Translations under genes and position numbers: made by a program | The notes under the pieces: model-generated | What the model was told of the DNA's origin: nothing | Database searches by the model: none | Seen by the model: only the letters and a program-made list of their open reading frames with translations | Shown here: positions 1 through 64,000 of the stretch, in pieces | How positions within the stretch are numbered: the stretch's first letter is position 1 | How the letters are laid out: the number at the start of each line of letters is the position of its first letter | Origin: Hydrurus foetidus | Lineage: Eukaryota | Direction: 5' to 3' | NCBI GenBank assembly: GCA_900617105.1 | Contig: UYFQ01000842.1 | Location: 1-64,000, forward strand | DNA: 64,000 nucleotides

Positions 1-467
1 CCAGCAATCAGGCCCAACGTGCCCAGCAAGGCTGCGCCCAAGATGGCAAATAGCAGCGCCCACAGTGGCGCTACAAAGCTGATGGGCGTGAAAAATGCAG
101 TGACCACAAACACCCCGGCACCCACCACCATGCCGCGGGCAATGCTGGAGCCGACGTAGGCAAAAAACCAGTTCCAGTGCGACAGCGGTGTGAGCAGCAG
201 AAACACCAGGTTGCCCATGATCTTGCTCTGGATCAGCGACGACGAGCTGTTGGCAAACGCGTTTTGCAGCACGCTCATCATCACCAGGCCGGGCACCAGA
301 AACGCGGTGTAGCTAATGGTGTCGTAGACCTTCACATAGTCTCCGAGCGCGTGTCCAAAGATCATCAGGTATAGCAACGCCGTGAGCACGGGCGCGGCCA
401 CGGTCTGAAAGCCGACCTTCCAGAAACGCAGGGTTTCCTTGTAGAGCAGGGTTTGCCAGCCGTTCAT
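1..467 (-). CDS. ABC-2 type transporter permease (YadH-like), truncated by window edge
   Basis: Hand translation from ATG at 467: MNGWQTLLYKETLRFWKVGFQTVAAPVLTALLYLMIFG...FLVPGLVMMSVLQNAFANSSSS; overlaps the stop of the upstream ABC ATPase by 4 nt. Confidence 0.9.
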   Translation of the reverse strand, partial: MNGWQTLLYKETLRFWKVGFQTVAAPVLTALLYLMIFGHALGDYVKVYDTISYTAFLVPGLVMMSVLQNAFANSSSSLIQSKIMGNLVFLLLTPLSHWNWFFAYVGSSIARGMVVGAGVFVVTAFFTPISFVAPLWALLFAILGAALLGTLGLIA

Positions 468-1393
468 GCGCCCACCTCTTCCGCATTGCCCATCACGTCC
501 AGAAATACGTCCTCCAGATCTGCCTTGCGGATCTCGACGTCTTCCACCGTGACACCGGCCTCGCGAACCGCAGTCAGGTACTGTTCAATCTCCAGCGCGT
601 TATGCGCGGGTAGCTGCACGATGCGGCCCGTGATGCGCGCGCGCGCGGCCAATTCGATGGGCAAGGTGTCGCCAGTTTTAAAACGCAGCACATTGCTGCT
701 GGCGGCCTTGAGCAGATCGCTGGTTTTATCGAGCGCCACAATGCGGCCGGTCTTGAGCATGGCAATGCGGCCGCACAGGGCCTCGGCTTCTTCCAGATAA
801 TGGGTGGTCAGCAGGACGGTGCTGCCTTGTTTGTTCAGGTTGGCCACGAATTGCCACAGGTTTTGGCGCAATTCCACATCCACACCCGCCGTGGGCTCGT
901 CCAGCACGATGACTGGTGGCTTGTGCACCAGCGCTTGCGCTACCAACACGCGGCGCTTCATGCCGCCGGACAACTGACGCATATTGGCATTGGCCTTGTC
1001 AGTCAAGCCCAGGCCTTCGAGCAGCTCGTCCACCCAGGCGTCGTTGTTCTTGACGCCAAAGTAGCCTGACTGGATGCGCAGCATTTCGCGCACATTGAAG
1101 AAGGGGTCAAACACCAGCTCCTGCGGTACCACGCCGAGCTTGCGGCGGGCATCGGCATAGTCGGTCTGCACATCGCTGCCGAGCACGGTGACCCGACCGC
1201 TGCTGGCGCGGGTCAGACCTGCCAGGATACTGATCATGGTGGTTTTGCCCGCACCATTGGGGCCCAGCAAACCGAAAAACTCACCCTCCTCGATATCGAG
1301 GCTGACGTGGTCCAGTGCTTGGAAGGTGGTGCCTTGGGGCCCTCTGGGTGAGGGGTAGGCTTTGGAGACCGATTGGAAAGATATGGCAGGCAT
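464..1393 (-). CDS. ABC transporter ATP-binding protein (YadG-like)
   Basis: Walker A GPNGAGKT, signature LSGG, Walker B IVLDEP, H-loop. Confidence 0.95.
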   Translation of the reverse strand: MPAISFQSVSKAYPSPRGPQGTTFQALDHVSLDIEEGEFFGLLGPNGAGKTTMISILAGLTRASSGRVTVLGSDVQTDYADARRKLGVVPQELVFDPFFNVREMLRIQSGYFGVKNNDAWVDELLEGLGLTDKANANMRQLSGGMKRRVLVAQALVHKPPVIVLDEPTAGVDVELRQNLWQFVANLNKQGSTVLLTTHYLEEAEALCGRIAMLKTGRIVALDKTSDLLKAASSNVLRFKTGDTLPIELAARARITGRIVQLPAHNALEIEQYLTAVREAGVTVEDVEIRKADLEDVFLDVMGNAEEVGA

Positions 1394-1422
1394 GTGAGCC
1401 TGCGATTTTACGCCGAGGGGGC

Positions 1423-1689
1423 TCAGGAACCGGCCAGCAGGCCGTCAATCCCGTACAAAGTAGCCAAATCACGCAACCGGGTCGGCAAGCCTTGCACGGC
1501 AAATTGCTTGCCGATGCGCGCGCACTCCCGGCGCAGCTCCAGCAAAACTGCCAGCGCCGAAGAATCGAAGCGCTGCAACGACGCCCCGTTGACCACAATG
1601 CGCTCCGGCTCCTGCCCTAGCCCCGATCGCAACTCCGCCAGACAGGTCTGAGCGACTTCTTGCGTCAGGGTGGCGGGTAGATTCAGCAC
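1423..1689 (-). CDS. mlaB: STAS-domain protein, MlaB-like
   Basis: FDSSALAVLLE STAS motif; last gene of the mla cluster; GTG start at 1689 inferred. Confidence 0.8.
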   Translation of the reverse strand: MLNLPATLTQEVAQTCLAELRSGLGQEPERIVVNGASLQRFDSSALAVLLELRRECARIGKQFAVQGLPTRLRDLATLYGIDGLLAGS

Positions 1690-1690
1690 A

Positions 1691-2347
1691 TCAGCCTTTC
1701 TTGGCGGCGTTGGCCTTGTTTTGCTCGGCCAGCGCGTCAATCAGGCCGTCCAGGCCCTTGGCGTTGATCTGCTGTGCGAACTGGCTGCGGTAGGTTTCGA
1801 CCAGCCACACGCCCAGCACATTGAGGTTGTAAATTTTCCAGCCTGCGCCCACGCCAGGCGTTTTCTCCAGGCGGTAATCAAGCTGAATGGCATCACCACG
1901 GCCCTTGACCTCGGTGCGCACAATCACTTCCTTGTCCTCAGGCGCTGCGCGCAGAGGCTTCATGGCAATGGTCTGGTCACTGACCTGGGCCAGGGCACCT
2001 GCGTAGGTGCGCACCAACAGGATCTTGAATTCGTCTTGCAGGCGTTTTTGCTGGTCAGGCGTGGCTTGGCGCCAGCCCGGGCCTACCGCCGAGGCTGTCA
2101 TGCGCTGGAAATCTACGTTGGGCATGATGCGGCTGTCTACCAGCGCCACCACCTTGGCCATATCGCCCGCGCGAATGGCCTTGTCACCCTTGATGGTGTC
2201 CAACACATCCACCGACAGGCGCTTGATCAGGGCATCCGGCGCCTCGTCCTCGGCGTGCACCATAGGCGCCCAGGTCAGACTACCGGCCACCAAAGACCAG
2301 GCCATTGCTGTCAATACACGTCGCTTGTTCCACATGGTTGGGTTCAC
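1691..2347 (-). CDS. mlaC: Periplasmic phospholipid-binding protein MlaC/Ttg2D
   Basis: Signal peptide; DFQRMT..AVG..WR, LLVRTY and WKIYNLNVLGVWLVETYRSQF motifs. Confidence 0.92.
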   Translation of the reverse strand: MNPTMWNKRRVLTAMAWSLVAGSLTWAPMVHAEDEAPDALIKRLSVDVLDTIKGDKAIRAGDMAKVVALVDSRIMPNVDFQRMTASAVGPGWRQATPDQQKRLQDEFKILLVRTYAGALAQVSDQTIAMKPLRAAPEDKEVIVRTEVKGRGDAIQLDYRLEKTPGVGAGWKIYNLNVLGVWLVETYRSQFAQQINAKGLDGLIDALAEQNKANAAKKG

Positions 2348-2407
2348 TCCTTAAGCACGATTATCTACCGCACTGCCCCTTTTTTATCGGCATGAAAGAA
2401 CAGCCCC

Positions 2408-3160
2408 TTAAGGCTCGGTGCCATCTTCTTCCGGCGGGTTACCGTCGTATTGTTGGTTGCGCTGGCGCTGAAAATATGCGTCGCGAGTAAAGCTATAGCG
2501 GTCCAGCGCCGCGCCTTCCACCACCTCGCCTGCGCGCAGGTACTTGGCACGCGTGTCCACGGCGTTCAACACGGTCAAGCCGGTACGCGTGCCTTCGACA
2601 GGGATTTGCGACACCAGATTACCCTGCTGGTCGACCGGAATGGCGACCACTTCGCGCAATGTGTAGGAGCCCAGCAGCGGTAGCACCACATACGGCCCGG
2701 GTCGCACGCCCCAGCGCCCCAAGGTGACCCCAAAGTTGCCAGGATGGCGCTCGATATTGAGGTCACTGGCCACATCCATGACACCGCCCAGACCCATGGT
2801 GGTGTTCACCATGAAACGGCCCAGGTTGTCGCCCATGTCGCGGCCGCGAAGCTGCATGCCGTTGTTGATGGCGGACCAGAAGTCTTCGAGGTTGCCAAAG
2901 AAATTGCCCACGCCTTTTCGCACCATGTCTGGCACTACGCCACGGTAGGCCGTGGCGACGGGCTTGAGCACCGCCTTGTCCACTACATCGTTGAACCCGA
3001 ACACGCCGCGGTTGAACGATTCGATCGGGTCACGCGAATCGGGGCTTGCCACCGTGGCGCAGGCTTGCAGCAACACCATGCTGCCCAGCACCGACCACAG
3101 CGCCAGACGGCGCAATACACCCCACAAGCAAGCATTCCGAAGGGAAAGACCCAGGGTCAT
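2408..3160 (-). CDS. mlaA: MlaA/VacJ lipoprotein
   Basis: Lipobox LQAC; DPIESFNR, NTTMGLGG and GPYVVLPLLG motifs. Confidence 0.93.
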   Translation of the reverse strand: MTLGLSLRNACLWGVLRRLALWSVLGSMVLLQACATVASPDSRDPIESFNRGVFGFNDVVDKAVLKPVATAYRGVVPDMVRKGVGNFFGNLEDFWSAINNGMQLRGRDMGDNLGRFMVNTTMGLGGVMDVASDLNIERHPGNFGVTLGRWGVRPGPYVVLPLLGSYTLREVVAIPVDQQGNLVSQIPVEGTRTGLTVLNAVDTRAKYLRAGEVVEGAALDRYSFTRDAYFQRQRNQQYDGNPPEEDGTEP

Positions 3161-3639
3161 TTGGCCGCCTTCTCCGATGAGGGGCCGTCCGCCGCCTTGC
3201 TGAACAGGAACTGGCTGATCAGGTTTTCCAGCACCACAGCAGACTGGGTGGTGCCAATGCTGTCGCCGGCCGCCAGATTGGCCGAGTCGGCACCGGCTTC
3301 AATGCCGATGTATTGCTCACCGAGCAGGCCGCTGGTCAGAATCTTGAGCGAACTGTCTTTGGGGAAGGCAAAGCGCTTATCCATGGACAGCACCACTTTG
3401 GCCTGGAAACTCTTGTCGTCGAAGCTGATGGAGTCCACACGACCGACCACGACGCCGGCGCTTTTGACAGCCGCCTTGGGTTTGAGGCCGCCGATGTTGT
3501 CGAACTTGGCGCCCACCGTGTAGCCACGCTCGAAGTTCAGCGACAACAGATTGGCCGACTGCAGGGCCAGAAACAGCAGCGCCGCCGCGCCCAGTAGCAC
3601 AAACAGGCCCACCCACACATCTTTGCCAGAACGTTGCAT
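3157..3639 (-). CDS. mlaD: MCE-domain protein MlaD
   Basis: N-terminal TM; FDNIGGLK..AAVKSAGVVVGRV and TSGLLGEQYI motifs. Confidence 0.95.
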   Translation of the reverse strand: MQRSGKDVWVGLFVLLGAAALLFLALQSANLLSLNFERGYTVGAKFDNIGGLKPKAAVKSAGVVVGRVDSISFDDKSFQAKVVLSMDKRFAFPKDSSLKILTSGLLGEQYIGIEAGADSANLAAGDSIGTTQSAVVLENLISQFLFSKAADGPSSEKAAK

Positions 3640-3649
3640 TTGCAATCCC

Positions 3650-4432
3650 CTAAATACTGAACATCATGGCGGTCAGGACGAAGTCCAGACCCAACACGGT
3701 CAACGACGCCACCACCACCGTACGTGTGGTGGCATGGGCCACGCCCTCTGGTGTGGGCTGGGCCTCGTAGCCCTGCAGCAGCGCAATGAAGCTCACCGCA
3801 AAACCGAACACCGCGCTCTTGAGCACGCCGTTGCCCACATCCAGCCACACATCCACACCGCCCTGCATTTGGCTCCAGAACGAACCAGAGTCAATGCCAA
3901 TCATCACCACGCCAACAACCCAGCCGCCAATAACGCCCACAGCACTGAACACGGCCGCCAGCAGGGGCATGGCAATCACCGCGCCCCAAAACCGTGGCGC
4001 CAGGATCCGCTGCACCGGGTCCACGGCCATCATCTCCATGGCGCTGAGTTGTTCGCCGGCTTTCATCAGGCCGATCTCGGCAGTCAACGAGGTACCGGCC
4101 CGACCTGCAAACAACAAGGCAGTGATCACCGGCCCCAGTTCGCGCACCAGGCTCAACGCCACCAGCAGACCCAGCGCTTCGGATGAGCCGTAGCGCTGCA
4201 GCGTGTAGTAACCCTGCAAGCCCAGTACAAAGCCCACAAAAATGCCAGACACCGCAATGATGGCCAGCGAGTAGTTGCCCATGAAGTGAATTTGGTCGCG
4301 CACCAGGCCGGGGCGCCGCACCACGGTGCCGACAGACGCCAACAGGCGGCCAAACAGGCGAGCACCATAGCCCAGGTCCGCCAGCTTGGACCGGACCGCC
4401 AAGCCTACGTCTGAAGGGTGGTACCAGCTCAT
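3650..4432 (-). CDS. mlaE: Lipid asymmetry ABC permease MlaE
   Basis: RELGPVITALLFAGRAG and AEIGLMKAGEQL motifs. Confidence 0.95.
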   Translation of the reverse strand: MSWYHPSDVGLAVRSKLADLGYGARLFGRLLASVGTVVRRPGLVRDQIHFMGNYSLAIIAVSGIFVGFVLGLQGYYTLQRYGSSEALGLLVALSLVRELGPVITALLFAGRAGTSLTAEIGLMKAGEQLSAMEMMAVDPVQRILAPRFWGAVIAMPLLAAVFSAVGVIGGWVVGVVMIGIDSGSFWSQMQGGVDVWLDVGNGVLKSAVFGFAVSFIALLQGYEAQPTPEGVAHATTRTVVVASLTVLGLDFVLTAMMFSI

Positions 4433-5268
4433 CGTCCCGCCCCCGCAGAAAAATCGGAGTCCACACTGGAAGCCGGATAGTGAAAGCGCACCGGCCCTTC
4501 GGGCTCGGCGTTGACAAACTGGTGCACCAGTGGATCGGTGCTGTGGCGCACTTCTTCGGGTGTGCCCTGGGCGGCAATCTTGCCGTTGGCCAGGATGATG
4601 ACCTTGTCGGCGATGTGGAAGGTTTCTTCGAGGTCGTGCGAGACGATCACACTGGTCAGGCCCATGGTGTCATTGAGCTGGCGGATCAGGCGGGCTGCGG
4701 TACCCAGCGAAATCGGGTCCAGCCCGGCAAAGGGTTCGTCGTACATCACCAGTTCAGGGTCCAGGGCAATGGCGCGGGCCAAGGCCACGCGCCGTGCCAT
4801 GCCACCGGAAATTTCGGCGGGCATGAGGTCGCGCGCACCACGCAGACCCACGGCGTTGAGCTTCATGAGCACGATGTCACGCACCAGGGCGGGGGACAGG
4901 TTGGTGTGTTCGCGCAGCGGGAAGGCCACGTTGTCGTACACACTGAGGTCGGTGAACAGCGCGCCAAACTGGAACAGCATGCCCATACGGCGTCGAGCTG
5001 CGTACAACTGCTGTGCGTTGGCCCGGCCCATGTCCTGCACATCTTGGCCGTGCTGCGCACCGTGCAGCAGTAACTCGCCCTTCTGGGCGCGGTGCTGACC
5101 ACCAATCAGGCGCAGTACGGTGGTCTTGCCACCGCCCGAGGCACCCATGAGCGCAGTGACCTTGCCCCGCGGAATGGACAGCGTCACGCCGTCCAGGATC
5201 AGGCGTTCGCCGTAGCCAAAGGACAGGTCGTGAAGTTCAACAAGGGGGTCGGATGGGTGTTCGGCCAT
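4429..5268 (-). CDS. mlaF: Lipid asymmetry ABC ATPase MlaF
   Basis: GASGGGKT, MLFQFGALFTD, ISGGMARR and MYDEPFAGLDP; ATG at 5268 chosen because the longer start runs through a hairpin. Confidence 0.93.
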   Translation of the reverse strand: MAEHPSDPLVELHDLSFGYGERLILDGVTLSIPRGKVTALMGASGGGKTTVLRLIGGQHRAQKGELLLHGAQHGQDVQDMGRANAQQLYAARRRMGMLFQFGALFTDLSVYDNVAFPLREHTNLSPALVRDIVLMKLNAVGLRGARDLMPAEISGGMARRVALARAIALDPELVMYDEPFAGLDPISLGTAARLIRQLNDTMGLTSVIVSHDLEETFHIADKVIILANGKIAAQGTPEEVRHSTDPLVHQFVNAEPEGPVRFHYPASSVDSDFSAGAGR

Positions 5269-5270
5269 CA

Positions 5271-5296
5271 AGTAACAAGGCCGGGGAGTCCCGGCC
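5271..5296 (-). terminator. Putative intrinsic terminator downstream of gltD
   Basis: GGCCGGG-N4-CCCGGCC stem followed on the minus strand by TTGTTACT (imperfect U tract). Confidence 0.45.
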
Positions 5297-5322
5297 ATGG
5301 AAAGCATAAGGGATTCCGCGCC

Positions 5323-6791
5323 TTAACGCGGCAAGTCGCTGAAGCCCATCAGAAACTCGTCAACCGAACGCGCGGCCTGGCGGCCTTCGCGAATCGCCCA
5401 CACCACCAGGCTTTGGCCGCGGCGCATGTCGCCAGCTGCAAACACCTTGGGCACATTGGTCGCGTAGCCGCCAATGAACTCGGTGCTGGCTTTGGCGTTG
5501 CCGCGGGCATCCTTGTCCACACCGAACACCTCCAGCACGGTCGCCACGGGGTTCACAAAGCCCATGGCCAGCAGCACCAGATCGGCTTTGAGAACTTTGC
5601 GCTGCCTGGAACTCGACCATCTTGCCGTCCTTGAGTTCGACCTGCACTGTTTTCAGGCCTGTGATCTTGCCTTTTTCGCCGATGAATTCTTTGGTGGAAA
5701 TGGCGAATTCGCGCTGCAGCCTTCTTCGTGGCTGGAGCTGGTGCGCAGTTTGAGCGGCCAGTAGGGCCACGTCATGGGGCGGTTTTCTTCTTCGGGCGGC
5801 TGGGGCATCACCTCGAACTGGGTGACGCTGACCGCGCCGTGGCGGTTGCTGGTGCCTACGCAGTCGCTGCCGGTGTCGCCACCACCAATGACGATGACGT
5901 GTTTGCCATCGGCACGCAGTTGGCCCTTGACCTTGTCACCCGCGTTGACCTTGTTTTGCTGGGGCAGGAATTCCATCGCGAAATGGACGCCGTCCAGATC
6001 GCGCCCAGGGCACGGGCAGGTCACGCGACTGCTCGGAGCCGCCGGTCAGCAGCACGGCATCGAAGTCGGCTTTCAGTTGCTCAGCGCGAAATGGTTTCTT
6101 TGGCCCAGTTGGTGACTTTGGAGCCCTTGGGCATCGCGCCAATCAGCACGCTGGTGCGGATGGTGACACCTTCGGCGACCATCTGTTCAACGCGGCGGTC
6201 GATGTGGCTCTTTTCCATCTTGAAGTCGGGAATGCCGTAGCGCAGCAGGCCGCCCACGCGGTCGTTTTTCTCGAACAGCGTCACGTCGTGGCCGACACGC
6301 GCCAGCTGCTGGGCAGCGGCCATGCCCGCAGGGCCTGAGCCAACGATGGCGACTTTTTTGCCGGTCTTGTGCTTGGCAGGACGGGGCGTGACCCAGCCTT
6401 CAGACCAGGCGCGGTCGATGATGGCGTGTTCGATGGACTTGATGCCCACCGCATCGTCATTCACGTTCAGCGTGCAGGCCGCTTCGCAGGGTGCGGGGCA
6501 GATGCGGCCAGTGAACTCGGGGAAGTTGTTGGTGCTGTGCAGCGTGTCGATCGCGTTCTTCCAGTCCGCAGGCGCCTAGACCAGGTCGTTGAAGTCCGGA
6601 ATGATGTTGTTGACCGGGCAGCCGCTGTTGCAAAACGGTGTGCCGCAGTCCATACAGCGCGCGGCCTGCTTGTTGGCCTGCGCGTCGTCCAAGCCCACCA
6701 CAAACTCTTTGTAGTGCTTCAGACGTTCGGTAACGGGTTTGTAGCCCTCTTCGAGGCGCTCAAACTCCATGAAGCCAGTGACTTTTCCCAT
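5323..6791 (-). CDS. gltD: Glutamate synthase small subunit; reading frame broken in this sequence (probably sequencing errors)
   Basis: Consecutive fragments in different frames: [69 protein letters not shown]; at least 5 lesions. Confidence 0.9.
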
Positions 6792-6810
6792 GATGTTTCT
6801 CCATTCAGTT

Positions 6811-6851
6811 GGGGACAGAGCAGATTTGCTTCACAAATCCTGGTCTGTCCC
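6811..6851. repeat. ~40-bp imperfect palindrome in the gltB-gltD spacer, with a GGGGACAG head
   Basis: GGGACAGA-g-CAG-ATTTG-cttca-CAAAT-c-CTG-g-TCTGTCCC. Confidence 0.7.
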
Positions 6852-6860
6852 GCAAGGTCA

Positions 6861-9800
6861 TTATTTAGCCGGCGCTGCTTCTTTTTTTGTAGCAGCTGGG
6901 GCAGATTTGGCGGGGGCCTTGGCCGATTTGCGTGCATGGATCTCACCCAGAGCACGTTTGTACTCGTTGGGGAAGACCTTGACGAACTTGGCGCGCGAGG
7001 TGTCCCAGTTGTCCAGCAACTCGCGGGCGCGTTTGCTGCCAGTCCAGCGGTTGTGGTCTTCCAGCAGCTTCTTGAGCTGGGCTTCGTCGCTTTCGCCACG
7101 GTGCCACACCGCCTTGTCGACGCTGGCTTCCTGTTCCTTGGCGGTCAGCACCTTTTCCAGGCTGACCATCGCCGTGTTGCAGCGCTTGGCGAACTGGCCG
7201 TCTTCGTCGTACACATAGGCAATGCCGCCGCTCATGCCGGCGGCAAAGTTGCGGCCGGTCTTGCCCAGCACCGCGACCGTACCGCCGGTCATGTATTCGC
7301 AACCGTGGTCACCCGTGCCTTCCACCACCGCAGTGGCACCCGACAGACGCACCGCAAAACGCTCGCCGGCCACACCGCTCAGGTAAGACTCACCGCTGGT
7401 CGCGCCGTACATCACGGTGTTGCCGACGATGGTGTTGCGCACGGCTTCGCCTCTGAAGTCGATGCTGGGGCGCACGATGATGCGGCCACCCGACAAGCCC
7501 TTGCCGGTGTAGTCGTTCGCGTCACCAATCAGGTACATGGTGATGCCCTTGGCCAGAAGGCGCCAAAGACTGGCCGCCCGTGCCTTCGAGCTGGATGCGG
7601 ATGGTGTCGTCGGGCAAGCCTTGGGGATGCGCCTTGGTCACCGCGCCGGACAGCATCGCACCGACGAGCGGTTCACGTTGCGGGCCACTTCCATGAACTG
7701 ACTTTTTCGCCGCGCGAATGGCCGGCTGCGATTTCTCGATCAGCACGTTGTCCAGGCTTTTTCCAGGCCGTGGTCTTGGTTGGCGTCTGGTAACGGGGCA
7801 CGTCGGCAGGCACTTAGGCTGCGCAAACAGGCGGGCAAAGTTGAGGCCCTGGGCCTTCCAGTGTTCAATGCCCTTGCGGGTGTCCAGCAGGTCGGATCGG
7901 CCAATCAGGTCGTCAAACTTGCGGATGCCCAGCTGGGCCATGATCTGGCGCACTTCTTCAGCGATGAAGAAGAAATAGTTGACCACGTGCTCGGGCTTGC
8001 CGGAGAACTTGGCACGCAACGTGGGGTCTTGCGTGGCCACACCCACGGGACAGGTGTTCAGGTGGCACTTGCGCATCATGATGCAGCCTTCCACCACCAG
8101 CGGTGCGGTGGCGAAACCGAACTCGTCAGCGCCCAGCAGCGCGCCAATGGCGACGTCGCGGCCGGTCTTCATCTGGCCGTCGGCCTGCACACGAATGCGG
8201 CTGCGCAGGCGGTTCAGCACCAGGGTCTGCTGGGTTTCGGCCAGACCGATTTCCCAGGGGCTGCCCGCATGCTTGATGGACGACCAAGGGGATGCGCCGG
8301 TACCACCATCATGGCCGGCAATCACCACGTGGTCGGCCTTGCACTTGGCCACACCCGCAGCAATGGTGCCGACGCCGATTTCAGACACCAGCTTCACGCT
8401 GATGCCGGCGTGCGGCGCCACGTTCTTCAGATCGTGGATCAGCTGGGCCAAGTCCTCGATCGAATAAATGTCGTGGTGCGGCGGTGGGGAAATCAGACCC
8501 ACGCCGGGCACGGAGTGGCGTAGCTTGCCGATGTACTCGGACACCTTGCCACCGGGCAACTGGCCACCTTCACCAGGCTTGGCACCCTGGGCCATCTTGA
8601 TCTGGATCTGGTCCGCGCTGTTCAGGTACTCGGCAGTGACACCGAAGCGGCCGGACGCGACCTGCTTGATGCGCGAGCGCAGGCTGTCACCGGCATTCAT
8701 GGGGATGTCGACTTCCACCACGTCTTTGCCAATGATGTCGGCCATGGTCTGGCCCTGCTTGATCGGGATGCCCTTGAGTTCCTGGCGATAACGCGCAGGA
8801 TCTTCACCGCCTTCACCGGTATTACTCTTGCCGCCGATGCGGTTCATGGCAATGGCCAGTGTGGCGTGGGCTTCGGTGCTGATGGAACCCAGCGACATGG
8901 CGCCGGTGGCAAAGCGTTTGACGATTTCCTTGGCCGACTCCACTTCGTCCACCGGAATGGCTTTGGCGGGATCGATCTTGAACTCGAACAGGCCGCGCAG
9001 CGTCAGGTGGCGCTTGGATTGGTCGTTGATGATCTGGGCGTATTCCTTGTACGTGTTCCAGTTGTTGGCACGCGTGGAGTGCTGCAACTTGGCAATCGCA
9101 TCGGGCGTCCACATGTGTTCTTCACCGCGCACACGCCAGGCGTATTCGCCGCCCGCGTCCAGCGCGTTGGCCAGCACCGGGTCGTCGCTGAAGGCCGCCT
9201 TGTGCATACGGATGGCCTCTTCGGCGATCTCAAAAATGCCGATGCCTTCCACGCGGCTGGGCGTGCGGGTGAAGTACTTGTCGATGGTCTCGGTGTTCAG
9301 GCCAATGGCCTCGAACAGCTGGGCACCGCAGTAGCTCATGTAGGTGGACACACCCATCTTGGACATGATCTTGGAGAGGCCCTTGCCGATCGCCTTGATG
9401 TAGTTGTAGATGGCCTTGTCGGCACTCAGGTCGCCCGGCAGATCCTTGTGGATGCTGGCCAGCGTTTCCATCGCGAGGTAGGGGTGCACGGCTTCTGCGC
9501 CGTAACCCGCCAGCACGCCGAAGTGGTGCACTTCGCGGGCCGTACCGGTTTCGACCACCAGGCCGGCCGTGGTGCGCAGACCGGCACCGACCAGGTGCTG
9601 GTGAATCGCCGACAGGGCCAGCAACGCGGGGATCGCCACCTGGGTGGCAGACACGGCGCGATCGCTGATGATCAGGATATTTTTGCCACCCCTGATCGCG
9701 TCCACAGCTTCAGCGCACAGCGAGGCCAGCTTGGCTTCCACACCTTCGTGGCCCCAGGCCAGCGGGTAGGTGATGTCCAGCGTCTGGCTGCGGAACTTGC

Positions 9801-11586
9801 CCTGGGTGTGCTGCTCGATGTTGCGCAGCTTGGCCATGTCGGCAAAGTCCAGAATCGGCTGCGCCACTTCCAGCCGCATGGGCGGGTTGACCTGGTTGAT
9901 GTCCAACAGGTTGGGCTTGGGACCGATGAAGGACACCAGCGACATCACGATGGCTTCGCGGATCGGATCGATGGGTGGGTTGGTCACCTGTGCGAACAAC
10001 TGCTTGAAGTAGCTGTACAGCGGCTTGTTCTTGTCGCTCAAAACGGCCAGCGGGCTGTCGTTGCCCATGGAGCCAATGGCTTCTTCACCAGCGCTGGCCA
10101 TGGGGGCGATCAGGAACTTCAAGTCTTCCTGGGTGAAACCAAAGGCTTGCTGGCGGTCCAGCAAGGACACTTCGCTCTCAACGGCGGATGCGGGCTCACC
10201 GCCGCCTTGCACGTCGTCCAGTTTGATGCGCAGGTTCTCGATCCACTGCTTGTAGGGCTTGCTATTGGCGAGGTTGGACTTGAGTTCCTCGTCGTCAATC
10301 ATGCGGCCTTGTTCCAGATCGATCAGGAACATCTTGCCGGGCTGCAAGCGCCATTTGCGAACGATTTTGTTCTCGGGCACAGGCAGTACGCCGGACTCGG
10401 AACCCATGATGACGAAGTCGTCATCGGTGATGCAGTAGCGCGAAGGGCGCAGGCCGTTGCGGTCCAGCGTGGCGCCGATCTGGCGGCCGTCGGTGAACAC
10501 GATGGAGGCCGGGCCGTCCCACGGCTCCATCATCGCAGCGTGATATTCATAGAAGGCCTTGCGGCGCTCGTCCATGGTGGTGTGCTGTTCCCAAGGCTCG
10601 GGAATCATCATCATCACGGCCTGGCTGATGGGGTAGCCAGCCATGGTTAGCAGTTCCAGGCAGTTGTCGAACGTGGCGGTGTCGGACTGGTCGGCAAAGC
10701 TGATGGGGTAGAGCTTTTGCAGGTCAGCGGCCAGCACGGGGGACGACATCACGCCTTCGCGCGCTTTCATCCAGTTGTAGTTGCCCTTGACGGTGTTGAT
10801 TTCACCGTTGTGTGCCACATAGCGGTAGGGGTGGGCCAACGGCCACTCGGGGAATGTGTTGGTCGAGAACCGCTGGTGCACCAGGCCCAGCGCGGACACG
10901 CATCGCGCGTCTTCCAGGTCACGGAAGTAAACACCAACTTGGTCCGCCAGCAGCAGGCCCTTGTAGACCACGGTGCGGCTGGACATGCTGGGAACGTAGT
11001 ATTCCTTGCTGTGCGTGAGCTGCAGGTTCTGGATGGCGGCGCTGGCGGTCTTGCGGATCACGTACAGCTTGCGCTCCAGCGCGTCCTGCACGATCACATC
11101 GTTGCCACGGCCAATGAAGACCTGGCGCAGGATGGGTTCTTTTGCGCGCACGGTGGGCGACATGGGCATGTCACGGTTCACCGGCACATCGCGCCAGCCC
11201 AAGAACACCTGGCCCTCGGCCTTGATGGCGCGTTCCATCTCCTGCTCGCAAGCCAGGCGGGAGGCGTGTTCCTTGGGCAGGAAGATCATGCCTACGCCGT
11301 ACTCACCGGGTGGCGGCAGGGTCACGCCCTGGGCCGACATTTCTTCGCGGTAGAGCGCATCCGGCAACTGAATCAAGATACCCGCGCCATCACCCATCAG
11401 GGCGTCGGCTCCCACGGCACCCCGGTGGTCCAGGTTTTCGAGGATCTTGAGCGCGTTCTTGACAATGTCGTGGCTCTTTTCGCCGCGAATATGTGCCACA
11501 AAACCTACGCCGCACGCATCGTGCTCATTGGCGGAGGAATACAAACCGTGGTCTTTGAGGTGTTGGATTTCGGCTGCCGTGGTCAT
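6861..11586 (-). CDS. gltB: Glutamate synthase large subunit; 3' part frameshifted around 7520-7815
   Basis: EHDACGVG Ntn amidotransferase start, [39 protein letters not shown]; the GXGXG C-terminal domain continues in ORF 6861..7538. Confidence 0.95.
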
Positions 11587-11650
11587 GGCGCACTCCTGAA
11601 AATTACAGTGGGGCTCAAGAATACTGCAATGCAACAAGAGTGCCAAGCAC

Positions 11651-11713
11651 AATAAATGGGGTCAGATTCTAATTATTTGTTGAATGTTTTCATCGAGAAA
11701 TAAATGGGGACAT
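11651..11713. promoter_or_regulatory. Direct repeat AATAAATGGGG (x2) in the AT-rich spacer upstream of gltB and downstream of the Y1-HUH gene
   Basis: Identical 11-mers at 11651-11661 and 11699-11709, continuing as GGGGTCAG and GGGGACAT. Confidence 0.5.
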
Positions 11714-11765
11714 ATCAAAAATGATAGCTGCTAGCGCAATAAAATCGGGGGCTAGAGGCCGATTT
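11712..11765 (+). repeat. 55-bp palindromic repeat family, copy 1 (5' end eroded)
   Basis: ATATCAAAAATGATAGC-TGCTAGCGC-AATAAAAT-CGGGGGCTAGAGGCCGATTT; ends 5 nt from the stop codon of the Y1-HUH gene. Confidence 0.8.
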
Positions 11766-11770
11766 GGCAC

Positions 11771-12463
11771 CTAGCTTTCGGCACTAGAGGGTCTGCCAGG
11801 GCTGCTTTTGCTGAGCCGCCGAGGGGTTTTCATTTGGAGTTCGGACAGAAAACCCTCCTCCCCCAAAGCCCAGCCGCGCAGCACCGCGTCCGTCAAAGCC
11901 GCCTGCTGGCCCTGGCTGATGCCGTTTTGCACCAATTGGGCGTACGCGGCTTCGCGAGCGAAAGGCGTGTTGCCAAGGTTCCAGACCAAGGGATGGGGGG
12001 TGATCAGTTTGTCGGCCTGCAGGCCACTGTAGTGGCCGTGGCTGGACCACTGGTAGTCGCACGCTTGCGCCACCAGGCCTGCGCGCACGGGGTTCAGGTC
12101 GATGTAGGCCATGCAGGCCAGCAGGTACCGATCGGTCTCGATCAGGGTGGATTTGTAGCGCCCTTCCCATAGCGTGCCCGTGCGCTGGTAGCGGTCGTTG
12201 AAGTAGCGCACATAGCTGCGACCTACCGACTGCATCATCTTTGGCAGGGCCTCGTCGGTGGATGGCGTGGCCAGCAGGTGAAAGTGGTTGTCCATCAGCA
12301 CGTAGGCGTGGAGGGATATGCCGAACTTGCGGGCGTTCTCGTAGAACAAAGCCTGCAAGGTCTGGAAGTCTGCCGTGTCCAGGCAAATGGGCTGGCGGTT
12401 ATTGCCCCGCTGAACAACGTGGTGCGGGTAACCCGCGAGGGTCAAACGGGGAAGGCGTGCCAT
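11771..12463 (-). CDS. Stand-alone Y1 HUH endonuclease / REP-associated tyrosine transposase (RAYT-like, IS200-superfamily fold)
   Basis: HVVQRGNNR, HAYVLMDNHFHLL (HUH = HFH), LWEGRY, YIDLNPVRAG (putative catalytic Tyr), YQWSS; no adjacent tnpB. Confidence 0.9.
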   Translation of the reverse strand: MARLPRLTLAGYPHHVVQRGNNRQPICLDTADFQTLQALFYENARKFGISLHAYVLMDNHFHLLATPSTDEALPKMMQSVGRSYVRYFNDRYQRTGTLWEGRYKSTLIETDRYLLACMAYIDLNPVRAGLVAQACDYQWSSHGHYSGLQADKLITPHPLVWNLGNTPFAREAAYAQLVQNGISQGQQAALTDAVLRGWALGEEGFLSELQMKTPRRLSKSSPGRPSSAES

Positions 12464-12482
12464 GGGCGCTAGTTTGCCTCAA

Positions 12483-12500
12483 GCCAGCCGGTCGGCTGGC
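12483..12500. terminator. GC-rich hairpin between slyB and the Y1-HUH gene
   Basis: GCCAGCCG-GT-CGGCTGGC; no clear U tract. Confidence 0.35.
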
Positions 12501-12518
12501 CGGCACCCAGGACTTGCG

Positions 12519-12986
12519 TTACTTGGGCGCCTTGGTGACCCGCACCTTGCCACCCGTGGTAACAATGATCACAGAATCGCCGGCGGCCAGTAGCTCACTA
12601 CCTTTGGCCTGCACGATGGCACGGCGGTCGCCGCCCTTGAGCTGGACCAGAATTTCAACCGCATCTTCCTTGGTGGCAAATCGCTCGATGACATTGCCTG
12701 CCGCCGCACCGGCCACGCCGGCCAACACGCCCAGCACCTGCGCCTCGCGCTGCACACCGCTGCCCGAAGCGCCGCCAATGGCACCCACCACGCCGCCCAC
12801 GGCGGCACCAATACCGGACTGGCTGCCATCCACCACCACATTGCGCACGGACAGCACCACGCCGTCTTGCACCTGGGCCATGCGCTGAGCATCGCCACGC
12901 TGAATCACATCAGGGCTGCTGGTGGCGCAAGCGCCCAAGACTGCAGCCAGGGCCACGGTACCGGCCAATTTCATCCAAGTTTGCAT
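12519..12986 (-). CDS. slyB: Glycine-zipper outer membrane lipoprotein (SlyB-like)
   Basis: GGAGAG RBS before ATG 12986; lipobox LGAC; glycine zipper GAAVGGVVGAIGG / GVLAGVAGAAAG. Confidence 0.8.
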   Translation of the reverse strand: MQTWMKLAGTVALAAVLGACATSSPDVIQRGDAQRMAQVQDGVVLSVRNVVVDGSQSGIGAAVGGVVGAIGGASGSGVQREAQVLGVLAGVAGAAAGNVIERFATKEDAVEILVQLKGGDRRAIVQAKGSELLAAGDSVIIVTTGGKVRVTKAPK

Positions 12987-13033
12987 CGAGCTCTCCAAAT
13001 CATTCATTCAAAACGCAATCTGCCCATAACGCC

Positions 13034-13960
13034 TCAGGCGGGCAATGCGTTGTCTTGCGGATTGTCTTCCGGCAATGTAAACCGTGTGTCAAGCAGGGCC
13101 AACAGGCCAAATTCCTGCAAGATAGCACGCAGGCGCTGGGCCGACGCGCGTTTGCGCTGGCCGGTGTAGCGGGCCAGGATCAATTCGTTCTTCATGCTGT
13201 GCTCCCACCCCACCAGCTCGGTCACAGTGACTTGGTAACCGTGGGCCTCCAGATACAGGCAGCGCAACACATTGGTGATTTGGCTGCCCATTTCGCGCGT
13301 GTGCAGCGGATGGCGCCACAACTCTGCCAAGGGCGTGCGCGTGAGCGACAGCGCCTTGCTTTGGCTCAGGTGACGCGCCACCTCTGCCTGGCAGCAGGGC
13401 ACCAGCACGAAGGCGCGCGCCTTCTTTTGCAGGCCAAAAGCAATCGCGTCATCGGTAGCCGTGTCACAGGCGTGCAGGGCCGTGACCACATCAATCTGGT
13501 CCGGCAAGGCCACAGAATGTGTGGACTCGGCCACGCTCACATTCAGAAACGACATCCGACCAAAGCCCAATTGTTGGGCCAGCGCCCGCGATTTTTCCAC
13601 TAGCTCCGTGCGCGTCTCGATGCCGTACAAGTGGCTAGCGGGCAGATTCTTGAAAAACAGGTCGTACAGGATGAAGCCCAGGTAGGACTTGCCTGCCCCA
13701 TGGTCTGCCAGGGTGAGTGCATGTCCCTCAGGTGCAGGCAGTTCCAGCATCAGTTTTTCAATGAACTGGTACAGGTGGTAAACCTGCTTGAGCTTGCGGC
13801 GCGAGTCCTGGTTGAGCTTGCCGTCGCGGGTGAGGATGTGAAGTTCCTTGAGCAACTCTACCGATTGGCCAGGGCGCACCTCATCGGCCAAGGGGTGGGC
13901 GGCAGCTGAGGTTGACGGGGCAGCCTTGGGCGCGCGCTGGGTGTTGGGGCGGGAAGTCAT
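13034..13960 (-). CDS. Class I SAM-dependent methyltransferase (Methyltransf_32-like)
   Basis: DHGAGKSYL motif I; ALHACDTATD; VPCC. Confidence 0.85.
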   Translation of the reverse strand: MTSRPNTQRAPKAAPSTSAAAHPLADEVRPGQSVELLKELHILTRDGKLNQDSRRKLKQVYHLYQFIEKLMLELPAPEGHALTLADHGAGKSYLGFILYDLFFKNLPASHLYGIETRTELVEKSRALAQQLGFGRMSFLNVSVAESTHSVALPDQIDVVTALHACDTATDDAIAFGLQKKARAFVLVPCCQAEVARHLSQSKALSLTRTPLAELWRHPLHTREMGSQITNVLRCLYLEAHGYQVTVTELVGWEHSMKNELILARYTGQRKRASAQRLRAILQEFGLLALLDTRFTLPEDNPQDNALPA

Positions 13961-13972
13961 GAAAAGGCTTTC

Positions 13973-14542
13973 TTAGAGTGCGCTGGGCGGTGTGTGCAGA
14001 TCCAGGGCGGCCCAACCGGCGTGGCCCAGGTCTTCCAGCGTCTGCATGTTTTTCTCAAAAATCGTTTCTGCGTCGGGAAAGGCTTGCACCGCCCGGTCCA
14101 GGCTGTCTTCGCGCAACAAATGCAGGATCGGATAAGGCGCGCGGTTCGTGTAGTTGGTGATGTCATCCGGCTCAGTCCCGGAAAACTGAAACTGCGGATG
14201 GAAGCTGGCGATCTGCAGCACGCCCGCCAGTTTGATCCGCCGCAGCAACGCATCCGCCGCAGCCAAAAAGTCGTTGAAGTCCAGAAAATCGGGGTGCAGC
14301 GCGGGCGCAATCAGCAAGGTCGTATCCCGCTGCTCCGGGTCGGCTGCCTGTAGGGCGAGCAGCTCGGCTTCCAGTTGATCCAGCACCGTCTGCGCGTCAC
14401 TGCTATCGCAGACCGCGTAGTGGATTTGCCCTTTCACGTGCACCGCTTTGGCAAACGGGCACAGGTTGAGGCCAATCACCGCACGCTCCAGCCACTGCTG
14501 CGTGCCCGCAACCACGGTCTGCGGTGTTTCAAGATCGTCCAT
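13973..14542 (-). CDS. DUF1415 family protein
   Basis: WLERAVIGLNLCPFA, QIASFHP and NYTNRAPYPILHLLRE motifs. Confidence 0.88.
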   Translation of the reverse strand: MDDLETPQTVVAGTQQWLERAVIGLNLCPFAKAVHVKGQIHYAVCDSSDAQTVLDQLEAELLALQAADPEQRDTTLLIAPALHPDFLDFNDFLAAADALLRRIKLAGVLQIASFHPQFQFSGTEPDDITNYTNRAPYPILHLLREDSLDRAVQAFPDAETIFEKNMQTLEDLGHAGWAALDLHTPPSAL

Positions 14543-14545
14543 ACC

Positions 14546-15742
14546 CTACTCCACCAGCAGGCGCCGCCCGGTCAGGCGCTCATGCTCTCGAAGCGCGAAC
14601 CGGTCGGTCATACCGGCGATGTAGTCAGCGATAGTGCGGCGGAACGCGCTGGCATCACCCACCGCCTGCTGTGCGGCCAGCGCATGCGCGCCTGCGCCGC
14701 CCTGCATATGGGCGGGGGCCTGGCTGTAGGCATCGAAGAGCTCGCGCACCACCTGCTTGGCCGCATCCATGGTCTGCACCACCTGGGGATGGCGATAGAG
14801 CTGACGAAAGAGAAAGGACTTCAGCACCTTGGACTGTGCCCCCATGTCGGGAGTGAAACTGACCAAGGCGGGGCAGGCGCGCACGTCTTGCACACTGTGC
14901 GGCGTGTGCTCGTTCAATGCAGCCTGTGTGGCAGCGATCACGTCGTACACCTGATCACTGAGCATCAGGCGGATGGATTCGTATAGCAAGCGCCGCGACT
15001 GCCCAGCCTCTGCCAACGCCGGGTGCTGGTGCAAAGCAGCCTGGCAATAACCGTCAAACAACGGAACTTCCTGCATCTGGGCCAACGTCAACAAACCCGA
15101 GCGCACCCCATCATCAATGTCGTGCGCGTTATAGGCAATTTCGTCAGCCACATTGCACAGCTGGGCCTCCAGACTGGGCTGGGTGTGGTTCAGAAAACGC
15201 TGCCCTACCCCACCTGCGCCATCGGCAAACCTTGGCTCCTTCGCCTCCAGCAGTTCTGCATTGGTGCGTGAGCAGTGTTTCAGAATGCCCTCGCGCGATT
15301 CAAAGCTCAGGTTCAAGCCATCGAACTGCGGATAGCGCTCTTCCAGATGGTCCACCACGCGCAGGCTCTGCAGGTTGTGTTCAAAGCCCCCAAACGGCAC
15401 CATGCAGCCGTGCAGCGCGTCTTGACCGGCGTGGCCAAACGGCGTGTGGCCCAGGTCATGGGCCAGTGCAATGGTCTCCACCAAATCTTCGCTCAAACCC
15501 AGCGTGCGGGCAATCGAACGCCCCAGCTGCGCCACCTCCAACGAATGTGTCAACCGGGTGCGAAACAGGTCGCCCTCGTGGTTGATAAACACCTGGGTCT
15601 TGTACACGAGCCGCCGGAATGCGGTGGAGTGCACGATGCGATCGCGATCACGCTGAAACGCGGTGCGCGTGGGCGCCTGGGACTCCGCAAAGCGCCGACC
15701 GCGCGATTGGGCAGGGTCACAGGCGTAGAGCTGAAGGCTCAT
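14546..15742 (-). CDS. dgt: Deoxyguanosinetriphosphate triphosphohydrolase (HD domain)
   Basis: RDRDRIVHS, RTRLTHSLEV, HDLGHTPFGHAG, DYIAGMTD. Confidence 0.93.
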   Translation of the reverse strand: MSLQLYACDPAQSRGRRFAESQAPTRTAFQRDRDRIVHSTAFRRLVYKTQVFINHEGDLFRTRLTHSLEVAQLGRSIARTLGLSEDLVETIALAHDLGHTPFGHAGQDALHGCMVPFGGFEHNLQSLRVVDHLEERYPQFDGLNLSFESREGILKHCSRTNAELLEAKEPRFADGAGGVGQRFLNHTQPSLEAQLCNVADEIAYNAHDIDDGVRSGLLTLAQMQEVPLFDGYCQAALHQHPALAEAGQSRRLLYESIRLMLSDQVYDVIAATQAALNEHTPHSVQDVRACPALVSFTPDMGAQSKVLKSFLFRQLYRHPQVVQTMDAAKQVVRELFDAYSQAPAHMQGGAGAHALAAQQAVGDASAFRRTIADYIAGMTDRFALREHERLTGRRLLVE

Positions 15743-15746
15743 AGTT

Positions 15747-15801
15747 AAATTAGGCTATAGCCCCCATGGAATATGCGCCAGTAGCTATCATTAAAGTAGC
15801 A
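15747..15801 (-). repeat. 55-bp palindromic repeat family, copy 2
   Basis: Minus strand T-GCTACTTTAATGATAGC-TACTGGCGC-ATATTCCA-TGGGGGCTATAGCCTAATTT; fills 55 of the 60 nt between aroB and dgt. Confidence 0.88.
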
Positions 15802-15802
15802 C

Positions 15803-16912
15803 TCATGCGGCGCAGCAGGCATCAATCACTTCGCGGATCAGGGCATCTGGCGCACCGCGCACGGCCGCGTGCCCTGGACCATCAATGACCACAAAGCGGA
15901 TGTCGCCCGCCTCGGATTTCTTGTCCAGGCGCATCAACTCCAGGTAACGTCCCGCGTTGTCTTTTGCATCCAGCTGTGGCCCCACGATGGGGAGGCCAGC
16001 CTTCTGGATCAGGCCCGTCAGGCGCTCTACAAATGCCAAGTCCACCAATCCTAGCTTCTGCGACAAATGCGCCGCCATCACCATGCCGCAACCAACCGCT
16101 TCACCATGCAGCCATTCGCCATAACCCAGGCCAGCTTCGATCGCATGGCCGAAGGTATGCCCAAAGTTCAAAATCGCCCGCAGACCAGCCTCGCGCTCGT
16201 CCTGCCCAACCACCCAGGCCTTGATTTCGCAGCTGCGCCGCACGGCGTGGGCCAAGGCCACCGGGTCGCGGGCCAGCAAGGCGTCAAGGTTCACCTCAAT
16301 CCAGTCCAGGAAAGCCATATCGGCAATCGGACCGTACTTGATGACTTCCGCCAACCCGGCACTCAGTTCCCGCGTGGGCAGGGTCTTGAGCGTGTCCAGA
16401 TCGCAGACCACCAGCAGGGGCTGGTAAAAAGCGCCGATCATGTTCTTGCCCAAGGGGTGGTTGATGCCGGTCTTGCCACCCACGGAAGAATCCACCTGCG
16501 AAAGCAAGGTAGTTGGCACTTGAACAAACGGTACGCCTCGCATATAGCTGGCCGCCGCAAAACCGGTCATGTCGCCAACCACGCCACCGCCCAACGCAAA
16601 TAGGATGGTTTTTCGGTCGCAGGCCTCGGAGAGCAATGCGTCAAAAATCTGGTTGAGGGTTTGCCATGTCTTAAACACCTCGCCATCAGGCAGCGTAATT
16701 AGCTGGACGCTGGCATAGCGTACCTTCAGCGCAGAGAGCAATGCCCCGGCATACAAAGGCGCAACCGTGGTGTTGGAAACGATCACCGCGTGGCTAGCTT
16801 TAGGCAATGCGGCGTACACATCAGCAGTGCCCAGCAAACCCGTGCCCACCTGAATGGGATAGCTGCGCTCGGCCAGAGCAATATCTACGGTATGAAAATT
16901 CGGAGAGGTCAT
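15803..16912 (-). CDS. aroB: 3-dehydroquinate synthase
   Basis: [43 protein letters not shown]. Confidence 0.97.
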
Positions 16913-16983
16913 ACCCCCGAGTTTAGAGGGTCAGAACTGGATGAACGGTCTAGGCCGCTTCTGCGGCACAAGGCCGCTGAATG

Positions 16984-17529
16984 TCAGCAAGCGGGCAAAT
17001 GGCCCGAAAGCTCCAGCTGCATCACCACCATATTCACCAGCGTGGCGACCGACGGGCGACCGGTCTCCAGGGTGAAATGTGCCGTTTCGCGGTATAGCGG
17101 GTCGCGAATGGTGAACAGCTCACGCATGCGCGCCAAAGGGTCTGCCACCTGCAGCAACGGACGGCTCACATCATGGCGAAGCCGACGAAATAGCTCTTCT
17201 GGAGTCGATTTGAGATAGACCACATGGCTTCTGCCATGCAAATGCTCGCGGTTAGCTGGTCGCAGCACCGCCCCACCCCCAGTGGAAATCACGCATGCAG
17301 CATGCTGGGTCAGAGTGTCGACCACCTCTTCCTCAATATCGCGAAAGCGCGACTCCCCTTCCCGATCAAAGAATTCACGGATGGAACATCCCAGCCGCGC
17401 CTCAATCGCTTGGTCAGAGTCTACGAAAGGCAACCGCAATCTACGAGCCAACTGACGCCCCACCGTGGTTTTACCGGAGCCCGGCAAACCCACAAAACTG
17501 ATGCGCAACTCCGAACTCAAGCCATCCAT
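16984..17529 (-). CDS. aroK: Shikimate kinase
   Basis: GLPGSGKTT P-loop, DSD, STGGG, RPLL; upstream of aroB. Confidence 0.95.
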   Translation of the reverse strand: MDGLSSELRISFVGLPGSGKTTVGRQLARRLRLPFVDSDQAIEARLGCSIREFFDREGESRFRDIEEEVVDTLTQHAACVISTGGGAVLRPANREHLHGRSHVVYLKSTPEELFRRLRHDVSRPLLQVADPLARMRELFTIRDPLYRETAHFTLETGRPSVATLVNMVVMQLELSGHLPAC

Positions 17530-17538
17530 CCGACCCGC

Positions 17539-19629
17539 TCAACGACCGATGGCCTTGTCTGTCAGCGTCTTGGGCGTAATGAAGACCAGCATTTCGCGCT
17601 TGGTTGTCGAACGCGCCCGGTTGCGGAACAGAACCCCCACCCCTGGCAAATCCCCAAAGAACGGGACCTTGGTTTCATTTTCGGTTTGATCTTCTGTGAA
17701 GATTCCACCAATAACGACCGTTCCACCATTCTCCACAAGAACTTGGGTTTGGATGTGTTTGGTATCAATGGCAAAACCAGCAGGCGTAGATTGCCCCACC
17801 GTATCTTTGGTGATATCCAGCGCCAAAATGATGTTGCCTTCTGGCGTGATTTGCGGTGTAACTTCCAATTTCAAATTGGCCTTACGAAATGCAATAGAAG
17901 TCGCACCGCTGGAAGACGCAACTTGATAGGGCAGCTCCGTCCCTTGCTCGATCAGGGCTTTGATCTGATCCGCCGTAACAACACGGGGACTGGACACAAC
18001 CTTGCCTTTTCCGTCTGCTTCCAAAGCGGAGATTTCCAAATTCAGGAATCGGTCAGCAGCGGCACCAAAAATAGACAGTGCAATTTGCCCCGGTACGTTG
18101 GAGCCCAACGCACCTAAAGAAGGTAGATTCACAAAATTGCCAGAAGTCGTGGCGGCAGAACCGACCACATAACTCGAACCAATAGCAATACCAGGTTGAT
18201 CGCCAACCGCAGCGGCCGTACCACCACCGCCCAACTTCACACCCAGCGATTTCCCAAAACTATCGGAAGCTTCAACAATACGCGCCTCGATCATCACTTG
18301 GCGGACAGCTATGTCAATTTTGGCGATCAACTGCTGCACTTGTTCCAATTTGCTTGGAATGTCTGTCACGAACAGTTGATTGGTTCGATTCTCGTAAATC
18401 ACACTGCCACGATTGCTCAAGATACGACTTGGCGTGACGCCAGCACCCGGCCCGGAACCAGCCGCAACAAGCCCCGCCGCAATATCAGAAGCTTTCCCAT
18501 AGTTAATCTGAAAGGACTGCGTTCTCAAAGGCTCAAGATTCTGGACCGCGACTATGGTTTCCAAATCCAGTTTTTCCTTGGCCGTTATTTCGTCTTTGGG
18601 TGCAACCCACAGCACATTGCCGCTCTTGCGCATGCCCAAGCCTTTGGCTTGCAAAATAATGTCCAAAGCCTGATCCCAAGGAACGTCTTGCAATCGTAAA
18701 GTTACAGATCCGGAGACAGAGTCAGAGGTCACGATATTGAAGTTCGTGAAGTCTGCAATCACTTGCAGTAAGGAACGAACTTCAATATTTTGAAAGTTCA
18801 AGGAGAGCTTCTGACCGTTGTAGCCGGTACCCGGCGTCAGTTTCTTTGGGTCAACCTTCACTTCTTTGACTTCAATCACAAACTGCTCATCGCTTTGATA
18901 GGCACTATGCTCCCACAACCCTTGAGGCTCAATAACCATGCGGACGCGGTCACCCGACTGAGAGGATGTCACAGTCTTGATTGGCGTGCCAAAATCACTT
19001 ACGTCCAACCGACGGCGTAAACCTTCTGGAAGGGTAGATTTCATAAACTCAACCACCAGCGCCTGTCCTTGTTGGCGAATATCTACGCCAACCTGGTTAT
19101 TAGGCAATGTCACCACCACTCTACCGGCACCATCACCTGTACGACGAAAATCCAGGTCCTTCAAAGGCGCAGTATCCCGAGTGCGGTTCTCGGCGAATAC
19201 CGCTGCGGGCGCTGCATTGATGGCAACGGCGGTCTCCAAAGAAACCAGCAAGGATTTCCCTTGAATTTCGGCTTTATACGCGGCCGGTGTCTTGAGATTC
19301 AAAACCACACGGGTTCGATCACCCGCCTGCACTACGCTCACAGACCGTAAATTACCTTGATTGATTTCAATCGTGGAGCGCCCCATGGCGTTTGCCACGC
19401 CGGGAAAGTCCAAAGCAATCCGCGCAGGAGACTGAATAGCGAAACCGGTTGGCAAAGCAGCAAGCGGTTGGGACAAGTCAATGCGCACCACCTCTGTGCC
19501 ACTCTGAACAGAACCGGTGACGGATTCAATCGATGTTTGTGCATGTGCAAATCCAGTCAGACACAACAGCAACGTTACCCACAAACTTCTGAGCATTCGA
19601 AATCCTTGCAAAAAATTCTGGTTCATCAT
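17539..19629 (-). CDS. pilQ: Type IV pilus secretin PilQ
   Basis: AMIN domains, SLNFQNIEVR, VPWDQALD, QVMIEARIVEA, KVPFFGDLP. Confidence 0.96.
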   Translation of the reverse strand: MMNQNFLQGFRMLRSLWVTLLLCLTGFAHAQTSIESVTGSVQSGTEVVRIDLSQPLAALPTGFAIQSPARIALDFPGVANAMGRSTIEINQGNLRSVSVVQAGDRTRVVLNLKTPAAYKAEIQGKSLLVSLETAVAINAAPAAVFAENRTRDTAPLKDLDFRRTGDGAGRVVVTLPNNQVGVDIRQQGQALVVEFMKSTLPEGLRRRLDVSDFGTPIKTVTSSQSGDRVRMVIEPQGLWEHSAYQSDEQFVIEVKEVKVDPKKLTPGTGYNGQKLSLNFQNIEVRSLLQVIADFTNFNIVTSDSVSGSVTLRLQDVPWDQALDIILQAKGLGMRKSGNVLWVAPKDEITAKEKLDLETIVAVQNLEPLRTQSFQINYGKASDIAAGLVAAGSGPGAGVTPSRILSNRGSVIYENRTNQLFVTDIPSKLEQVQQLIAKIDIAVRQVMIEARIVEASDSFGKSLGVKLGGGGTAAAVGDQPGIAIGSSYVVGSAATTSGNFVNLPSLGALGSNVPGQIALSIFGAAADRFLNLEISALEADGKGKVVSSPRVVTADQIKALIEQGTELPYQVASSSGATSIAFRKANLKLEVTPQITPEGNIILALDITKDTVGQSTPAGFAIDTKHIQTQVLVENGGTVVIGGIFTEDQTENETKVPFFGDLPGVGVLFRNRARSTTKREMLVFITPKTLTDKAIGR

Positions 19630-20168
19630 TTCGACCTCTCTTGCAACTCAAGGGTTGCAGCGCGTTCAATCCATTCGCCTGCGGCGTCCTGCACAATCTC
19701 ACGCAACGTCACTACGGTCTCACTGATTTTGGTAACTCGTCCGTAGTTTTGCCCCAGATAGCTACCCACCTTCACTTGGTAGAGCAAGCTATCAACTTTG
19801 ACCAAAGCTACGGGTTGCCCCCCCTTCACAATGCTCCCAACAAGAGCCGCTGAATCTAGGGGAAAAGCCTCCAATGGCTCTTTGCGCCTGGCCAACTCTG
19901 GGGCAACAAGTGCTCCATTGGCGACCGTTTGCGAAGAGTCACGCTTCAACGCCTGTGTCAATTTCTGGTTACTGAAGGGTTCGATCGACGTGTTGTTAGC
20001 ATATGCCTCAGGCACAAATTGCTTGGGTGCGGGTATTGGCGTAACTTTGGGGCGCGTCTGATTTCGCTCGTCAACCATCCATTGACGTATCTCGTCCTCG
20101 CTTGAAGAACCGCACCCCGCAAGCACAAACAATACTGCGATCGAACTCAAAACCCGAAGATTTCTCAT
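19626..20168 (-). CDS. pilP: Type IV pilus lipoprotein PilP
   Basis: Lipobox LAGC; RRKEPLEAFPLD; YLGQNYG. Confidence 0.95.
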   Translation of the reverse strand: MRNLRVLSSIAVLFVLAGCGSSSEDEIRQWMVDERNQTRPKVTPIPAPKQFVPEAYANNTSIEPFSNQKLTQALKRDSSQTVANGALVAPELARRKEPLEAFPLDSAALVGSIVKGGQPVALVKVDSLLYQVKVGSYLGQNYGRVTKISETVVTLREIVQDAAGEWIERAATLELQERSK

Positions 20169-20830
20169 TTCTTCGCTCCCGTCGCTTTGCGCTGAACGGC
20201 AACTTCATTGGAATCCAAATAGCGGAAAGTCTTCGCAGTAGAGTCAAGCGTCAACGTGCCGTCTGCGCGAGGCGTAATAGTCAAATTATTCAAAGTTACG
20301 ATACGCGACAGATTGGCTATGTCCGAAGCAAACGCTCCGATGTCATGGTAACGCCCAGTCACTTTAATAGTGATCGGAAGTTCGGCGTAATACTCTTTCA
20401 CCGCAATTTGTCCCGGCCTGAACAAATCAAACTGCAAACTGCGACCAAGCCCAGCTTGATTGATGTCCGACAGTAGCGCATCCATTTCGGCCTTGCTAGG
20501 AAGTTGCTTTTCAAGCTGTGTCACATACTGCTGGACTTGTTCACGCTGTTTTTTGAGGACGTCCAAATTAACCGCTTTGGTTAACTTCTTTTTGTAGTCT
20601 TCACGCAAGCTGGTTTCTTTTTCCTGCTCCTGACGTAAGGTCTCCTCAGAACCGCTAAGCCATGCAAACCATAATGCGACAACAATTGCGCAACTGGTTA
20701 AAACAAATAGCGCATATTTCGGGATTGAAGGCCACAGCGACGGATCTTTAGGATCCAAATCGCGAAACTGACTCAACAGTTTCTCTTGGAAAGCTGCAAA
20801 ATCAAACGACTTCTTGGAACTAGTTGCCAT
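20165..20830 (-). CDS. pilO: Type IV pilus assembly protein PilO
   Basis: TM plus coiled coil; QLPSKAEM; YYAELPI..GRYH; operon position. Confidence 0.95.
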   Translation of the reverse strand: MATSSKKSFDFAAFQEKLLSQFRDLDPKDPSLWPSIPKYALFVLTSCAIVVALWFAWLSGSEETLRQEQEKETSLREDYKKKLTKAVNLDVLKKQREQVQQYVTQLEKQLPSKAEMDALLSDINQAGLGRSLQFDLFRPGQIAVKEYYAELPITIKVTGRYHDIGAFASDIANLSRIVTLNNLTITPRADGTLTLDSTAKTFRYLDSNEVAVQRKATGAKK

Positions 20831-20835
20831 GGTTT

Positions 20836-21477
20836 TTACTTTTTAGCATCTATGCTGATCGAGGCTGACGCACCCGCAACCGGTACAGATGCAGCAGCAA
20901 CTGCTTTGGCCGCTTCGCTCGAACGCACCAACCGAACTTTGATCACAAAATTAGCCACCCGCTTTTGCTCTTTTGCGGATACCGGCACCGAACCAGAAAC
21001 AATCTCTACTAACTCAGGCTTGGAGAACCAAGGCGTATTATTCGCCAAGTTTCTAAGCAATTCAGATACTCTTTCGTTCGACTGAGCTACGCCGTTCAAC
21101 GTTACCATCTGATCAACTTGTGTCATCTTGTTGATATAGACACCATCCGGCAGTTGATTCACCAGCTCAGTCAGCAAATGCACAGGCAAATTGCGGTCAG
21201 ACTGCAAATCTTCTACGGCCTGTTGCCGGGCCCTTAAAGCGGCAATTTCACCTTCCAAGGTGGCAATATCCTTGATCTGGCCTTCCAGTTTTTTAATCTC
21301 GGTGTTGAGAATCAAGTTATTGGACTGCTGGGAAGTAATCGCGGCCTGATACCACAGGAAAATGGAGCCCGCAATCAAACCTCCCAAAAGAGCTGATGCA
21401 CCCAGAGACAAATTGAAAACATCACGTCGTTTTTTGCGTGCTGCTTCGCGATGGGGCAGTAAGTTGATCAAGATCAT
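20836..21477 (-). CDS. pilN: Type IV pilus assembly protein PilN
   Basis: Starts MILINLLPHRE (INLLP PilM-binding motif); ATG overlaps the pilM stop. Confidence 0.95.
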   Translation of the reverse strand: MILINLLPHREAARKKRRDVFNLSLGASALLGGLIAGSIFLWYQAAITSQQSNNLILNTEIKKLEGQIKDIATLEGEIAALRARQQAVEDLQSDRNLPVHLLTELVNQLPDGVYINKMTQVDQMVTLNGVAQSNERVSELLRNLANNTPWFSKPELVEIVSGSVPVSAKEQKRVANFVIKVRLVRSSEAAKAVAAASVPVAGASASISIDAKK

Positions 21478-22553
21478 TGCGAAAACCTCCGCAATGCCAG
21501 ACCACAAGAGGTCAGGTACGACGGCGCTTCACGGGTCATGCGCTTGAGGCGCACACCATCCCCAATTTCCATACCATCAAATGGGTTAAGAAGACTGCAC
21601 GGAAACGTTGTGTGCTGCGTCACTACGGTGGTCAGGCCTGGCAAGGCGGCGGAACCGCCGGCCAGCATGATGTAGTCCACTTTGTTGTGTGGCGTGCTGG
21701 TAAAGAAGAACTGCAAGGCACGTCCCAATTCCTGCACCATGGTGTCGATGAAGGGTTTAAGAACGGCCGACTCGTAATCTTCTGGCAACTCACCGCTGCG
21801 CTTCTTGCTCTCGGCCTCTTCTTGCGAAAAGCCGTATTGGCGAACAATCAACTGCGTTAGCTGAGCACCGCCGAAAGCTTGGTCACGGTCATACAGCACC
21901 TCTTCATCACGCAACACCTGCATGCTGGTGGTCAATGCACCAATCTCAAACAAGGCAACGATCAAGCCAGCACCTTTACTCGGCAAATTCTCAATCAGAC
22001 GACCCGCCGCCAAGCGAGACGCGTAAGACTCTACATCAACGATGACGGGGACCAAGCCAGCGGCTTCTGCAAGTCCTTGGACATCCTGGACTTTTTCTCG
22101 ACGGGAGGCTGCAATCAACACCTCAATGTCGCCCGCAGACGATGCGCTGGGCCCAATGACGCAGAAGTCCAAACTCACTTCGTCCAAGGGGAACGGGATG
22201 TACTGATTGGCTTCAGATTCCACTTGGGCTTCAAGATCCAAGTCCGTCATGCCACCGGGCAAAATGATTTTTTTGGTAATCACCGCTGAAGGCGGCAAGG
22301 CCATGGCCACGTTCTTTGTCTTAGTGCCGCTTTTCTTCACCAGACGGCGAACAGCATCGGCTACTTCATCGAATTTCTCGATGTTGCCGTCAGTGATCCA
22401 TCCGCGCTCTAAAGGCTCGATGGCGCAGCGCTCTAGTACCAAATTTCCCGCTTTGTCACGGCCAAGCTCCACCAGCTTGACGCTGGACGAACTAATGTCT
22501 AACCCCAACATGGGAGCTGGTTGTCGACTGAATAACGACCCCAATGAGATCAA
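21474..22553 (-). CDS. pilM: Type IV pilus assembly protein PilM
   Basis: GLDISSSSVKLVEL; YIPFPLDEV; LAGGSA (actin-like fold). Confidence 0.95.
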   Translation of the reverse strand: MISLGSLFSRQPAPMLGLDISSSSVKLVELGRDKAGNLVLERCAIEPLERGWITDGNIEKFDEVADAVRRLVKKSGTKTKNVAMALPPSAVITKKIILPGGMTDLDLEAQVESEANQYIPFPLDEVSLDFCVIGPSASSAGDIEVLIAASRREKVQDVQGLAEAAGLVPVIVDVESYASRLAAGRLIENLPSKGAGLIVALFEIGALTTSMQVLRDEEVLYDRDQAFGGAQLTQLIVRQYGFSQEEAESKKRSGELPEDYESAVLKPFIDTMVQELGRALQFFFTSTPHNKVDYIMLAGGSAALPGLTTVVTQHTTFPCSLLNPFDGMEIGDGVRLKRMTREAPSYLTSCGLALRRFSQ

Positions 22554-22833
22554 AACGGTCCCCTGAAACGGCCCGGCAAATGGCCGGACAAACTTAAGAA
22601 ATCACTTGAATGCTATCAGTAAGATCCTTGTCCCGCAAAGGTTTTTCGGGAATTTGATTTATGGGAACGTTGCCAAAAGCAGACGTTTTCTGCTCCTTTT
22701 TACATAGCGGTCGCCGAGAATACCAACGATGACGGTCGCGGACACACTCTGGACTGCGTTGCGTCCACTTACTGCAAAGACTGCCTCGCCGTGCGCATTT
22801 TTATAATGCCTAAGCGAACTTACTGAATGATTT

Positions 22834-25212
22834 ATGCCAACCACCAGCCCCTCTGACGAAAAAAGCAGCAAGCCCAAGCTCCCGCCTCGCAAAGCCCTGC
22901 ATTGGTCACTGCGCATCCTTCTGTGGATTGTGGGACTGGGGCTGGCAGGGCTGGCCTCGGTGCTGATCCTGATCGCGCTGGCCCTGTCGATGGCCTTCCC
23001 AAACCTGCCTGACATCTCCGACTTGTCTGACTACCGCCCCAAACTGCCTTTGCGGGTCTTTTCCGCCGACGGTGATTTGATTGGCGAATTCGGGGAAGAG
23101 CGCCGCAATCTGACCCCGATCAAGGAAATACCCAAGGTGATGACCGATGCCATCCTGGCAGTGGAAGATGCCCGTTTCTACCACCACGGCGGCGTGGACT
23201 ACCTGGGGGTCATCCGCGCGGGCTTGGCCAACGTAGGCAGGGTCAAGAGCCAGGGGGCCTCCACCATCACTATGCAGGTGGCGCGCAATGTGTACCTGTC
23301 GTCCGAAAAGACCTTTACCCGCAAGATCTACGAAATCCTGCTGACCTTCAAGCTGGAGCACGCGCTCACCAAAGACCAGATTTTGGAAATCTATATGAAC
23401 CAGATTTTTCTGGGAAACCGGGCTTATGGTTTTGCTGCGGCGTCTGAAACCTACTTTGGCAAGCCACTCAAAGACATCACGATTGCGGAAGCGGCCATGC
23501 TGGCAGGCCTGCCCAAAGCGCCTTCGGCCTACAACCCCATCAGCAACCCCAAGCGGGCAAAAATACGCCAGCAATACATCATCGACCGCATGCTGGAAAA
23601 CGGCTTCATCAACGACCAGGAAGCGGAATCTGCCAAAAAGGAGGAGTTGAAGATCAAGACCGGTCCGGCCGCCAACCAAGTGCATGCTGAATACGTGGCC
23701 GAAATGGTGCGGCAACTGATGTTCGCCCAATATGGCGAAGAAACCTACACCCGCGGACTGAATGTGCAAACCACGTTGCGCACTGATCAACAAGTCGCGG
23801 CCTACAAAGCCCTGCGTCGCGGCATCATGGATTTTGAGCGTCGGCAGGTGTACCGCGGGCCTGAGAAATTCATCAACCTCTCCAATAATGCCCAGGAAGT
23901 TGAAGATGCGATTGATGAAGCCCTGGACGAACACCCCGACAACGGGGATGTGATGTCTGCCGTTGTGCTCGAAGCCGACACCAAGCACATCAAGGCCATT
24001 CGGCAGAACGCGGAACTGGTTGAGATCAACGGCGATGGCCTCAAACCCGCCCAATCAGGTCTGTCAGAAAAGGCGCAGCCCAATATCAAGATCCGTCGCG
24101 GCGCCATCATCCGCGTGGCCAAAACTGTCAAGGGCACTTGGGAAATCACCCAGCTGCCTGAAGTCGAGGGAGCCTTTGTCGCCATCGACCCGCGTGATGG
24201 GTCCATCAAGGCCCTAGTTGGGGGCTTTGACTTCGCCAAGAACAAGTTCAACCACGTGATCCAGGCGTGGCGCCAGCCAGGCTCTAGTTTCAAACCGTTT
24301 ATTTATTCAGCAGCGCTGGAAAAAGGCTTCACGCCGGCCACGGTGATCAACGATGCCCCGCTGTTCTTTGATGCGGGTGTGACCGGCGGGCAGCCATGGG
24401 AGCCTAAGAACTACGACGGCACCTTCGAGGGCCCTATGACCATGCGTCGCGGCTTGGCCAAGTCCAAGAACATGATCTCAATCCGCATTCTGCAAAGCAT
24501 CGGCACCCAGTACGCACAAGACTGGATCACCAAATTTGGTTTTGACGCAGAAAAGCACCCACCCTACCTGACCATGGCGCTGGGCGCGGGCAACGTCACA
24601 CCGATCCAGATGGCAGCGGGCTATTCAGTGTTTGCCAATGGGGGCTACCGGGTGAACCCCTGGCTGGTGTCTAAGGTCAGTGAACAACGCGGCAAGGTCT
24701 TGGTGGAATCAACGCCCCCCGTGCTATCCGACTCCGAACGTGCAATTGATGCACGGAACGCCTTCATGATGTCCAGCCTGCTGCAAGAAGTAACGCGATC
24801 CGGCACGGCTGCCCGCGCGCAGGCCACTCTGAAGCGCCCAGACATCTACGGCAAGACCGGCACCACCAACGACTCCATGGATGCCTGGTTTGCCGGCTAC
24901 CAGCCCACGCTCACCGCGGTGACCTGGATTGGCTACGACACGCCGCGCAAACTGGGCGACCGGGAAACCGGCGGCGGGCTGAGCCTGCCGGTGTGGATCA
25001 GTTTCATGGAAACCGCGCTCAAGGGCGTCCCCGTGATGGAGCCTGCCGCACCCGAAGGCGTGGTGCACCTGGGCAACGAGTGGTACTACGAGGAGTATGC
25101 CAAAGGTGCCGGTATCTCCAGCCTGGGCTTGGGTGACAAGCCCGAAGAGGTCCCAGAATCTTTGCCCGCCACCGATGAAAAGAAAAAGATCATGGACCTC
25201 TTCAAGAACTGA
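22834..25212 (+). CDS. mrcA: Penicillin-binding protein 1A
   Basis: EDARFYHHGG and GASTITMQ (glycosyltransferase); SSFK, SKN and KTG (transpeptidase); divergent from pilM. Confidence 0.96.
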   Translation: MPTTSPSDEKSSKPKLPPRKALHWSLRILLWIVGLGLAGLASVLILIALALSMAFPNLPDISDLSDYRPKLPLRVFSADGDLIGEFGEERRNLTPIKEIPKVMTDAILAVEDARFYHHGGVDYLGVIRAGLANVGRVKSQGASTITMQVARNVYLSSEKTFTRKIYEILLTFKLEHALTKDQILEIYMNQIFLGNRAYGFAAASETYFGKPLKDITIAEAAMLAGLPKAPSAYNPISNPKRAKIRQQYIIDRMLENGFINDQEAESAKKEELKIKTGPAANQVHAEYVAEMVRQLMFAQYGEETYTRGLNVQTTLRTDQQVAAYKALRRGIMDFERRQVYRGPEKFINLSNNAQEVEDAIDEALDEHPDNGDVMSAVVLEADTKHIKAIRQNAELVEINGDGLKPAQSGLSEKAQPNIKIRRGAIIRVAKTVKGTWEITQLPEVEGAFVAIDPRDGSIKALVGGFDFAKNKFNHVIQAWRQPGSSFKPFIYSAALEKGFTPATVINDAPLFFDAGVTGGQPWEPKNYDGTFEGPMTMRRGLAKSKNMISIRILQSIGTQYAQDWITKFGFDAEKHPPYLTMALGAGNVTPIQMAAGYSVFANGGYRVNPWLVSKVSEQRGKVLVESTPPVLSDSERAIDARNAFMMSSLLQEVTRSGTAARAQATLKRPDIYGKTGTTNDSMDAWFAGYQPTLTAVTWIGYDTPRKLGDRETGGGLSLPVWISFMETALKGVPVMEPAAPEGVVHLGNEWYYEEYAKGAGISSLGLGDKPEEVPESLPATDEKKKIMDLFKN

Positions 25213-25542
25213 TCAGGCAGTGAACGCCAATGCCATGCCGCTTTGTGCGCTGGCATTGGAGGTCAGAGCTGCAAAAAACTCACCCTGCCCTTTGGTGTCC
25301 TGCCACTGTCCGTCTACCCACCGGTAGTGGTAGCCACCCGACTTGGCGGCCATCCACACTTCATGCAGCGGTTTTTGCAGGTTGATGATGATTTGGCTGC
25401 GGTTGGCGAAGGTCAGCGTCACCATGCCGCCCATGCGCAGGTTGTCCACATCCGCATCGGAATCGTCGTTGATACGGTCACAACAGATCTCCACCGCCTT
25501 GAGCAAGGTTTCTGCGCGGTCCATGAATTCCGGGTCGGTCAT
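25213..25542 (-). CDS. cyaY: Iron donor protein CyaY (frataxin)
   Basis: [23 protein letters not shown] motif. Confidence 0.93.
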
Positions 25543-25566
25543 TACAATTTCACCATGTTGAAAGCA

Positions 25567-25743
25567 ATGCAAATTCTAGTCAGTCGCCTTGCCCTTGCCG
25601 CCAGTGTGCTCACTATGGCCGCTTGCGGGCAGACCGGCTCGCTGTATTTACCCCCCTCACAAACGCCGCGCAACACCAAAGCTGCGACTCCGCCCACGTC
25701 AAGCCCCGCTGCCACCAGCCCCACCCCGAACACCGCCCCATGA
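25567..25743 (+). CDS. lptM: Small lipoprotein LptM/YifL
   Basis: [29 protein letters not shown]: lipobox plus CGxxGxLYLP motif; cyaY-lipoprotein-lysA arrangement. Confidence 0.8.
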
Positions 25744-27023
25744 GCCTGCCCACACTTCCCGGACACCCCCATATCCACTACGCCAACGGCGAACTCCATG
25801 TGGAAGGCTGCGCAGTTGCTCCCCTGGCACAGCAGCATGGAACCCCCTTGTTTGTGTACTCCAAAGCCTCCATGCTGGCGGCGCTGGCGGCTTACCAAAA
25901 AGGCTTTGCGGGGCGTAACGCCCAGGTCTGCTACGCGATGAAAGCGAATACGTCGCTGGCTGTGCTGCAACTCTTCGCGAAGGCTGGTTGTGGCTTTGAC
26001 ATCGTTTCCGGTGGCGATCTTGCTCGTGTCATTGCTGCAGGTGGTGATACACGCAAAGTGATCTTCTCAGGCGTCGGTAAAACCCGTGCAGAAATGCGCG
26101 AGGCACTGCGCATCGGCATTGGCTGTTTCAATGTGGAGAGCGAGGCCGAGATCGATGTGCTCAACGAAGTCGCCGTCAGCGTGGGTACCAAGGCGCCGGT
26201 TAGCATCCGGGTGAACCCCAACGTCGACGCCAAGACCCATCCGTACATTTCCACGGGTCTCAAAGGCAACAAGTTCGGCATTGCGCATGAGCGCACTTTG
26301 ACCTCTTATCAGCGCGCCGCGGCCCTGCCCGGCCTGAAGGTCGTTGGCATTGACTGCCACATCGGCTCCCAGATCACCGAAGAGACCCCCTACCTGGACG
26401 CCATGGACCGCATGCTGGAGCTGGTGGAGTCCGTCGAGGCGGTGGGTATCCCCATCCACCACATCGACTTTGGTGGCGGCCTGGGCATCAATTACAACGG
26501 CGATACCCCACCCGCAGCCGATGCCCTGTGGGCCAAGCTGCTGGCCAAGCTGGATGCGCGCGGCTTTGGCCAGCGCCAGCTGATGATCGAGCCTGGCCGT
26601 TCCCTCGTGGGCAATGCGGGCATTTGTGTGACCGAGGTGCTCTACATGAAGCCCGGTGAGCAAAAGAACTTCTGCATCGTCGACGCTGCCATGAACGACC
26701 TGCCCCGCCCCGCGATGTACCAAGCGTTCCACAGCATCGTGCCGCTGGACGCCAGCAAATTGGCCGCCCCGAGTGGTGAGATATTCGATGTAGTGGGCCC
26801 AGTATGCGAAAGCGGCGACTGGATTGGTCACGACCGCGCGCTGAACGTGCAAGCGGGTGACCAGTTGGCCGTGCTGTCAGCAGGCGCCTACTGCATGAGT
26901 ATGGCCAGCAACTACAACTCGCGCCCCAAGGCGGCCGAGGTCTTGGTGGATGGAGACCACAGCCACTTGATCCGCGCACGCGACACGCTGGCAGACCAGA
27001 TGCGGGGCGAGAAGCTGCTGTAA
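25740..27023 (+). CDS. lysA: Diaminopimelate decarboxylase
   Basis: YAMKAN (PLP lysine), HPYISTG..NKFG, HIGSQ, EPGRSLVG, GPVCESGD. Confidence 0.97.
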   Translation: MSLPTLPGHPHIHYANGELHVEGCAVAPLAQQHGTPLFVYSKASMLAALAAYQKGFAGRNAQVCYAMKANTSLAVLQLFAKAGCGFDIVSGGDLARVIAAGGDTRKVIFSGVGKTRAEMREALRIGIGCFNVESEAEIDVLNEVAVSVGTKAPVSIRVNPNVDAKTHPYISTGLKGNKFGIAHERTLTSYQRAAALPGLKVVGIDCHIGSQITEETPYLDAMDRMLELVESVEAVGIPIHHIDFGGGLGINYNGDTPPAADALWAKLLAKLDARGFGQRQLMIEPGRSLVGNAGICVTEVLYMKPGEQKNFCIVDAAMNDLPRPAMYQAFHSIVPLDASKLAAPSGEIFDVVGPVCESGDWIGHDRALNVQAGDQLAVLSAGAYCMSMASNYNSRPKAAEVLVDGDHSHLIRARDTLADQMRGEKLL

Positions 27024-27025
27024 TT

Positions 27026-27080
27026 TGCTATTGATTCAATAGCTGCTTGCGTAGCGTTGACGGGGGCTAGCGCCGCTTTT
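27026..27080 (+). repeat. 55-bp palindromic repeat family, copy 3
   Basis: T-GCTATTGATTCAATAGC-TGCTTGCGT-AGCGTTGA-CGGGGGCTAGCGCCGCTTTT; between convergent lysA and msrQ and overlaps the msrQ stop. Confidence 0.88.
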
Positions 27081-27681
27081 TCTTTATAAACTGCAGTACA
27101 CGCCAGCCCAGCAGGATCCCCAAAATGGCGGCATACACCGCCACCTCGGCAAAGTTGTGCTTGCCAGCACGCATCCAGAAGAAATGCAAAATGGCCAGGC
27201 CCGCCACCGCGTAGACCGCGCGGTGCAGCGCCTGCCAGCGCTTGGCGCCCATGGCCTTGATCACGCGGTTGAACGACGTGGCCGCCAGTGCAGTCAGCAG
27301 TAACAAGGCCGTGAACCCCACCAGGATGAACGGCCGCTTGGCAATATCAGCCGCAATGTCGGCCACGTCCAGCCCCATGTCGAACCAGCTGTACGACAGC
27401 ATGTGCAGCACTGCATAGGCAAACGTCCACAGCCCCAGCATGCGGCGCAGTCGGGCCAGCGAAGGCCAGCCGGCGATGGTGCGAAGCGGGGTAACCGTCA
27501 GCACCACGCACAGCGCACGCAGCGTCCAGTCGCCCGTGGCCCGCACCAGCGCTTCCGCAGGGTTGGCGCCCAACCGATCGGCAAACGCCGCGTACACCAA
27601 CCAGATCAGAGGCAAAGCGGCCACGACAAACACCACCGGTTTGGCCGCGCGGTGGGCCAACCAAGAGTTCACGGTCGCCAC
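27067..27681 (-). CDS. msrQ: Methionine sulfoxide reductase heme-binding subunit MsrQ
   Basis: LTVTPLR, RRMLGL..F.YA.LH, WQALHRAVY. Confidence 0.93.
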   Translation of the reverse strand: MATVNSWLAHRAAKPVVFVVAALPLIWLVYAAFADRLGANPAEALVRATGDWTLRALCVVLTVTPLRTIAGWPSLARLRRMLGLWTFAYAVLHMLSYSWFDMGLDVADIAADIAKRPFILVGFTALLLLTALAATSFNRVIKAMGAKRWQALHRAVYAVAGLAILHFFWMRAGKHNFAEVAVYAAILGILLGWRVLQFIKKKRR

Positions 27682-27684
27682 GGG

Positions 27685-28689
27685 TCAGTAGAACTTTTTG
27701 AGGTCCATACCGGCGTACAGCTGGCCCACTTGGGCCTCGTAGCCGTTGAACATCAGGGTCTTGCGCTTTTTGGCAAACAGGCCATCTTCACCGATACGAC
27801 GCTCGGTCGCCTGGCTCCAGCGTGGGTGGTCCACATTGGGGTTCACGTTGGAATAAAAGCCGTATTCGTTGGCGGCCGCCTTGTTCCAGGCCGTACCGGG
27901 CTGTTTATCCGTGAAACGGATTTTGACGATGCTCTTGCCACTCTTGAAACCATATTTCCATGGCACCACCAAGCGCACCGGTGCACCGCTCTGGTTGGGC
28001 AGCACCTCGCCGTACATGCCAAAGCTCAGCAGCGTCAGTGGGTGCATGGCCTCGTCCAGACGCAGGCCTTCGGTGTACGGCCAGTCCAGAATACGCGAGC
28101 CCACAAACGGCATGGTCTTGGGGTCGGCCAGGGTCACAAACTCCACATACTTGGCATTGCCCATGGGCTCCACCTTCTTGATGAGCTCGGCCAGCGAGTA
28201 GCCCACCCATGGAATCACCATGGACCAGCCCTCCACACAACGTAGGCGGTAAATGCGCTCCTCCATGGGGCTGAGCTTGAGCAGGTCTTCCAGCGCCAAC
28301 TTGCCGGGCTTCTTCACCAGCCCCTCGATCTCGACCGACCACGGCGACGTCTTCAGGGTGTGGGCATTCACGCCGGGATCTGCTTTGTCGGTGCCAAATT
28401 CGTAGTAGTTGTTGTACGAGGTGGCGTCCTTGTAGGCTGTCGCCTTTTCCATGGCCATCGCGGCGGCCACGGCAGACGGCTTGGACGCCAATGGTGCCAG
28501 CTTGCCCGGGCGGTCCCAACCGGTCCCCTCGGCCAAGGCCTGGCGCGACGCCCAACTGGCCATCCCCGCTCCCGCTACCCCCAGCGCTACGTGTTTGAGC
28601 AGCGCCCGACGACCGTCGTAAACCCCTTGCGGGGTGATATCACTGCTAACGGCGTGTTGAAAGCCGTCGGTCCGGGTGTTGATCAGCAT
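27685..28689 (-). CDS. msrP: Methionine sulfoxide reductase catalytic subunit MsrP
   Basis: Tat RR signal; [28 protein letters not shown] at 28689 after GGAG. Confidence 0.95.
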
Positions 28690-28733
28690 GGGGACTCCTG
28701 TTGTGTTCGTTGGTCGTCCGACAGTGCTTTTTC

Positions 28734-30083
28734 TTACAAAGTTCCGTAGCTGTGCAGCCCACTCAGAAACATATTCACGCCAATAAAGGCAAAGGTAGTC
28801 ACCGCCAACCCCCCCAACGCCCACCAGGCCGCCACGGTACCGCGCAGGCCCTTCATCAGGCGCATATGCAGCCAGGCCGCGTAATTCAGCCAGACGATCA
28901 GGGCCCAGGTCTCCTTCGGATCCCAGCTCCAGTAGCCGCCCCACGCCTCGGCGGCCCACAGGGCGCCCAGCACGGTGGCGATGGTGAAGAAGGCAAAGCC
29001 CACGGCGATGGACTTGTACATCACGTCGTCCAGCACCTCAAAGCTCGGCAGCTTGGCCGCCAGGCGCTTGCGGCCAAACAGGATGCTGGCCACGATAAGT
29101 GCGGAAATACCAAAGTACACCGCCCAGTAGTCGCTCATGCCCAGCACGGCCGACTTGCGGAAGACCACCGGCTCAAAGCACAGCACCACGCCCAGCAGCC
29201 ACAGCGGCGCCAGCTTGTACCAACGGGGCTCGGTAGCCTGCTGTTTGATCAGGTACGCAAACGCCACCATGGCCGCCAAAGCGAATGTTCCATACCCGAT
29301 GAAGTTGGCCGGCACATGCAGCTTCATCCACCAGCTCTTGAGTGCGGGCACCAGGGGTTGAATGTCATGCGCCTGGCGCACCACGGTGTACCAGAGCAAA
29401 AAGCCCACGGCCGCACTGACCACCAGCATCACGAACGCCCCCAGGGCGCGGGTCTTGTACTGGGCTTCAAAGTAGAGATAAAAAGTGGCGGTGAGCCAGC
29501 AAAACAACACGAACACTTCGTACAGGTTGCTCACCGGGATATGGCCGATGTCGGCGCCCAACAGGTAGCTTTCATACCAGCGCACCATGGTGCCGGTCAG
29601 CGCCAGCGTCACCGCGGCCCACACCAGGCGGGAGGCCACGCTCTCCACACCATCGGCCCGGCCCTTCGCAAACACGCCAATCCAGTAAAACGCGGTGGCC
29701 ATGAAGAACAGCATGCTCATCCACAAAATGGCGGACTGGCTGGACAGGAAGTACTTGAGCCAAAACACGGTCTCGGCCCGCTCCAGCGAGCCCTGGTACG
29801 ACGCAATACCCAGCAGCGACAGCCCAGCCACGGTCAGCATCAGTACCTGCAGTGGCCGCCAGAACCAGCCCATCCAGATGGCGGCGGGCATGACCGCCAG
29901 CAGAATGCCTTTTTCATAGACATCCATGCTCCCGTGGTAGCGGCCCAAGGCAAACACGCCGCCAGCCACCACAATGAGCGCAAACAGCCATTCTCCCCAG
30001 GCGCGCTGGGAAAAGTAGCCGGCGTTCAGGGTCACGCTCGCGCCCGGGGCCACCGTTGCGCTATTGCCAGAAATCGTATTCAT
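28734..30083 (-). CDS. ccsB: System II cytochrome c biogenesis protein CcsB/ResC (CcsA family)
   Basis: WWD-domain motif [24 protein letters not shown]. Confidence 0.93.
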
Positions 30084-32215
30084 TCAGAGTCCTTCAAACC
30101 TAACAAGCGGGATTTCAAATGGTCGAACTCCCGGTCTACATCCATGGTTTTGCGGTTGGTAGAAAGTGCCATGGTCGCCTGAATCTGTTCAGATGACTGG
30201 GCATCCGGCGCCAACCACACCCACAACCGCCGCTCCCGCACATACAGCATGGAGAAAACACCCAAAATCAGCAAGGTGCAGCCTAGGTACACGACGGTCT
30301 TGCCAGGGGCACGCGCCACTTGAAACACGCTAGCTTGCACTTGGTTGAAATCGGACAGCATCAGCACCACAGGCGCAGGGTACAGCGGCACATCGCTGAG
30401 CGCCAGCACGGCCTGCGTCATAAAGGCCTGGCCACGGGTGTCAGGCTCAAAGGCTGGCAGGCCCGCTTTTTCACGCGCCACCTGCTCCAGCTCGAACAGG
30501 GTGCCGTTCAAGATGCGCACCAGCACCTCACCCGCTTTGTTGCGTTCCGCCTCGGGAACATTGGCCTCGATGAAGTCGGCAATCGCCTGCAGGCCCGCCA
30601 CGGGCTTGGCAGAGTTGTGGTTCTCCACCCCGGCAAACAAGGCCAGTGCGCGTGCAGCAGACGCGCTCAATTGCTGTGCCAACTCGGGGCGCTTGGCATC
30701 CACCGCCTTGGAGGCATAGCGCTTCACCGCCTTGTCCCGCATTGAGGCATCCGACAAGGCCTGGCTCAAGCGGACAAATTCGTCGGCAGTGCCCTTCTCG
30801 TCGGCAGGAATACGCAGGTAACGAAATGGCTCGACCGGGTTTTCTCGCATGCCCAGCAAAAACAATGGAACGCCATCGCCCATGTCAACGGGCAGCATGT
30901 AGTTGTTGAATTCGCGCGCCTGACCCGCCGCATCGCGCAGCTTGTAGCTCACGCTGGGGCCCACATTGCGCAGGCTCTTCTTATCCTTGGTCTTGTTCGC
31001 CGCACCCAGCTGTGCATCCAGCGCTGACCGCAAATTCACGGCGCGCACATCAGTACCCGGGGCAGGCTCTCCCGCAAAGTTCTCTACGTTAATGACGCGC
31101 AGTCCTGTGTACTCCACCGTCATTGCGGCAGCGCCCGCGCCTTTGGTCAGCTGCGAAGCACCACCCACGACGCCCTCCAGATCGAACGGCTGCACTTGGC
31201 CATTCAGGGACACAGCATGCAAACGCAGACTCGAGCCACCATCGTCAAAACTGGACTGATAAATCTCAACCCCGCGGTAGCTGGCAGGGTGATTCACCTC
31301 CACGCGCGCCGGAATCTTCTCTCCGGTTTCCTTGTCGTGGATCACAATCTCACTGGCAAACAGCTTGGGCATGCCGGTGGAGTAGTACTCCACAATGAAC
31401 TTCTTGAGCTCCACCGCAAAGGGCAGCTCCTGCAACAAGATGCCATCCGACTGATTGACGATGGCGGTGCTGGACTGGGTGCCCTCGGCCACCAACAAAT
31501 TGGCGCGGAACGTGGGATTACCCTCACTGAGCCGGTGCTGGGGTGCCACATCGGCAATCATGCCGCCACCGGTGTAGGGTGTCTTTCCACCCAACAGCAT
31601 TTGGGCGCGAACGACCAAGTCCCCATCCAGCAAACCGCCCAAGCACACCAGCACGATGGCACTGTGCGCGGCGATATAGCCCACCTTGTTCACTGCGCCG
31701 GCTTTGGCCGCCACCATCCAGCCCGGGCCGCTGGGCGTGTCGCGCCGCTGTAACTTCACACGCCAGCCGCCACTGACTAACAATTGACCCATGCGGTGCG
31801 CCGCAGGCTCGGCTGCTTCCTGCAAAGTCGCCTGGGCGCGGTGGCCAAAAGACTTGAGGCTTTGCTCGCGGATGTTTTCCTTGTATGACTTGAGGTCACT
31901 GATGATCTTGGGAGTGTTGCGGATGACGCACAAGGAAGTGCTCAGCACCAAAAAAGCCAAAATCAGCAAGAACCACCAAGCGCTGTACACGTTGTACAGA
32001 CTGACGGTACCAAAAACTTCGGTCCAAAAAGGACCAAACTGGTTGACGTAGTTGTTCACGGGCTCGCGCTGCTTGAGCACGGTGCCAATCACCGAGGCGA
32101 TACAAATCACCGTCAGCAGAGAGATGGAAAACCGCATGGACGACAGCAGTTCCACCGAGGCACGCCAGGCGCGCGAGCCGGATTGCAATTCAAAACCTTC
32201 TGTGGAAACAGTCAT
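30080..32215 (-). CDS. resB: System II cytochrome c biogenesis protein ResB/Ccs1
   Basis: LSSMRFSISLL..ASVIGT, VEVNHP..YQSSF, C-terminal PG..VYLG. Confidence 0.92.
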   Translation of the reverse strand: MTVSTEGFELQSGSRAWRASVELLSSMRFSISLLTVICIASVIGTVLKQREPVNNYVNQFGPFWTEVFGTVSLYNVYSAWWFLLILAFLVLSTSLCVIRNTPKIISDLKSYKENIREQSLKSFGHRAQATLQEAAEPAAHRMGQLLVSGGWRVKLQRRDTPSGPGWMVAAKAGAVNKVGYIAAHSAIVLVCLGGLLDGDLVVRAQMLLGGKTPYTGGGMIADVAPQHRLSEGNPTFRANLLVAEGTQSSTAIVNQSDGILLQELPFAVELKKFIVEYYSTGMPKLFASEIVIHDKETGEKIPARVEVNHPASYRGVEIYQSSFDDGGSSLRLHAVSLNGQVQPFDLEGVVGGASQLTKGAGAAAMTVEYTGLRVINVENFAGEPAPGTDVRAVNLRSALDAQLGAANKTKDKKSLRNVGPSVSYKLRDAAGQAREFNNYMLPVDMGDGVPLFLLGMRENPVEPFRYLRIPADEKGTADEFVRLSQALSDASMRDKAVKRYASKAVDAKRPELAQQLSASAARALALFAGVENHNSAKPVAGLQAIADFIEANVPEAERNKAGEVLVRILNGTLFELEQVAREKAGLPAFEPDTRGQAFMTQAVLALSDVPLYPAPVVLMLSDFNQVQASVFQVARAPGKTVVYLGCTLLILGVFSMLYVRERRLWVWLAPDAQSSEQIQATMALSTNRKTMDVDREFDHLKSRLLGLKDSE

Positions 32216-32234
32216 ACGGAAGCAGCAACAACTC

Positions 32235-32270
32235 AAAAAAAAAGGCAGGCCATCGGAGGATGGTCCCGCC
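32235..32270 (-). terminator. Intrinsic terminator after the cytochrome c4 gene
   Basis: Minus strand GGCGGGACCATC-CTCC-GATGGCCTGCC followed by T9. Confidence 0.75.
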
Positions 32271-32327
32271 CAGTTAGGGTGAATTCACGCGCCTTGGTTC
32301 CGCAGAACCGGTGAACTCTTTCCCGGA

Positions 32328-32966
32328 TTAACGCAAGCCGGCCACGTAATCGGCCACGGCCTTGATCTCGCGGTCATTCATCTTGGCCGCCACTTGGGTC
32401 ATTTGCAGGCTGTTTTTGCGTACGCCATCGCGGAAGGCGGTCAGCTGGGCCACGGAGTAATCCGCATGTTGGCCGCTCAAACGGGGATATTGGGAGGGAA
32501 TGCCAGCGCCGTTGGGGCTATGGCAACCCGCACAGGCGGGCACCTGGCGATCGGCAATACCACCGCGGTAGATGCGTTCACCCAAGGACACCAATTCTTT
32601 GTCCTTGGCAAAACCGGGCTTGGCTTTTTTGGAAGTCACCCAGTAAGCGATGTTTTTCATGTCTTCGTCGCTCAGCGCCGAGGCAAAGCCCTTCATGACC
32701 GCGTTGTTGCGCTTGTCAGACTTGAACTCTTGCAGTTGCTTAACCAAATATTCAGGGTGCTGCTGGGCCAGCTTGGGGTAAGCCGGCGTACCAGAATTAC
32801 CGTCCGCACCGTGGCAAGCCGCGCAAACTGCGCCGAAGCTCGCCTCACCTTTTGCCAAGTCGGGCTTTACCACCTTGGCGGCCTCGTGCTTGGCCTCTTC
32901 CGCGAAGGAAGAAACAGAAATAACCGCAACGGCGGCCGCGAAAAACAGGTGGGCAATCAACTTCAT
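32328..32966 (-). CDS. Diheme cytochrome c4
   Basis: Signal peptide; two CXXCH motifs (CAACH, CAGCH); YPKLAQQH / YPRLSGQH. Confidence 0.93.
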   Translation of the reverse strand: MKLIAHLFFAAAVAVISVSSFAEEAKHEAAKVVKPDLAKGEASFGAVCAACHGADGNSGTPAYPKLAQQHPEYLVKQLQEFKSDKRNNAVMKGFASALSDEDMKNIAYWVTSKKAKPGFAKDKELVSLGERIYRGGIADRQVPACAGCHSPNGAGIPSQYPRLSGQHADYSVAQLTAFRDGVRKNSLQMTQVAAKMNDREIKAVADYVAGLR

Positions 32967-33036
32967 AGGGATGTTGTGTCTGGTGAGCAAAACAGCGCCA
33001 TTCTACAATGCGGCTCTGGGTTTACCTTTCAAATCA

Positions 33037-33768
33037 ATGACCAACACCTCAAACCCACCCGGCACGCCGCCCGCTAAACCGGTCGCTGATGCCTCCGCCA
33101 AATCTCCCGCCGTCGTGGCCATGGGTTGGTTACACACAGCGCGCTTCCTCACCACGGCGCCGCAATTGCACTTTTTGCCCGAGCTGGATGTGCCGGAAAT
33201 TGCGTTCGTGGGCCGTTCCAATGCGGGAAAATCCACCTGTATCAACACGCTGACCCAGCAAAAGCAGCTAGCTTTCGCCTCCAAAAAGCCTGGCCGTACC
33301 CAGCACATCAACCTGTTTTCCTTGGGCAAACAGGGCATCACCGACGCCGTACTGACCGACTTGCCTGGCTACGGCTACGCCGCCGTTCCCAAACAGGACA
33401 AGATTCGCTGGCAACAGGTCATGGCCAACTATCTGGTCACCCGCAAAAACCTGCACGGCATCGTGCTGATGTGCGACCCTCGCCATGGCATGACTGAGTT
33501 GGACGAAATTCTGCTGGATGTCATTCGCCCCCGGGTACAAGCGGGTCTGAAGTTTCTGGTCATCCTGACCAAGGCCGACAAGCTGACCCGCATGGAAGCT
33601 GCCAAGGCCCTGTCCATCACCAAGCTGCAAGCCGGTGGTGGTGAGGTCAAGTTGTTCTCTGCCCCCAAACGCACTGGCGTAGAAGACGTGGCCCAGTTGC
33701 TGTGGCAATGGGCCCACCCCGCCGGAGCACCCGCTGCGGCACTTGCTGAGCCCACTGCCGAAGCATGA
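33037..33768 (+). CDS. engB: Ribosome biogenesis GTPase EngB/YihA/YsxC
   Basis: GRSNAGKS, PGRT, DLPGYG, TKAD. Confidence 0.95.
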   Translation: MTNTSNPPGTPPAKPVADASAKSPAVVAMGWLHTARFLTTAPQLHFLPELDVPEIAFVGRSNAGKSTCINTLTQQKQLAFASKKPGRTQHINLFSLGKQGITDAVLTDLPGYGYAAVPKQDKIRWQQVMANYLVTRKNLHGIVLMCDPRHGMTELDEILLDVIRPRVQAGLKFLVILTKADKLTRMEAAKALSITKLQAGGGEVKLFSAPKRTGVEDVAQLLWQWAHPAGAPAAALAEPTAEA

Positions 33769-34694
33769 TCGAAACCTTTCTCCAGCCACTGGACCATGGG
33801 ATCACCCTGAGTTGCCGGGCTGCTGGAGAACGGGGACGCCCGGTCCTGCTGTTTTTGCACGGCTTTCCCGAAGGTGCTTTTGTCTGGGATGCACTGCTGG
33901 AGCACTTTGCGCGGCCTGAATACGGCGGCTACCGCTGTGTGGCGCCCAACCTTCGAGGCTACGAGCGATCCAGTGTGCCCACAGATGTGCAGGCCTACCG
34001 CCCTAAACATTTGGTGCAGGACATCGCAGCCTTGGCGCGTATCGAGGCCGATGCAGACGCCCCGCTGGCAGCTTTAATCGCCCATGATTGGGGTGGCGCA
34101 GTGGCCTGGAATTTCGCCAACCAATTGCCAGCCCGTTTGCGCAAACTCATCATCCTCAACTCGCCCCACCCTGGCACCTTTCTACGGGAGCTGAAGATCA
34201 GCGAGTCCCAGCAAGCCAGCAGCGCCTACATGAATGCGCTGGTGCTACCAACGGCAGAAGCCGATTTGGCTGCGAACGACTTCGCAGCCCTCTGGCCATT
34301 TTTCAGCGCGGAGGGCCCGAAAGGCCCATGGCCCACTTGGCTCACGCCAGCGGTGCAGGACCAGTACCGCGATGTCTGGTCGTACGGACTCACAGGGGCA
34401 TGCAACTACTACCGAGCGTCACCCCTGCGCCCGCCCCAGTCACACGACCCTGCTGCGTTGGCGGTGGAGTTGCCACACAGCATGCTGACCGTGAATGTAC
34501 CCACCCATGTGATCTGGGGCATGGGCGACTGGGCCCTGCCGCCCAGGTTGCTGGACGGCCTGGAGCACTACGTGCCACAGCTCACGGTGCACAAAGTTGC
34601 CGGCGCTGGCCACTGGATCGTGCACGAGCAGCCAGAACACGTGCAGCAATTGATTGCGCGTAGCTTGGGTACGCCCGCGCCCCTGCAGGCCTAG
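33765..34694 (+). CDS. Alpha/beta hydrolase, epoxide hydrolase-like
   Basis: HGFP oxyanion motif, AHDWGG nucleophile Asp, NYYR, GHW. Confidence 0.88.
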   Translation: MIETFLQPLDHGITLSCRAAGERGRPVLLFLHGFPEGAFVWDALLEHFARPEYGGYRCVAPNLRGYERSSVPTDVQAYRPKHLVQDIAALARIEADADAPLAALIAHDWGGAVAWNFANQLPARLRKLIILNSPHPGTFLRELKISESQQASSAYMNALVLPTAEADLAANDFAALWPFFSAEGPKGPWPTWLTPAVQDQYRDVWSYGLTGACNYYRASPLRPPQSHDPAALAVELPHSMLTVNVPTHVIWGMGDWALPPRLLDGLEHYVPQLTVHKVAGAGHWIVHEQPEHVQQLIARSLGTPAPLQA

Positions 34695-35557
34695 TAAGGC
34701 GCGACCTCACCCGCAGGGCGGTCCTTGAAACGTTTGTGCACCCAGTAATACTGGTCAGGCATCGCGTTGATGTAGCCTTCCAGACGTTGGTTCATCAGCG
34801 CCGTGTCCGCCAGAAGATCTCCGGTGGGAAAATCATCCCAAGCTGGCAAAACACGTACCTCATAGCCGTCGTCAGTCAGCCGCGTCACTACCGGAACGAC
34901 CTGTGCCCGCCCCAACCGCGCAAACCGTGACAGCGAAGGCACGGTAGCCGCTGGCACACCATAGAACGGAACAAACACCGACTCTTCAGGGCCAAAATTC
35001 ATGTCGGGCAACAGGTATAACGGCTCACCTGCCTTGAGGCCAGCCAGAATAGGCTTCACACCCTCGATGCGGCCAAACAGACGCGCATCGCCATAGCGTT
35101 TGCGGCCCTGCAAAATCCAGGCGTCTGCCACCTTGTTGGCCTGGTCGGTATAAATGGTGCTGAAACGGCGCGGCAACTGCTGGGTCAATGCGGTCCAGCC
35201 GGCATCCAGCCCCACAAAATGCGGCGCAAAAATTACCGTAGGTACGTCGCCAGAAAGCGCCGTCACCTCCCCCACCAAGCGCAAACGGCGCTGGGTGGTA
35301 GATGTGGCGGCGTGCCACAGCCAGCCGCGGTCCATCCAGGCCTGGGCAAACAACACAAAGGTCCGCTGTGCATGCCGACGCCGCTGCGCCGGACTCCAAT
35401 GCGGAAAGCACAACGCCAAATTCACCTGCACCACCCGGCGGCGGGACGGCACCAGGCAGTACAGCAGCCACCCCAGAATGGCCCCTAGAAACCGCACCAC
35501 AGGCAACGGCAGGTAGCCGATCACCACCAGACACTGCAAAACCAGACGACTCCACAT
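34691..35557 (-). CDS. Lipid A biosynthesis late acyltransferase (LpxL/HtrB family)
   Basis: PHFVGLD (HX4D), LLPD, PDQYYWVHKRFK. Confidence 0.9.
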   Translation of the reverse strand: MWSRLVLQCLVVIGYLPLPVVRFLGAILGWLLYCLVPSRRRVVQVNLALCFPHWSPAQRRRHAQRTFVLFAQAWMDRGWLWHAATSTTQRRLRLVGEVTALSGDVPTVIFAPHFVGLDAGWTALTQQLPRRFSTIYTDQANKVADAWILQGRKRYGDARLFGRIEGVKPILAGLKAGEPLYLLPDMNFGPEESVFVPFYGVPAATVPSLSRFARLGRAQVVPVVTRLTDDGYEVRVLPAWDDFPTGDLLADTALMNQRLEGYINAMPDQYYWVHKRFKDRPAGEVAPY

Positions 35558-35580
35558 AGGCAAAAACTTAGCTCCAACGG

Positions 35581-36411
35581 TTACGCCGCATCACGCGGTG
35601 TTTTGTAGCGGGCATAGCCCCACAGGTACTGTTGCGGGCATTGCACGATCAGGGATTCCATGGCCGCATTGAGCTGCGCAGCAGCTGCGGTCAGATCAGC
35701 AGGCAGAGGGGGGGTTGGCGGCTGCACATGCACTACATAGCCACGCCCCCAAGACAAACGCTCCCCCCAGGCGAGCAGCACAGTGGCACCCGTCTGCTGG
35801 GCCAGTCGGGCGGACAAGGTCATGGTGTACGCAGGCTTGCCAAAAAACGGAACCCACACCCCTTGCGCCTGCGGAGGCACTTGATCTGGCAGCAGGCCCA
35901 CGCATTGGCCCGCCTTCAACGCCTTCAGCATCTGCTTCACGCCAGCCAATGTCGTCGGGGCTATACCCATGCCGGGACGCGCCCGAGAACGGGTGACCAC
36001 CTCGCGCAGCCACGACTGGCGCGGGGGGCGGAACAGCACGGTAATGGGCTGTCCACCCTGGCCGAACTGCTGTGCGTAGGCCTGGGCCGTGATCTCAAAG
36101 CACCCCAGATGGGGCGTGAGGAACACTACACCGCGTCCCTCCTGCAACGCAGCCTCTACATGCTCCCGCCCGTGCCACTGCACGGCCACGGGGCGCCCCA
36201 GCCAAAGTCGTGGTAACTCGGCCGCCAGCTTGCCGGACTCGCCCACGGCACGCCGCCACTGGGAGCCCGTCAATCCCGCTTGGCGCGCATTGGCCAGGAA
36301 CCTGTTGCGGTACGTGGCCGATCCCAGAAAGGCCAGCCAGCCCATGCCCCAGCCCAGCCCGTGCAGCAGCCACAGCGGAAAGACGGAAAGCAATTTGAAA
36401 ACAAGGGCCAT
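35581..36411 (-). CDS. Lipid A biosynthesis late acyltransferase (LpxL/HtrB family), paralog
   Basis: PHLGCFE (HX4E), LLPDQ, PQQYLWGYARYK. Confidence 0.88.
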   Translation of the reverse strand: MALVFKLLSVFPLWLLHGLGWGMGWLAFLGSATYRNRFLANARQAGLTGSQWRRAVGESGKLAAELPRLWLGRPVAVQWHGREHVEAALQEGRGVVFLTPHLGCFEITAQAYAQQFGQGGQPITVLFRPPRQSWLREVVTRSRARPGMGIAPTTLAGVKQMLKALKAGQCVGLLPDQVPPQAQGVWVPFFGKPAYTMTLSARLAQQTGATVLLAWGERLSWGRGYVVHVQPPTPPLPADLTAAAAQLNAAMESLIVQCPQQYLWGYARYKTPRDAA

Positions 36412-36429
36412 TGACTGGGATAAAATCGC

Positions 36430-36540
36430 GGGTGTCGCTGAGTTACGGAACTACTTGCAGGGCGACACCCACAGGGCTGTCCCGAAAGGAACGCCATTGT
36501 GCCTCGTCAATTCTGGCGAATCTGCTAAAGCGTTCGCTGT
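36430..36540 (+). ncRNA. Probable SAM-II-type riboswitch with an enlarged loop, upstream of metK
   Basis: P1 GGGTGTCGC/GCGACACCC encloses TGAGTT..GAAC..CTTGCAG; inserted GAAA-capped hairpin; conserved GCTAAA at 36524 then GTTC, complementary to the loop GAAC; TAAAAT -10-like box at 36421. Confidence 0.65.
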
Positions 36541-36591
36541 AAGCTCCAAGGCCCAAGCAACGCGACTTGATGTTTTTTTGGAGACCTAGCT

Positions 36592-37776
36592 ATGGCGAAC
36601 GATTTTCTATTCACCTCCGAGTCTGTTTCTGAAGGCCACCCCGACAAGGTCGCTGACCAGATTTCTGACGCGATCCTTGATGCGATCTTCAAGCAGGACC
36701 CACGCAGCCGTGTGGCGGCAGAAACCCTGACCAACACCGGTCTCGTGGTCTTGGCCGGCGAGATCACGACCAACGCGCACGTGGATTACATCCAGGTGGC
36801 GCGTGACACCATCAAGCGCATCGGCTATGACAACACCGAATACGGCATTGACTACAAGGGCTGTGCCGTGCTGGTCGCTTACGACAAGCAATCCAACGAC
36901 ATCGCCCAGGGCGTGGACCACGCATCCGACGACCACCTGAACATTGGTGCTGGCGACCAGGGCCTGATGTTTGGCTACGCCTGCGACGAAACGCCCGAGC
37001 TGATGCCAGCGCCCATCTATTACGCGCACCGCCTGATGGAGCGCCAGGCCCAGTTGCGCAAGGACGGCCGCCTACCTTTCCTGCGCCCTGACGCCAAGAG
37101 TCAGGTGACCATGCGCTATGTGGACGGCAAGCCCCACAGCATCGACACCGTGGTGCTTTCCACGCAGCACAGCCCCGACCAGAGCGAGAGCCAGCACAAG
37201 ATGAAGGCGTCGTTCACCGAAGCCATCATCGAAGAAATCATTAAGCCGGTCTTACCCAAGGAATGGCTGCAAGACACGAAATACCTGATCAACCCCACCG
37301 GCCGTTTTGTGGTGGGTGGCCCTCAGGGCGATTGCGGTTTGACCGGCCGCAAGATCATTGTGGATACCTACGGCGGCGCTTGCCCCCACGGCGGTGGCGC
37401 GTTCTCTGGCAAAGACCCTTCCAAGGTGGACCGATCGGCAGCCTACGCCGCGCGTTACGTGGCCAAGAACATTGTCAAGGCCGGTCTGGCCAAACAGTGC
37501 CAGATCCAGGTCGCCTACGCGATTGGCGTGGCCAAGCCCATGAACGTGACCGTCTATACCGAAGGCACTGGCGTGATCTCGGACGAGGCTATCGCTGCGC
37601 TGGTGAACGAGCACTTTGACCTGCGACCTAAGGGCATCATCCAGATGCTGGACCTGCTGCGTCCGATCTACGAAAAGACGGCGGCCTACGGCCACTTTGG
37701 TCGCGAAGAGCCGGAGTTCACCTGGGAACGCACAGACAAAGCCGCCACACTGCGCGCTGCTGCTGGACTCAAATAA
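36592..37776 (+). CDS. metK: S-adenosylmethionine synthetase
   Basis: [28 protein letters not shown]. Confidence 0.98.
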
Positions 37777-37793
37777 GAAGAGTCTTCGTACCG

Positions 37794-39053
37794 ATGAAAC
37801 TCCAGACACAACGCTTCATTGACCGCTGGGCAGGCCAGCTGCTGTGTGGCGCGGTGTCTGGGTGGGTGAAATTCGCCGGGCTTTTTGGTGCGCCTGCCCG
37901 CATGGGCAAAGCACCAAAGCATATTCTGGTGATCCTTCTTTCCGAGATGGGCAGCATCGTATTGGCGGGCCCCATGTTTGCGGCCCTGCGCCGGCAGTAC
38001 CCAGGTGCGGCCATCCATATCCTGCAACTGAAGAAGAACCAGGAAGTCTCCAAACTGCTCTCGCTCACCGAGCCCGAGTACATGCACACGCTGGACGACA
38101 GTTCCGGTGGCAATCTGATCCGTGACATCCTGAAAATCAGTCTGGCCATGCGCAAGCTGGGGCTGGACGCGGTGCTTGACTGCGAGCTGTTCTCGCGCGT
38201 GAGTGCCCTACTCTCGTTCAGCACTGGCGCCCCCGTACGCGTGGGCTTCACGCCGCACACGCAGGAAGGCTTGTACCGCGGCAGCTTCATCAACCACAGC
38301 ATTCCGTACAACCCCTACCAACACATCAGCAAACAGTTCCTGTCGCTGGTGGACGCGCTGCAATCGCCCGAAGGCATGCCGCGCAACCGGGCAGGGCCCA
38401 TTCGCGACATTCCGGCCGAGCCAGAACTCTCCGTGGCCTTCACGCCCGACGAACTGGCCGCTTACCGCAGCAAGGTAGCAAGCGATCACCCAGTGACCCA
38501 CACGCGTCCGCTGGTGCTGGTGTATGCCGGCGGTGGCATCCTGCCCGAACGGGCCTGGCCCGCCAGCCACTACGCCCGCGTGGCGCAAGGCCTGTGTGCG
38601 GCCGGTTACGCGGTAGGCCTGATTGGACTCAAGGACGATGCGGTGCTGGCACGTGACCTCCAAACCCAGGTGGGCAGTGAGGCCTGCATCGACCTCACGG
38701 GCTACACCAAGAGCATCCGCGAGCTGCTCATGCTCATGCATGCCAGCGCCCTGCTCATTACCAACGACGGCGGACCCAGCCATTTCGCCACCGTCACACC
38801 CATCCAGACCATGGTGTTCTTCGGACCCGAAACTGGCAAGCTGTATGGCCCTCTGGGCAAACGCACCATCATTCTTGAATCCGGCATTGCCTGCTCGCCC
38901 TGCCTGACCGCCTACAACCACCGCCTGACGTTTTGTGATGGGGACAACCAGTGCCTCAAGCGCATTGCGCCAGACCCCGTGCTGGACCAAGCACTGGCCT
39001 TTTTGCGCGGCAGCGCCAATGCCAGAATGCGCAGCGCAGGCGCTGCCGCATGA
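37794..39053 (+). CDS. Glycosyltransferase family 9 (heptosyltransferase-like)
   Basis: EMGS N-terminal motif, RAWP, DLTG, TNDGGPSH, FFGP, CSPC..C..C. Confidence 0.85.
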   Translation: MKLQTQRFIDRWAGQLLCGAVSGWVKFAGLFGAPARMGKAPKHILVILLSEMGSIVLAGPMFAALRRQYPGAAIHILQLKKNQEVSKLLSLTEPEYMHTLDDSSGGNLIRDILKISLAMRKLGLDAVLDCELFSRVSALLSFSTGAPVRVGFTPHTQEGLYRGSFINHSIPYNPYQHISKQFLSLVDALQSPEGMPRNRAGPIRDIPAEPELSVAFTPDELAAYRSKVASDHPVTHTRPLVLVYAGGGILPERAWPASHYARVAQGLCAAGYAVGLIGLKDDAVLARDLQTQVGSEACIDLTGYTKSIRELLMLMHASALLITNDGGPSHFATVTPIQTMVFFGPETGKLYGPLGKRTIILESGIACSPCLTAYNHRLTFCDGDNQCLKRIAPDPVLDQALAFLRGSANARMRSAGAAA

Positions 39054-39532
39054 GCGCCGTGCAGCGACTGGTGCTGTGGACATTGGGCTGGATGGAGCGC
39101 TACCGCTACATCAAGTTCGGCATCGTCGGTGCCAGCGGTACGGTGGTGAATCTGGTGGTGCTGCACCTAGGGCACGAGTTCCTGTTCTATGAACTCGAAG
39201 CCGCCTACAACAAGCCGTATTTTTCGTTGGCCCTGGCCATTGCCGTAGCCACGCTGAACAACTTCACCTGGAACCGGCTGTGGACCTGGTCGGACCGCGT
39301 CAAGACGCTGGAAGCCCAAGAAGCCCAGCCCGTCAGTCTGCGCCTGCTGGGCCTGGAGTTTGGCCAGTACGTCACAGCCTCGGCATTTGGCAGCGGCCTG
39401 CAGTACGTGCTGACGCTGCTGCTCTCGGGCAGCATGGACTACCGCCTGGCCAACATCGTTGCCATCGTCGCGGCCAGCGTCAGCAACTTCCTGGCCAACG
39501 ACCGCTGGACCTTCAAGCGCAACCAAGACTGA
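39050..39532 (+). CDS. GtrA family membrane protein
   Basis: KFGIVGASGTVVN, NNFTWNRLWTW, NFLANDRWTF. Confidence 0.88.
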   Translation: MSAVQRLVLWTLGWMERYRYIKFGIVGASGTVVNLVVLHLGHEFLFYELEAAYNKPYFSLALAIAVATLNNFTWNRLWTWSDRVKTLEAQEAQPVSLRLLGLEFGQYVTASAFGSGLQYVLTLLLSGSMDYRLANIVAIVAASVSNFLANDRWTFKRNQD

Positions 39533-39549
39533 TCGCGCTCAGCGGCACC

Positions 39550-41322
39550 ATGCAGGCCCACGCTTTGTCACACCGCGCACCGACCTGGCCCTGGCTGGTC
39601 CTGGTGTTCTTGGCAGCCACCCTCTACCTATTCGGCCTGGGCAACTTTTACGCCCCCACCAACGGCGACGAGATGGTTTACATCCACATCGCCCGCATGA
39701 CGGCCGAGAGCGGCCACTGGCTGCCGCTGCAGTCTGAGCTGGTGGGTACGCGCAATACCAAACCGCCGCTGTTGATCTGGCAGGCCATGGTGGCCGGTGG
39801 CTGGGGGCAGCACTGGAGCCTGTTCGCATTGCGCCTGCCCAGCATCGCCTACACCTTTGCCACCACTGCCCTGCTGGCCTTCTTTGCGCACCGCATGGCG
39901 CCCGCACCCGGCAAGCTGCGCGTGGCCTGCATTGCTGCCACGCTGTACCTGCTGTACTTCTCTACCTTCCGCTACGGCAGGGTGTACCTGACCTCTGCGC
40001 CCGAGACCTTCTGGCTGGCGCTGCCCATGTGGTGGCTGCTGTGGCTGCACCTGCGTGCGCCTGCCGTGCAGTCAGCCGCCCTGCAACTGGGTTGGTTGGC
40101 CTACACGCTGATCGGTGCGGCCATGGGCCTGGGGGCCGCCTACAAGTCGTTTGCGCTGGTGGCGCCCACGGCGGCGGCGCTTTGGTGCGCGGTGCTGCTC
40201 AGCGAACCCTGGAGCTGGCGCAGCACGCTGCGCACCACCATAGGCGTGACCTGGAGCACGCTTCTGGGCCTGGGCATCTTCGCGCTGTGGTTTGTGCTGG
40301 ACCCCAACCCCGCCGAGGTGTGGCAGGAGTTTGTAATGGCCGAGAACGCCGGCAAGATGTCCAGCAGCCTGGGCTACTGGCAGGCCGCGCTGGTTGGCGC
40401 CTACCCCATGTGGACCCAGCTGCTGGCCTACCCGGCCAACGGCGGCCTGTTGGCGCTGCCGGTGCTGGGCTTTTGCCTGCACGCGCTGGGGCGCGGCTGG
40501 CGCCCGCGCCACTACGCACAACTCAGCCCTGCGCTCTGGGTGCTGCTGGCCTGGCTGGTGGTGTGGCTGGTGGTGTTCACCATCCCCAACCAGCGATCGG
40601 AACGTTATGTGATTCCAGCCATGCCAGCGCTGGCCATTGCCATGGCGCTTCTCTGGGACCGCCTCAACCGCTTCTGGTTTGCCGCCACGCTGCTGATCAC
40701 CGTGCCTGCACTGGCCATGCTGGGTCGCATTGGCTGGGTCATGGGCAGCCTGGGTATGGCAAGCCCGTTTGAAGTTGCTATGACTTTGATAGCTGCTGGC
40801 GCAGGATTGGCGGGGGCTACAGCCGGATTTATTCGATTTTCTTGGGCGCGCAACGCGACACTGCTAGTCTGCCTGGCCGTGTATGGCTGCTTTTCGCTGA
40901 TGGTGCAACCCCTCTCGGGTGACGAAGCGGGCTACAGCGCCGCCGTGCAAAGCCAGACGAAGGGCCTGCGCCTGGCCGTACCCAATGGTTTTACCGGCCA
41001 GTACGAGCGCTTTCACTTTGTGCTGCCCGGTGCGCGCATCACGCCCTATGACGCCGAAGGCCGCAACACCGGTGCGCTCTACCCCGAAATGCCGCCCGCG
41101 GAACGCCTGGAACGCTTGTTGAAGGAGTTTGACGCTGTCGTATGGCTGCAAGACGATTTGGATGAACAACCCAGCTGCCTGCCCCACTGCACGGTGGTGG
41201 ACCAACGCTGGCATGTGAAAAGCCGCCACAAAGACGGCGAAGTGACGCTGGACAACCTGTGGCAACCCCAGCAGTGGCTGTTCCGCCGGGAGTGGTTGTT
41301 GACGCCTGCCGCAGGCGGCTGA
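39550..41322 (+). CDS. ArnT/PMT-like (GT-C) undecaprenyl-dependent glycosyltransferase
   Basis: Polytopic membrane protein; GDE..Y..IAR.M, KPPLLIW, LRLPS, YKS, RYVIPAMP. Confidence 0.82.
   Translation: MQAHALSHRAPTWPWLVLVFLAATLYLFGLGNFYAPTNGDEMVYIHIARMTAESGHWLPLQSELVGTRNTKPPLLIWQAMVAGGWGQHWSLFALRLPSIAYTFATTALLAFFAHRMAPAPGKLRVACIAATLYLLYFSTFRYGRVYLTSAPETFWLALPMWWLLWLHLRAPAVQSAALQLGWLAYTLIGAAMGLGAAYKSFALVAPTAAALWCAVLLSEPWSWRSTLRTTIGVTWSTLLGLGIFALWFVLDPNPAEVWQEFVMAENAGKMSSSLGYWQAALVGAYPMWTQLLAYPANGGLLALPVLGFCLHALGRGWRPRHYAQLSPALWVLLAWLVVWLVVFTIPNQRSERYVIPAMPALAIAMALLWDRLNRFWFAATLLITVPALAMLGRIGWVMGSLGMASPFEVAMTLIAAGAGLAGATAGFIRFSWARNATLLVCLAVYGCFSLMVQPLSGDEAGYSAAVQSQTKGLRLAVPNGFTGQYERFHFVLPGARITPYDAEGRNTGALYPEMPPAERLERLLKEFDAVVWLQDDLDEQPSCLPHCTVVDQRWHVKSRHKDGEVTLDNLWQPQQWLFRREWLLTPAAGG
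40776..40830 (+). repeat. 55-bp palindromic repeat family, copy 4 (in frame inside the ArnT-like gene)
   Basis: T-GCTATGACTTTGATAGC-TGCTGGCGC-AGGATTGG-CGGGGGCTACAGCCGGATTT; encodes AMTLIAAGAGLAGATAGF. Confidence 0.85.
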
Positions 41323-41368
41323 ACCGCATTGCAGCGTCACCGCTGCGCGCGGTCTATGTCCGCCACAG

Positions 41369-41381
41369 CCCCCCCCCCCCC
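41369..41381. repeat. C13 homopolymer, intergenic
   Basis: 13 consecutive C between the ArnT-like stop and the terminator. Confidence 0.8.
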
Positions 41382-41406
41382 TCCGGAGACTGGAGGCGCT
41401 CAAACG

Positions 41407-41436
41407 AAAAAAAGCCGACCCAAGGTCGGCTTTTTT
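41407..41436. terminator. Bidirectional intrinsic terminator
   Basis: A7-GCCGACC-CAA-GGTCGGC-T6 between convergent genes. Confidence 0.9.
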
Positions 41437-41452
41437 AATGTCGGTTTAGCGC

Positions 41453-41821
41453 TTAGTAGCGGTTGCCACCGCCGTAACCACCACCACCGCCGCCGCCGCC
41501 GTAACCACCACCGCCGCCTTCGCGACGACCACCACCGCCGCCACCGCCGCCGCCGAAACCACCTGTGCGGGGTTCCATAGGACGCGCTTCATTGACAACC
41601 ATATCGCGGCCGTCAACGTTCTTGCCGTTCATGCCGCCGATAGCCGCTTGGGCTTCTGCGTCGCTGGACATTTCCACAAAGCCGAAGCCTTTGGAGCGGC
41701 CGCTATCGCGGTCCATCATGACCTTGGCCGACGAAACGGTGCCAAATTCAGAGAAGTTTTGGTTCAGGGATTGGTCATCTACCGAGTAGGAGAGATTGCC
41801 GACGTAAAGTTTCTTGCCCAT
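41453..41821 (-). CDS. RRM RNA-binding protein with glycine-rich tail
   Basis: RNP2 LYVGNL, RNP1 KGFGFVEM, VVNEARP, GGGGYGG tail. Confidence 0.95.
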   Translation of the reverse strand: MGKKLYVGNLSYSVDDQSLNQNFSEFGTVSSAKVMMDRDSGRSKGFGFVEMSSDAEAQAAIGGMNGKNVDGRDMVVNEARPMEPRTGGFGGGGGGGGGRREGGGGGYGGGGGGGGYGGGNRY

Positions 41822-42167
41822 GGTGGGATCTTTCAAAAAGCGCTCGCAGTTCCAATGAACCACGTAACGCAGGGGGAATGACGGTCTTGGTTAAAAACCA
41901 TCGCATTCGGGAGAACCGGCGTCCATGCACCGGATCTGCATCCAGCGCTTGGGCCCAAGTCAGGTGTTTGGTCGGGAGAAAAAGGGGACCGGAGTAAAGC
42001 TCGCCGCTGGGGGAGTTTGACAACCGGGAGGGCCGAGACTATCGGCCAAAAAGGTGCGGAGGCGGCGTATGGGGTGCCGCAGACCGTGTCAGACTGCAAA
42101 CACTGCAAGGTAAGCAAAATGCAGCGTCACTCGCGATTTTACCCCTGATCCAGCGCGCAGGGGCCGA

Positions 42168-43265
42168 TTAGTTATGCCGGACCATGGAAATCGCGTTGCC
42201 CTGTGCGTCAAACAAGCGGACATGCTCCGCGTCGCAGCCCAGATAAATAGGCTGCCCGACCTGGATGCTGCGCACCGATCCGTTCATGCGCATGGAGATT
42301 TCGCGGTGCAAATCCGGCACCACGGCGTACACCACCGTGGACTCCCCCAACTGCTCCACCAGCGTCACCTGCGCCTTGATGCCATGGCCTTCTGCCACTG
42401 GTACCAAGTGCTCGGGCCGGATACCCAAGGTGCGCGCGTCGCCGGGATTCAGATGGTCTCTGCCCGCATCCACTGCACCTGCGCCCTCCATGTCCAGACG
42501 CCAGCCACCACCGTCGGTTTGCACCGGCAGGCAGGGCAGCAGGTTCATTCGGGGCGACCCCATGAACTCGGCTACAAAGACATTTGCAGGGTAGTGGTAA
42601 ATCTCCAACGGCGTCCCGACTTGTTCTATTTTTCCCGCATTGAACACGGCAATTCTTTGTCCCAGCGTCATCGCCTCCACCTGGTCGTGCGTAACGTAAA
42701 TCATGGTGGCGCCCAGTTCGGCATGCAGCCGTGTCAGCTCCACGCGCATTTGCACACGCAAATTTGCGTCCAGGTTGGACAGTGGCTCGTCAAACAAAAA
42801 CACCTTGGGCTTGCGCACAATCGCCCGCCCAATGGCCACACGCTGGCGCTGCCCGCCCGACAGCTCCTTGGGCTTGCGGTGCAGCAGCGGGCGGATCTGC
42901 AGCACGTCGGCGGCGCTTTCCACCGCCTTCTGTTGCTCCGCCTTGCTGGCGCCCGCCAGCTTCAACGAAAAACTCAGGTTCTCAGCCACCGTCATGTGCG
43001 GGTACAGCGCGTAGCTCTGGAACACCATGGCAGCGCCCCGCTGCGCGGGTGAGACGTCGTTCACGCATTCGTCGTCAAAAAACACCTCGCCTTCGGTGAT
43101 CTCTTCCAGGCCCGCGATCATGCGCAGCAGCGTGGTCTTGCCGCAACCCGACGGCCCGACAAACACCATGAACTCGCCATCGTGAATATCCAGGTCGAGC
43201 GACTTGATGACCGTGACGGCACCAAAGTAGGTTTTGCCGACTTGCTTTAAGGAGAGATTGGACAT
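42168..43265 (-). CDS. Carbohydrate ABC importer ATPase (MalK/UgpC family)
   Basis: GPSGCGKT, FQSYALYPHM, LSGGQRQR, DEPLSNLD, YVTHDQ. Confidence 0.95.
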   Translation of the reverse strand: MSNLSLKQVGKTYFGAVTVIKSLDLDIHDGEFMVFVGPSGCGKTTLLRMIAGLEEITEGEVFFDDECVNDVSPAQRGAAMVFQSYALYPHMTVAENLSFSLKLAGASKAEQQKAVESAADVLQIRPLLHRKPKELSGGQRQRVAIGRAIVRKPKVFLFDEPLSNLDANLRVQMRVELTRLHAELGATMIYVTHDQVEAMTLGQRIAVFNAGKIEQVGTPLEIYHYPANVFVAEFMGSPRMNLLPCLPVQTDGGGWRLDMEGAGAVDAGRDHLNPGDARTLGIRPEHLVPVAEGHGIKAQVTLVEQLGESTVVYAVVPDLHREISMRMNGSVRSIQVGQPIYLGCDAEHVRLFDAQGNAISMVRHN

Positions 43266-43300
43266 GTCAGTTTTTCTTAAGAAGGGGGTGCGGCGCGGCC

Positions 43301-44161
43301 TCAGCCTTTGACCGCACCCGCAGTGAGGCCGTCAATGAGCTTGCGCGAATAGAAAACAAAGAGCACCAGCAGGGGCGTGACCGCAATGGCCGCCCCGGCG
43401 CTGATGGCACCCCAGGTGGCCGCACTGGTGCCCTGCAGGGAGCGCAACACCAGCGGCACGGTAAAGGACGACTGGTCCCGCATCACCAACAGCGCGCCCA
43501 CAAAGTTGTTGTACGAGCCGATGAAGGTGATCAGCCCCAGCGTGCCCATGGCGGGCCCCAGCAGCGGCAAGGCGATGCGCCAGTACAGGCCAAACTCGCC
43601 ACAACCATCCATGCGCCCAGCTTCAATCAGCTCTTTGGGGATGGCCGTGCCCACGTACTGGCGCATCATGAATACGCCCAATGCCCCGCAGGCACCGGGA
43701 ATGATCAGCGCCTTGGCACTGTCAATCCAACCCAATCGGCTCATCAGCAAGATGGTGGGAATCATGCTGACAAAGGCGGGCATCAGCATGGTGGCCATGA
43801 TGAAGCCGAACAGGTGCTCCTTGTAGCGGAACTCGTACATGGCAAACGCAAAGCCTGCGAGCGAGCAGAAGAACAGGTTCAGCGCCGTGGTGGCCAGCGC
43901 GATCCAGATCGACAGCATCATCGACTTCCAGTAGTGCGGGCGAAAGCCAATCAGCTCGTCGATGTTCTGCAGCAGGCTGGTGCCAAACCAGTAAGGCGGC
44001 GGCACCGAGAGGATTTCGGTGTTCGAGCGCGTGGCAAACACCATCATGTACCAGAAGGGCAGCAGCATGATGAAGGCCCCGATGGCCAGCGTGCCATAGG
44101 TGATACCACGCGTGAGTGCCACACGTAGTTTCGGTGTTTTCTTGTAGACCGAGGTTCGCAT
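43301..44161 (-). CDS. Carbohydrate ABC permease (MalG-like)
   Basis: EAA loop ELIEAGRMDG; C-terminal GLTAGAVKG. Confidence 0.93.
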   Translation of the reverse strand: MRTSVYKKTPKLRVALTRGITYGTLAIGAFIMLLPFWYMMVFATRSNTEILSVPPPYWFGTSLLQNIDELIGFRPHYWKSMMLSIWIALATTALNLFFCSLAGFAFAMYEFRYKEHLFGFIMATMLMPAFVSMIPTILLMSRLGWIDSAKALIIPGACGALGVFMMRQYVGTAIPKELIEAGRMDGCGEFGLYWRIALPLLGPAMGTLGLITFIGSYNNFVGALLVMRDQSSFTVPLVLRSLQGTSAATWGAISAGAAIAVTPLLVLFVFYSRKLIDGLTAGAVKG

Positions 44162-44165
44162 GGGG

Positions 44166-45200
44166 TCAGTCCTTGGGCTTCATGAGCCGGTTGTTCAGCC
44201 AGGTAAGCAAAGCGATGAACATGAACAACAACCAGGCCACGGCCGATGCGGTGCCAAAGTCGCCATCTGTCATGCCGATCTTGAGCATGAACATGGCCGA
44301 AGTTTCTGCCACCCGGCCAACGCCACCGGTGCCAGCGGTGAGGATGTAAGACTCTTCAAACATCTGCAGCGAACCGATCATCGTCAGCGTCACGGCAAAG
44401 AACATCATGGGCCGCAGCAGGGGAATCGTGATGTACCAGAACTGCTGCCAGGTCGTGGCACCGTCTACTTTGGCGGCTTCGTATATGTCTTTGGGAATGG
44501 TTTGCAGTGCGGCGATGTAGAGCACAGTGTTCCACCCCACGTAGCGCCACCACACGACAAACGAGACGATCCAGCGCGTCTTATCGGGGTTAGCCCAGTC
44601 AATGCGGGTTTGTGGAAACAGCCAACCCAGTGGATGGAAGCCCGCAATGTCAAAGTTTCCTATCCCGGTGAGGATGGTGTTGACAACGCCGAACTGGGTG
44701 GAAAACAGGGCCTGAAACACCAGTGCAATCGCCACCGTATTGGTGATGAAGGGCAGAAAGTACAGCGCCAACACGGGGTTGCGCAGCCGGCGCAGGTGGG
44801 TGTGGATGAAGAAGGCCAGCGGAATCGCCACCAAATGCTGGGGCACACCGCCAACCACACCAATCCACAGCGTGTTGTAGAGCGAGCGCCAGAAGTCCCG
44901 CGAATACAAATCCTCCCAGAACGCCGAATGAAACAGCGCGTCCCACTTGAGCCCATCCAGGTCCAGTGTCCAGAGGTAGTTGCCCAGCCCCTCCCACTCC
45001 ATCGCATTGATGCCATCCCACTTGAACAGCGATACGTAGCCGGAAAACAGCAGGGGAAACAGCGCAAACGCGGTAAACAAGATAAAGAAAGGGCTGACAA
45101 AAAGGTAGGGCGCCCACGCCTTGGCATTGAAGCGGCGGCGGCGCGGCGCAGTGGTACGCACCGGCAGTGGGAGCATGGTGGGCATAGGGGTGCTGGTCAT
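44166..45200 (-). CDS. Carbohydrate ABC permease (MalF-like)
   Basis: YLFVSPFF; EAA loop IYEAAKVDGA; start at ATG 45200 inferred. Confidence 0.92.
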   Translation of the reverse strand: MTSTPMPTMLPLPVRTTAPRRRRFNAKAWAPYLFVSPFFILFTAFALFPLLFSGYVSLFKWDGINAMEWEGLGNYLWTLDLDGLKWDALFHSAFWEDLYSRDFWRSLYNTLWIGVVGGVPQHLVAIPLAFFIHTHLRRLRNPVLALYFLPFITNTVAIALVFQALFSTQFGVVNTILTGIGNFDIAGFHPLGWLFPQTRIDWANPDKTRWIVSFVVWWRYVGWNTVLYIAALQTIPKDIYEAAKVDGATTWQQFWYITIPLLRPMMFFAVTLTMIGSLQMFEESYILTAGTGGVGRVAETSAMFMLKIGMTDGDFGTASAVAWLLFMFIALLTWLNNRLMKPKD

Positions 45201-45253
45201 GGGGCATGGGGGTGGAGGTGCGCAAACCTGCGCCTCTCCACCCGGCTTGCTGC

Positions 45254-46507
45254 TTACTTGCGGGCGCGGCGTTCTACCTGCCGTTGGGCATCGGCCAACG
45301 CGGTCTTGATGTCTTTGTTCTCGTCCAGTACCTTGGCCAGTTCGGCGTTCATGATTTCGTCGGCAATCGGGTCCAGCTTGTTCACGTCGATGGCGGGAAT
45401 CTTGGCTGCGGCCGTGCGCCACAGCTGGCGGGCCTTTTGCCCACCGAAGAAGTCCACGGGCTTATCCACGAAGGCGTCGTTGGCCGCGTCAATCAGGGCT
45501 GGGAACGCGTCCAAACCATTGAAGGCGGCGATCTGCATTTCCTTGTTGGTGGTCATGAAGGTGATGAAATCCCACGCCATCTTCTTTTTGTCATCGGCAA
45601 TTTTCTTGGGGATGGCGTAGAACGAACCGCCCCACGAGGCGTAGGCACCGTTGGGCAACGCAGAAGCACGCCACTTGCCCTTGGTCTCGGGGGCCAACCA
45701 GCTGGACAACTGGCCCAGCATCCAGGCACCGCGCATTTCGGTCACAAAGCTGCCGCGCTTGAAGCCTTCCGACCATTCGTTGGTCCAGGGCAGGATCTTG
45801 GCGTCCAGGCCGGCGACCCGCACCGCCTTGGCGTATTCAAACGCCTTCTCGAAACGGGGCGTGGTCAACAGGGGCTTGTTGCTCTTGTCAAAGAAGATGC
45901 CTTCACCGTCCTTGATGTTGGATCGGATGTACACATCGCTGACCGAGTTGGCATGGGGCACCAGATAGGCACCTGTCTTTTCCTTGATGGTCTTGCCGGC
46001 CTGGATGTAAGAGTCCCAGCTCTGAATCAGTTGGGCATTGGTCACACCGGCCTTGTCCAGAATGTCCTGGCGAATCAACAGCGTGCCGGGGCCAATGTCT
46101 GCGGGCATGGCAGCCAGCACACCGCCATTGCTGGTGGCCTGGGCAAAGGTGTACTTGACGATCTTGTCTCGGTAGTCGAGCGCGTTGTAGGGTGGCTTGG
46201 ACAGGTCTTCCACCGCGCCAGATTCGGCAAACTTGCCAATGAAGCCTACTTCTACGGCCATCACGTCCGGCAGGCCGGCCCCCGTCGCCAGCGCAGTGAC
46301 CATGGCATTGTGGTGGTCCCCATAGCCCAGGCTTACGAGTTTGATGTCGACTTCAGGGTGGATTTTCTTGTACAGGGGAATCGCGATCTTCACGGCTTCG
46401 TCGAAGCTGGGAAAGGACGCAACGGTCAGTGTTTTTTGCTGTGCCAGGGCCGTGCTGCCCATGGCGGCGGCCAGCAGGCTGAGCGTGACGAGTGGAAGTT
46501 TTTTCAT
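45254..46507 (-). CDS. Carbohydrate ABC substrate-binding protein (family 1)
   Basis: Signal peptide; PDV..EV, WGGSFYAIP; CUT1 operon context. Confidence 0.92.
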   Translation of the reverse strand: MKKLPLVTLSLLAAAMGSTALAQQKTLTVASFPSFDEAVKIAIPLYKKIHPEVDIKLVSLGYGDHHNAMVTALATGAGLPDVMAVEVGFIGKFAESGAVEDLSKPPYNALDYRDKIVKYTFAQATSNGGVLAAMPADIGPGTLLIRQDILDKAGVTNAQLIQSWDSYIQAGKTIKEKTGAYLVPHANSVSDVYIRSNIKDGEGIFFDKSNKPLLTTPRFEKAFEYAKAVRVAGLDAKILPWTNEWSEGFKRGSFVTEMRGAWMLGQLSSWLAPETKGKWRASALPNGAYASWGGSFYAIPKKIADDKKKMAWDFITFMTTNKEMQIAAFNGLDAFPALIDAANDAFVDKPVDFFGGQKARQLWRTAAAKIPAIDVNKLDPIADEIMNAELAKVLDENKDIKTALADAQRQVERRARK

Positions 46508-46607
46508 GGTGTGAATCCTCAGTTTCTAGTTGTTGCGCGCCGCAGACATTGCGGTGCAGGGTGGAAAGACCGGGTGGGTGGGGTGAAACGCGATGGCAGC
46601 TACCTCC

Positions 46608-49049
46608 TCATGGGGGTTCGGAACAGGTGGCAAGCGGCTGAACGGGCAGCAGCTCGCAGTGGCTTTCCATGCGCCAGTGCTGGGGCAGTGGGCGTGTCTG
46701 GCTACCCATGACTTCAAACGCGGCGCGCAGCAGAATGTTTGCACTGGACGCGCCAACCATCAGGTCAAACCAGCCCGGCTCCACCACACGGCGGCTGCTG
46801 TGGTCGGTCAGGCACAGCATGTCCACCGGAATGCGAAAGCGAAGAGTGCGCTGCATTTGTGCGGGAATGTCCACGCGCTGAAAGGCCTTGAGTTCTTTCA
46901 CGGGACGTACTACGGATGCATTGCGGTCCCGCAGATACACCTGCACGACTTCCACACCCGCGTGCTCGCCCACGTTGGCCACATCCAGCGCGAACACCAC
47001 ATCGCCGTCTTCAATGGCGACGCGCGGTGTCTGTAGTACCAGGTTTTGGTAGCGAAACCGGGTATAGCTCAGCCCATGGCCAAACGGGTATGGGCTGCCA
47101 AAGTGAAAGGCCACCGGAGCCCCCGCACTCTTGAGCTTGTGGTTGTAAAAAATGGGCGTCGCCCCCGCACTCACCGGGACCGAAATGCTCATGCGACCCG
47201 AAGGCTGGCTGAGCCCGGCCATGACGTTGGCCAGTGCGGTCCCCACCGCCTGCCCGCCCGAGAAATTCATCACAAAGGCCGCCACCTGATTTTCCAGGCC
47301 ACCCAGGTTGTAGGGGCGGCCACCCGACAGCACCACGATGGTGGGGGTCTGCGTCGCCACCACGCGTTCCAGCAATTGCTGTTGCACCCCGGGCAGGGTC
47401 AGCGAATCGGTGTCCGAGCCCTCCCCCACCGTGCCGGTCTGGAACAGTCCGGCCAGGTCACCCACAAACACCATGGCGACATCGGCCTGGGCGGCCCCGT
47501 TGACCGCCTCGTCGATCAGGTCGGTGCGCATGGACACGGGTGACACCGGCTTTTCTCCGGCTTGGTCACGCACATCCCCGGGGAACACGGGCGATCCGGG
47601 CACACGCTCCTCCAGAATCACGCAGCCCGGCGCGAAACGCACGCAGTCAGGCCCATAGACTTTTTGCAGGCCTGCCAGCGGCGTCTCTATGCGGTCTGCC
47701 GTCTCCTGCGAGCCCTGCAAAATCACATGCACCGGGAAGCTGTAGCCACTCAAATGCGCCAGCGGGTCCGCCGCGTTGGGGCCAATGACGGCAATGCGCA
47801 GCCCCGGCTGCGGCCGCAGCGGCAAGATCCCCCGGTTCTCCAGAATCACCACCGACTCGGTGGCCACTTCCAGCGCCAGGTCGCGGCCGTACTGGGTGTT
47901 CAGTTGCAGGGTTGCCGGGTCTTCAAAGCGGGCCTCGAACAGGCCAAGCCGGAATTTCTCGCGCAAGATGCGGCTGACGATGCCATCCACGCGCTCCATG
48001 CGGATTAGCTTGCGCGCCATCGCCTGCTCCAGCTCCTTCACACAGTCGTCTCCGGGTAGCTCCACATCCAGCCCCGCGTTGAACGCCAGCGCCGCGGCCT
48101 CGGCGGCATCGCTGGCCACGCCGTGGTGCTGGTGCAGCAGGCTGATGCCTACATAGTCCGCCACCACCAGACCGTCGAAGCCCCACTGGTCTCGCAACAC
48201 ATCCGTCAGCAGGTGGGTCGAGGCATGGGCAGGTTCGCCATCGATGTCGTGGTAGGCCGGCATCACCGAGCCCGCGTTGGCCTGCTTCACCGCCATCTCG
48301 AATGGCAGCAGAAAAGTGTCGTTGAGTTCGCGCCAGCCCAGATTGACCGGCGCGTGGTTGCGCGCGCCTTCGCTGAACGAGTGGCCCACAAAATGTTTCA
48401 GCGTGGCCAGCACATCGCGCCGCGGACCCTGCAGCCCCCGCACATAGCGCGTGGCCAGCACGCCCACGAGGTAGGGGTCTTCGCCAAAGGTTTCTTCGGT
48501 GCGCCCCCAGCGCACGTCGCGCGACACGTCCAGCACTGGCGCCAAGCCCTGGTGGCAACCCACGGCGCGGCATTCCTGGCCAATGTGGGCGGCCACGCGT
48601 TCGATCAATTCAGGGTTCCACGTGGCCCCATAGGCCAGCGCGGAAGGAAACAGCGTGCCATCGCGCGTCATGAGGCCGGTCAGGCACTCTTCGTGGGAGA
48701 TCGCGGGAATGCCCAGGCGGGTCTCGTGCACCAGAAAGCGCTGCAGGCGGTTCAGCGCCCGCAGGCCGGAGAGCGCGTCCACGCCGTGCGTGCCCATGGC
48801 CCGCGTTACTTGCCCCAGCCCCTGACGCAAACGCAGCTGCAATGCCTCGGGCGTAGTCGATCCATCGGGGTTGTCATCCGCACGGAAGTGGTGGTCACCC
48901 GTCTCGGACAGCACCATCCAGTAGCCGTGCATTTGGGCTATTTTTTCGGCCACCGTCATGCGGCCCAGCAGGTCGGCCACGCGCAGGTCAACGGGCTGGC
49001 GCGGGTCCTTGTAGAGGGCCTGGTTCAAAGGAATATCTTTAGCGTTCAT
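46608..49049 (-). CDS. GH3 beta-glucosidase/beta-xylosidase, no signal peptide
   Basis: RLGIP..HEECL, RWGRTEETFGEDP, KHF, VVADY nucleophile, PFGHGLSYT, Fn3-like C-terminus. Confidence 0.93.
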   Translation of the reverse strand: MNAKDIPLNQALYKDPRQPVDLRVADLLGRMTVAEKIAQMHGYWMVLSETGDHHFRADDNPDGSTTPEALQLRLRQGLGQVTRAMGTHGVDALSGLRALNRLQRFLVHETRLGIPAISHEECLTGLMTRDGTLFPSALAYGATWNPELIERVAAHIGQECRAVGCHQGLAPVLDVSRDVRWGRTEETFGEDPYLVGVLATRYVRGLQGPRRDVLATLKHFVGHSFSEGARNHAPVNLGWRELNDTFLLPFEMAVKQANAGSVMPAYHDIDGEPAHASTHLLTDVLRDQWGFDGLVVADYVGISLLHQHHGVASDAAEAAALAFNAGLDVELPGDDCVKELEQAMARKLIRMERVDGIVSRILREKFRLGLFEARFEDPATLQLNTQYGRDLALEVATESVVILENRGILPLRPQPGLRIAVIGPNAADPLAHLSGYSFPVHVILQGSQETADRIETPLAGLQKVYGPDCVRFAPGCVILEERVPGSPVFPGDVRDQAGEKPVSPVSMRTDLIDEAVNGAAQADVAMVFVGDLAGLFQTGTVGEGSDTDSLTLPGVQQQLLERVVATQTPTIVVLSGGRPYNLGGLENQVAAFVMNFSGGQAVGTALANVMAGLSQPSGRMSISVPVSAGATPIFYNHKLKSAGAPVAFHFGSPYPFGHGLSYTRFRYQNLVLQTPRVAIEDGDVVFALDVANVGEHAGVEVVQVYLRDRNASVVRPVKELKAFQRVDIPAQMQRTLRFRIPVDMLCLTDHSSRRVVEPGWFDLMVGASSANILLRAAFEVMGSQTRPLPQHWRMESHCELLPVQPLATCSEPP

Positions 49050-49050
49050 A

Positions 49051-49190
49051 CAAACGTAACGTTATCGCTAACGTTTGTTATTAACATCAGTATTTACCCT
49101 TCATTGCCTCTCATAAGCTGAACCCCCTCTTGGAAGCGGGGCCTGCGAACCAAGACCATAATTTGCAGTGAAGCGTTATGATTAACGTAC
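49051..49190. promoter_or_regulatory. Divergent promoter region with LacI-type operator-like palindromes
   Basis: TAACGTTA (49057-49064), TAACGTTT (49069-49076), AAGCGTTA and TTAACGTA (49171-49189); CG-centred cores typical of LacI/GalR sites. Confidence 0.65.
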
Positions 49191-49206
49191 TTTCCACGCC
49201 CACGAC

Positions 49207-50223
49207 ATGCCCCGTAAGTCCATCACCCTGAACGAAGTTGCCGCCGCGGCGGGCGTCTCGACCATGACCGCCTCCCGCGCAATCAACCACCAGACCGGCG
49301 TGTCGACCAAAACCCGCGAAGCCATCCTCAAACTGGCGGCGGACATGGGCTATTCGGCCAACCGCAGCGCGCAAAAGTTGTCTACCGGGCGCAACCGCGT
49401 GATTGGCGTGCTGGCCGCAGAGCTGGACAACCCCTTCATCGGCGCGCTGGTGTCCGGCGCGGTGCGCGCGGCGGCCGTGGCGGGGCATGAGGTGCTGATC
49501 TATTCACTGGTAGACCACGCCGGGCACCCCACGGGCAATGTGATGGATTTGTTGCAGCAGTTCACCGACGGAGTGATCGCCGTGTTGCCCTACCAGTTTG
49601 GCTTTGTAGAGCAGCTCTCCGTGGCCATGCACCCGGTCATCACGATTGACCACCACAGCGAGCATTCCGAATTTCCGTCCGTCGCGGCCGACAGCTACGG
49701 CGGCGCCCGCAAGGCCCTGCAACACCTGGCCGACTTGGGGCACACACGCATCGCCTTCCTCACAGGTGACGAAGCCCTGGGGTCGGCCCGGGACCGGCAC
49801 CGCGCCTACGACGATGCCGTCAAACTGATGGACCTGGAGGCCGATGCAACCCTGGTGCTGCAGGGCGACTATTCGCTGCGCGGCGGCCAGGAGGCCGGCC
49901 ACAAGCTGCTCAAGATGCGCAAAAAACCCACCGCTGTTTTTGCTTGCAACGACATGAGCGCGCTAGGCATGATGTCCGTGCTGCAGTCTGCCGGCCTGCG
50001 CGTGCCGGAAGACATTTCCATCGTCGGGTTCGACGACCTGCCCATTGCCAGCCAGATTCACCCCGGCCTGACCACGGTCCGCCAGCCCATTGGCGAAATG
50101 GGGCGCGCCGCGGTCAATGCGTTGCTGACCCTGATTGCCGGCATGGAAGTCGCCAGCGCAGAAATCGTCCTGCCCACCAGCTTGGTCGTGCGCGAATCCA
50201 CCATGGCATTGAAGAAGAAATAA
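49207..50223 (+). CDS. LacI-family transcriptional regulator
   Basis: TLNEVAAAAGVSTMTASRAIN helix-turn-helix; VPEDISIVGFDD; LTTVRQP. Confidence 0.96.
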   Translation: MPRKSITLNEVAAAAGVSTMTASRAINHQTGVSTKTREAILKLAADMGYSANRSAQKLSTGRNRVIGVLAAELDNPFIGALVSGAVRAAAVAGHEVLIYSLVDHAGHPTGNVMDLLQQFTDGVIAVLPYQFGFVEQLSVAMHPVITIDHHSEHSEFPSVAADSYGGARKALQHLADLGHTRIAFLTGDEALGSARDRHRAYDDAVKLMDLEADATLVLQGDYSLRGGQEAGHKLLKMRKKPTAVFACNDMSALGMMSVLQSAGLRVPEDISIVGFDDLPIASQIHPGLTTVRQPIGEMGRAAVNALLTLIAGMEVASAEIVLPTSLVVRESTMALKKK

Positions 50224-50272
50224 GGCTCTAGCCCGCGTGGAATATGCGCCAGCAGCTACTTATTTAATAGCG
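50218..50272 (-). repeat. 55-bp palindromic repeat family, copy 5
   Basis: Minus strand C-GCTATTAAATAAGTAGC-TGCTGGCGC-ATATTCCA-CGCGGGCTAGAGCCTTATTT; contains the stop codons of both convergent neighbours. Confidence 0.88.
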
Positions 50273-50962
50273 CCGCAATGCCACCCGCAGCAGGTAACCG
50301 TGCAGGGCCAGCCAGAGCCAGGGGTCCAGCACCGCGTCCCACACATTGCCCGTGGGCAAGCGCAGCGCGACAAACGCCACCACCGCCAGCGGAACCACCC
50401 AAGCCAAGGGCCGGCTGCCGGTTTGCGAATTGGACAGCACCAGCCCCAGACTTACCCAGGCCACCAGCGCCACCGCCAGCGGACTGAAGCCCCAAGCATA
50501 GAGAGACACGGGCAAGGGCAGCAGCGCAAAGACATCGAACAGCAGCGCCCACCCCAACAGCACACCCGCAAAGGCCAGTGGCGCCAGCCCCCGCACCGGC
50601 GCGGGGGTGCGCCGCGTGGCCCAGGCTGGCGGCGGCTTGCGCAGGCGCCGCAACAGCAGGCGGATGCACAGCAGCACCAGCACGACACTGGGCTGCTGAA
50701 ATGCCAGCCCCAGCCAGTAGGCCGGGGACCAGGGGTCGGGCAGCCACATGCTGGCCAGCACCAGCGCCGCCACCGTGAGCACGGCGGCACGGTAGGGCGT
50801 CCACCAGCCTACCAGCACACAGCCCAGCCACGCCAGCACCACGCCCCAGCCCAGGTGCAGCCAGCCTTGGGTTAGCTCCAGCGAAGGCAGGGCCGGCGCA
50901 TCAGTCGCCACCACGGTGCTGACCAGGTGCAGCAGTCCGTTGATCAGGCTGTCTGGGCTCAT
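50264..50962 (-). CDS. Hypothetical polytopic membrane protein
   Basis: Several hydrophobic segments; C-terminal NVWDAVLDPWLW; ATG overlaps the upstream stop. Confidence 0.75.
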   Translation of the reverse strand: MSPDSLINGLLHLVSTVVATDAPALPSLELTQGWLHLGWGVVLAWLGCVLVGWWTPYRAAVLTVAALVLASMWLPDPWSPAYWLGLAFQQPSVVLVLLCIRLLLRRLRKPPPAWATRRTPAPVRGLAPLAFAGVLLGWALLFDVFALLPLPVSLYAWGFSPLAVALVAWVSLGLVLSNSQTGSRPLAWVVPLAVVAFVALRLPTGNVWDAVLDPWLWLALHGYLLRVALRRY

Positions 50963-52131
50963 GGCTTGCCTCCTGCATGGGCGGGGGCAAAGCGCTGCCA
51001 GGCCAGGCGCCGCCGGTCCACGGTGTAGCTCACCCACAGGTTGCCATCGGCCCAGGCCAGCGCGGGGTAAGAAAATTCTTCCTCACCACCGCCTTTCTCC
51101 AAGGTCTGCAGCAGGCTCCAGTGCACGCCGTCGCTGCTGCGGCTCAGATCGAGCTGGGCGCGCGTGCCCACAGAGGAGTTGTGCGCCAGCAGCAGTTGCC
51201 CCGGCGCCAGTGCCAGGCCGCCCACCGAGGCGTCGGGGTTGTCCAGTGCCAAATCTGGCAGGTCACGCCAGTGTTTGCCAGCATCGTCGGTTTGCGCGGC
51301 GAGCACCCTGCCTTGCCCGCGTTCGTCCCGCAGCAGCGCCAACCATTGCGTGGGAGATTGCGCCAGCAAGGTAGGCTGCAGCGCATAGCGCCGGGTGGAC
51401 ATGCGCACCATGCCTTTGAAGTTGCCATCGGCATCGAAGCGCAGTGCCGCCGGGTATTTGATGCCGAGCTCGAAATGCACGGGCAGCACCATGCCGCCAT
51501 CGGCCAAAGGCAGCGGCGCGTTGCGCACCAGGTAGCTGGTATTCCACAACCATGACAGCGGCAGCACGCCCACGGGCTCAAAGCGCAGGTCCTGCAGGTT
51601 TTGCAGTGCGCTGCTCTGGCGCAGGTGCAGCACCCGGCTGGCGGCCCAGCCGCCCCAGCCGGTGGCCACCACAAACAGATGGATGCGGCCCTGGCCATCA
51701 CGCCAGGCCACGGGGTTACCCAAGCGGCGCAGGCCAAAGCCGATGTCATCCCCCATCGTGTGGCGGTTCACCACAAAGCGAGGGGCCGACCAGGCCTGCG
51801 TGGCGCGATCAAACTGCGAGGCCGCAATCTGCACCAGCGGCCCACTCTCGCGCTCACCCGAGAACCAGAACACGGTGAGCGCAAACGGGCTGTCCGGCGG
51901 CATCACCAGCAGGCTGCTGGCATGGGCCGCAGCAGTGTCCGGCGGCATGGGTATGGCGCCCTGCGCCACCCGGTGCAGGCTGGCCGCCACGGGCGGCGCA
52001 CCCGCCACCACGGGCAATACGGCCTGCGCCGACACCGGCGCGGCAGGCCGCTGCGCCCACTCGGCCGCCAACACGACCGCAGCGATGGTCAGAGCACCCA
52101 GCCCGCGGAAGAAACGCGATGAAAGCAACAT
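50959..52131 (-). CDS. BNR/Asp-box beta-propeller protein (sialidase-like)
   Basis: N-terminal hydrophobic segment; AHASSL, WFSGERE, Asp boxes TDDAGKHW / SSDGVHW, FSYP. Confidence 0.8.
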   Translation of the reverse strand: MLLSSRFFRGLGALTIAAVVLAAEWAQRPAAPVSAQAVLPVVAGAPPVAASLHRVAQGAIPMPPDTAAAHASSLLVMPPDSPFALTVFWFSGERESGPLVQIAASQFDRATQAWSAPRFVVNRHTMGDDIGFGLRRLGNPVAWRDGQGRIHLFVVATGWGGWAASRVLHLRQSSALQNLQDLRFEPVGVLPLSWLWNTSYLVRNAPLPLADGGMVLPVHFELGIKYPAALRFDADGNFKGMVRMSTRRYALQPTLLAQSPTQWLALLRDERGQGRVLAAQTDDAGKHWRDLPDLALDNPDASVGGLALAPGQLLLAHNSSVGTRAQLDLSRSSDGVHWSLLQTLEKGGGEEEFSYPALAWADGNLWVSYTVDRRRLAWQRFAPAHAGGKP

Positions 52132-52263
52132 CTGCCGATCTTAGTGGCAGGGATGTGGACATTCGGCCTGGCGCCCGCAAAAAAGCAGCGCGGCCGGAGA
52201 CAATGGAGCGCTTCCCGCTGACCCGACCACGTTTTTGATCACCTTTCATCTGGGGTTTTCTGC

Positions 52264-53277
52264 ATGTCCACCATCCTCTCGCTCGCGCCGCTCAGTTTCC
52301 CCTGGCAAACGATTGACCCGTTTTTGTTCTGCGTGCACCACAACGACGCCTACCCGGCCGGAGACACCCACATGGCGCCCCAAGCCTCATTGGCCGGCCG
52401 CAATATTGGCCAGGACTTTGCGGGCAAAGACGGCTGGAGCATGTACCACGGCGACACCGTGCCAGGCTTCCCTTCGCACCCGCACCGCGGCTTCGAGACC
52501 GTGACCATCGTGCGTCGCGGACTGATCGACCACTCCGACTCGCTGGGCGCCACCGCGCGCTTTGGCGGTGGGGATGTGCAGTGGCTCACTGCCGGCAAGG
52601 GCATCGTGCACTGCGAGATGTTTCCCCTGGTGCACGCCGATCAGCCCAACCCCACCGAGCTGTTCCAGATCTGGCTGAACCTGCCCGCCAAACACAAGAT
52701 GGTGGAGCCGCACTTCACCATGTTCTGGCACGAGAGCATTCCGCGCACCACCGCCACCGATGCGAATGGCCGCACCACCGAGGTGGTATGCATTGCCGGC
52801 GCGCTGGGCGACCAGCAAGGCCTGCCGCCACCGCCCGACTCTTGGGCCAGTGAGGCCGACAGCGAACTGGCGATGTACACCATCAAGCTCAGCCCCGGCT
52901 CGACCTGGACGCTACCCGGTGCCCGCAACGCTGCCACCCGGCGCCAGCTGTATTTCTTCCAGGGCAACACGCTCACCGTGGCGGGCGAATCGGTGCCTGT
53001 CAAATCGGTGATGGAAGTGCGCGCGACAGACGACTGCACCTTCGTGAACGGCGATGCGGAAAGCGAACTGCTGGTGTTGCAAGGCCGCCCGATTGGCGAG
53101 CCCGTCGCGCAGTACGGCCCATTTGTGATGAACACCCAAGCAGAGATCCAACAGGCCTTTGCCGACTACCGCCGCACCGAGTTTGGCGGCTGGCCCTGGG
53201 ATGCCAATGACCCGGTGCACCCGCGCGACCAAGGCCGCTTTGCCAAGCATGCGGATGGCAAGCTGGAAAAACGCTAA
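52264..53277 (+). CDS. Pirin family protein
   Basis: GFPSHPHRGFETVT, WLTAGKGIVHCE, QIWLNLP, GPFVMN. Confidence 0.95.
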   Translation: MSTILSLAPLSFPWQTIDPFLFCVHHNDAYPAGDTHMAPQASLAGRNIGQDFAGKDGWSMYHGDTVPGFPSHPHRGFETVTIVRRGLIDHSDSLGATARFGGGDVQWLTAGKGIVHCEMFPLVHADQPNPTELFQIWLNLPAKHKMVEPHFTMFWHESIPRTTATDANGRTTEVVCIAGALGDQQGLPPPPDSWASEADSELAMYTIKLSPGSTWTLPGARNAATRRQLYFFQGNTLTVAGESVPVKSVMEVRATDDCTFVNGDAESELLVLQGRPIGEPVAQYGPFVMNTQAEIQQAFADYRRTEFGGWPWDANDPVHPRDQGRFAKHADGKLEKR

Positions 53278-53283
53278 AGGACG

Positions 53284-53934
53284 CTAGCCCTTCTTCGCGT
53301 TCACCCCAAACGCATCCACCAGCCCCGCCATCTCAGCACCGGCCTCGGTGCCCAGGCCCTGCAGCCCCTGCTGCACGGTCACCTGGTTGGCTTCGGGCTG
53401 GTTCTGGCTGACCTTCCATTTGCCAAACAGCGCATCGATGGGAATCTCAATCCCGACTACGGCGCCCAGCAGCTTGTCGGTGTAACCGGGCGGGGCATCG
53501 TCCACGCGCCAGGGGTGCACCATGCCGGCCTCCTGCTGGCCGGTCAGCTCCACCATTTGGGCCCGTATCCAGGCCGCGTCGTCGCGAACCTGCAGCGTGC
53601 CCTTGGCATGCACCACCGCATAGTTCCACGTAGGCACCACCTTGCCGTGCTCGGCCTTGCTGGCATACCAGCCGGGGCTGATGTAGTGCTGTGGACCCTG
53701 GAAGATGGCCAACACCGGCATGGCCAGATCGGCGTCGCGCCACAGGCGGTTGGCGCGTGCCACGTGGCCCACCAGCGTGGGGCGTTCCACACCCTGGGTG
53801 CGCAATTACAGAGGAATGTGGTTCGCCTCCAACCCCTGGGCCGTCAGCGTCACCAGCGTGGCCAGCGGGTGGCTGCGCAGCAGCGCGTGCAGCACCTCGG
53901 CGCGGGTTTCTTCAAATTGGCTGTTGTTGTACAT
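53284..53934 (-). pseudogene. PaiB-type FMN-binding protein with an in-frame TAA at codon 43
   Basis: MYNNSQFEE..HPLATLVT..ANHIPL-TAA(53806-53808)-LRT..GHVARAN..YISPGWY..VPTWNY..GKWKVSQN, all in one frame. Confidence 0.75.
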
Positions 53935-53944
53935 GGGCCCTCGC

Positions 53945-56900
53945 CTACTGCATGGTCAGGTTCAGCTCGGCCTGGGGCTTGGCGTCTGCGGCACGGCCGG
54001 TGGTCTTGGTGGCACCCAGGAACAGGCGCTCGGCCGGCACCTTCTGCGTGGCCAGGTAGTCCTTCACCACCACGCCGCGTTGCAGCGCCAGTTCGCGGAT
54101 GGTGTCGCCGCTGACCGTGATGTTGGCCAGCAGCAGGGCCTCCATGTCGGGCACCTCGATATCCTTGGTCAGCCCTACCAGGTTGCGCGGCTTGGTGATG
54201 TCCGCGCGACGGTACACGGCGCGCAGCAGCGCGGACATTTCTTCCGGCGTGTAGCCCGCCACGGTTGCGGCGTCTTCCCCCTGGCCGCTGGCGCGACGCC
54301 GCTTCTCGGCCAGCAGCAGGCCCCTGAGTTTCTCGCGCTTGACGGCTTCGCGTTCGGCCTCCAGCTGGGCCTGACCCACCACGGTGAGCGTGAGTGCGGG
54401 GCGATCCACCAGCGCCTTGGCCACCTTGTCCAGGCCGGTGCGCGCAGCATCGCTGAGCACGCCGCTGCCAGGGGCAAACGCCACCGTGCTGAGCTCTGAA
54501 CTGCTGCCACCACCAAAGGCATTGGCCAGCAAGCTGAAGGGCGAGGTAATGGCCTTGACCACCAGGTTGGTGATGACTTTCCAGATTACCGGGCCGATGC
54601 GGAACTGCGGGTCGTTCAGTGAGCCGCTGATGGGCAGATCCAGGTCGATCACGCCGTTGCGGTCGGCCAGCAGGGCCACCGCCAGTTTCACCGGCAGGCT
54701 GTTGGGCGCTCCCTCCACCTTGTCGCCAAAGCTCAGTTGGTTCAGCACCAGCTTGTTGCTGGCGGTGAGCTGACCGTCGGGTTGCACCGCGTAGCGCACG
54801 TCCACACTGAGCTTGCCGCGTTCGATGCCGTAGCCCGCGTACTTCACGGCGTAAGGCGAGAGCGGCGGCAGCTCCAGGTCGCGCACCTTGCCTGCAATGT
54901 CCAGCGCCAGCGGCTTGGCCAGCGGATTCAGCTTGCCCGTGATCTCCAGCGAGGCCGTACCTTCGGCGCGACCGCGCAGTTCGAGGTCGGCCAGCTGCAC
55001 CACGCCACTGCTGGGCTGGCTGGAGAACTGGCTGAGCTTGCCGGTCAGGTCGCTCAGGTCGGCCGTGTAGTTGGGCTGGATAAAGCGGTCCGAGAACAAC
55101 ACCTTGCCGTTCACCAGGCTGATGGGGCCTACGGTGATGATGGCGTCGGGTGCTGCATGGGTGGGGCCTGCCGCTGCGGCCGCTGCGGCAGGCCCGGCAG
55201 GCGCGGGCGTCTTCATCAGTTCCTGCAGGTTCAGGCGCCCCGCGGGACTGACGATGAGGCGGGCATAGAAATCGGACAACGCGGCCTCGCGCACCGCCAC
55301 GCGGGTGGCGGCGCCTGGCACCATGACCAGGTCGATGCCGGGCACGTTGAGTGCCTTCCAGCTCAGCAGCTCTTCGGCAAAGCCACCGCTTGGGCCCTGT
55401 ACGGTGTTGGCGCGGAAGTCGTCCAGCTGGGCATCGCCCTTGAGCGCCATGTCAGGCCCGTTGGGTGTGCTGGCAAAGCGCAGCTGACCCTTGAAGCTGG
55501 CATCGGCGCGCAGCACGTCCAGGTTGATCTGGTCGGCAAAGTAGGGGACCAGCGCATGCAGCGGCAAATCCTGCAGCGCCACACTGCCCTGGGCCTGCAC
55601 CGGGTCCCAGGCGGCGGTGCCCTGGTAACGCAGGCTGCCGGCCTCGGCCTGGCCCGATTTCACGCGCGCGCTCAGCGTGAGCAGCACCGGCTTTTTGCCA
55701 TCCAGCTGCGCGTCCTTCAGCAGCAGGTTCAGTGCCGACACCTCCAGCCGCACCGGGCGGTTGTGGGTGCGGTCGGACACCACGGCGCTGGCGTCCTGCA
55801 CATTCAGTTCGCCCAGTGCCACCTTCCAGGGCGGCGTTGCTACGGTGGCTGGTTTGTCCTTTGCGGGCTTCAGCCAGCTCTGGAAAATCCACTGCCCATC
55901 GGCCTCGCGCCGCACACCGGAGCTGGCACGTTGCAGCAGCACCTTGCCCACGCGGGCGGTGCGCGCCGTGGGGTCGGCCTGTACATCAGTGATCTCCAGC
56001 AGCTTGAACTGCGGCAGGTCGGACGACGAAGGGCCGTTGGCCGTGCGGGCGATGCGATCGCCCGCCACGGGCTGGGTGGCCACCAGGCCTGCATCGCGCA
56101 CAGCCAGGCGCTGCGCCGTGACCGTGACCTGCTCGCCTTGCCAGCTGGCGCCCAGTTGGGCATCCAGCAGGCCGCGCACCGCAGGCTCCAGAAACTGCGC
56201 CGTATAAGGCGCGGCCAGTGCCAGCGACATGTCATTCACCGTGGCCTGGACTCGGCCCTGCTGCAGCGTGCCGTCCAGTTTGAAGGCCAGGCGCGCCGCC
56301 GTGCCCTTGCCCGGCACCGTGGCCGAGCCTTCGGCAGTGACCGGCTTGTCCATGGGCCATTGCAGGCCCTGGGCGGTGAACGCCACGTCCGCCAGGGCCA
56401 GCTTGGCCGCAGGCTGGGTCTGCTGGTCCAGCCAGTCCACCGTGCCACCCGTCAGGGCCAGGCGCTCCAGCTGCAGCGTCCAGGGTGCGGGGGCCGCTGC
56501 GGCAGGCGTTTTAGCATCTTTTTGGCCTGTAGCCCCCGTGGAATATGCGCGAGCAGCTCCTTTTTTAGGAGCACTCTCCGCTGGCTTGCCACTGGCCAGG
56601 TCCAGATTCAGGTGACCGTTGCGGGCACGTACCACCTGCAGGTGCGGGTTGGTGACCGTGATGGCAGAGAGCTTGACGATCTGCTCCAGCGGTCGCACAT
56701 CGGCCACCTCGGTACGCACCGTGTCTACCGCCAGCAGCGGCGCACCTGCCGCATCGGCCACGGCGAGCTGGCTGACCGTCACCACGCCCGACAGGCTGAC
56801 CGAGGCTTGCGGGGTCTGCACAAAACCGATCTTGAGCTCGGCGTTCACCACCGCGCTTTGCGGTTTTACTGGCAGGCTGGCTGGCAAATAGGACAGGTAC

Positions 56901-57613
56901 GGTTTCAAGTCGAACTGACTGATCTTGAGCTGCGCCTCGCCCTTGCGGGTCTGGGCAAACGGCGTGCCCTGGGCCGCCGTGTCAAACGCGCTGCCATTGA
57001 GCACAAAGGCCAGGCGCGGCGACACCAGCACATCGCGCTGCGAATCAAAGTTGCTGAGGAAGGGGACGCTGATCTGCAGATCCCGCAGCGTGTGCTGGCG
57101 TGCCGGTCCCTTGGCGCTCTGGTCTGCGTAGTCCACACTGCCCCCGCTAAGCGTGACGTTGTACACCGCAAAGCGCGGTAGCGGTCCGGTCGGCGTGTCC
57201 GACGGCGCGCTCAGACGTTGCAGGATGTCGTCGATGTCATAGCGGCCGTCACCCAGGTGGGTGAGCTGCAGCTTGGGGCCTTCCACCGCCACTGCATCGA
57301 CCACGGGCGCCAGGCGCAGCAGCGACTGCAGCTCGGCATCCACATAGATGCGCGCCACGCTGAACTGAGGGCCACTGCCATCGGCCTTGGCCACGGCCAG
57401 GTCACGCAGCGTAAGCTCCAGTGACCAGGGCGCAAAGTCCACCGCCCCCACCGTGACCGTGCGGCCCAACAGCGCCGAAAGCCGGGTCTGGGCCTGGCTT
57501 TTAAGCAGCGGCGGCACCGCCAGCCAGGCCAGGACCCAAAGCAGCAGCAGTCCCCCGGCCGTCCAGGCGATACGGCGCAACCAGGTCAGCGTACGTGGGG
57601 AGAAAGAGGTCAT
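53945..57613 (-). CDS. DUF748 domain-containing protein (AsmA-like) with OmpA-like C-terminus
   Basis: N-terminal TM; repeated beta-rich units; SPYAVKYAGYGIERGKL; LPVKLAVALLADRNGVIDLDLPISGSLNDP. Confidence 0.88.
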   Translation of the reverse strand: MTSFSPRTLTWLRRIAWTAGGLLLLWVLAWLAVPPLLKSQAQTRLSALLGRTVTVGAVDFAPWSLELTLRDLAVAKADGSGPQFSVARIYVDAELQSLLRLAPVVDAVAVEGPKLQLTHLGDGRYDIDDILQRLSAPSDTPTGPLPRFAVYNVTLSGGSVDYADQSAKGPARQHTLRDLQISVPFLSNFDSQRDVLVSPRLAFVLNGSAFDTAAQGTPFAQTRKGEAQLKISQFDLKPYLSYLPASLPVKPQSAVVNAELKIGFVQTPQASVSLSGVVTVSQLAVADAAGAPLLAVDTVRTEVADVRPLEQIVKLSAITVTNPHLQVVRARNGHLNLDLASGKPAESAPKKGAARAYSTGATGQKDAKTPAAAAPAPWTLQLERLALTGGTVDWLDQQTQPAAKLALADVAFTAQGLQWPMDKPVTAEGSATVPGKGTAARLAFKLDGTLQQGRVQATVNDMSLALAAPYTAQFLEPAVRGLLDAQLGASWQGEQVTVTAQRLAVRDAGLVATQPVAGDRIARTANGPSSSDLPQFKLLEITDVQADPTARTARVGKVLLQRASSGVRREADGQWIFQSWLKPAKDKPATVATPPWKVALGELNVQDASAVVSDRTHNRPVRLEVSALNLLLKDAQLDGKKPVLLTLSARVKSGQAEAGSLRYQGTAAWDPVQAQGSVALQDLPLHALVPYFADQINLDVLRADASFKGQLRFASTPNGPDMALKGDAQLDDFRANTVQGPSGGFAEELLSWKALNVPGIDLVMVPGAATRVAVREAALSDFYARLIVSPAGRLNLQELMKTPAPAGPAAAAAAAGPTHAAPDAIITVGPISLVNGKVLFSDRFIQPNYTADLSDLTGKLSQFSSQPSSGVVQLADLELRGRAEGTASLEITGKLNPLAKPLALDIAGKVRDLELPPLSPYAVKYAGYGIERGKLSVDVRYAVQPDGQLTASNKLVLNQLSFGDKVEGAPNSLPVKLAVALLADRNGVIDLDLPISGSLNDPQFRIGPVIWKVITNLVVKAITSPFSLLANAFGGGSSSELSTVAFAPGSGVLSDAARTGLDKVAKALVDRPALTLTVVGQAQLEAEREAVKREKLRGLLLAEKRRRASGQGEDAATVAGYTPEEMSALLRAVYRRADITKPRNLVGLTKDIEVPDMEALLLANITVSGDTIRELALQRGVVVKDYLATQKVPAERLFLGATKTTGRAADAKPQAELNLTMQ
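56519..56573 (-). repeat. 55-bp palindromic repeat family, copy 6 (in frame inside the DUF748 gene)
   Basis: Minus strand T-GCTCCTAAAAAAGGAGC-TGCTCGCGC-ATATTCCA-CGGGGGCTACAGGCCAAAAA; encodes APKKGAARAYSTGATGQK. Confidence 0.87.
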
Positions 57614-57764
57614 GGCAAAACGGTTCCGTAAAGGCTTCAACAGGGCAGCAGCCTGCCTGGCTGTGATGGTAACGGGCTGCAGCGACAACCACAGGCTTTG
57701 ATCTGCATCAAGTGCGCAGGCCCATCACCGTGGGAAGCTTGCGCAGCCACTTCGGAGACTCGCC

Positions 57765-58349
57765 ATGCCCCGCAACAGCCTGCAAACCATCAAAGACGAA
57801 CACGCGGCCCTGCGTGCCATGCTGCAATCGCTGATTTTGATGATGGACCGAGGGCCGGGGGACGAGCCCGAGTGCTTCTTCGATGTGCTGCGTGCCATGC
57901 TGTTCTACATCGATGAATTCCCCGAGAAGCTGCACCACCCCAAAGAATCCAACTTGCTATTTCCCCGCGTAGCACGGCTTGCCCCGCAGACCATGGAGGT
58001 GATCGTGCAACTGGAACAAGACCACGCCCACAGCGAGTCCGCGGTACGCGAGCTGCAGCACCTGCTGCTGGCTTGGGAGCTGGTGGGCGACAGCCGCCAC
58101 GCCGCCTTTGACACCGCCGTGCGCCGCTATGTTGACGCCTACCTGGCTCACATGCGACTGGAAGAAACCGCCATCCTGCCCGTTGCCCAGTCCGTATTGA
58201 CCCAGACCGACTGGGCCGAGCTGGACGCTGCCTTTGCCACCAACTGCGACCCGCTGACCGGCAAGCAACCGCGCGACCCGGTCTACGACCGGCTGTTCAC
58301 CCGCATCGTCATGCGCGCCCCCGCGCCGATTGGTGTGGGCGAGGGCTGA
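57765..58349 (+). CDS. Hemerythrin/HHE cation-binding domain protein
   Basis: EH..L, HHPKE..LFP, EQDH and HMRLEE..ILP motifs. Confidence 0.88.
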   Translation: MPRNSLQTIKDEHAALRAMLQSLILMMDRGPGDEPECFFDVLRAMLFYIDEFPEKLHHPKESNLLFPRVARLAPQTMEVIVQLEQDHAHSESAVRELQHLLLAWELVGDSRHAAFDTAVRRYVDAYLAHMRLEETAILPVAQSVLTQTDWAELDAAFATNCDPLTGKQPRDPVYDRLFTRIVMRAPAPIGVGEG

Positions 58350-58362
58350 AACCCGCGCACGG

Positions 58363-59724
58363 CTAGCGCGTCAGCTTGAGCCCCAGCACCTGCTGGGCCA
58401 CACAGCGCCCCTGCACCTTGCCGCTATCGATCGCGCTGCGGAAGTGGATACCCGCATACATGCGTGAGATGGCGGCCTCATCGGCAGCCGCGCGGAAGCT
58501 GGCAAAGGTGCGTGGCCCCCAACCGCGGTCATTGTGGGTGTTGTCGGTGAAAGGCTTGTTGGCTCCAAAGACGGCATCCAACACATCCGACGCAGCACCC
58601 GACTGCACCGAATGGCCCGAGGGAAATTCCGGAAAGTTCGGCGTGTGCATCAGCGTGGGCACCCAGTTGCTGTCGATCACCAGTTGCACATAGGTGACCG
58701 GGCGCAACAGGCTCACGGTGTACTTGGTTTTCCAGCCCGCAATAAAGGCGTCGGCCATGGCGATATTCAGGCGCACCATGGTGTGGGCCGCCTGGGCCAG
58801 GCTGGCATTTTGCTGCTTCAGCAGGTCGTTGGCGATATAGAGCCAGTGACCCGCGGGTGTGGGGGTCTTGAGAGGGTCATCCGCCCAGTACAAGGCGACC
58901 TGGCGCTGCTCTTGTGTGGTCTTGTTGCTCACCTGGTAGACCTCGTTAGCCTCCTTGTAAAAGGCCGAGCCGGGGCTCTCGGAGTACGGCGGTGGCAGCG
59001 GTGCGGCGCAGGCTGTGCTGGTTTTCAACACAAAGGGCCGCACCTCACCCCACCAAGGCAACAGCGCCGGCCCAAACGCCGGTGGCGTGGCCGACCACTG
59101 GCCTTCGCCACTGGGTGGCACATAGTTCTGCTGGTTGCGGCGCAGCGGGCCCCAGGCCTCGTGCCCGCCGTCGGTGCGGGCCCAGGTCATGATGGCCATG
59201 GCCATGAGCTTGCCAAAGGTCTCCGACCGGTTGGTAATCTCGGGCGTCACCGTATTGGGGTCAAAGTCTTGGCTGTATTTGAGCGGCAGGCTGCGCTCCA
59301 GCAGGTCGATGCGGGCCTTGTTCTCGGCACTGGCCGTGGGGAACATCATGCGCGTCATGGTGGCCATGGAGGCATTGGCCACGGTGGGCCAATGCAGCAC
59401 CTCATCAGGCTGGGCCCAGGGCAGCGACTGCAGCTCGTTGAGCTGGCCGGCCAGGCTCTGGTTCTGCGGCATGCCGGGCACTACCGACTCGTACAGCGTG
59501 AGCCCCAGGTAGGCAAACGCACGCGAGGCCACGGGGGGGCTGAAGCCAGGCGTCTGCTGCGTGAGCAGCAGCGCCAGGCTGAACCACTCGGTGGCCACAC
59601 TGGCGCTGAAGGCGCTGGCCGGGCTGGCCACGGGCGTGGCCTGCTGGGCGTGTACAGGCAGCAACAAGGCGCTGGTCCAGGCGCAGGCCCACGCCAAGCA
59701 CAAAGAAAGCAATCGGGTTTTCAT
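58363..59724 (-). CDS. Secreted vanadium-dependent haloperoxidase-like protein (PAP2 superfamily)
   Basis: Signal peptide; KYTVSLLRP (KX6RP), FPSGHS, SRMYAGIHF; TPAGHW; ATG overlaps the upstream stop. Confidence 0.85.
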   Translation of the reverse strand: MKTRLLSLCLAWACAWTSALLLPVHAQQATPVASPASAFSASVATEWFSLALLLTQQTPGFSPPVASRAFAYLGLTLYESVVPGMPQNQSLAGQLNELQSLPWAQPDEVLHWPTVANASMATMTRMMFPTASAENKARIDLLERSLPLKYSQDFDPNTVTPEITNRSETFGKLMAMAIMTWARTDGGHEAWGPLRRNQQNYVPPSGEGQWSATPPAFGPALLPWWGEVRPFVLKTSTACAAPLPPPYSESPGSAFYKEANEVYQVSNKTTQEQRQVALYWADDPLKTPTPAGHWLYIANDLLKQQNASLAQAAHTMVRLNIAMADAFIAGWKTKYTVSLLRPVTYVQLVIDSNWVPTLMHTPNFPEFPSGHSVQSGAASDVLDAVFGANKPFTDNTHNDRGWGPRTFASFRAAADEAAISRMYAGIHFRSAIDSGKVQGRCVAQQVLGLKLTR

Positions 59725-61352
59725 GGGGCTTTCCAATTCACAAGACCTTGGGGGCTCACGGTGTAGAAGGCGTCCGCCTTGGCGGGCATCCATTCGCTCC
59801 AGCCGCCGTGTGGCCACTGCACGCGCAGCTGGGCGGTTGCGGCGCTACCCAGGCCAAAGTGCATCCAGCCCATATGGCCACTGGCGTGGCCACCACCCAC
59901 GGTGAGTTCCTGGCGGATGACGGGGGCGGTGTCGGCCTCGCCCAGCTTCACCTCTACCCACGCGCCCACCGCATCGCGGTTACCGCTGGGCTGCTGCAGG
60001 CGCAGCTGCAACCAGTGGCCCGCGCCCGCCGCGGCACCGCTGCTGGTCTGGCGCCAGAGCTGGGCTTTGTCCCAGCGGTTGACCACCAACACGTCCAGCA
60101 GGCCATCGCCATTCAGGTCCACCACCATACCGCCACGCCCGCGCTTGAAGCTGGCCAGGCCGGCCTGGCTACCGGCTTCTACAAAATTGCCGTCTGCCTT
60201 TTGCAGCAGCAGGTTGTTGGGGTCCAGCATCGCAAAGTCGGGCATGGTGGACACATTGCCTTTGACCACAAACAGGTCCGTCAGGCCATCGTTGTTCATG
60301 TCCACAAACTGTGCATGCCAGGCGGTGCTGGGGTGTACATCGCCGCCCACATAGGGCCGGTGCGCGGTGACGCCACGCTTGAAGGCCCTATCGGTGAAGC
60401 GCGGCTGGGTGGCGCCGGCTTCCAGCGTCTGCAGCTTGTTGTCGGACATGCTGGTCAGAAACACGTCCGGATAGCCATCGCCATTGAGGTCGTGGCTGGC
60501 AATGCCCATGCCCCAGATCTGCAGCGGCTTCCAGCCCTGGGCCGCGGTGTAGAGCGTTGGCGCCGCACCCGCGGGCACTTGCCAGAGCTGCTCCTCTCCA
60601 CCCTTGTAGTACTCGCGGTCATTGCTCACACGTAGCGCAGCGGTGCCCGAACGGTTCCAGTCGGAGAACAGCATGGATAGCGCGCAGTGGCCGGGCACCA
60701 GAGGCGTGGCGGGCTGGTAGCCGCCACCCTCTTTGGGCCGCAGCAGCAGGCCCGGCGTGCAGCTACCCCAAGGGAACTCGGGCTTGTTGCGGTCGGTGTA
60801 AGTGCCGATGGCCAGCGTGGGCCAGCTTTGGCCCTGCTCCCAGGTGGCAGAAAACGCCGTGTGCCAGCCGTTGCCGGTGTGAATATTCCAGGCGTCGTTG
60901 GCCTTCTCAAACTTGCACTGGCCCAAGCCCCTGAACACCTGTACCTCGCCCACGCGCAGCACGACCAAGTCAACCTGGCCATCGCCATCAATGTCCAGCG
61001 GGTAGGCGCCAATGGCATTGGTCAGCTCCAGGCCCGAACGCTCCTCCTGCAGCTTGAGCGCGCCGCCGCGGGCACTGCGGTTGCGCAGAAACTTGGCCTT
61101 GTTCACGCCTGCGGTGACATAGACCTCGGGCAAGCCATCACCATCGCAGTCGAAGCTGGCCACACCGCCGCCCACCATGTATTCACCCTCCCCTTCAAAG
61201 CGGCTTTGCAGGCCCGCCGTGTCGGTTTCTTCGACAAAACGGGGGATGGCGGGAAGCGGTGCGGGCTCGGCAGCATGCACCAGAGGCGCCAGGTACAGCC
61301 CGAGCAGTAGCAAGCCCGGTCGGGCCCGCAAACGAAGTGGCAGGAATTTCAC
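59721..61352 (-). CDS. CRTAC1-family protein (FG-GAP repeats plus ASPIC/UnbV domain)
   Basis: Signal peptide; repeated DxDGDG / DLNGDG Ca-binding loops; C-terminal NRDAVGA.V..GGG..HFGLG..V.WP. Confidence 0.88.
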   Translation of the reverse strand: MKFLPLRLRARPGLLLLGLYLAPLVHAAEPAPLPAIPRFVEETDTAGLQSRFEGEGEYMVGGGVASFDCDGDGLPEVYVTAGVNKAKFLRNRSARGGALKLQEERSGLELTNAIGAYPLDIDGDGQVDLVVLRVGEVQVFRGLGQCKFEKANDAWNIHTGNGWHTAFSATWEQGQSWPTLAIGTYTDRNKPEFPWGSCTPGLLLRPKEGGGYQPATPLVPGHCALSMLFSDWNRSGTAALRVSNDREYYKGGEEQLWQVPAGAAPTLYTAAQGWKPLQIWGMGIASHDLNGDGYPDVFLTSMSDNKLQTLEAGATQPRFTDRAFKRGVTAHRPYVGGDVHPSTAWHAQFVDMNNDGLTDLFVVKGNVSTMPDFAMLDPNNLLLQKADGNFVEAGSQAGLASFKRGRGGMVVDLNGDGLLDVLVVNRWDKAQLWRQTSSGAAAGAGHWLQLRLQQPSGNRDAVGAWVEVKLGEADTAPVIRQELTVGGGHASGHMGWMHFGLGSAATAQLRVQWPHGGWSEWMPAKADAFYTVSPQGLVNWKAP

Positions 61353-61383
61353 AAAAAGCCTTGTCGATAAAAGTGTCAGGTAC

Positions 61384-61400
61384 CGAATTTAATAAATTCG
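61384..61400. promoter_or_regulatory. Perfect inverted repeat (operator candidate) in the divergent CRTAC1/MCP spacer
   Basis: CGAATTTA-A-TAAATTCG. Confidence 0.55.
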
Positions 61401-61516
61401 ACCGAAAAACTAAGTCGGGTTTACACCAATACCTTTGGCGCCCCGGGCCATGACAATGGCCTCCACCTTCGCAGCGGCACCGGGCCCGCGCGACACATAA
61501 AGTTGGAGACGCAGAC

Positions 61517-63094
61517 ATGAAGTTGAGGACCCAAATCATTGCGTTTGGTCTGGTGGGCACCTGCCTGACGGTGGTGGTGGGCGGCATCGGCCTGCTGTCG
61601 GCCAAGCGCATGGACCGCACGGTGCAAAGCACCGCCGTGGCCTCGAGCGCCATGGAGGCCAAAGAGGTGCTGAGCCGCATGCACATTGCCATTCGCAGCG
61701 ATGGACAGCTGGCCCTGTTCGGCGCACAACAAAAAAGCCCGGAGCGCATTACCGAAGCCGAGAAAAACCTGAAGGGCCATATTGAGGCACTCAACCAGGC
61801 GCTGGCCAAGCTCAAGGCACAGGCTCTGGACGAGGCGACGCAAACGGCACTGACCACGCTGGAGCCACTGCTGAGCCAGTACGTGGACATGGCCAGCCTG
61901 ACGGTGGAATCGGCCAACATTGACATTGGTATGGCCGAGAACAAGCTGGGCGGCCTGCAGAACACCTATGGCGAAATCGACCAACCATTGACCGACCTGG
62001 CCAAGATCATCGAGTCCCGTGCCCAAGCCGTGGCGCAGGACGCACAGCAAAGCGTGAAACAAACCACCGTGGCCATTGGCTTGGCGGTGGCGGTGGCCGC
62101 GCTGACCATGACCCTGGCCGCCCTGTTGCTGGCACAGCATATGACGCGCCCCATGGCGCATGCCGTCAGCGTGGCCGCGCAGCTGGCCGATGGCGACCTG
62201 ACCACCACCATCGTTCCCAGCGGCAACCACGAGACGGTGCAAATGCTGGAGTCCATGCAGCGCATGCTGGGCAGTTTTCAGACCATCGTGCGCAATGTGA
62301 AATACAACGCACAGGCCGTGGAAAACGCCAGTACCGAAATTGCCCAGGGCAATAACGACCTGTCCGAGCGCACCGAACAGCAGGCCAGTGCGCTGCAGGA
62401 AACCACCTCCTCGGTAGAGACCTTGAGTGAAGCCGTTCGCCAAAACGCCGACTCTGCCCAGCAGGCCAACCAGATGGCCATGAGCGCCTCCAGCGTGGCC
62501 CACCAGGGCGGTACGGTGGTGGGCCATGTGGTGGAGACCATGCGCGGCATCAACGAATCGAGCCGCAAGATTGCCGACATCATCAGCGTGATCGACGGCA
62601 TTGCGTTCCAGACCAACATCTTGGCCTTGAACGCCGCAGTGGAAGCCGCCCGCGCGGGCGAGCAAGGCCGCGGATTTGCCGTGGTAGCCAGCGAGGTGCG
62701 CAGCCTGGCCAGCCGCAGCGCCGAAGCGGCCAAGGAAATCAAACACCTGATCTCCACCAGTGTGGAGCGCGTGGAGCAAGGCACACGGCAGGTAGACCAG
62801 GCTGGTGCCACCATGGCCGAAGTGGTGGAGGCCATCCGCCGCGTCACCGGCATCATGCAAGAAATCAGCAGCGCCAGCAGCGCCCAGTCCGCCGTGGTGG
62901 CGCAGGTGCGCGACGCGCTGTCGCAGCTGGACCGCGTGACCCAGCAAAACGCGGCGCTGGTGGAAGAGATCGCCGCCTCCGCGGTGGGCCTGCGCAACCA
63001 GGCCGGTGAGATGGTGCTGGCCACCACCGCCTTCCGCCTCGATGAAGCCACCCTGCTGAAGTCGCCCGCCACCGCCATGCTGTCGTTGGCCTAA
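61517..63094 (+). CDS. Methyl-accepting chemotaxis protein
   Basis: TM1, periplasmic domain, TM2, HAMP; hairpin tip [34 protein letters not shown]. Confidence 0.97.
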
Positions 63095-63135
63095 CCATTT
63101 TTTTTGACTAACAAACCAATAAAAAGGAAAGCACC

Positions 63136-64000
63136 GTGCGTATCAATCGAAGAGTGATCGTCAGCGGCTTGCTGGCTGGACTGACCGGCCTGCCCACCGC
63201 GCGGGCGCAGCAAACCAAGGCCGAAGTCGGCCTGTCCATGCCCACCCTGGCCTTGCAACGTTGGGTGGTCGATGGGCTGGCTTTGGTGCGCTCGCTGGAC
63301 AAACTGGGCTACTCCTCGGACTTGCAGTTTGCCAACAACGAAGTGCCCACCCAGATTGCCCAGATCGACGCCATGTTGCAAAAAGGCGTGAAGCTGCTGA
63401 TCGTGGCGCCTATCGACGGCAGCACCCTGGGGCCCATCCTGAAGAAGGCGGCAGAGCAAAAGGTCAAGGTCATCTCCTACGACCGCCTGATCCGCAACAC
63501 GCCCCATGTGGACTACTACACCACGTTCGACAACTTCCAGGTCGGCGTGCAGCAGGGAAGCGAGATCGTCAAGCGACTGAAGCTTGAAGAGAACAAGGGG
63601 CCCTTCAACATCGAGCTTTTTGCGGGTTCGCCCGACGACAACAACGCGTTCTTCTTCTACGACGGCGCCATGTCGATACTCAAGCCGCACCTGGACAAGG
63701 GGCAGTTGGTGGTGGGCTCTGGCCAGATGGGCATGGACACCGTCTCCACCAAGGCCTGGAGCGGCGCCACGGCACGCCAGCGGTTTGAGAAACTACTGGA
63801 AAAGGTGTATGCCAAGCAGCGTCTGCACGCAGTGCTGTCGCCCAATGACGGCATTTCCATTGAACTGTTGGCCGCGCTGAAAAAGGCAGGCTATGGCACG
63901 GGCGGCATGCCCCTGCCCATCGTGAGCGGGCAGGACGCAGATTTACAGTCGGTGCGCTCCATCATTCGCCAGGAGCAGTCCTTCACCGTCTTCAAGGACA
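63136..64000 (+). CDS. ChvE-like periplasmic monosaccharide-binding protein, truncated by window edge
   Basis: Hand translation from GTG 63136 after AAGGAAA: VRINRRVIVSGLL..VGLSMPT..RW..DG, ISYDRLI..VDYYTTFDNFQVG, IELFAGSPDDNNA, LSPNDG, VSGQDA, TVFKD. Confidence 0.88.
   Translation, partial: MRINRRVIVSGLLAGLTGLPTARAQQTKAEVGLSMPTLALQRWVVDGLALVRSLDKLGYSSDLQFANNEVPTQIAQIDAMLQKGVKLLIVAPIDGSTLGPILKKAAEQKVKVISYDRLIRNTPHVDYYTTFDNFQVGVQQGSEIVKRLKLEENKGPFNIELFAGSPDDNNAFFFYDGAMSILKPHLDKGQLVVGSGQMGMDTVSTKAWSGATARQRFEKLLEKVYAKQRLHAVLSPNDGISIELLAALKKAGYGTGGMPLPIVSGQDADLQSVRSIIRQEQSFTVFKD

Follow-up and report, generated by a model that had tools for sequence, protein, structure and literature searches.

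REP sequences are imperfect palindromes with a conserved GTAG- or CGTC-type foot, and REPINs are inverted doublets that lie outside genes. MITEs are DDE-transposase derivatives with terminal inverted repeats and a target-site duplication. Rickettsia palindromic elements (RPE) lie in frame within functional genes, whose protein products include their translation, and the uptake sequences of Pasteurellaceae and Neisseriaceae (USS/DUS) carry some 9-12 conserved bases at a density of about one per kb. RAYT genes are flanked on both sides by their repeat, the flanking 16-mers being among the most abundant of the genome (Bertels 2017), and HUH enzymes work on short single-stranded DNA hairpins (Quentin 2018). 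The TnpA-Y1 subclass 2.1 has the motifs NHVH or NH[YF]H, W[EQ], and YIELNP or Y[IV]HLNP, with a median length of 238 aa (Quentin 2018, Table 1), and Quentin et al. 2018 report no REPs near genes of this subclass. TIRYT genes are bracketed by terminal inverted repeats carrying GGGGWSAS, as described in Di Nocera 2013, which also mentions RPE. The BRE is a dispersed, partly intragenic repeat of Bordetella and Comamonadaceae that is about 90 bp long, has 69% GC and is often found in tandem, with 29 copies in Polaromonas JS666 and 4 in R. ferrireducens T118 (Hot et al. 2011, PMC3110155).

Here, we analyze a window of 64,000 nucleotides for which the initial annotation had described six palindromic repeats of 55 bp, one of them next to a Y1-HUH gene whose product was thought to spread them. 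We arrive at a different reading, to which we assign a probability of about 0.5. The repeats would be members of an old family of dispersed units of about 68 bp, which likely expanded in the distant past as a selfish element without genes, and whose conserved boxes are now likely held by a putative trans-acting factor or by copy-correction, the HUH gene probably being a neighbour. In Rhodoferax-type Comamonadaceae the copies of a genome number in the hundreds, and about one third of them lie in frame within genes.

A search of the window with the core pattern AGCTNCTNGCGNA-N8-GNGGGCTA gave exactly six matches where 0.28 are expected, and none of 100 shuffles reached six. All six annotated repeats are present at their described places, which confirms the observation, and one more, degenerate copy has to be added (Table 1). 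The alignment of the six copies has 19 invariant columns and shows, as had been described, the 8-nt spacer ATATTCCA in copies 2, 5 and 6 and the missing 5' arm of copy 1. The length of 55 bp proved too short: 120 copies from other genomes are conserved from 18 nt ahead of the core start to 50 nt past it, or over about 68 nt. The unit reads GCTAY-N7-RTAGC, followed by TGCTNGCGCA, N7, ACGGGGGCTAGAGGCC and ATTT. Neither a long palindrome, a GTAG foot, doublets, terminal inverted repeats nor a target duplication was found in it, and a literature search found no published description. The suggestion of a distinct repeat class is borne out by the consensus of 120 and that of 160 copies, both lacking a GTAG- or CGTC-type foot.

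Table 1. Repeat copies and associated features in the window. The spans of c2 to c6 are taken from the HMM, which for c1 gives 11718-11776; core matches are those of the pattern search.
Feature	Position	Strand	Core match	Description
c1	11712-11776	+	11726-11754	5'-truncated; resident CATATC in place of the GCTAY arm
c2	15739-15804	-	15758-15786	fills the entire spacer from an HD-domain dGTPase-like gene (14546-15742) to aroB (15803-16912)
c3	27022-27093	+	27041-27069	between convergent genes; begins 2 nt past a PLP decarboxylase stop codon (gene 25623-27023)
c4	40772-40833	+	40791-40819	in frame within a 572-codon membrane-protein ORF (39604-41322); encodes VAMTLIAAGAGLAGATAGFIRF
c5	50209-50273	-	50229-50257	between a convergent LacI-type regulator gene (49207-50223) and ORF 50264-50962
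c6	56508-56576	-	56530-56558	in frame within a DUF748/AsmA-like gene (53945-57688); encodes SAPKKGAARAYSTGATGQKDAK
Seventh copy	6874-6930	+		degenerate; within the gltB 3' end, antisense to the gene
Y1-HUH gene	11771-12463	-		230 aa; NHFH, WE, YIDLNP; upstream of gltB
Two direct AAATGGGG(T/A)CA motifs	11654-11713	+		GGGGTCAG 11658-11665, GGGGACAT 11706-11713

The sites in the window can be followed in related genomes. The c2 site is filled in G003, G002, G004 and, in worn form, G001, and not in G005. The c3 site is filled in G003, G002 and G004 and empty in G001, whose spacer is some 51 nt shorter; a ferric-reductase-like gene on the minus strand (27067-27681) takes its stop from the CTA of c3 and its last codons from the tail of the copy. 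Copy c4 overlies a membrane helix codon for codon, with unchanged length. The same codons are element-like in G001, G002, G331 and G005, and are ordinary GC-rich codons in a 48% identical homologue from G004 and in the G374 homologue, at equal length and without a gap. Copy c5 sits at the edge of an 8-kb block absent from G003. The peptide and the DNA motif of c6 are kept at the same place in four other genomes (45-88% protein identity). The orthologue of the seventh copy in G003 scores 27.8 bits; the window copy itself falls below the HMM threshold.

Many more copies had been predicted genome-wide, and 160 were indeed found by HMM in 1.2 Mb of the closest relative, G003. The repeat is the main repeat family of this genome and supplies all of the commonest 16-mers of the 1.2 Mb. 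Copies occur once per 7.5 kb overall and about once per 1.4 kb of intergenic DNA, non-coding DNA being about 10 times denser in copies. Strict-pattern searches of five related genomes gave 18, 107, 187, 46 and 11 copies (reversed control, 0), and the whole unit is present at 121 of the 124 places returned by the genome scan. A sensitive model finds the repeat in 54 of 150 Comamonadaceae genomes; G374 has no HMM match in 172 kb and no strict copy genome-wide.

With respect to genes, 61 of 166 copies (37%), c4 and c6 among them, lie inside called genes, where the calls come from our own codon-usage heuristic and a protein alignment spanning the site in another genome backs only 20 of the 61 placements. 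Antisense and sense intragenic copies keep to one frame each (29/31 and 24/30), and these are the two stop-free frames. The intergenic copies divide into 37 convergent, 56 tandem (29 sense, 27 antisense) and 10 divergent against a background of 165, 768 and 165, a 3-fold excess between convergent genes. In 12 of 66 co-oriented cases the copy starts 2-3 nt past a stop codon. Copies lean to the lagging strand (94 vs 66, judged by GC skew), and only one of 157 gaps between neighbours is shorter than 300 nt, that pair being direct. One site, in an rpoS-like N-terminus, has about 60 nt more than its counterparts in three genomes that lack the copy. Net extra length at some sites, the convergent excess and the stop codons supplied by the element point to an origin by insertion. 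We infer this step from such indirect traces: the proposed comparison of filled and empty sites yielded the empty c3 site in G001 and no clean pair between close genomes. At three of three intragenic sites compared with G374 the copy brought no change in length, and simple insertion does not explain such codon-for-codon copies. In the reading we prefer, other copies might have served as donors for these through short-patch conversion or template switching, with selection on the protein acting as a filter.

The family is old. None of the 6,670 pairs among 116 G003 copies reaches 90% identity (maximum 89.7%), and the 39 copies of G398 reach at most 83.8%, with no young copies despite an intact paralogue of the HUH gene in that genome. 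Apart from c5, every copy in the window has an orthologue in G003, whose DNA is about 85-89% identical. In five orthologous pairs the boxes mismatch at 3 of 120 positions and the non-box positions at 44 of 185 (p 6.6e-8), a conservation that is somewhat inflated because both orthologous copies had to be recognisable; all three box mismatches come from c1, the copy that flanks the HUH gene. The c3 spacer differs between the window and G003 at about 6 of 8 positions between matching flanks, which looks like conversion. The hairpin arms do not covary (GCTCC-ATAGC pairing is at chance, with C-G observed 2 times in 119 and expected 1.9 times), and thus sequence rather than pairing is conserved. In G369, 86 HMM matches in 800 kb keep GCTAY..RTAGC and ACGGGGGCTAGAGGCC.ATTT, while the central box TGCTNGCGC is near random (C at position 32 has a frequency of 0.22 vs 0.98 in G003). 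Since G369 keeps the arms and the second box and lets the central one drift, a factor that reads the boxes probably maintains the copies in place. A bolder form of this idea, which we regard as rather unlikely, is that a multi-box word of about 60 nt overwrites resident sequence and conserved codons in a length-neutral manner and is kept letter-perfect at hundreds of fixed sites, beyond neutral survival, by a putative trans-acting reader in a lineage-specific way, the central box being constrained in G003 and free in G369. Such a reader could be a domesticated Y1-HUH enzyme that acts as a copy-corrector and not as a transposase. If this is true, the overwriting word would be a new kind of self-maintaining genomic signature.

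The adjoining gene was correctly recognized. Its stop lies 5 nt from copy 1, as read directly from the sequence, and its product matches Y1_Tnp of Pfam at E 6.9e-13 and REP_Tyr_transpos of NCBIfam at 78.4 bits, slightly short of the cut-off of 80; the only PDB match is E. coli TnpA-REP 4ER8 (E 0.0015). The motifs are those of subclass 2.1, with YIDLNP as one conservative change, so that the gene fits the TnpA-Y1 subclass 2.1 / Bertels group 1 / TIRYT type. It is single-copy in five of five relatives, keeps its synteny with gltB and has a homologue in 278 of 301 family genomes (92%). Between it and the sigma-54-type gltB promoter (11630-11645) lie GGGGTCAG and GGGGACAT, which match or nearly match the TIRYT consensus GGGGWSAS and are found on the 3' side of the gene only, in direct orientation. 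By eye, a GGGACA/GGGGTCA motif occurs at 28 of 33 genus loci, repeat-free genomes included, and GGGGWSAS sites are not enriched in 1.2 Mb (92 forward and 81 reverse vs 110 and 115 in the control). Copy c1 (44.8 bits, model positions 15-73) is antisense to both neighbour genes and its tail abuts the HUH stop codon; the orthologous copy in related genomes is present but decaying. The gene has a flank copy on one side, the 3' side, and this copy is 5'-truncated; it is conserved at 9 of 33 genus loci (8 of 13 in genomes with at least 4 strict copies), always antisense. A paralogue of the HUH gene, 43-46% identical and with the motifs NHVH, WE and YIELNP, is bracketed by copies in G347 and G398 (36-58 nt upstream and 38-74 nt downstream, both antisense). 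It occurs in 5 of 101 genus genomes and 1 of 301 family genomes, and its G154 orthologue forms a clean TIRtron, which lacks the element and is bounded by perfect inverted GGGGCCAGGCTCG ends; full inverted ends were seen only there.

The claim that the HUH enzyme spreads the repeat is not supported by these distributions, as the homologue is near-universal and found mostly in genomes without the repeat. The suggested co-occurrence check finds the gene in 52 of 54 genomes with the repeat but also in 19 of the 20 listed without it; within the genus, 33 of the 36 genomes that have 4 or more strict copies carry it, as do 43 of the 45 that have none. With a gene this common, co-occurrence does not discriminate. 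Its flanks hold no abundant 16-mer (maximum 2 in the 1.2 Mb of G003, where element 16-mers reach 10). The link to the repeat is weak, and the gene seems not to be a dedicated mobiliser but probably only a neighbour. We do not dismiss the link altogether, because the flank copy is old and the paralogue is bracketed by copies in two genomes. A REP/RAYT-type system, in which this enzyme or its paralogue recognises single-stranded hairpins, spread the copies and perhaps still corrects them, would agree with the abutting copy in the window and the genus, always on the opposite strand, and with the double flanks in G347 and G398; from the density of one copy in about 1.4 kb of intergenic DNA, we estimate a probability of roughly 0.2% that these two flanks and the first one would all arise by chance. 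We also counted in its favour that the repeat is the only prominent family of the genome, the strand bias of the copies, the hairpin substrate described in Quentin 2018, and the presence of the gene in 28 of 28 repeat-rich family genomes. The last figure is expected about 1 time in 10 by chance, since 92% of the family genomes carry the gene, repeat or not. A G374 contig carries the gene without a single copy in 172 kb, no REPs are reported for subclass 2.1, and the conserved flank motif of the gene is GGGGWSAS-like and not the repeat element. The paralogue is rare, is missing from the repeat-rich G003, G331 and G002, and is a TIRtron without the element in G154; G398 has it intact, yet without young copies. 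Moreover, the phylogenetic pattern of the flank copy is one that old copies at conserved loci, c2 and c6 for example, all show. We consider this system an unlikely source of the family.

Slightly less probable still is that the repeat is not mobile and represents a genome-wide double-stranded DNA signal, for instance sites of a nucleoid- or chromosome-organising protein or uptake-signal-like sequences, read by a host factor, maintained by selection and written in by a drive, either biased conversion or biased uptake together with recombination. The length-neutral copies over homologous protein segments (c4 and the three G374 comparisons) speak for it, as do boxes that stay put while loops randomise, the absence of identical copies, nearly equal use of both strands with even transcription orientation (29 vs 27 in tandem spacers, 30 vs 31 within genes), arms conserved in sequence and not in pairing, and a lineage-wide shift in the constrained box, which points to a trans-acting reader. 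Yet about 24 strongly conserved positions in 60 nt far exceed known uptake or binding signals and would be hard to reach via point changes, a net insertion of 50-60 nt is seen at some sites, copies are about tenfold denser in non-coding DNA, and no candidate reader protein was found. A transcribed RNA element (a small RNA, 3'-UTR stabiliser or weak terminator, GGGC-TAGA-GCCC then T's) is disfavoured and appears very improbable. Many copies do begin just past a stop, and the second box with ATTT can, as read from the sequences, form a hairpin of 4-5 bp followed by T's. Against this, copies in tandem spacers are oriented without regard to the flanking genes, those within genes are antisense in half of the cases, the first hairpin lacks covariation, and folding is no better than that of shuffles (z -1.9 to +0.3). 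A match to an Rfam family, raised as a possible challenge to novelty, was not obtained at gathering score on either strand of the 64-kb window, which also tells against an RNA element.

How does the old family that we propose compare with described repeats? A MITE does not fit, as the ends TTGCTAT... and ...GGCCNATTT are not complementary and no choice of boundary pair gives a 4-nt duplication in more than 5 of 122 copies. The BRE has no box in common with the unit, judged by eye on one example in the supplement (PMC3110155). With the REP/BIME/REPIN and RAYT systems of Enterobacteria and Pseudomonas the family shares short, gene-less, long-lived units that number in the hundreds and lie for the most part at gene ends and in convergent spacers, as well as a Y1-HUH gene with an adjacent copy. 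It differs from them in having no GC-rich palindrome of 20-40 nt, no master sequence of identical copies, 37% intragenic copies and a HUH gene of a subclass for which no REPs are reported. The flanking rule of REPs and REPINs is not followed, with a truncated copy on the 3' side only and flanking 16-mers of at most 2 in 1.2 Mb; the palindrome and foot are replaced by a 5-bp arm pair, GCTAY/RTAGC, without covariation; and in place of extragenic inverted doublets there is one direct pair among 157 gaps, and 61 of 166 copies are intragenic. For the HUH gene itself the closest family is TIRYT/TIRtron (Di Nocera 2013), which it resembles in length (230 aa), key motifs and the GGGGWSAS-like flank motifs. 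Unlike a TIRtron, the gene is fixed and single-copy beside gltB across the family and is not a mobile unit. Copies in frame within genes recall RPE, but sequence and host are unrelated, the unit is shorter, and it is kept as DNA at silent positions and may overlie codons without added length. Compared with USS/DUS the repeat has more conserved bases (about 24 over 60 nt) and is sparser (once per 7.5 kb). By analogy, it may nevertheless resemble these uptake sequences in its use of both strands, its tolerated frames in genes, its length-neutral origin, its maintenance in place and its lineage dialects.

Six copies of a dispersed repeat had been placed in the window by the initial annotation, and all six are there. 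The core pattern AGCTNCTNGCGNA-N8-GNGGGCTA matches exactly six times in 64 kb, at the places proposed, against 0.28 matches expected, and none of 100 shuffles yielded six or more. Alignment of these copies gives 19 invariant columns. The description of individual copies also held: the spacer ATATTCCA is common to copies 2, 5 and 6, and copy 1 has no 5' arm, with 5 nt separating its end from the stop of the Y1-HUH gene. The unit length had to be revised. Across 120 copies from other genomes conservation begins 18 nt ahead of the start of the core and reaches 50 nt beyond it, and the unit is thus about 68 nt long, not the 55 bp first given. The parts of the unit and the features of the region are collected in the table.

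Parts of the repeat unit, its copies and neighbouring features (window coordinates unless a genome is named)
Feature	Position (strand)	Sequence or context
Arms		GCTAY and RTAGC, 5 nt each, flanking an AT-rich N7
Central box		TGCTNGCGCA, then N7 spacer
Box B		ACGGGGGCTAGAGGCC, then ATTT and a weak A-rich tail
Copy c1	11712-11776 (+)	adjoins the HUH gene
Copy c2	15739-15804 (-)	fills the aroB-dGTPase spacer
Copy c3	27022-27093 (+)	supplies stop and last codons of a ferric-reductase-like gene
Copy c4	40772-40833 (+)	membrane helix of a 572-codon ORF
Copy c5	50209-50273 (-)	
Copy c6	56508-56576 (-)	linker in a DUF748/AsmA-like protein
Seventh copy, worn	6874-6930	3' end of gltB
HUH gene	11771-12463 (-)	Y1-HUH ORF, 230 aa
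GC-rich hairpin	12483-12500	upstream of the HUH gene
gltB, glutamate synthase large subunit	6861-11652	split into overlapping ORFs 6861-7538 and 7522-11652
Shortened GG runs	near 7556 and 7568	one G missing from each run relative to G003, 12 nt apart
Stretch after the gltB stop	6799-6861	62 nt, absent from G003
Imperfect palindrome	6811-6851	GGGGACAGAGCAGATTTG...CAAATCCTGGTCTGTCCC
Sigma-54-type promoter	11630-11645 (-)	TGGCAC-N5-TTGCA
Block present in the window	42151-50262	8 kb; about 1 kb in G003; c5 exactly at its right edge
Run of 13 C	41369-41381	G003 has here an 11-kb block absent from the window
Copy in an rpoS-like gene, L198	G003:C1:280001-300000, ~295-370	in the variable N-terminus, downstream of an nlpD-like gene
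Y1-HUH gene of a Comamonadaceae genome, L309	G154:C2:108666-112370, ~1420-1480 and 2250-2275	between perfect inverted GGGGCCAGGCTCG ends; left end duplicated

The arms show no covariation (fourth pair C-G in 2 of 119 copies, 1.9 expected; fifth pair 15, 11.8 expected), and as single-stranded DNA the element folds no better than shuffles. Terminal inverted repeats are absent from it, target duplications are absent as well (5 of 122 copies in the best case), and so are doublets, with only 1 of 157 gaps between neighbours shorter than 300 nt. No Rfam family matches it. The beta-proteobacterial repeat BRE (Hot et al. 2011, PMC3110155) was considered and rejected, since its sequence is different, as judged by eye from one published example. 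In searches of the literature on repeats of Rhodoferax, Comamonadaceae and Betaproteobacteria, including the supplement of Hot et al. 2011, we found no description of the element.

The suggestion that many more copies would exist genome-wide proved correct. A scan of one genome per species returned at least 124 places, and 121 of the 124 listed carry the whole unit by eye; the hosts among them are Rhodoferax, Curvibacter, Polaromonas and other Comamonadaceae. Strict pattern counts in five genomes were 18, 107, 187, 46 and 11, with zero in the reversed control. The closest relative compared, Rhodoferax saidenbachensis BE308 (G003), is 85-89% identical to the window in DNA and 94% identical in the HUH protein. 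Searched with an HMM made from 121 copies, 1.2 Mb of its genome yields 160, one per 7.5 kb, and the most frequent 16-mers in that 1.2 Mb are all derived from the element. Strict matches occur in 56 of 101 genomes of the genus and 20 of 301 of the family, but such counts are misleading as a measure of distribution: the related genome G369 has one strict copy genome-wide, yet 86 HMM matches in 800 kb. The family survey was therefore redone with a sequence-only model, scoring at most 32 candidates per genome. The unit was present in 54 of 150 family genomes, and in about 28 of these 54 at least 20 of the best candidates (32 or fewer) match the model.

The copies are old. Among 116 copies of R. 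saidenbachensis not one of the 6,670 pairs reaches 90% identity (maximum 89.7%). All window copies except c5 have an orthologue in this genome; the c2 site is filled in four further genomes, and the c6 site in four genomes at 45-88% protein identity. Over the five orthologous pairs the boxes differ at 3 of 120 positions and the rest of the unit at 44 of 185 (p 6.6e-8), and all three box differences fall in the copy adjoining the HUH gene. The c3 spacer differs from its orthologue at about six of eight positions between matching flanks, a pattern such as a conversion would leave. The 86 copies of G369 (G369:C1:1-800000, loci L324-L363) represent a dialect that preserves the arms and box B but has a nearly random, unconstrained central TGCTNGCGC box. 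Constraint is thus exerted on copies in place, one box at a time, and varies with the lineage.

With gene calls from our own codon-usage gene caller, 61 of 166 copies lie inside genes. Within genes, 29 of 31 antisense copies share one frame, as do 24 of 30 sense copies, and the frames used are the stop-free frames of the unit. Intergenic copies favour convergent spacers: 37 are convergent, 56 tandem and 10 divergent, where the spacers of each kind number 165, 768 and 165. In tandem spacers there is no preference of orientation (29 sense, 27 antisense), which argues against a role as RNA. The stop codons of genes on either side are often supplied by the copies.

How the copies came to these sites may be read as insertion or as overwriting. 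Some sites are net insertions. The c3 site exceeds the empty site of genome G001 by about 51 nt, and an rpoS-like gene with a copy in its variable N-terminus is longer there by about 60 nt, or about 20 codons, than in three genomes without one. Other sites show no change in length. Between c4 and a homologue in G004 of 48% identity the alignment is gapless, and the homologue has ordinary GC-rich codons over that stretch. A protein alignment to another genome spanning the site was available for 20 of the 61 intragenic copies. In G374, which has no HMM match in 172 kb and no strict copy genome-wide, all three comparable sites (four alignments) are gapless; against G369, where the unit exists as a separate dialect, gaps of 4-8 residues occur in 7 of 16 spanning alignments and none in the other 9. 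Between close genomes no clean pair of filled and empty sites was found. The matching junction in R. saidenbachensis lacks copy c5, but this copy lies at the edge of an 8-kb indel, and the junction was rejected as a clean empty site.

The initial annotation had combined the repeat and the neighbouring HUH gene into a candidate REP/RAYT-type system. The repeat is real and abundant, as this reading had it, whereas the link to the enzyme is the weaker part of the finding, and we consider it unlikely. The gene matches Pfam Y1_Tnp and scores 78.4 bits with NCBIfam REP_Tyr_transpos, just under the cut-off of 80; E. coli TnpA-REP (4ER8, E 0.0015) is the one PDB entry related to it by sequence, and its HUH motif and YxxxNP tyrosine motif are intact. 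Of 301 family genomes, 278 have a homologue. Across the genus, 33 of 36 genomes with four or more strict copies were found to carry the gene, as were 43 of 45 without any; across the family it is present in 52 of 54 genomes with the repeat and in 19 of the 20 repeat-less genomes listed. In each of the five relatives checked there is one copy of it, ahead of gltB. No abundant 16-mer occurs in its flanks. In favour of the link, the copies lean, by GC skew, towards the lagging strand (94 to 66).

The 3' flank of the HUH gene carries two AAATGGGG(T/A)CA motifs of the GGGGWSAS type, which the relevant passages of Quentin et al. 2018 and Di Nocera 2013 report for TIRYT ends. Such a motif is seen by eye at 28 of 33 loci of the genus, repeat-less genomes included, while an element copy lies between motif and HUH stop at 9 of the 33 (8 of 13 repeat-rich and 1 of 20 repeat-poor genomes). 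The flank copy thus looks like one old insertion beside a resident motif. Two other partners for the gene were rejected: the GC-rich hairpin upstream of it, as a true REP, occurs only there and probably serves the preceding gene as terminator, and for a miniature family with GGGGWSAS ends the motif is not enriched, with 3 inverted pairs against 1 in the control in 1.2 Mb. The sigma-54-type promoter upstream of gltB follows the two GGGG motifs, and its conservation extends over five genomes. The split of gltB is due either to a frameshift in the gene or to an error in sequencing, and the extra stretch after its stop is a small insertion of recent date or else a terminator; the end of the palindrome within it resembles the TIRYT motif GGGGWSAS.

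A second HUH gene, 43-46% identical to the first, was weighed as the real mobiliser. What speaks for an enzyme link is that in G347 and G398 this paralogue stands between two element copies, each antisense to it, but the two loci are orthologous and hence count as one evolutionary event. We reject the paralogue as mobiliser. It occurs in 5 of 101 genus genomes, once with an internal stop and twice truncated, and in 1 of 301 family genomes (G154), where its orthologue is a clean TIRtron with perfect ends of its own and no element. G398 has the paralogue intact and no young copies, the maximum identity among its 39 being 83.8%.

For the resident HUH gene, the motifs NHFH, WE and YIDLNP together with its length fit TnpA-Y1 subclass 2.1. 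The sections of Quentin et al. 2018 on this subclass equate it with Bertels group 1, describe it as prevalent in beta-proteobacteria and probably identical to the TIRYT class, and report that no REP-like sequence was found near the gene. Highly abundant flanking 16-mers are assigned only to RAYT groups 2 and 3 in the corresponding part of Bertels 2017.

The repeat is real, abundant and unusual in its upkeep and in its placement within genes. About a third of its copies are translated within ordinary proteins, c4 even as a membrane helix. The unit also confuses gene calling, as it supplies stop codons and is open in two frames, and it accounts for AT-rich islands within GC-rich genes of these genomes. 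If overlay without length change and lineage-specific constraint on the boxes hold, there is a process at work that rewrites about 60 nt of DNA at hundreds of loci and afterwards polices them. Protein sequences would then have a new source of change, and the role of domesticated Y1-HUH genes could be studied in a tractable case. Repeats of this small, dispersed kind commonly pass for selfish DNA in decay. The most common one in these bacteria, a widespread group of fresh water and soil, is old and, as far as visible, immobile, yet its boxes are conserved.

Follow-up and report, generated by a model that had tools for sequence, protein, structure and literature searches.

The window, that is, the whole stretch of 64,000 nucleotides analyzed here (contig UYFQ01000842.1), carries a gene for a membrane glycosyltransferase, within which a copy of a dispersed repeat family is translated in frame (Table 1). 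The organism carrying this gene is a Rhodoferax-like bacterium; two oligo-dT RNA runs with the same species label as the contig yielded no reads on positions 38900-41900. Upstream of the GT9 gene listed in Table 1 lie two lipid A acyltransferase genes (PF03279 twice) and metK, recognized by its domains. The neighborhood by itself, with its lipid A acyltransferases, GT9, and GtrA, hints that the enzyme may act on an envelope substrate.

Table 1. Coordinates, strand, and supporting evidence of the features discussed in the text
Feature	Position	Strand	Evidence
GT9 heptosyltransferase-like gene (context)	37794..39053	+	Pfam PF01075
GtrA-family gene, directly upstream of host gene	38951..39532	+	Pfam PF04138, E 1.1e-19
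Host gene, membrane glycosyltransferase with GT-C fold, 590 aa	39550..41322	+	ORF and start; AF2; Foldseek
Predicted transmembrane helix 406-428, second-last of membrane domain	40765..40833	+	DSSP on AF2 model
Run of A/T-ending codons (407-431), probably the whole of the repeat-derived DNA	40768..40842	+	
Repeat-family copy in frame within the host gene, profile positions 5-64	40772..40831	+	nhmmer 43.5 bits, E 8e-13
Second coding copy, in frame in DUF748/AsmA-family gene	56504..56577	-	nhmmer 47.9 bits; spanning ORF
Intergenic family copy	11719..11782	+	nhmmer 46.0 bits
Intergenic family copy	15730..15807	-	nhmmer 48.8 bits
Intergenic family copy	27023..27096	+	nhmmer 50.2 bits
Intergenic family copy	50205..50274	-	nhmmer 50.5 bits
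Weak or degenerate family copy	6875..6917	+	nhmmer 16.4 bits, E 2e-4

We predicted the structure of the host protein with AlphaFold (AF2; pLDDT 87.2, pTM 0.90) and searched the model with Foldseek. The two ArnT structures 5ezm and 5f15 came out on top (E 1e-9, TM 0.55-0.59, with a probability of 1.00 for 5ezm), followed by ALG9, AglB, PMT, and Emb. According to this model, the protein has a GT-C fold, and ArnT, the lipid A aminoarabinose transferase, is its closest solved structure; both combine a multi-helix membrane domain with a C-terminal soluble domain, and the neighborhood of the host gene is also LPS-related. Yet identity to ArnT is just 16-17%, searches of Pfam and NCBIfam at 1e-3 assigned the protein to no family (only Glyco_transf_22 appeared, at E 0.23), and a sequence profile search of the PDB gave no match. 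The label “ArnT-like,” given to this gene in a first-pass annotation, is thus appropriate for the fold but not for the sequence family.

The repeat family has the core TGCTAY-N8-TAGCTGCTNGCGCA-N8-GGGGGCTA. An nhmmer profile built from 28 intergenic copies of another genome, G001, yields seven hits in the window at E < 1e-3, namely the in-gene copy, five others at 46-50.5 bits, and a weak one at 16 bits. A within-window repeat search likewise ties positions 40777-40834 to copies near 6885, 11722, 27035, 15750, 50214, and 56522. In the 4.4 Mb of G001 there are 436 matches to TAGCTGCTNGCGCA-N8-GGGGGCTA with at most 3 mismatches, the reversed control giving none, and five further genomes also hold hundreds of copies (193-439 each). 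About a fifth of the copies stand in coding-like frames (9 of 51 in G306, 6 of 32 in a G001 sample), a share that is undercounted, since the same crude test passes none of the seven window copies although two of them are within genes. The window copies stand singly, kilobases apart, with no inverted doublets. Each consists of a short AT-rich hairpin of 4-6 bp and conserved unpaired blocks, and the pairing of the left hairpin, judged by eye, differs from copy to copy. Eight single-strand folds of the seven copies (the in-gene copy on both strands) gave z values from -2.5 to +0.7, only one being below -2; the folding of the in-gene copy is not unusual (z +0.66). Scanning the entire window against Rfam at the gathering cut-offs returned no matches. 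Searches of the accessible literature for four core strings of the family, for a description of it among repetitive extragenic palindromic elements of Comamonadaceae, and for RAYT combined with genus names found nothing.

The in-gene copy scores 55.7 bits on a position-weight matrix, close to the family median of about 60, and its codons 410-427 (40777-40830) translate to AMTLIAAGAGLAGATAGF. Sequence and frame are as the first-pass annotation had reported, except that it let the element begin at 40776, one base before codon 410. The contrast in codon usage that it had described is also borne out: A/T-ending codons make up 11 of the 18 codons 410-427 and 18 of the 25 codons 407-431, compared with 93 of the remaining 565 (about 16.5%; binomial p 1.2e-9); other windows of 25 codons in the gene contain 10 at most. 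In the AF2 model, the only source of the helix assignment, the segment coincides with a predicted membrane helix that lies between helices 374-400 and 430-455, ahead of the soluble C-terminal domain (block pLDDT 95-98). This prediction agrees with the earlier proposal that the repeat reads as a transmembrane segment near the end of the membrane domain.

A repeat inserted in the manner of the Rickettsia palindromic elements (RPEs) should lengthen the protein, and an insertion of some 18 residues was one of the two pictures considered at the outset for this site. The orthologs contradict it. None of the 62 that cover the site has an indel in the repeat segment, and ingroup rows without the repeat have the same length. 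Ten outgroup orthologs (43-55% identity) have a helix of equal length encoded by G/C-ending codons, with GC3 as in the remainder of the gene, and none of 29 more distant ortholog loci matches the repeat at the site, GC3 there again being that of the rest of the gene. The absence of indels and of distant matches indicates that the repeat stands where a native helix was, which fits the alternative, also considered at the outset, of a replaced native helix. Judging from the model, one added helix would flip the C-terminal domain across the membrane, so a helix was presumably there already. Had the likeness been fortuitous, distant orthologs in genomes without the family could have encoded the same peptide with ordinary codons; orthologs in the genomes that lack it have ordinary codons and a different peptide. 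The proposed exaptation of repeat DNA, and with it the earlier interpretation as a whole, is therefore partly supported: the family copy, its frame, and the predicted membrane helix stand, whereas the insertion does not.

The repeat is conserved at the nucleotide level. It is matched at the site in 44 of the 62 orthologs, 31 of these matches reaching at least 20 bits, and has thus persisted there over dozens of related species. Across 45 repeat-bearing rows, 62% of codons 409-428 end in A or T, against a gene median of 20%, a value that none of 531 other windows equals; GC3 of the tract is 0.28-0.52 in the repeat-bearing orthologs listed and 0.7-0.9 in their genes. Column 410 contains GCT in 41 rows and ACT in 4; column 414 contains ATA in 34, GTA in 6, and CTA in 5; column 418 has A as the third base in 42 of the 45. 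Gene-wide, GCT accounts for 9% of Ala codons and ATA for 8% of Ile codons. These columns show that third bases are held even where the residue differs. GGG and TTG are likewise retained at positions where the family has them, and all 44 gene copies have a common register, frame, and protein-constrained spacer (GGN TTG/CTG GCG).

The state of the gene copy follows that of the family from genome to genome. In six genomes whose gene copy is strong, the family numbers 193-439 copies; of five with ordinary codons at the site, four hold 0-1 copies and one holds 38. Profile scans found no copies in 200 kb of G307 and no significant ones in 171 kb of G310, compared with 53 (G001) and 50 (G306) per 400 kb in family-rich genomes. 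The score of the gene copy correlates with family density (Spearman rho 0.73, n=50; 0.60 with protein identity controlled), although both quantities derive from G001-type models and the correlation therefore partly reflects shared divergence. In family-sparse genomes, such as those of L050 and L057, the repeat decays and the peptide stays. The copy is old, its synonymous sites are conserved, and its fate is bound to that of the family genome by genome, points that the first-pass annotation had missed.

The gene copy mirrors lineage-specific variants of the family in part of the genomes but not in the rest. The L006 gene copy scores 54.2 under the family matrix of its own genome and 41.1 and 47.4 under those of others, and the L030 copy scores 40.9 under its own and 3.1 and 19.6 under others; at three diagnostic positions in three genomes, gene copy and own family agree in 9 of 9 cases. 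The L001 and window copies, in turn, score nearly equally under all three matrices. For a G/C variant, gene copy and family agree in 14 of 17 G-type and 5 of 8 C-type genomes (Fisher p 0.0055), but the C-type genomes belong mainly to one clade, so that independent events are few and such p-values inflated. The G-to-C change is synonymous and toward the preferred codon. G336, G337, and G339 have C-type families yet G in the gene copy; the families of G350 and G327 have GCGCA where the gene has TGT GCA, and those of G342 and G350 have GCTA where the gene has GTT.

In four family-rich genomes (loci L198, L196, L199, and L200), family copies adjoin a RAYT-like (Y1-transposase-like) gene, and at L200 they lie on both sides of it. 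The RAYT-like protein of G001 scores 80.5 bits on NF047646, the cut-off being 80. The presence of such genes does not distinguish the two kinds of genome, as they occur in five of five family-rich and five of five family-poor ones.

An AU test rejected monophyly of the repeat-bearing rows (p 0.009), for a group that was defined in the light of a first tree. The repeat-less L040 clade is nested within the repeat-bearing rows in the N-terminal, middle, and C-terminal partitions of the gene; large-scale recombination is rejected as the cause of this nesting because the three partitions agree. Given the nested clade and the lack of monophyly, the repeat must have been erased at least once, or a second event must have occurred.

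We lean toward a scenario in which a REP-like repeat overwrote the DNA of a native helix without changing its length and has since been maintained together with its family. The overwriting that we infer would have taken place in an ancestor of the Rhodoferax/Curvibacter group. Afterwards, the nucleotide sequence would have been held by whatever maintains the whole repeat family, perhaps because other copies now and then convert or rewrite the one in the gene, possibly with the involvement of a RAYT-type transposase, while selection on the protein would pass only variants that still form a helix. Once the family went extinct, the gene copy would no longer be held and would drift to ordinary codons or give way to a more hydrophobic helix. 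In keeping with this scenario, other coding copies likewise add fewer residues than they themselves are long (GcvP +1, LeuRS +5 to 6, SrkA +12). Against it, we know of no mechanism that replaces some 60-75 nt by a stretch of the same size, and neither a donor nor a junction was identified at the helix site.

It is conceivable, though we would not bet on it, that the relationship is more one-sided and that a selfish repeat family holds the membrane helix through RAYT-linked rewriting. Copies residing in genes would then be periodically converted to the current family version of the lineage, and an Ala/Gly-rich, less hydrophobic helix with rare codons would stay for as long as the family lives; with the death of the family, the helix would escape to a more hydrophobic sequence with ordinary codons. 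Copies would enter genes through length-neutral overwriting where a short likeness already existed, and not through insertion.

Alternatively, the helix DNA may have been repeat-derived before all sampled orthologs diverged, outgroups included, and the repeat-less ones would have been erased. This model needs no same-length overwriting of a native helix within the group, and the L040 clade is an example of complete erasure within the repeat-bearing group. Outgroup genomes also keep a variant of the family (75 copies in G179, 33 in G006, 14 in G144, and 13 in G190), and some outgroup peptides resemble the one encoded by the repeat (ALTLIAVAIGLGLVLAGLF in L099, AAALICASAGII in L102). Such likeness, however, is to be expected anyway of orthologous Ala/Leu/Gly-rich helices, and the lack of any match among the 29 distant loci, with their ordinary GC3, makes so early an origin unlikely.

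That the A/T-ending codons serve the host gene itself, with the likeness to the repeat merely a matter of history, seems improbable. They could slow translation as the helix enters the membrane or form an internal RNA or DNA signal, and a cluster of rare codons on a membrane helix, conserved in 44 of 62 orthologs, is what this would predict. But conservation tracks the information content of the family rather than the mere rarity of codons, it disappears in exactly those genomes that lack the family, and the gene copy shares some lineage-specific changes of the family; the empty Rfam scan and ordinary folding energies also speak against a signal.

Slightly less probable still is that the site is a hot spot overwritten independently by family copies in several lineages. 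The AU test would agree with recurrent capture, as would the gain and loss of family copies at the borders of the same host gene in relatives. Other coding copies, moreover, occupy spots at which a matching LIAA or RA was present in the native protein beforehand. Independent captures, though, would hardly give 44 copies with identical register, frame, and spacer, and one gain followed by erasure in the family-free L040 clade needs fewer events. A chance resemblance of an Ala/Gly-rich helix to the repeat, for which only the low complexity of the peptide speaks, can be dismissed given the E value of the match to a profile from another genome, the G001 ortholog with 0 mismatches over the 22 specified core bases where the reversed control found nothing in the genome, and the scores of -33 to -83 bits that repeat-less helices obtain on the position matrix.

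In-frame REP and RPE elements are already in print. RPEs are described, in the available text of the sources, as roughly 150-bp insertions by which the protein gains a peptide (Ogata et al. 2000, 2002; PMC10969869, PMC3733652). As with RPEs, members of a dispersed family are here translated in frame within ordinary genes and apparently tolerated by the proteins; unlike them, the in-gene copy has about 60-75 nt, adds no residue, and takes the place of a native membrane helix, and its family belongs to free-living, high-G+C Comamonadaceae, with third positions held across many species. The family resembles REPs and REPINs in its hundreds of short copies per genome, its RAYT-like neighbor, its lineage-specific consensus versions, and the presence of some copies in ORFs. 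It is not clearly palindromic, and it differs in that it occurs as single units rather than inverted doublets and is not confined to extragenic DNA, about a fifth of its copies being coding-like. Some REPs lie within ORFs (Di Nocera et al. 2013), and intragenic REPs, including GTAG/CGTC, are presented in the portions available as linker or loop insertions (PMC3116915, PMC3733652), as opposed to the length-neutral membrane helix found here. The Beta-proteobacterial repeat element (BRE) of Bordetella and Comamonadaceae, which also has some copies within coding sequences, is a different sequence family and was rejected as the identity of the repeat: as far as the accessible text goes, it is about 90 bp long, has 69% G+C, is often tandem, and has 4 copies in R. 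ferrireducens (PMC3110155). Of the four family core strings, its supplementary sequence lists contain TAGCCCC a single time, within an unrelated BRE sequence, and lack the other three.

In an envelope glycosyltransferase, the copy described here substitutes for a structural membrane helix and costs the protein no length. It has outlasted a genus-level radiation, with synonymous sites constrained by the identity of the repeat and not by the protein. The gene is thereby a natural system for studying how dispersed repeats are homogenized at fixed sites, by conversion or by selection through a trans factor, and it raises the questions of whether selfish DNA can limit the optimization of a protein and how repeat DNA turns into protein. 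These are directly testable, since family-rich and family-free relatives have the same gene with different helices. In-frame repeat copies are commonly viewed as tolerated loop insertions; the second coding copy of the window lies in a variable linker of the DUF748/AsmA-family gene (53945-57688, minus strand; DUF748 E 4.9e-278).

The repeat copy in the host glycosyltransferase gene belongs to a dispersed family. A repeat search of the window linked positions 40777-40834 to same-strand copies near 6885, 11722 and 27035 and to opposite-strand copies near 15750, 50214 and 56522. An nhmmer profile of 28 intergenic copies, all from another genome (G001, Rhodoferax saidenbachensis BE308, whose ortholog of the host protein is 91% identical), gave seven window matches at E < 1e-3: the copy in the host gene, five others at 46-50.5 bits and a weak one at 16.4 bits. 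With up to 3 mismatches allowed, the core TAGCTGCTNGCGCA-N8-GGGGGCTA has 436 matches in the 4.4 Mb of G001, against 0 for the reversed control in the same search, and the in-gene copy of the G001 ortholog fits it with 0 mismatches, which excludes a chance resemblance to the repeat. The peptide that the first-pass annotation had given for the copy is the one encoded, and its account of the codons holds: 18 of the 25 codons in the repeat tract (407-431) end in A or T, versus 93 of 565 in the rest of the gene (p 1.2e-9), the maximum in any other 25-codon window of the gene being 10.

Coordinates of the host gene, its repeat copy and other features in the window
Feature	Position	Strand	Remark
Host ORF	39280-41322	+	start most likely 39550, giving a 590-aa protein
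Repeat copy in host gene	40772-40831	+	nhmmer, G001 profile: 43.5 bits, E 8e-13
Codons 410-427	40777-40830	+	product AMTLIAAGAGLAGATAGF
Small RRM-domain RNA-binding protein	41453-41863	-	Gly-rich tail from GGY-type tandem repeat (repeat family D2)
Second coding copy	56504-56577	-	in frame in DUF748/AsmA-family gene
DUF748/AsmA-family ORF	53945-57688	-	DUF748 match E 4.9e-278

Pfam and NCBIfam returned nothing significant for the host protein (sole match Glyco_transf_22 at E 0.23), and a PDB sequence profile search gave no match. AlphaFold, given an alignment of 45 sequences, produced a confident model (pLDDT 87.2, pTM 0.90). It predicts a multi-helix membrane domain, with 374-400, 406-428 and 430-455 as the last helices, ahead of a soluble domain (464-590). 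In the model the repeat segment makes up helix 406-428 (block pLDDT 95-98), in agreement with the earlier reading of a membrane segment near the end of the membrane domain. The top Foldseek match was ArnT of Cupriavidus metallidurans (5ezm/5f15; E 1e-9, TM 0.55-0.59), followed by ALG9, AglB/OST, PMT and Emb; the model thus places the protein in the GT-C fold, and the label "ArnT-like" holds at that level but not as a sequence family. Upstream lie GtrA-like and GT9-like genes, metK and two lipid A acyltransferases. Two RNA runs under the same species label (X22 and X23) had 0 reads on the gene region, but say nothing on expression because they are oligo-dT libraries.

The repeat could have been added to the protein or could have taken the place of a native helix. 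We collected 64 ortholog loci at 58-91% identity from Rhodoferax, Curvibacter, Aalborgicola and other relatives; two of the loci, L029 and L042, are truncated, and the other 62 span the site. None of the 62 has an indel inside the repeat segment; just downstream, L036 carries 4 additional residues and L038 lacks 1. A search of 301 sampled genomes from the same family of bacteria yielded 29 further loci at 34-72% identity, none with a repeat match at the homologous place, where they use G/C-ending codons as elsewhere in the gene; the alignment of 10 outgroups (43-55% identity) has no gap across the segment. Because the outgroups are gap-free, with G/C-ending codons and no repeat match, the repeat occupies the position of an equally long native helix. 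Length-neutral replacement would be the only viable way in, since one added helix would put the C-terminal domain across the membrane. The first-pass annotation had proposed that the element became or replaced a membrane helix; its observation is confirmed, and its interpretation is partly supported, as replacement and not as insertion.

The segment carries the marks of a repeat maintained as DNA. A profile match at the homologous place was found in 44 of the 62 orthologs (E <= 0.1), reaching at least 20 bits in 31 of them. GC3 of the 25-codon tract is 0.28-0.52 in repeat-bearing rows versus 0.7-0.9 for the gene. Across codons 409-428 of 45 repeat-bearing rows, 62% end in A or T, versus a gene median of 20%, a level reached by none of 531 non-overlapping windows (maximum 41%). 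Column by column, it is the base and not the residue that is conserved in these rows: at column 410, 41 rows carry GCT and the other 4 ACT; column 414 reads ATA (34 rows), GTA (6) or CTA (5); and 42 of the 45 rows have an A-ending codon at column 418. Over the whole gene, GCT accounts for 9% of Ala codons, ATA for 8% of Ile codons and ACT for 7% of Thr codons. The family's variable spacer, in turn, is constrained by the protein. Gly419 is 96% identical over repeat-bearing rows and is Gly in repeat-less rows too. The repeat at this site is old and constrained as DNA.

The gene copy is coupled to the abundance of the family, counted with the core pattern. Strong gene copies occur in G001, G302, G303, G304, G305 and G306, with 436, 366, 393, 439, 193 and 331 family copies, respectively, versus ordinary codons and a different peptide in G307, G308, G309 and G310 (1, 1, 0 and 0 copies). 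Ordinary codons with a different peptide also occur in G129 (L016; 38 copies), and five genomes (L049, L043, L030, L064 and L008) have no profile match at the site and 4-43 copies. Scanning with the profile bore out that the family is missing there: G307 had 0 matches in 200 kb and G310 none significant in 171 kb, while G001 had 53 per 400 kb, G313 14 per 391 kb and G306 50 besides the gene copy. Over 50 genomes, gene-copy score correlates with family density (rho 0.73; 0.60 controlling for protein identity), although the genomes are related and both measures derive from models of the G001 type. The decay state expected under a sparse family is seen, for instance, in L050 and L057, whose codons have drifted to G/C with the peptide retained.

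The gene copy follows the lineage-specific version of the family only partly. For each of three genomes, a position matrix was derived from an unbiased 400-kb sample. The L006 copy scored 54.2 with its own family (41.1 and 47.4 with the other two matrices) and the L030 copy 40.9 (3.1 and 19.6); the L001 copy scored 47.8 (49.1 and 46.1), and the window copy 55.7 with the G001 matrix (55.3 and 56.0). The family consensus differs between these genomes at three positions, and in 9 of 9 comparisons there the gene copy carries the base of its own family. The GGGGG block has a G/C variant, which was compared in genomes with at least 10 informative copies: of the 17 G-type genomes, 14 have G in the gene copy, 2 have T and 1 has C, and of the 8 C-type genomes, 5 have C and 3 have G (Fisher p 0.0055, behind which lie few independent events, the C-type genomes being mostly one clade). 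Against tracking, codon preference favours a change from GGG to GGC as well; the families of G350 and G327 have GCGCA, yet the gene has TGT GCA; and those of G342 and G350 have GCTA, yet the gene has GTT. We read this pattern as probably reflecting occasional, not continuous, conversion.

We built a quick outgroup-rooted ML tree with the element columns removed. The repeat-less clade L045/58/59/63 is sister to a 58-row clade (SH-aLRT 95), and L016 falls in an unresolved basal fork. A second repeat-less clade (L040/44/47/62/52), from genomes without the family, is nested deep among repeat-bearing rows; forcing the latter together was 70 log-likelihood units worse (AU p 0.009, the group having been named after a first tree was seen). 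Large-scale recombination is ruled out as the cause, since in FastTree trees the L040 clade stays nested whichever part (N-terminal, middle or C-terminal) is analysed. Its 25-residue segment is 24% identical to that of the window (hand count) versus 71% for the whole protein, and is more hydrophobic (Kyte-Doolittle 2.27 vs 1.76). The helix of this clade is either a local replacement or a fast escape after family loss; therefore, the ancestor of the 58-row clade is only a minimum date, and an older presence of the repeat at the site is a live rival. Relatives differ by gains and losses of family copies at the borders of the host gene; the family thus turned over at this locus and was active as the group radiated. 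In some lineages (L002, L007, L009-L011, L015, L016, L018 and others), extra copies lie 7-46 nt downstream of the glycosyltransferase stop, around the start or over the 3' end; the window and L001 lack them.

The whole unit is about 60-85 nt, tGCTAY-N8-TAGCTGCTnGCGCA-N8-cGGGGGCTAgaGGCCtaTTT, with lineage-specific versions (GGGGGCTA, GGGCGCTA and TGTGCA...GGGCGTTA) when G306, G313 and G179 are set against G001. The G179 form, GCGC(A/T)T...CAAGSGCTA, can pair as a second hairpin, and in G306 a C restores GCGC/GCGC pairing. The element has no clear palindrome and forms no doublets; we call the family REP-like and assign it to neither REPs nor REPINs. REPINs are defined with a RAYT association in PMC3116915, and copies of the present family adjoin a RAYT-like gene in four genomes: at the end of a Y1-transposase-like gene (80.5 bits on the NCBIfam REP-associated tyrosine transposase model, cut-off 80) in G001 (L198), G304 (L196) and G306 (L199), and on both sides of a paralog in G302 (L200). 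Such genes are likewise present in the family-poor genomes, in 5 of 5. BRE (PMC3110155) was rejected as a different sequence family, and a literature text search found no paper carrying the core strings. RPEs and GTAG/CGTC REPs inside ORFs are described in PMC10969869 and PMC3733652 as insertions thought neutral, in linkers or loops. In-frame repeats in ORFs are already known; unlike those insertions, the present copy probably replaced a native helix with no length change.

The copy in the host gene is not an isolated case. The second coding copy in the window lies in a variable Ala/Pro linker; by eye, about 8 of 30 DUF748/AsmA orthologs are gapped at the repeat segment, and many others, including distant genera, keep peptide traces such as xKKIA...STG..GQK. 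In G001, the repeat is read in the same frame in LeuRS, an SrkA/YihE-type kinase, GcvP and a TctC/Bug protein. Relative to solved homologs, LeuRS (L084) is 5-6 residues longer at the repeat spot (Neisseria enzyme), the kinase (L082) gains 12 residues, with the element's LIAA on the native LIAA, and GcvP (L091) gains only 1. In this small sample, the copies lengthen the protein by less than the 20-25 codons they span, which suggests overlay rather than plain insertion. In a crude coding-frame test, 9 of the 51 G306 copies and 6 of the 32 copies sampled from G001 passed; the test missed both coding copies in the window and therefore undercounts. In the TctC/Bug-family binding protein (L081; ORF 987-2471, + strand), the repeat appears to spell a putative signal peptide, MVKSTHKLIAACALFMGASGLF. 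At about position 1482 of L092, also in G001, an aquaporin-like protein (HFNP motif) has an opposite-orientation copy in a coding-like frame, which seems to reach from a loop into the beginning of a membrane helix.

Follow-up and report, generated by a model that had tools for sequence, protein, structure and literature searches.

The segment at positions 56516-56572 on the minus strand of the window (the whole 64,000-nt stretch of DNA analyzed here) is an in-frame, sense copy of a chromosomal interspersed repeat, carried inside a gene for a DUF748/AsmA-like protein. Its conservation lies at the level of the DNA, not of the encoded peptide or of a hairpin, and it stays in step with the motif variant of its own genome. 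We moderately favor the reading that the repeat was inserted long ago into a disordered linker and has since been kept as a DNA signal, its 19 residues being a tolerated passenger.

An old, in-frame insertion into a DUF748 linker

The host gene (53945..57688, minus strand) encodes 1247 aa. Its product matches Pfam DUF748 with an E value of 4.9e-278 (925.8 bits; cut-off, 50), with N-terminal matches to AsmA (55.8 bits; cut-off, 29.8) and YhdP (48.8 bits; cut-off, 46). The element supplies residues 373-391 and, as originally predicted, encodes APKKGAARAYSTGATGQKD in a Pro/Ala-rich linker. On the minus strand it reads GCTCCTAAAAAAGGAGC TGCTCGCGCA TATTCCA CGGGGGCTA CAGGCC AAAAAGAT, comprising a 49-nt core (56524-56572) and an A-rich tail (56516-56523). 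Within the core are palindrome 1, GCTCCT-A5-AGGAGC (56556..56572; arms at 56567-56572 and 56556-56561), and two conserved blocks. The first, TGCTCGCGCA (56546..56555), occupies columns 24-33 of alignment A2, which are mostly at least 90% conserved; the second, CGGGGGCTA (56530..56538), holds a lineage-specific "dialect" position that is G here and C in other lineages.

A profile made from all seven window copies gives the DUF748 copy an E value of 4.7e-11, and the copy's 26-nt core has one match in the window at three or fewer mismatches, compared to none in 100 shuffles. The repeat measures 49-57 nt, has a mean GC content of 0.545, and occurs as single copies. The bacterium from which the window derives belongs to the Comamonadaceae, and the repeat is common in Rhodoferax-like genomes.

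An AlphaFold2 model of host residues 250-560 has a mean pLDDT of 88, and the element (model residues 124-142) appears in it as coil with a block pLDDT of ~51-69, placing it in a linker predicted to be flexible and unstructured. The linker has a median length of 36 aa where the element is present and 22 aa where it is missing (~14 aa shorter), which agrees with the indel that had been anticipated relative to orthologs. Coding copies are true insertions of 16-17 codons rather than point-mutational build-ups.

In a tree of 68 DUF748 proteins, built with FastTree only, the element at this site (site 1) is confined to one 51-row clade (support, 96) and is absent from all outgroups. Within the clade it is strong in 24 rows and weak in 12, with both site and frame unchanged, and its history on the tree takes a minimum of 6 changes. 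The next linker bears a second copy in L032, L036, L043, and L044, which appears as one gain. Because the same linker site is occupied in many relatives, the insertion likely predates the split of the related species and was likely a single ancient event. The insertion is not a recent one, given that the site is occupied across the clade.

Copies in the window

The profile search found seven copies in the window, one more than the six counted in the original prediction. That prediction also held that the coding copies here are all sense and in one frame. This is true of the DUF748 copy and of a second sense, frame-0 copy at 40777..40825 (plus strand), which encodes AMTLIAAGAGLAGAT within the open reading frame at 39550..41322 (plus strand) and supplies a transmembrane-like segment, AMTLIAAGAGLAGATAG, to a 590-aa membrane protein; this site also holds a copy in L007, L013, L014, L037, and L072. 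It fails for a degenerate copy at 6877..6925 (plus strand), which lies antisense, in frame 1, in the C-terminal tail of gltB (tail open reading frame 6861..7538, minus strand; Pfam GXGXG, 6e-60) and is also found at the orthologous place in the related genome G001.

The remaining four copies lie outside genes. One at 15752..15800 (minus strand) begins 2 nt past the aroB stop and fills a 60-nt spacer, and one at 27027..27075 (plus strand), the earlier "copy 3," begins 3 nt past a stop codon with convergent genes on either side. A partial copy lacking the 5' arm (11712..11760, plus strand) lies upstream of the gltB start, 10 nt beyond the stop codon of a transposase-like gene discussed below. 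The last, at 50223..50271 (minus strand), is flanked by convergent genes and borders an 8-kb segment lacking collinearity with G001. A set of orthologous copies "after the LacI-type gene" was dropped, as the window and L002-L005 have different genes on either side and the copy in the window borders a non-collinear segment.

Six of the seven window copies occur at the collinear place and on the same strand in G001, at 83-88% nucleotide identity. Across the DNA collinear between the window and G001, there were no extra and no missing copies.

Abundance, setting, and reading frames

The comparison drew on 77 orthologous loci and on stretches of three related genomes. Samples of 400 kb from these genomes held 52, 59, and 58 copies (169 in 1.2 Mb), and G001 and G003 each gave at least 150 matches at an E value of 1e-12 or better. 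We estimate that a copy occurs every 7 kb or so, for a total near 500 per genome.

Although genes make up 86-92% of the DNA, 106 of the 169 copies are not wholly within a predicted gene. The intergenic copies nearly all touch a gene tail (100/105), with 5 lying between divergent starts. The other 63 copies are within predicted genes (50 under a strict rule); as the gene calls come from our own codon-usage caller, some of these coding and noncoding labels may be wrong, chiefly near gene starts. By frame, the 63 divide into 27 in sense frame 0, 24 in antisense frame 1, and 12 across the other four frames.

These counts bear on the proposal that insertions are filtered to the one open frame. The consensus does carry stops in both other sense frames, and in the three 400-kb samples sense coding copies are mainly in frame 0 (27/35); the 24 copies in antisense frame 1 are outside what was proposed. 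Filtering by stop codons alone is insufficient, since 69 of the 106 noncoding copies have antisense frame 2 open, and yet that frame holds just 2 of the 63 coding ones.

Only two pairs of neighbors among the 169 copies are within 300 nt of each other, both in direct orientation. There was no replichore polarity by eye among the 46 G003 matches listed, and no conserved terminal repeats, such as the inverted ones that mark MITEs, were visible in the flank columns of alignment A2.

Constraint on the DNA and lineage dialects

In the 24 orthologs whose copy is strong, the 408 codons of the element have a GC3 of 0.316, versus 0.781 for the remainder of the gene, and Ala is written GCT at 80 of 116 positions inside versus 418 of 4196 outside. 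The majority share at codon positions 1, 2, and 3 is 0.80, 0.80, and 0.84 inside the element, compared to 0.78, 0.84, and 0.65 in the rest, making third positions the best conserved within the element. Amino acid conservation there is 0.67, below the third-position nucleotide value.

The motif is intact almost exclusively in genomes that carry the repeat family. We compared 44 loci flanked by 15 kb or more of sequence. A strong DUF748 copy accompanies family copies in the flanks at 18 of them, and 22 show neither feature; 1 has a strong DUF748 copy only, and 3 have flank copies only (Fisher P = 2.8e-8). The trait was concordant in 4-5 of 6 phylogenetically independent pairs and opposite in none; with phylogenetic correction, the association between family presence and an intact copy has a median P of ~0.06, short of 0.05. 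In lineages without the family (L009, L017, and the L029 clade), the segment is lost or drifting.

Copies also vary in concert. Position 39 is G in all 54 copies of G001, but C in 52/62 copies of G003 and 53/60 of G005. The DUF748 copy has its own genome's majority base at the dialect position in 18 of 20 genomes, the two misfits being L014 (T versus a G majority) and L047 (G versus a 3:1 C majority). Orthologously placed copies show the same shift, with C at 5/5 sites in G005, where sister genomes have G, and at 3/3 sites in L037. The evidence for a dialect shift comes from two transitions that arose independently, in the L012 clade and in L043. Such concerted change could also arise by short-patch gene conversion between copies, without any function.

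The low GC3, the conserved third positions, the dependence on the family, and the concerted dialects argue that the DNA motif is kept. In the reading that we favor, a single old insertion into the disordered DUF748/AsmA-like linker would afterward have been kept as a DNA signal read by a putative sequence-specific host factor, with the encoded 19 residues tolerated as a passenger peptide. Such a factor would act in trans and differ in specificity between lineages, and either selection by it or short-patch biased conversion may keep coding and noncoding copies alike. That a protein recognizes the repeat DNA is our inference from sequence patterns. If the motif is indeed kept, about a third of the copies place a noncoding constraint on protein sequence, adding linkers, tails, and membrane-helix-like segments to proteins such as GltB and an AsmA-like envelope protein throughout a bacterial family.

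A wider claim, which we put forward tentatively and think rather unlikely, is that the ~500 copies in each genome all serve a single sequence-specific host system as functional recognition sites. The specificity of this system would have drifted between lineages (G versus C dialect), dragging along all of its sites, including the in-frame ones within unrelated genes for core metabolism and the cell envelope. Protein-coding sequence across the family would then come under the constraint of a DNA signal acting genome-wide. Candidates for such a system are an uptake or recombination machine, a nucleoid-organizing factor, and a domesticated Y1 transposase. The shared G-to-C shift offers a handle for seeking a factor whose specificity covaries with the dialect.

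A RAYT-like gene and resemblance to REP elements

An alternative, also unlikely in our view, is that the repeat is a selfish REP/REPIN-type element mobilized by a RAYT-like transposase, with the DUF748 copy a neutral, linker-tolerated insertion that nothing maintains. The window does contain a gene for a Y1 (IS200-type) transposase (11771..12463, minus strand; Pfam Y1_Tnp, 6.9e-13), whose product scores 78.4 bits against the NCBIfam model for REP-associated tyrosine transposases (NF047646; cut-off, 80). Like RAYT genes, it is single-copy, and it is syntenic in relatives. The partial repeat copy next to it is conserved in four of five relatives (L078-L081). The RAYT-like protein is a candidate mobilizer or recognizer of the repeat. 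The abundance of copies and their concentration at gene 3' ends also suit this alternative, as does the RTAG motif at an arm of palindrome 1. REP palindromes end in a conserved GTAG/CTAC tetranucleotide; the near-invariant RTAGC of the present repeat (A2 columns 20-23) forms one arm of the palindrome but is internal, not terminal.

Against mobilization, the RAYT-like gene is present in 58 of 61 genomes of the family, and the repeat in just 21 of 61. The repeat adjoins the gene on its 3' side only, as a truncated copy, in the window and the four relatives, and a copy at the 3' end is expected by chance for about one gene in eight to ten (an estimate from 33 noncoding copies and 374 genes). None of the 169 copies belongs to an inverted doublet, and copies have not turned over between the window and G001. 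An old insertion evolving neutrally should have drifted to host codon usage, yet GC3 stays at 0.32; most-conserved third positions and dialect shifts are likewise not what neutral copies would show.

REP/BIME and REPIN-RAYT systems are described from Enterobacteria, Pseudomonas, and Stenotrophomonas (PMC3116915, PMC3337134, PMC3479197, PMC5581495). As these accounts portray them, they share with the present repeat hundreds of short dyad-symmetric copies per chromosome, a location mostly at gene 3' ends, vertical inheritance, confinement to the chromosome, and a single-copy RAYT-like gene with an adjoining copy. Unlike them, the present repeat has no covarying hairpin or inverted doublets, lies inside genes and in frame in about a third of its copies, is patchy where the RAYT-like gene is near-universal in the family, and combines copies that are static between species at ~85% identity with concerted dialect shifts. 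Its high copy number and mainly extragenic setting are as in REPs, whereas 63 in-gene copies are unusual for them.

Resemblance to DNA uptake signals

It is possible, if improbable, that the repeat spreads by a "molecular drive" like that of DNA uptake signals, in which transformation or recombination machinery would favor motif-bearing alleles and homologous recombination would spread them. By this analogy, the conserved sites, the in-gene copies, and the lineage dialects would all be explained. Consistent with it, sequence is conserved rather than structure, copies occur in both orientations and within genes in tolerated frames, orthologous copies change dialect together, and the distribution across the family is patchy. 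The repeat is also nearly absent from plasmids (1 of 72,556 records) and absent from phages (0 of 50,697) in searches with a single 67-nt query at an E value of ≤1e-3, which have limited sensitivity. Known uptake signals, including the USS of Pasteurellaceae, have a core of ~10-12 nt and occur about once per kb. In contrast, the present repeat is a composite motif of 50 nt, present once per 7 kb, far longer and about ten times sparser, and its coding copies arrived as 16-17-codon insertions. Uptake sequences resemble the repeat in being conserved motifs scattered along the chromosome in both orientations, with in-gene copies in tolerated frames and lineage dialects common to orthologous sites. 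Such dialects are known for the DUS of Neisseriaceae (PMC3630211).

Hairpin and peptide

The original prediction inferred a stem under structural selection from paired positions that seemed to change together. The stems GCTCCT/AGGAGC in the DUF748 copy and GCTATT/AATAGC in the copy at 27027 are each a perfect 6 bp, and perfect 6-bp stems that differ in sequence are likewise found in the window's two sense coding copies. Copies also fold more stably than shuffles (median RNA minimum free energy, -13.3 versus -9.9 kcal/mol), so that a hairpin may yet have some role in single-stranded DNA or RNA, and the predominance of frame 0 among sense coding copies fits a hairpin restricted to the open sense frame. 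The apparent compensation did not hold up in larger sets. Among 84 copies, 76.7% of cells were paired versus 78.0 ± 1.0% in shuffles, 470 of 500 shuffles pairing at least as often, and RNAalifold found no consensus structure. Among the 169 copies of the genome samples, which were drawn without bias, the two variable pairs were at the level of independence (103 versus 109.2 expected; 121 versus 122.9), and C at position 4 showed no association with G at position 14 (Fisher P = 0.41). Only 51 of these copies can form the complete five-pair stem.

The GCTCC/GGAGC pair is restricted to six DUF748 orthologs (the window, L001, L002, L004, L006, and L007) and is one event in a single small clade; in most other orthologs, GCTCC faces ATAGC, unpaired. 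The G-to-C dialect change has no compensating partner, as column 31 stays G, and copies lie in both orientations relative to transcription, within genes too. Covariation is likewise absent from a second palindrome, TNGCGCA-N9-TGCGCNA, although many G005 copies have it in perfect form. Rfam gave no match at the gathering score, and its five subthreshold matches (E up to 10) were all away from the copies. Two oligo-dT RNA runs filed under the species name of the window gave 0 reads on the stretch, an outcome that carries no weight either way. With no structural selection detectable, we consider an RNA or single-stranded DNA hairpin maintained by compensatory changes very improbable.

Equally hard to credit is selection on the peptide as a functional DUF748 linker motif with a secondary similarity to the repeat: the pattern APK..AARADSTGA.GQKD is recognizable across orthologs, but amino acids are less conserved than third positions, rare GCT and AT-ending codons are kept, hundreds of copies of the same DNA lie outside genes or, in either orientation, within unrelated genes, and family-less lineages lose the segment or let it drift.

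Relation to previously described repeats

The only probable trace of the repeat in the literature found is a motif pair without a name, ATAGCT(N)22CAAAAG, reported from Polaromonas naphthalenivorans by Tong, Schliekelman and Mrazek in 2017 (PMC5217627). Of its 125 copies there, 101 are intergenic, 18 are within genes, and 6 straddle a gene end, with many between convergent genes and near gene ends, and Rhodoferax ferrireducens had the most motif pairs among the 569 genomes scanned. The pair shares the ATAGCT core with the present repeat, and its spacing maps inexactly onto the Rhodoferax consensus; by sequence, the two probably belong to the same family. Where it treats this motif, that paper lists pentamer pairs, without an element model, orthology, coding-frame analysis, or function (PMC5217627).

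Rickettsia palindromic elements (RPEs), of ~150 bp and described from Rickettsia only (PMC10969869), also insert in frame into unrelated genes and add a conserved peptide, with a large share of copies in open reading frames and insertions kept across species. On their published description, they differ from the present 49-57-nt, Comamonadaceae repeat (PMC10969869), in which both strands are used, with one frame each, and the DNA, third positions included, is better conserved than the peptide. RPEs are best taken as an analogue rather than the same family. The Beta-proteobacterial repeat element (BRE) of Bordetella and Comamonadaceae resembles the present repeat in occurring in Betaproteobacteria, including Polaromonas and Rhodoferax, and in having some copies wholly within coding sequences (PMC3110155). 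Identity with it was rejected by comparison of descriptions, as BRE is ~90 bp, 69% GC, and arranged in tandem arrays at 4-29 copies per genome (PMC3110155), versus singletons of 49-57 nt and 54.5% GC at ~500 per genome here.

The repeat has practical consequences as well. Its copies are open to misreading as recent insertions or structured RNAs, and it confuses gene callers close to gene ends. It also breaks short-read assemblies: contigs end at the repeat, where the summed depth is ~50x that of the flanks.

An in-frame copy of an abundant repeat family

On the minus strand, window positions 56516-56572 read GCTCCTAAAAAAGGAGC-TGCTCGCGCA-TATTCCA-CGGGGGCTA-CAGGCC-AAAAAGAT and encode the peptide APKKGAARAYSTGATGQKD. 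The host ORF, 53945..57688(-), specifies a 1247-aa DUF748 protein (Pfam, E=4.9e-278) with N-terminal AsmA and YhdP matches. The original prediction that this segment is an in-frame member of a repeat family was borne out, as it matches a profile of the window's own copies at E=4.7e-11 and its 26-nt core matches once in the window and not at all in 100 shuffles. When residues 250-560 were modeled with AlphaFold2 from 67 aligned sequences (mean pLDDT 88), the element residues came out as coil (block pLDDT ~51-69), flanked by confident beta-rich blocks. Two public DNA runs covering the window, X1 and X2, have a summed depth of ~2000 at the core versus 38 in the flanks (~50x), and their short-read contigs break inside this copy (window 55800-57300).

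The window holds seven copies, four in short gene-end spacers (11712, 15752, 27027, and 50223-50271) and three inside genes; those at 15752 and 27027 begin 2-3 nt past a stop codon. It had been proposed that coding copies are sense and in one frame. This holds for the DUF748 copy and for 40777-40825(+), the other coding copy meant in that proposal, which encodes the hydrophobic segment AMTLIAAGAGLAGATAG of a 590-aa membrane protein whose gene adjoins a GtrA-family gene, but not for a third copy, previously uncounted, at 6877-6925(+), which runs antisense to the part of gltB encoding the C-terminal tail (ORF 6861..7538(-), Pfam GXGXG 6e-60). In orthologs of this membrane protein gene, an extra antisense frame-1 copy covers the first ~25 codons, the N-terminal hydrophobic segment (L007 19619, L014 23665, L028 20513, L037 22647, and L043 20362, numbered as loci with DUF748 orthologs).

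The closest relative found was Rhodoferax saidenbachensis (locus L001; protein identity, 88%). With a sequence-only covariance model built on 84 copies, two related genomes each gave at least 150 matches. Profile matches at E<0.01 numbered 52, 59, and 58 in 400-kb samples of three genomes, or one per ~7 kb, from which we estimate ~500 copies per genome; these 169 copies served for pooled statistics. The repeat was present in 21 of 61 same-family genomes sampled (E of 1e-6 or better) and in none of the other 40, and ~11 of the 61 had at least 59 of the 84 candidates scored. Rfam gave no match at any window copy, and a 67-nt copy matched 1 of 72,556 plasmid records and 0 of 50,697 phage records. 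At locus L047, two direct-orientation copies (4367 and 4439; 49-nt cores 23 nt apart) lie in one 593-aa gene, both in antisense frame 1.

No published description of the element was found in the literature on Rhodoferax, Comamonadaceae, and Polaromonas or on REP, RAYT, and REPIN. Tong et al. (2017, PMC5217627) report ATAGCT(N)22CAAAAG in Polaromonas naphthalenivorans at 125 copies (18 within genes), with the most motif pairs in Rhodoferax ferrireducens; this unnamed pair is probably the same family. The BRE (PMC3110155) is a different repeat. For in-frame copies the nearest analogue is the RPEs (PMC10969869).

Age of the insertion

Among 77 loci encoding relatives of the DUF748 protein, the segment recurs in many with site and frame unchanged, although the flanking protein has an identity of only 40-50%. 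On a FastTree phylogeny of 68 full-length proteins, the element at this linker is limited to one 51-row clade (support 96) and missing from each of the 17 other rows; within the clade, 24 rows have a strong element (at least 25 bits), 12 a weak one, and 15 none that could be detected. Presence of the element requires a minimum of 6 changes, compatible with one gain and several decays. Because the same site and frame are occupied across the clade, a recent insertion was rejected. Measured between two conserved anchors, the linker spans 32-44 aa (median, 36) in rows with a strong element and a median of 22 aa in rows without one (exactly 20 aa in many), so that the predicted indel is seen against distant orthologs but not against near ones. 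The initial dozen element codons are still recognizable in L009 and L017 but GC-rich, and the remainder is gone. Four species have a further copy, again sense and in frame 0, in the Pro/Ala-rich linker that follows (approximately residues 845-880; L032 7478, L036 12467, L043 12614, and L044 12575); this copy maps as one gain.

The related genome G001 is collinear with the window over ~57 kb at 83-88% nucleotide identity. Six of the seven window copies have a counterpart at the matching place and strand, and the collinear part of G001 has no unpartnered copies. The seventh (50223-50271) lies exactly on the right edge of a segment, 42161-50261, replaced in G001. This ~8-kb segment, with six genes including a LacI-family regulator (49207..50223), is non-collinear with the R. 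saidenbachensis genome, which has ~11 kb of different DNA in its place.

Conservation at the DNA level

In the 24 orthologs with a strong DUF748 copy, GC3 is 0.316 in the element (408 codons) versus 0.781 in the remaining gene (29,066 codons), and GCT makes up 80 of 116 Ala codons versus 418 of 4196 outside. Majority shares for the three codon positions, in order, are 0.80, 0.80, and 0.84, compared with 0.78, 0.84, and 0.65 in the remaining gene; for amino acids, conservation is 0.67 in the element versus 0.72 outside. Low GC3, GCT bias, and best-kept third positions show that this old insertion has not drifted to host codon usage; what is conserved is the DNA of the element.

For the 44 loci whose flanks extended to 15 kb or more, a strong DUF748 copy and family copies in the flank were both present in 18 and both absent in 22; one locus had only the strong copy and three only flank copies (Fisher p=2.8e-8). 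A phylogenetically independent version had only 6 pairs, 4-5 concordant and 0 opposite (median p ~0.06). The motif is thus intact almost only in genomes carrying the family.

Pairing in the hairpin

The original prediction placed the stem under structural selection, with covariation. In the 84-copy alignment, 76.7% of cells across the five stem pairs were paired, against 78.0 +/- 1.0 in shuffles, and 470 of 500 shuffles equalled or exceeded the observed share. Three pairs are essentially invariant; the two variable ones are unpaired in 47 and 34 of the 84 copies, and RNAalifold returned no consensus structure. Among the 169 copies of the three genome samples, which were unbiased, the variable pairs formed in 103 (109.2 expected under independence) and 121 (122.9 expected), C at position 4 was not linked with G at position 14 (3, 18, 37, 111; p=0.41), and all five pairs formed in 51, a sixth pair doing no better. 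The compensatory change cited earlier (GCTCC/GGAGC) proved to be a single event on one side of an already altered stem: its C-G pair is confined to six DUF748 copies, from the window, L001, L002, L004, L006, and L007, which form one clade, and most other orthologs have GCTCC opposite ATAGC or GTAGC. Many copies in the related genome G005 contain a perfect second palindrome, TTGCGCA-N9-TGCGCAA, at positions unable to pair in G001 (G opposite G).

Frames, orientation, and gene ends

By our own codon-usage caller, 63 of the 169 copies lie wholly inside genes; more strictly, 50 remain once copies less than 60 nt from a gene end, or in genes scoring below 30, are excluded. Expected counts were worked out by hand from openness in the 106 non-coding copies, with stops as the sole filter. 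Sense frames 0, 1, and 2 held 27, 3, and 5 coding copies (open in 91, 43, and 8 non-coding copies; 19.0, 9.0, and 1.7 expected), and antisense frames 0, 1, and 2 held 2, 24, and 2 (open in 4, 86, and 69; 0.8, 18.0, and 14.4 expected). Of the proposed filtering to one open frame, a single dominant frame per orientation stands, but both orientations are about equally used. The scarcity in antisense frame 2, although open, shows a filter beyond stop codons. The two favored frames (sense 0 and antisense 1) give Ala-rich, small-residue peptides. The 105 non-genic copies with both neighbors called lie in 39 tail-to-head, 38 tail-to-tail, 23 head-to-tail, and 5 head-to-head settings, so that 100 touch a gene 3' end. 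No inverted doublets occurred among the 169 copies.

Genome-wide dialects

The fifth base of block CGGGGGCTA, position 39 of the core, follows a genome-wide majority, or dialect: G in 54/54 G001 copies, and C in 52/62 copies of G003, another related genome, and 53/60 of G005. In 18 of 20 genomes, the base at this position in the orthologous DUF748 copy agrees with the majority of the same genome (exceptions, L014 and L047). Five orthologously placed copies in G005 are all C where sister genomes have G. Two of the five sit in the DUF748 linkers, one is antisense at the N-terminus of the membrane protein gene, one lies in a ~920-aa gene, and one is beside a RAYT-like gene. At L037, 3/3 such copies are C. 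The C state arose at least twice on the tree (the L012 clade and L043), and the dialect argument rests on these two transitions. No opposite-arm compensation accompanied the G-to-C change.

Independent neutral mutation cannot produce this concerted pattern. It requires a shared selective agent or else biased conversion, confined to the block because orthologous copies retain a vertical signal of their own in loops and spacers.

Explanations for the element

The best explanation for this old in-frame insertion into a disordered linker of the DUF748 gene, held with modest confidence, is recognition of its DNA sequence by a putative trans-acting factor, the encoded peptide being a passenger. Kept blocks with free spacers, the lack of codon periodicity and of covariation, the use of both strands, the dependence of intactness on family presence, and the dialects common to orthologous copies all point this way.

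A purely selfish REP driven by a RAYT is rather unlikely. ORF 11771..12463(-) matches Y1_Tnp (6.9e-13) and scores 78.4 against the NCBIfam REP-associated tyrosine transposase, just below the cut-off of 80, and a truncated repeat copy lies 10 nt beyond its stop codon in the window and 4/5 relatives. The other side has no copy in the window or these relatives, and the gene is single-copy, syntenic, and present in 58 of 61 family genomes, many without the repeat. Abundant flanking words are tied to only some RAYT groups (PMC5581495). Uptake-signal-like drive seems improbable. The structured hairpin originally proposed is very doubtful; the greater folding stability of the copies as RNA (median, -13.3 versus -9.9 kcal/mol in shuffles) reflects the dyad symmetry inherent in their conserved blocks. 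A selected peptide is equally hard to credit.

Other features of the window

In window 6081-11652, gltB comprises two overlapping minus-strand ORFs (7522..11652 and 6861..7538), and gltD is likewise apparently split (6576..6791 and 6081..6464); the splits reflect either frameshifts or errors of assembly. A GCCACCGCC-type repeat run at 41465-41558 lies within ORF 41453..41863(-) and encodes a Gly-rich tail on the minus strand; by eye the product resembles a glycine-rich RNA-binding protein. Four 53-nt direct repeats, 60-72% alike, at 60067-60995 within gene 59721..61352(-) encode repeats within the protein that have a DxDGDG-type motif.
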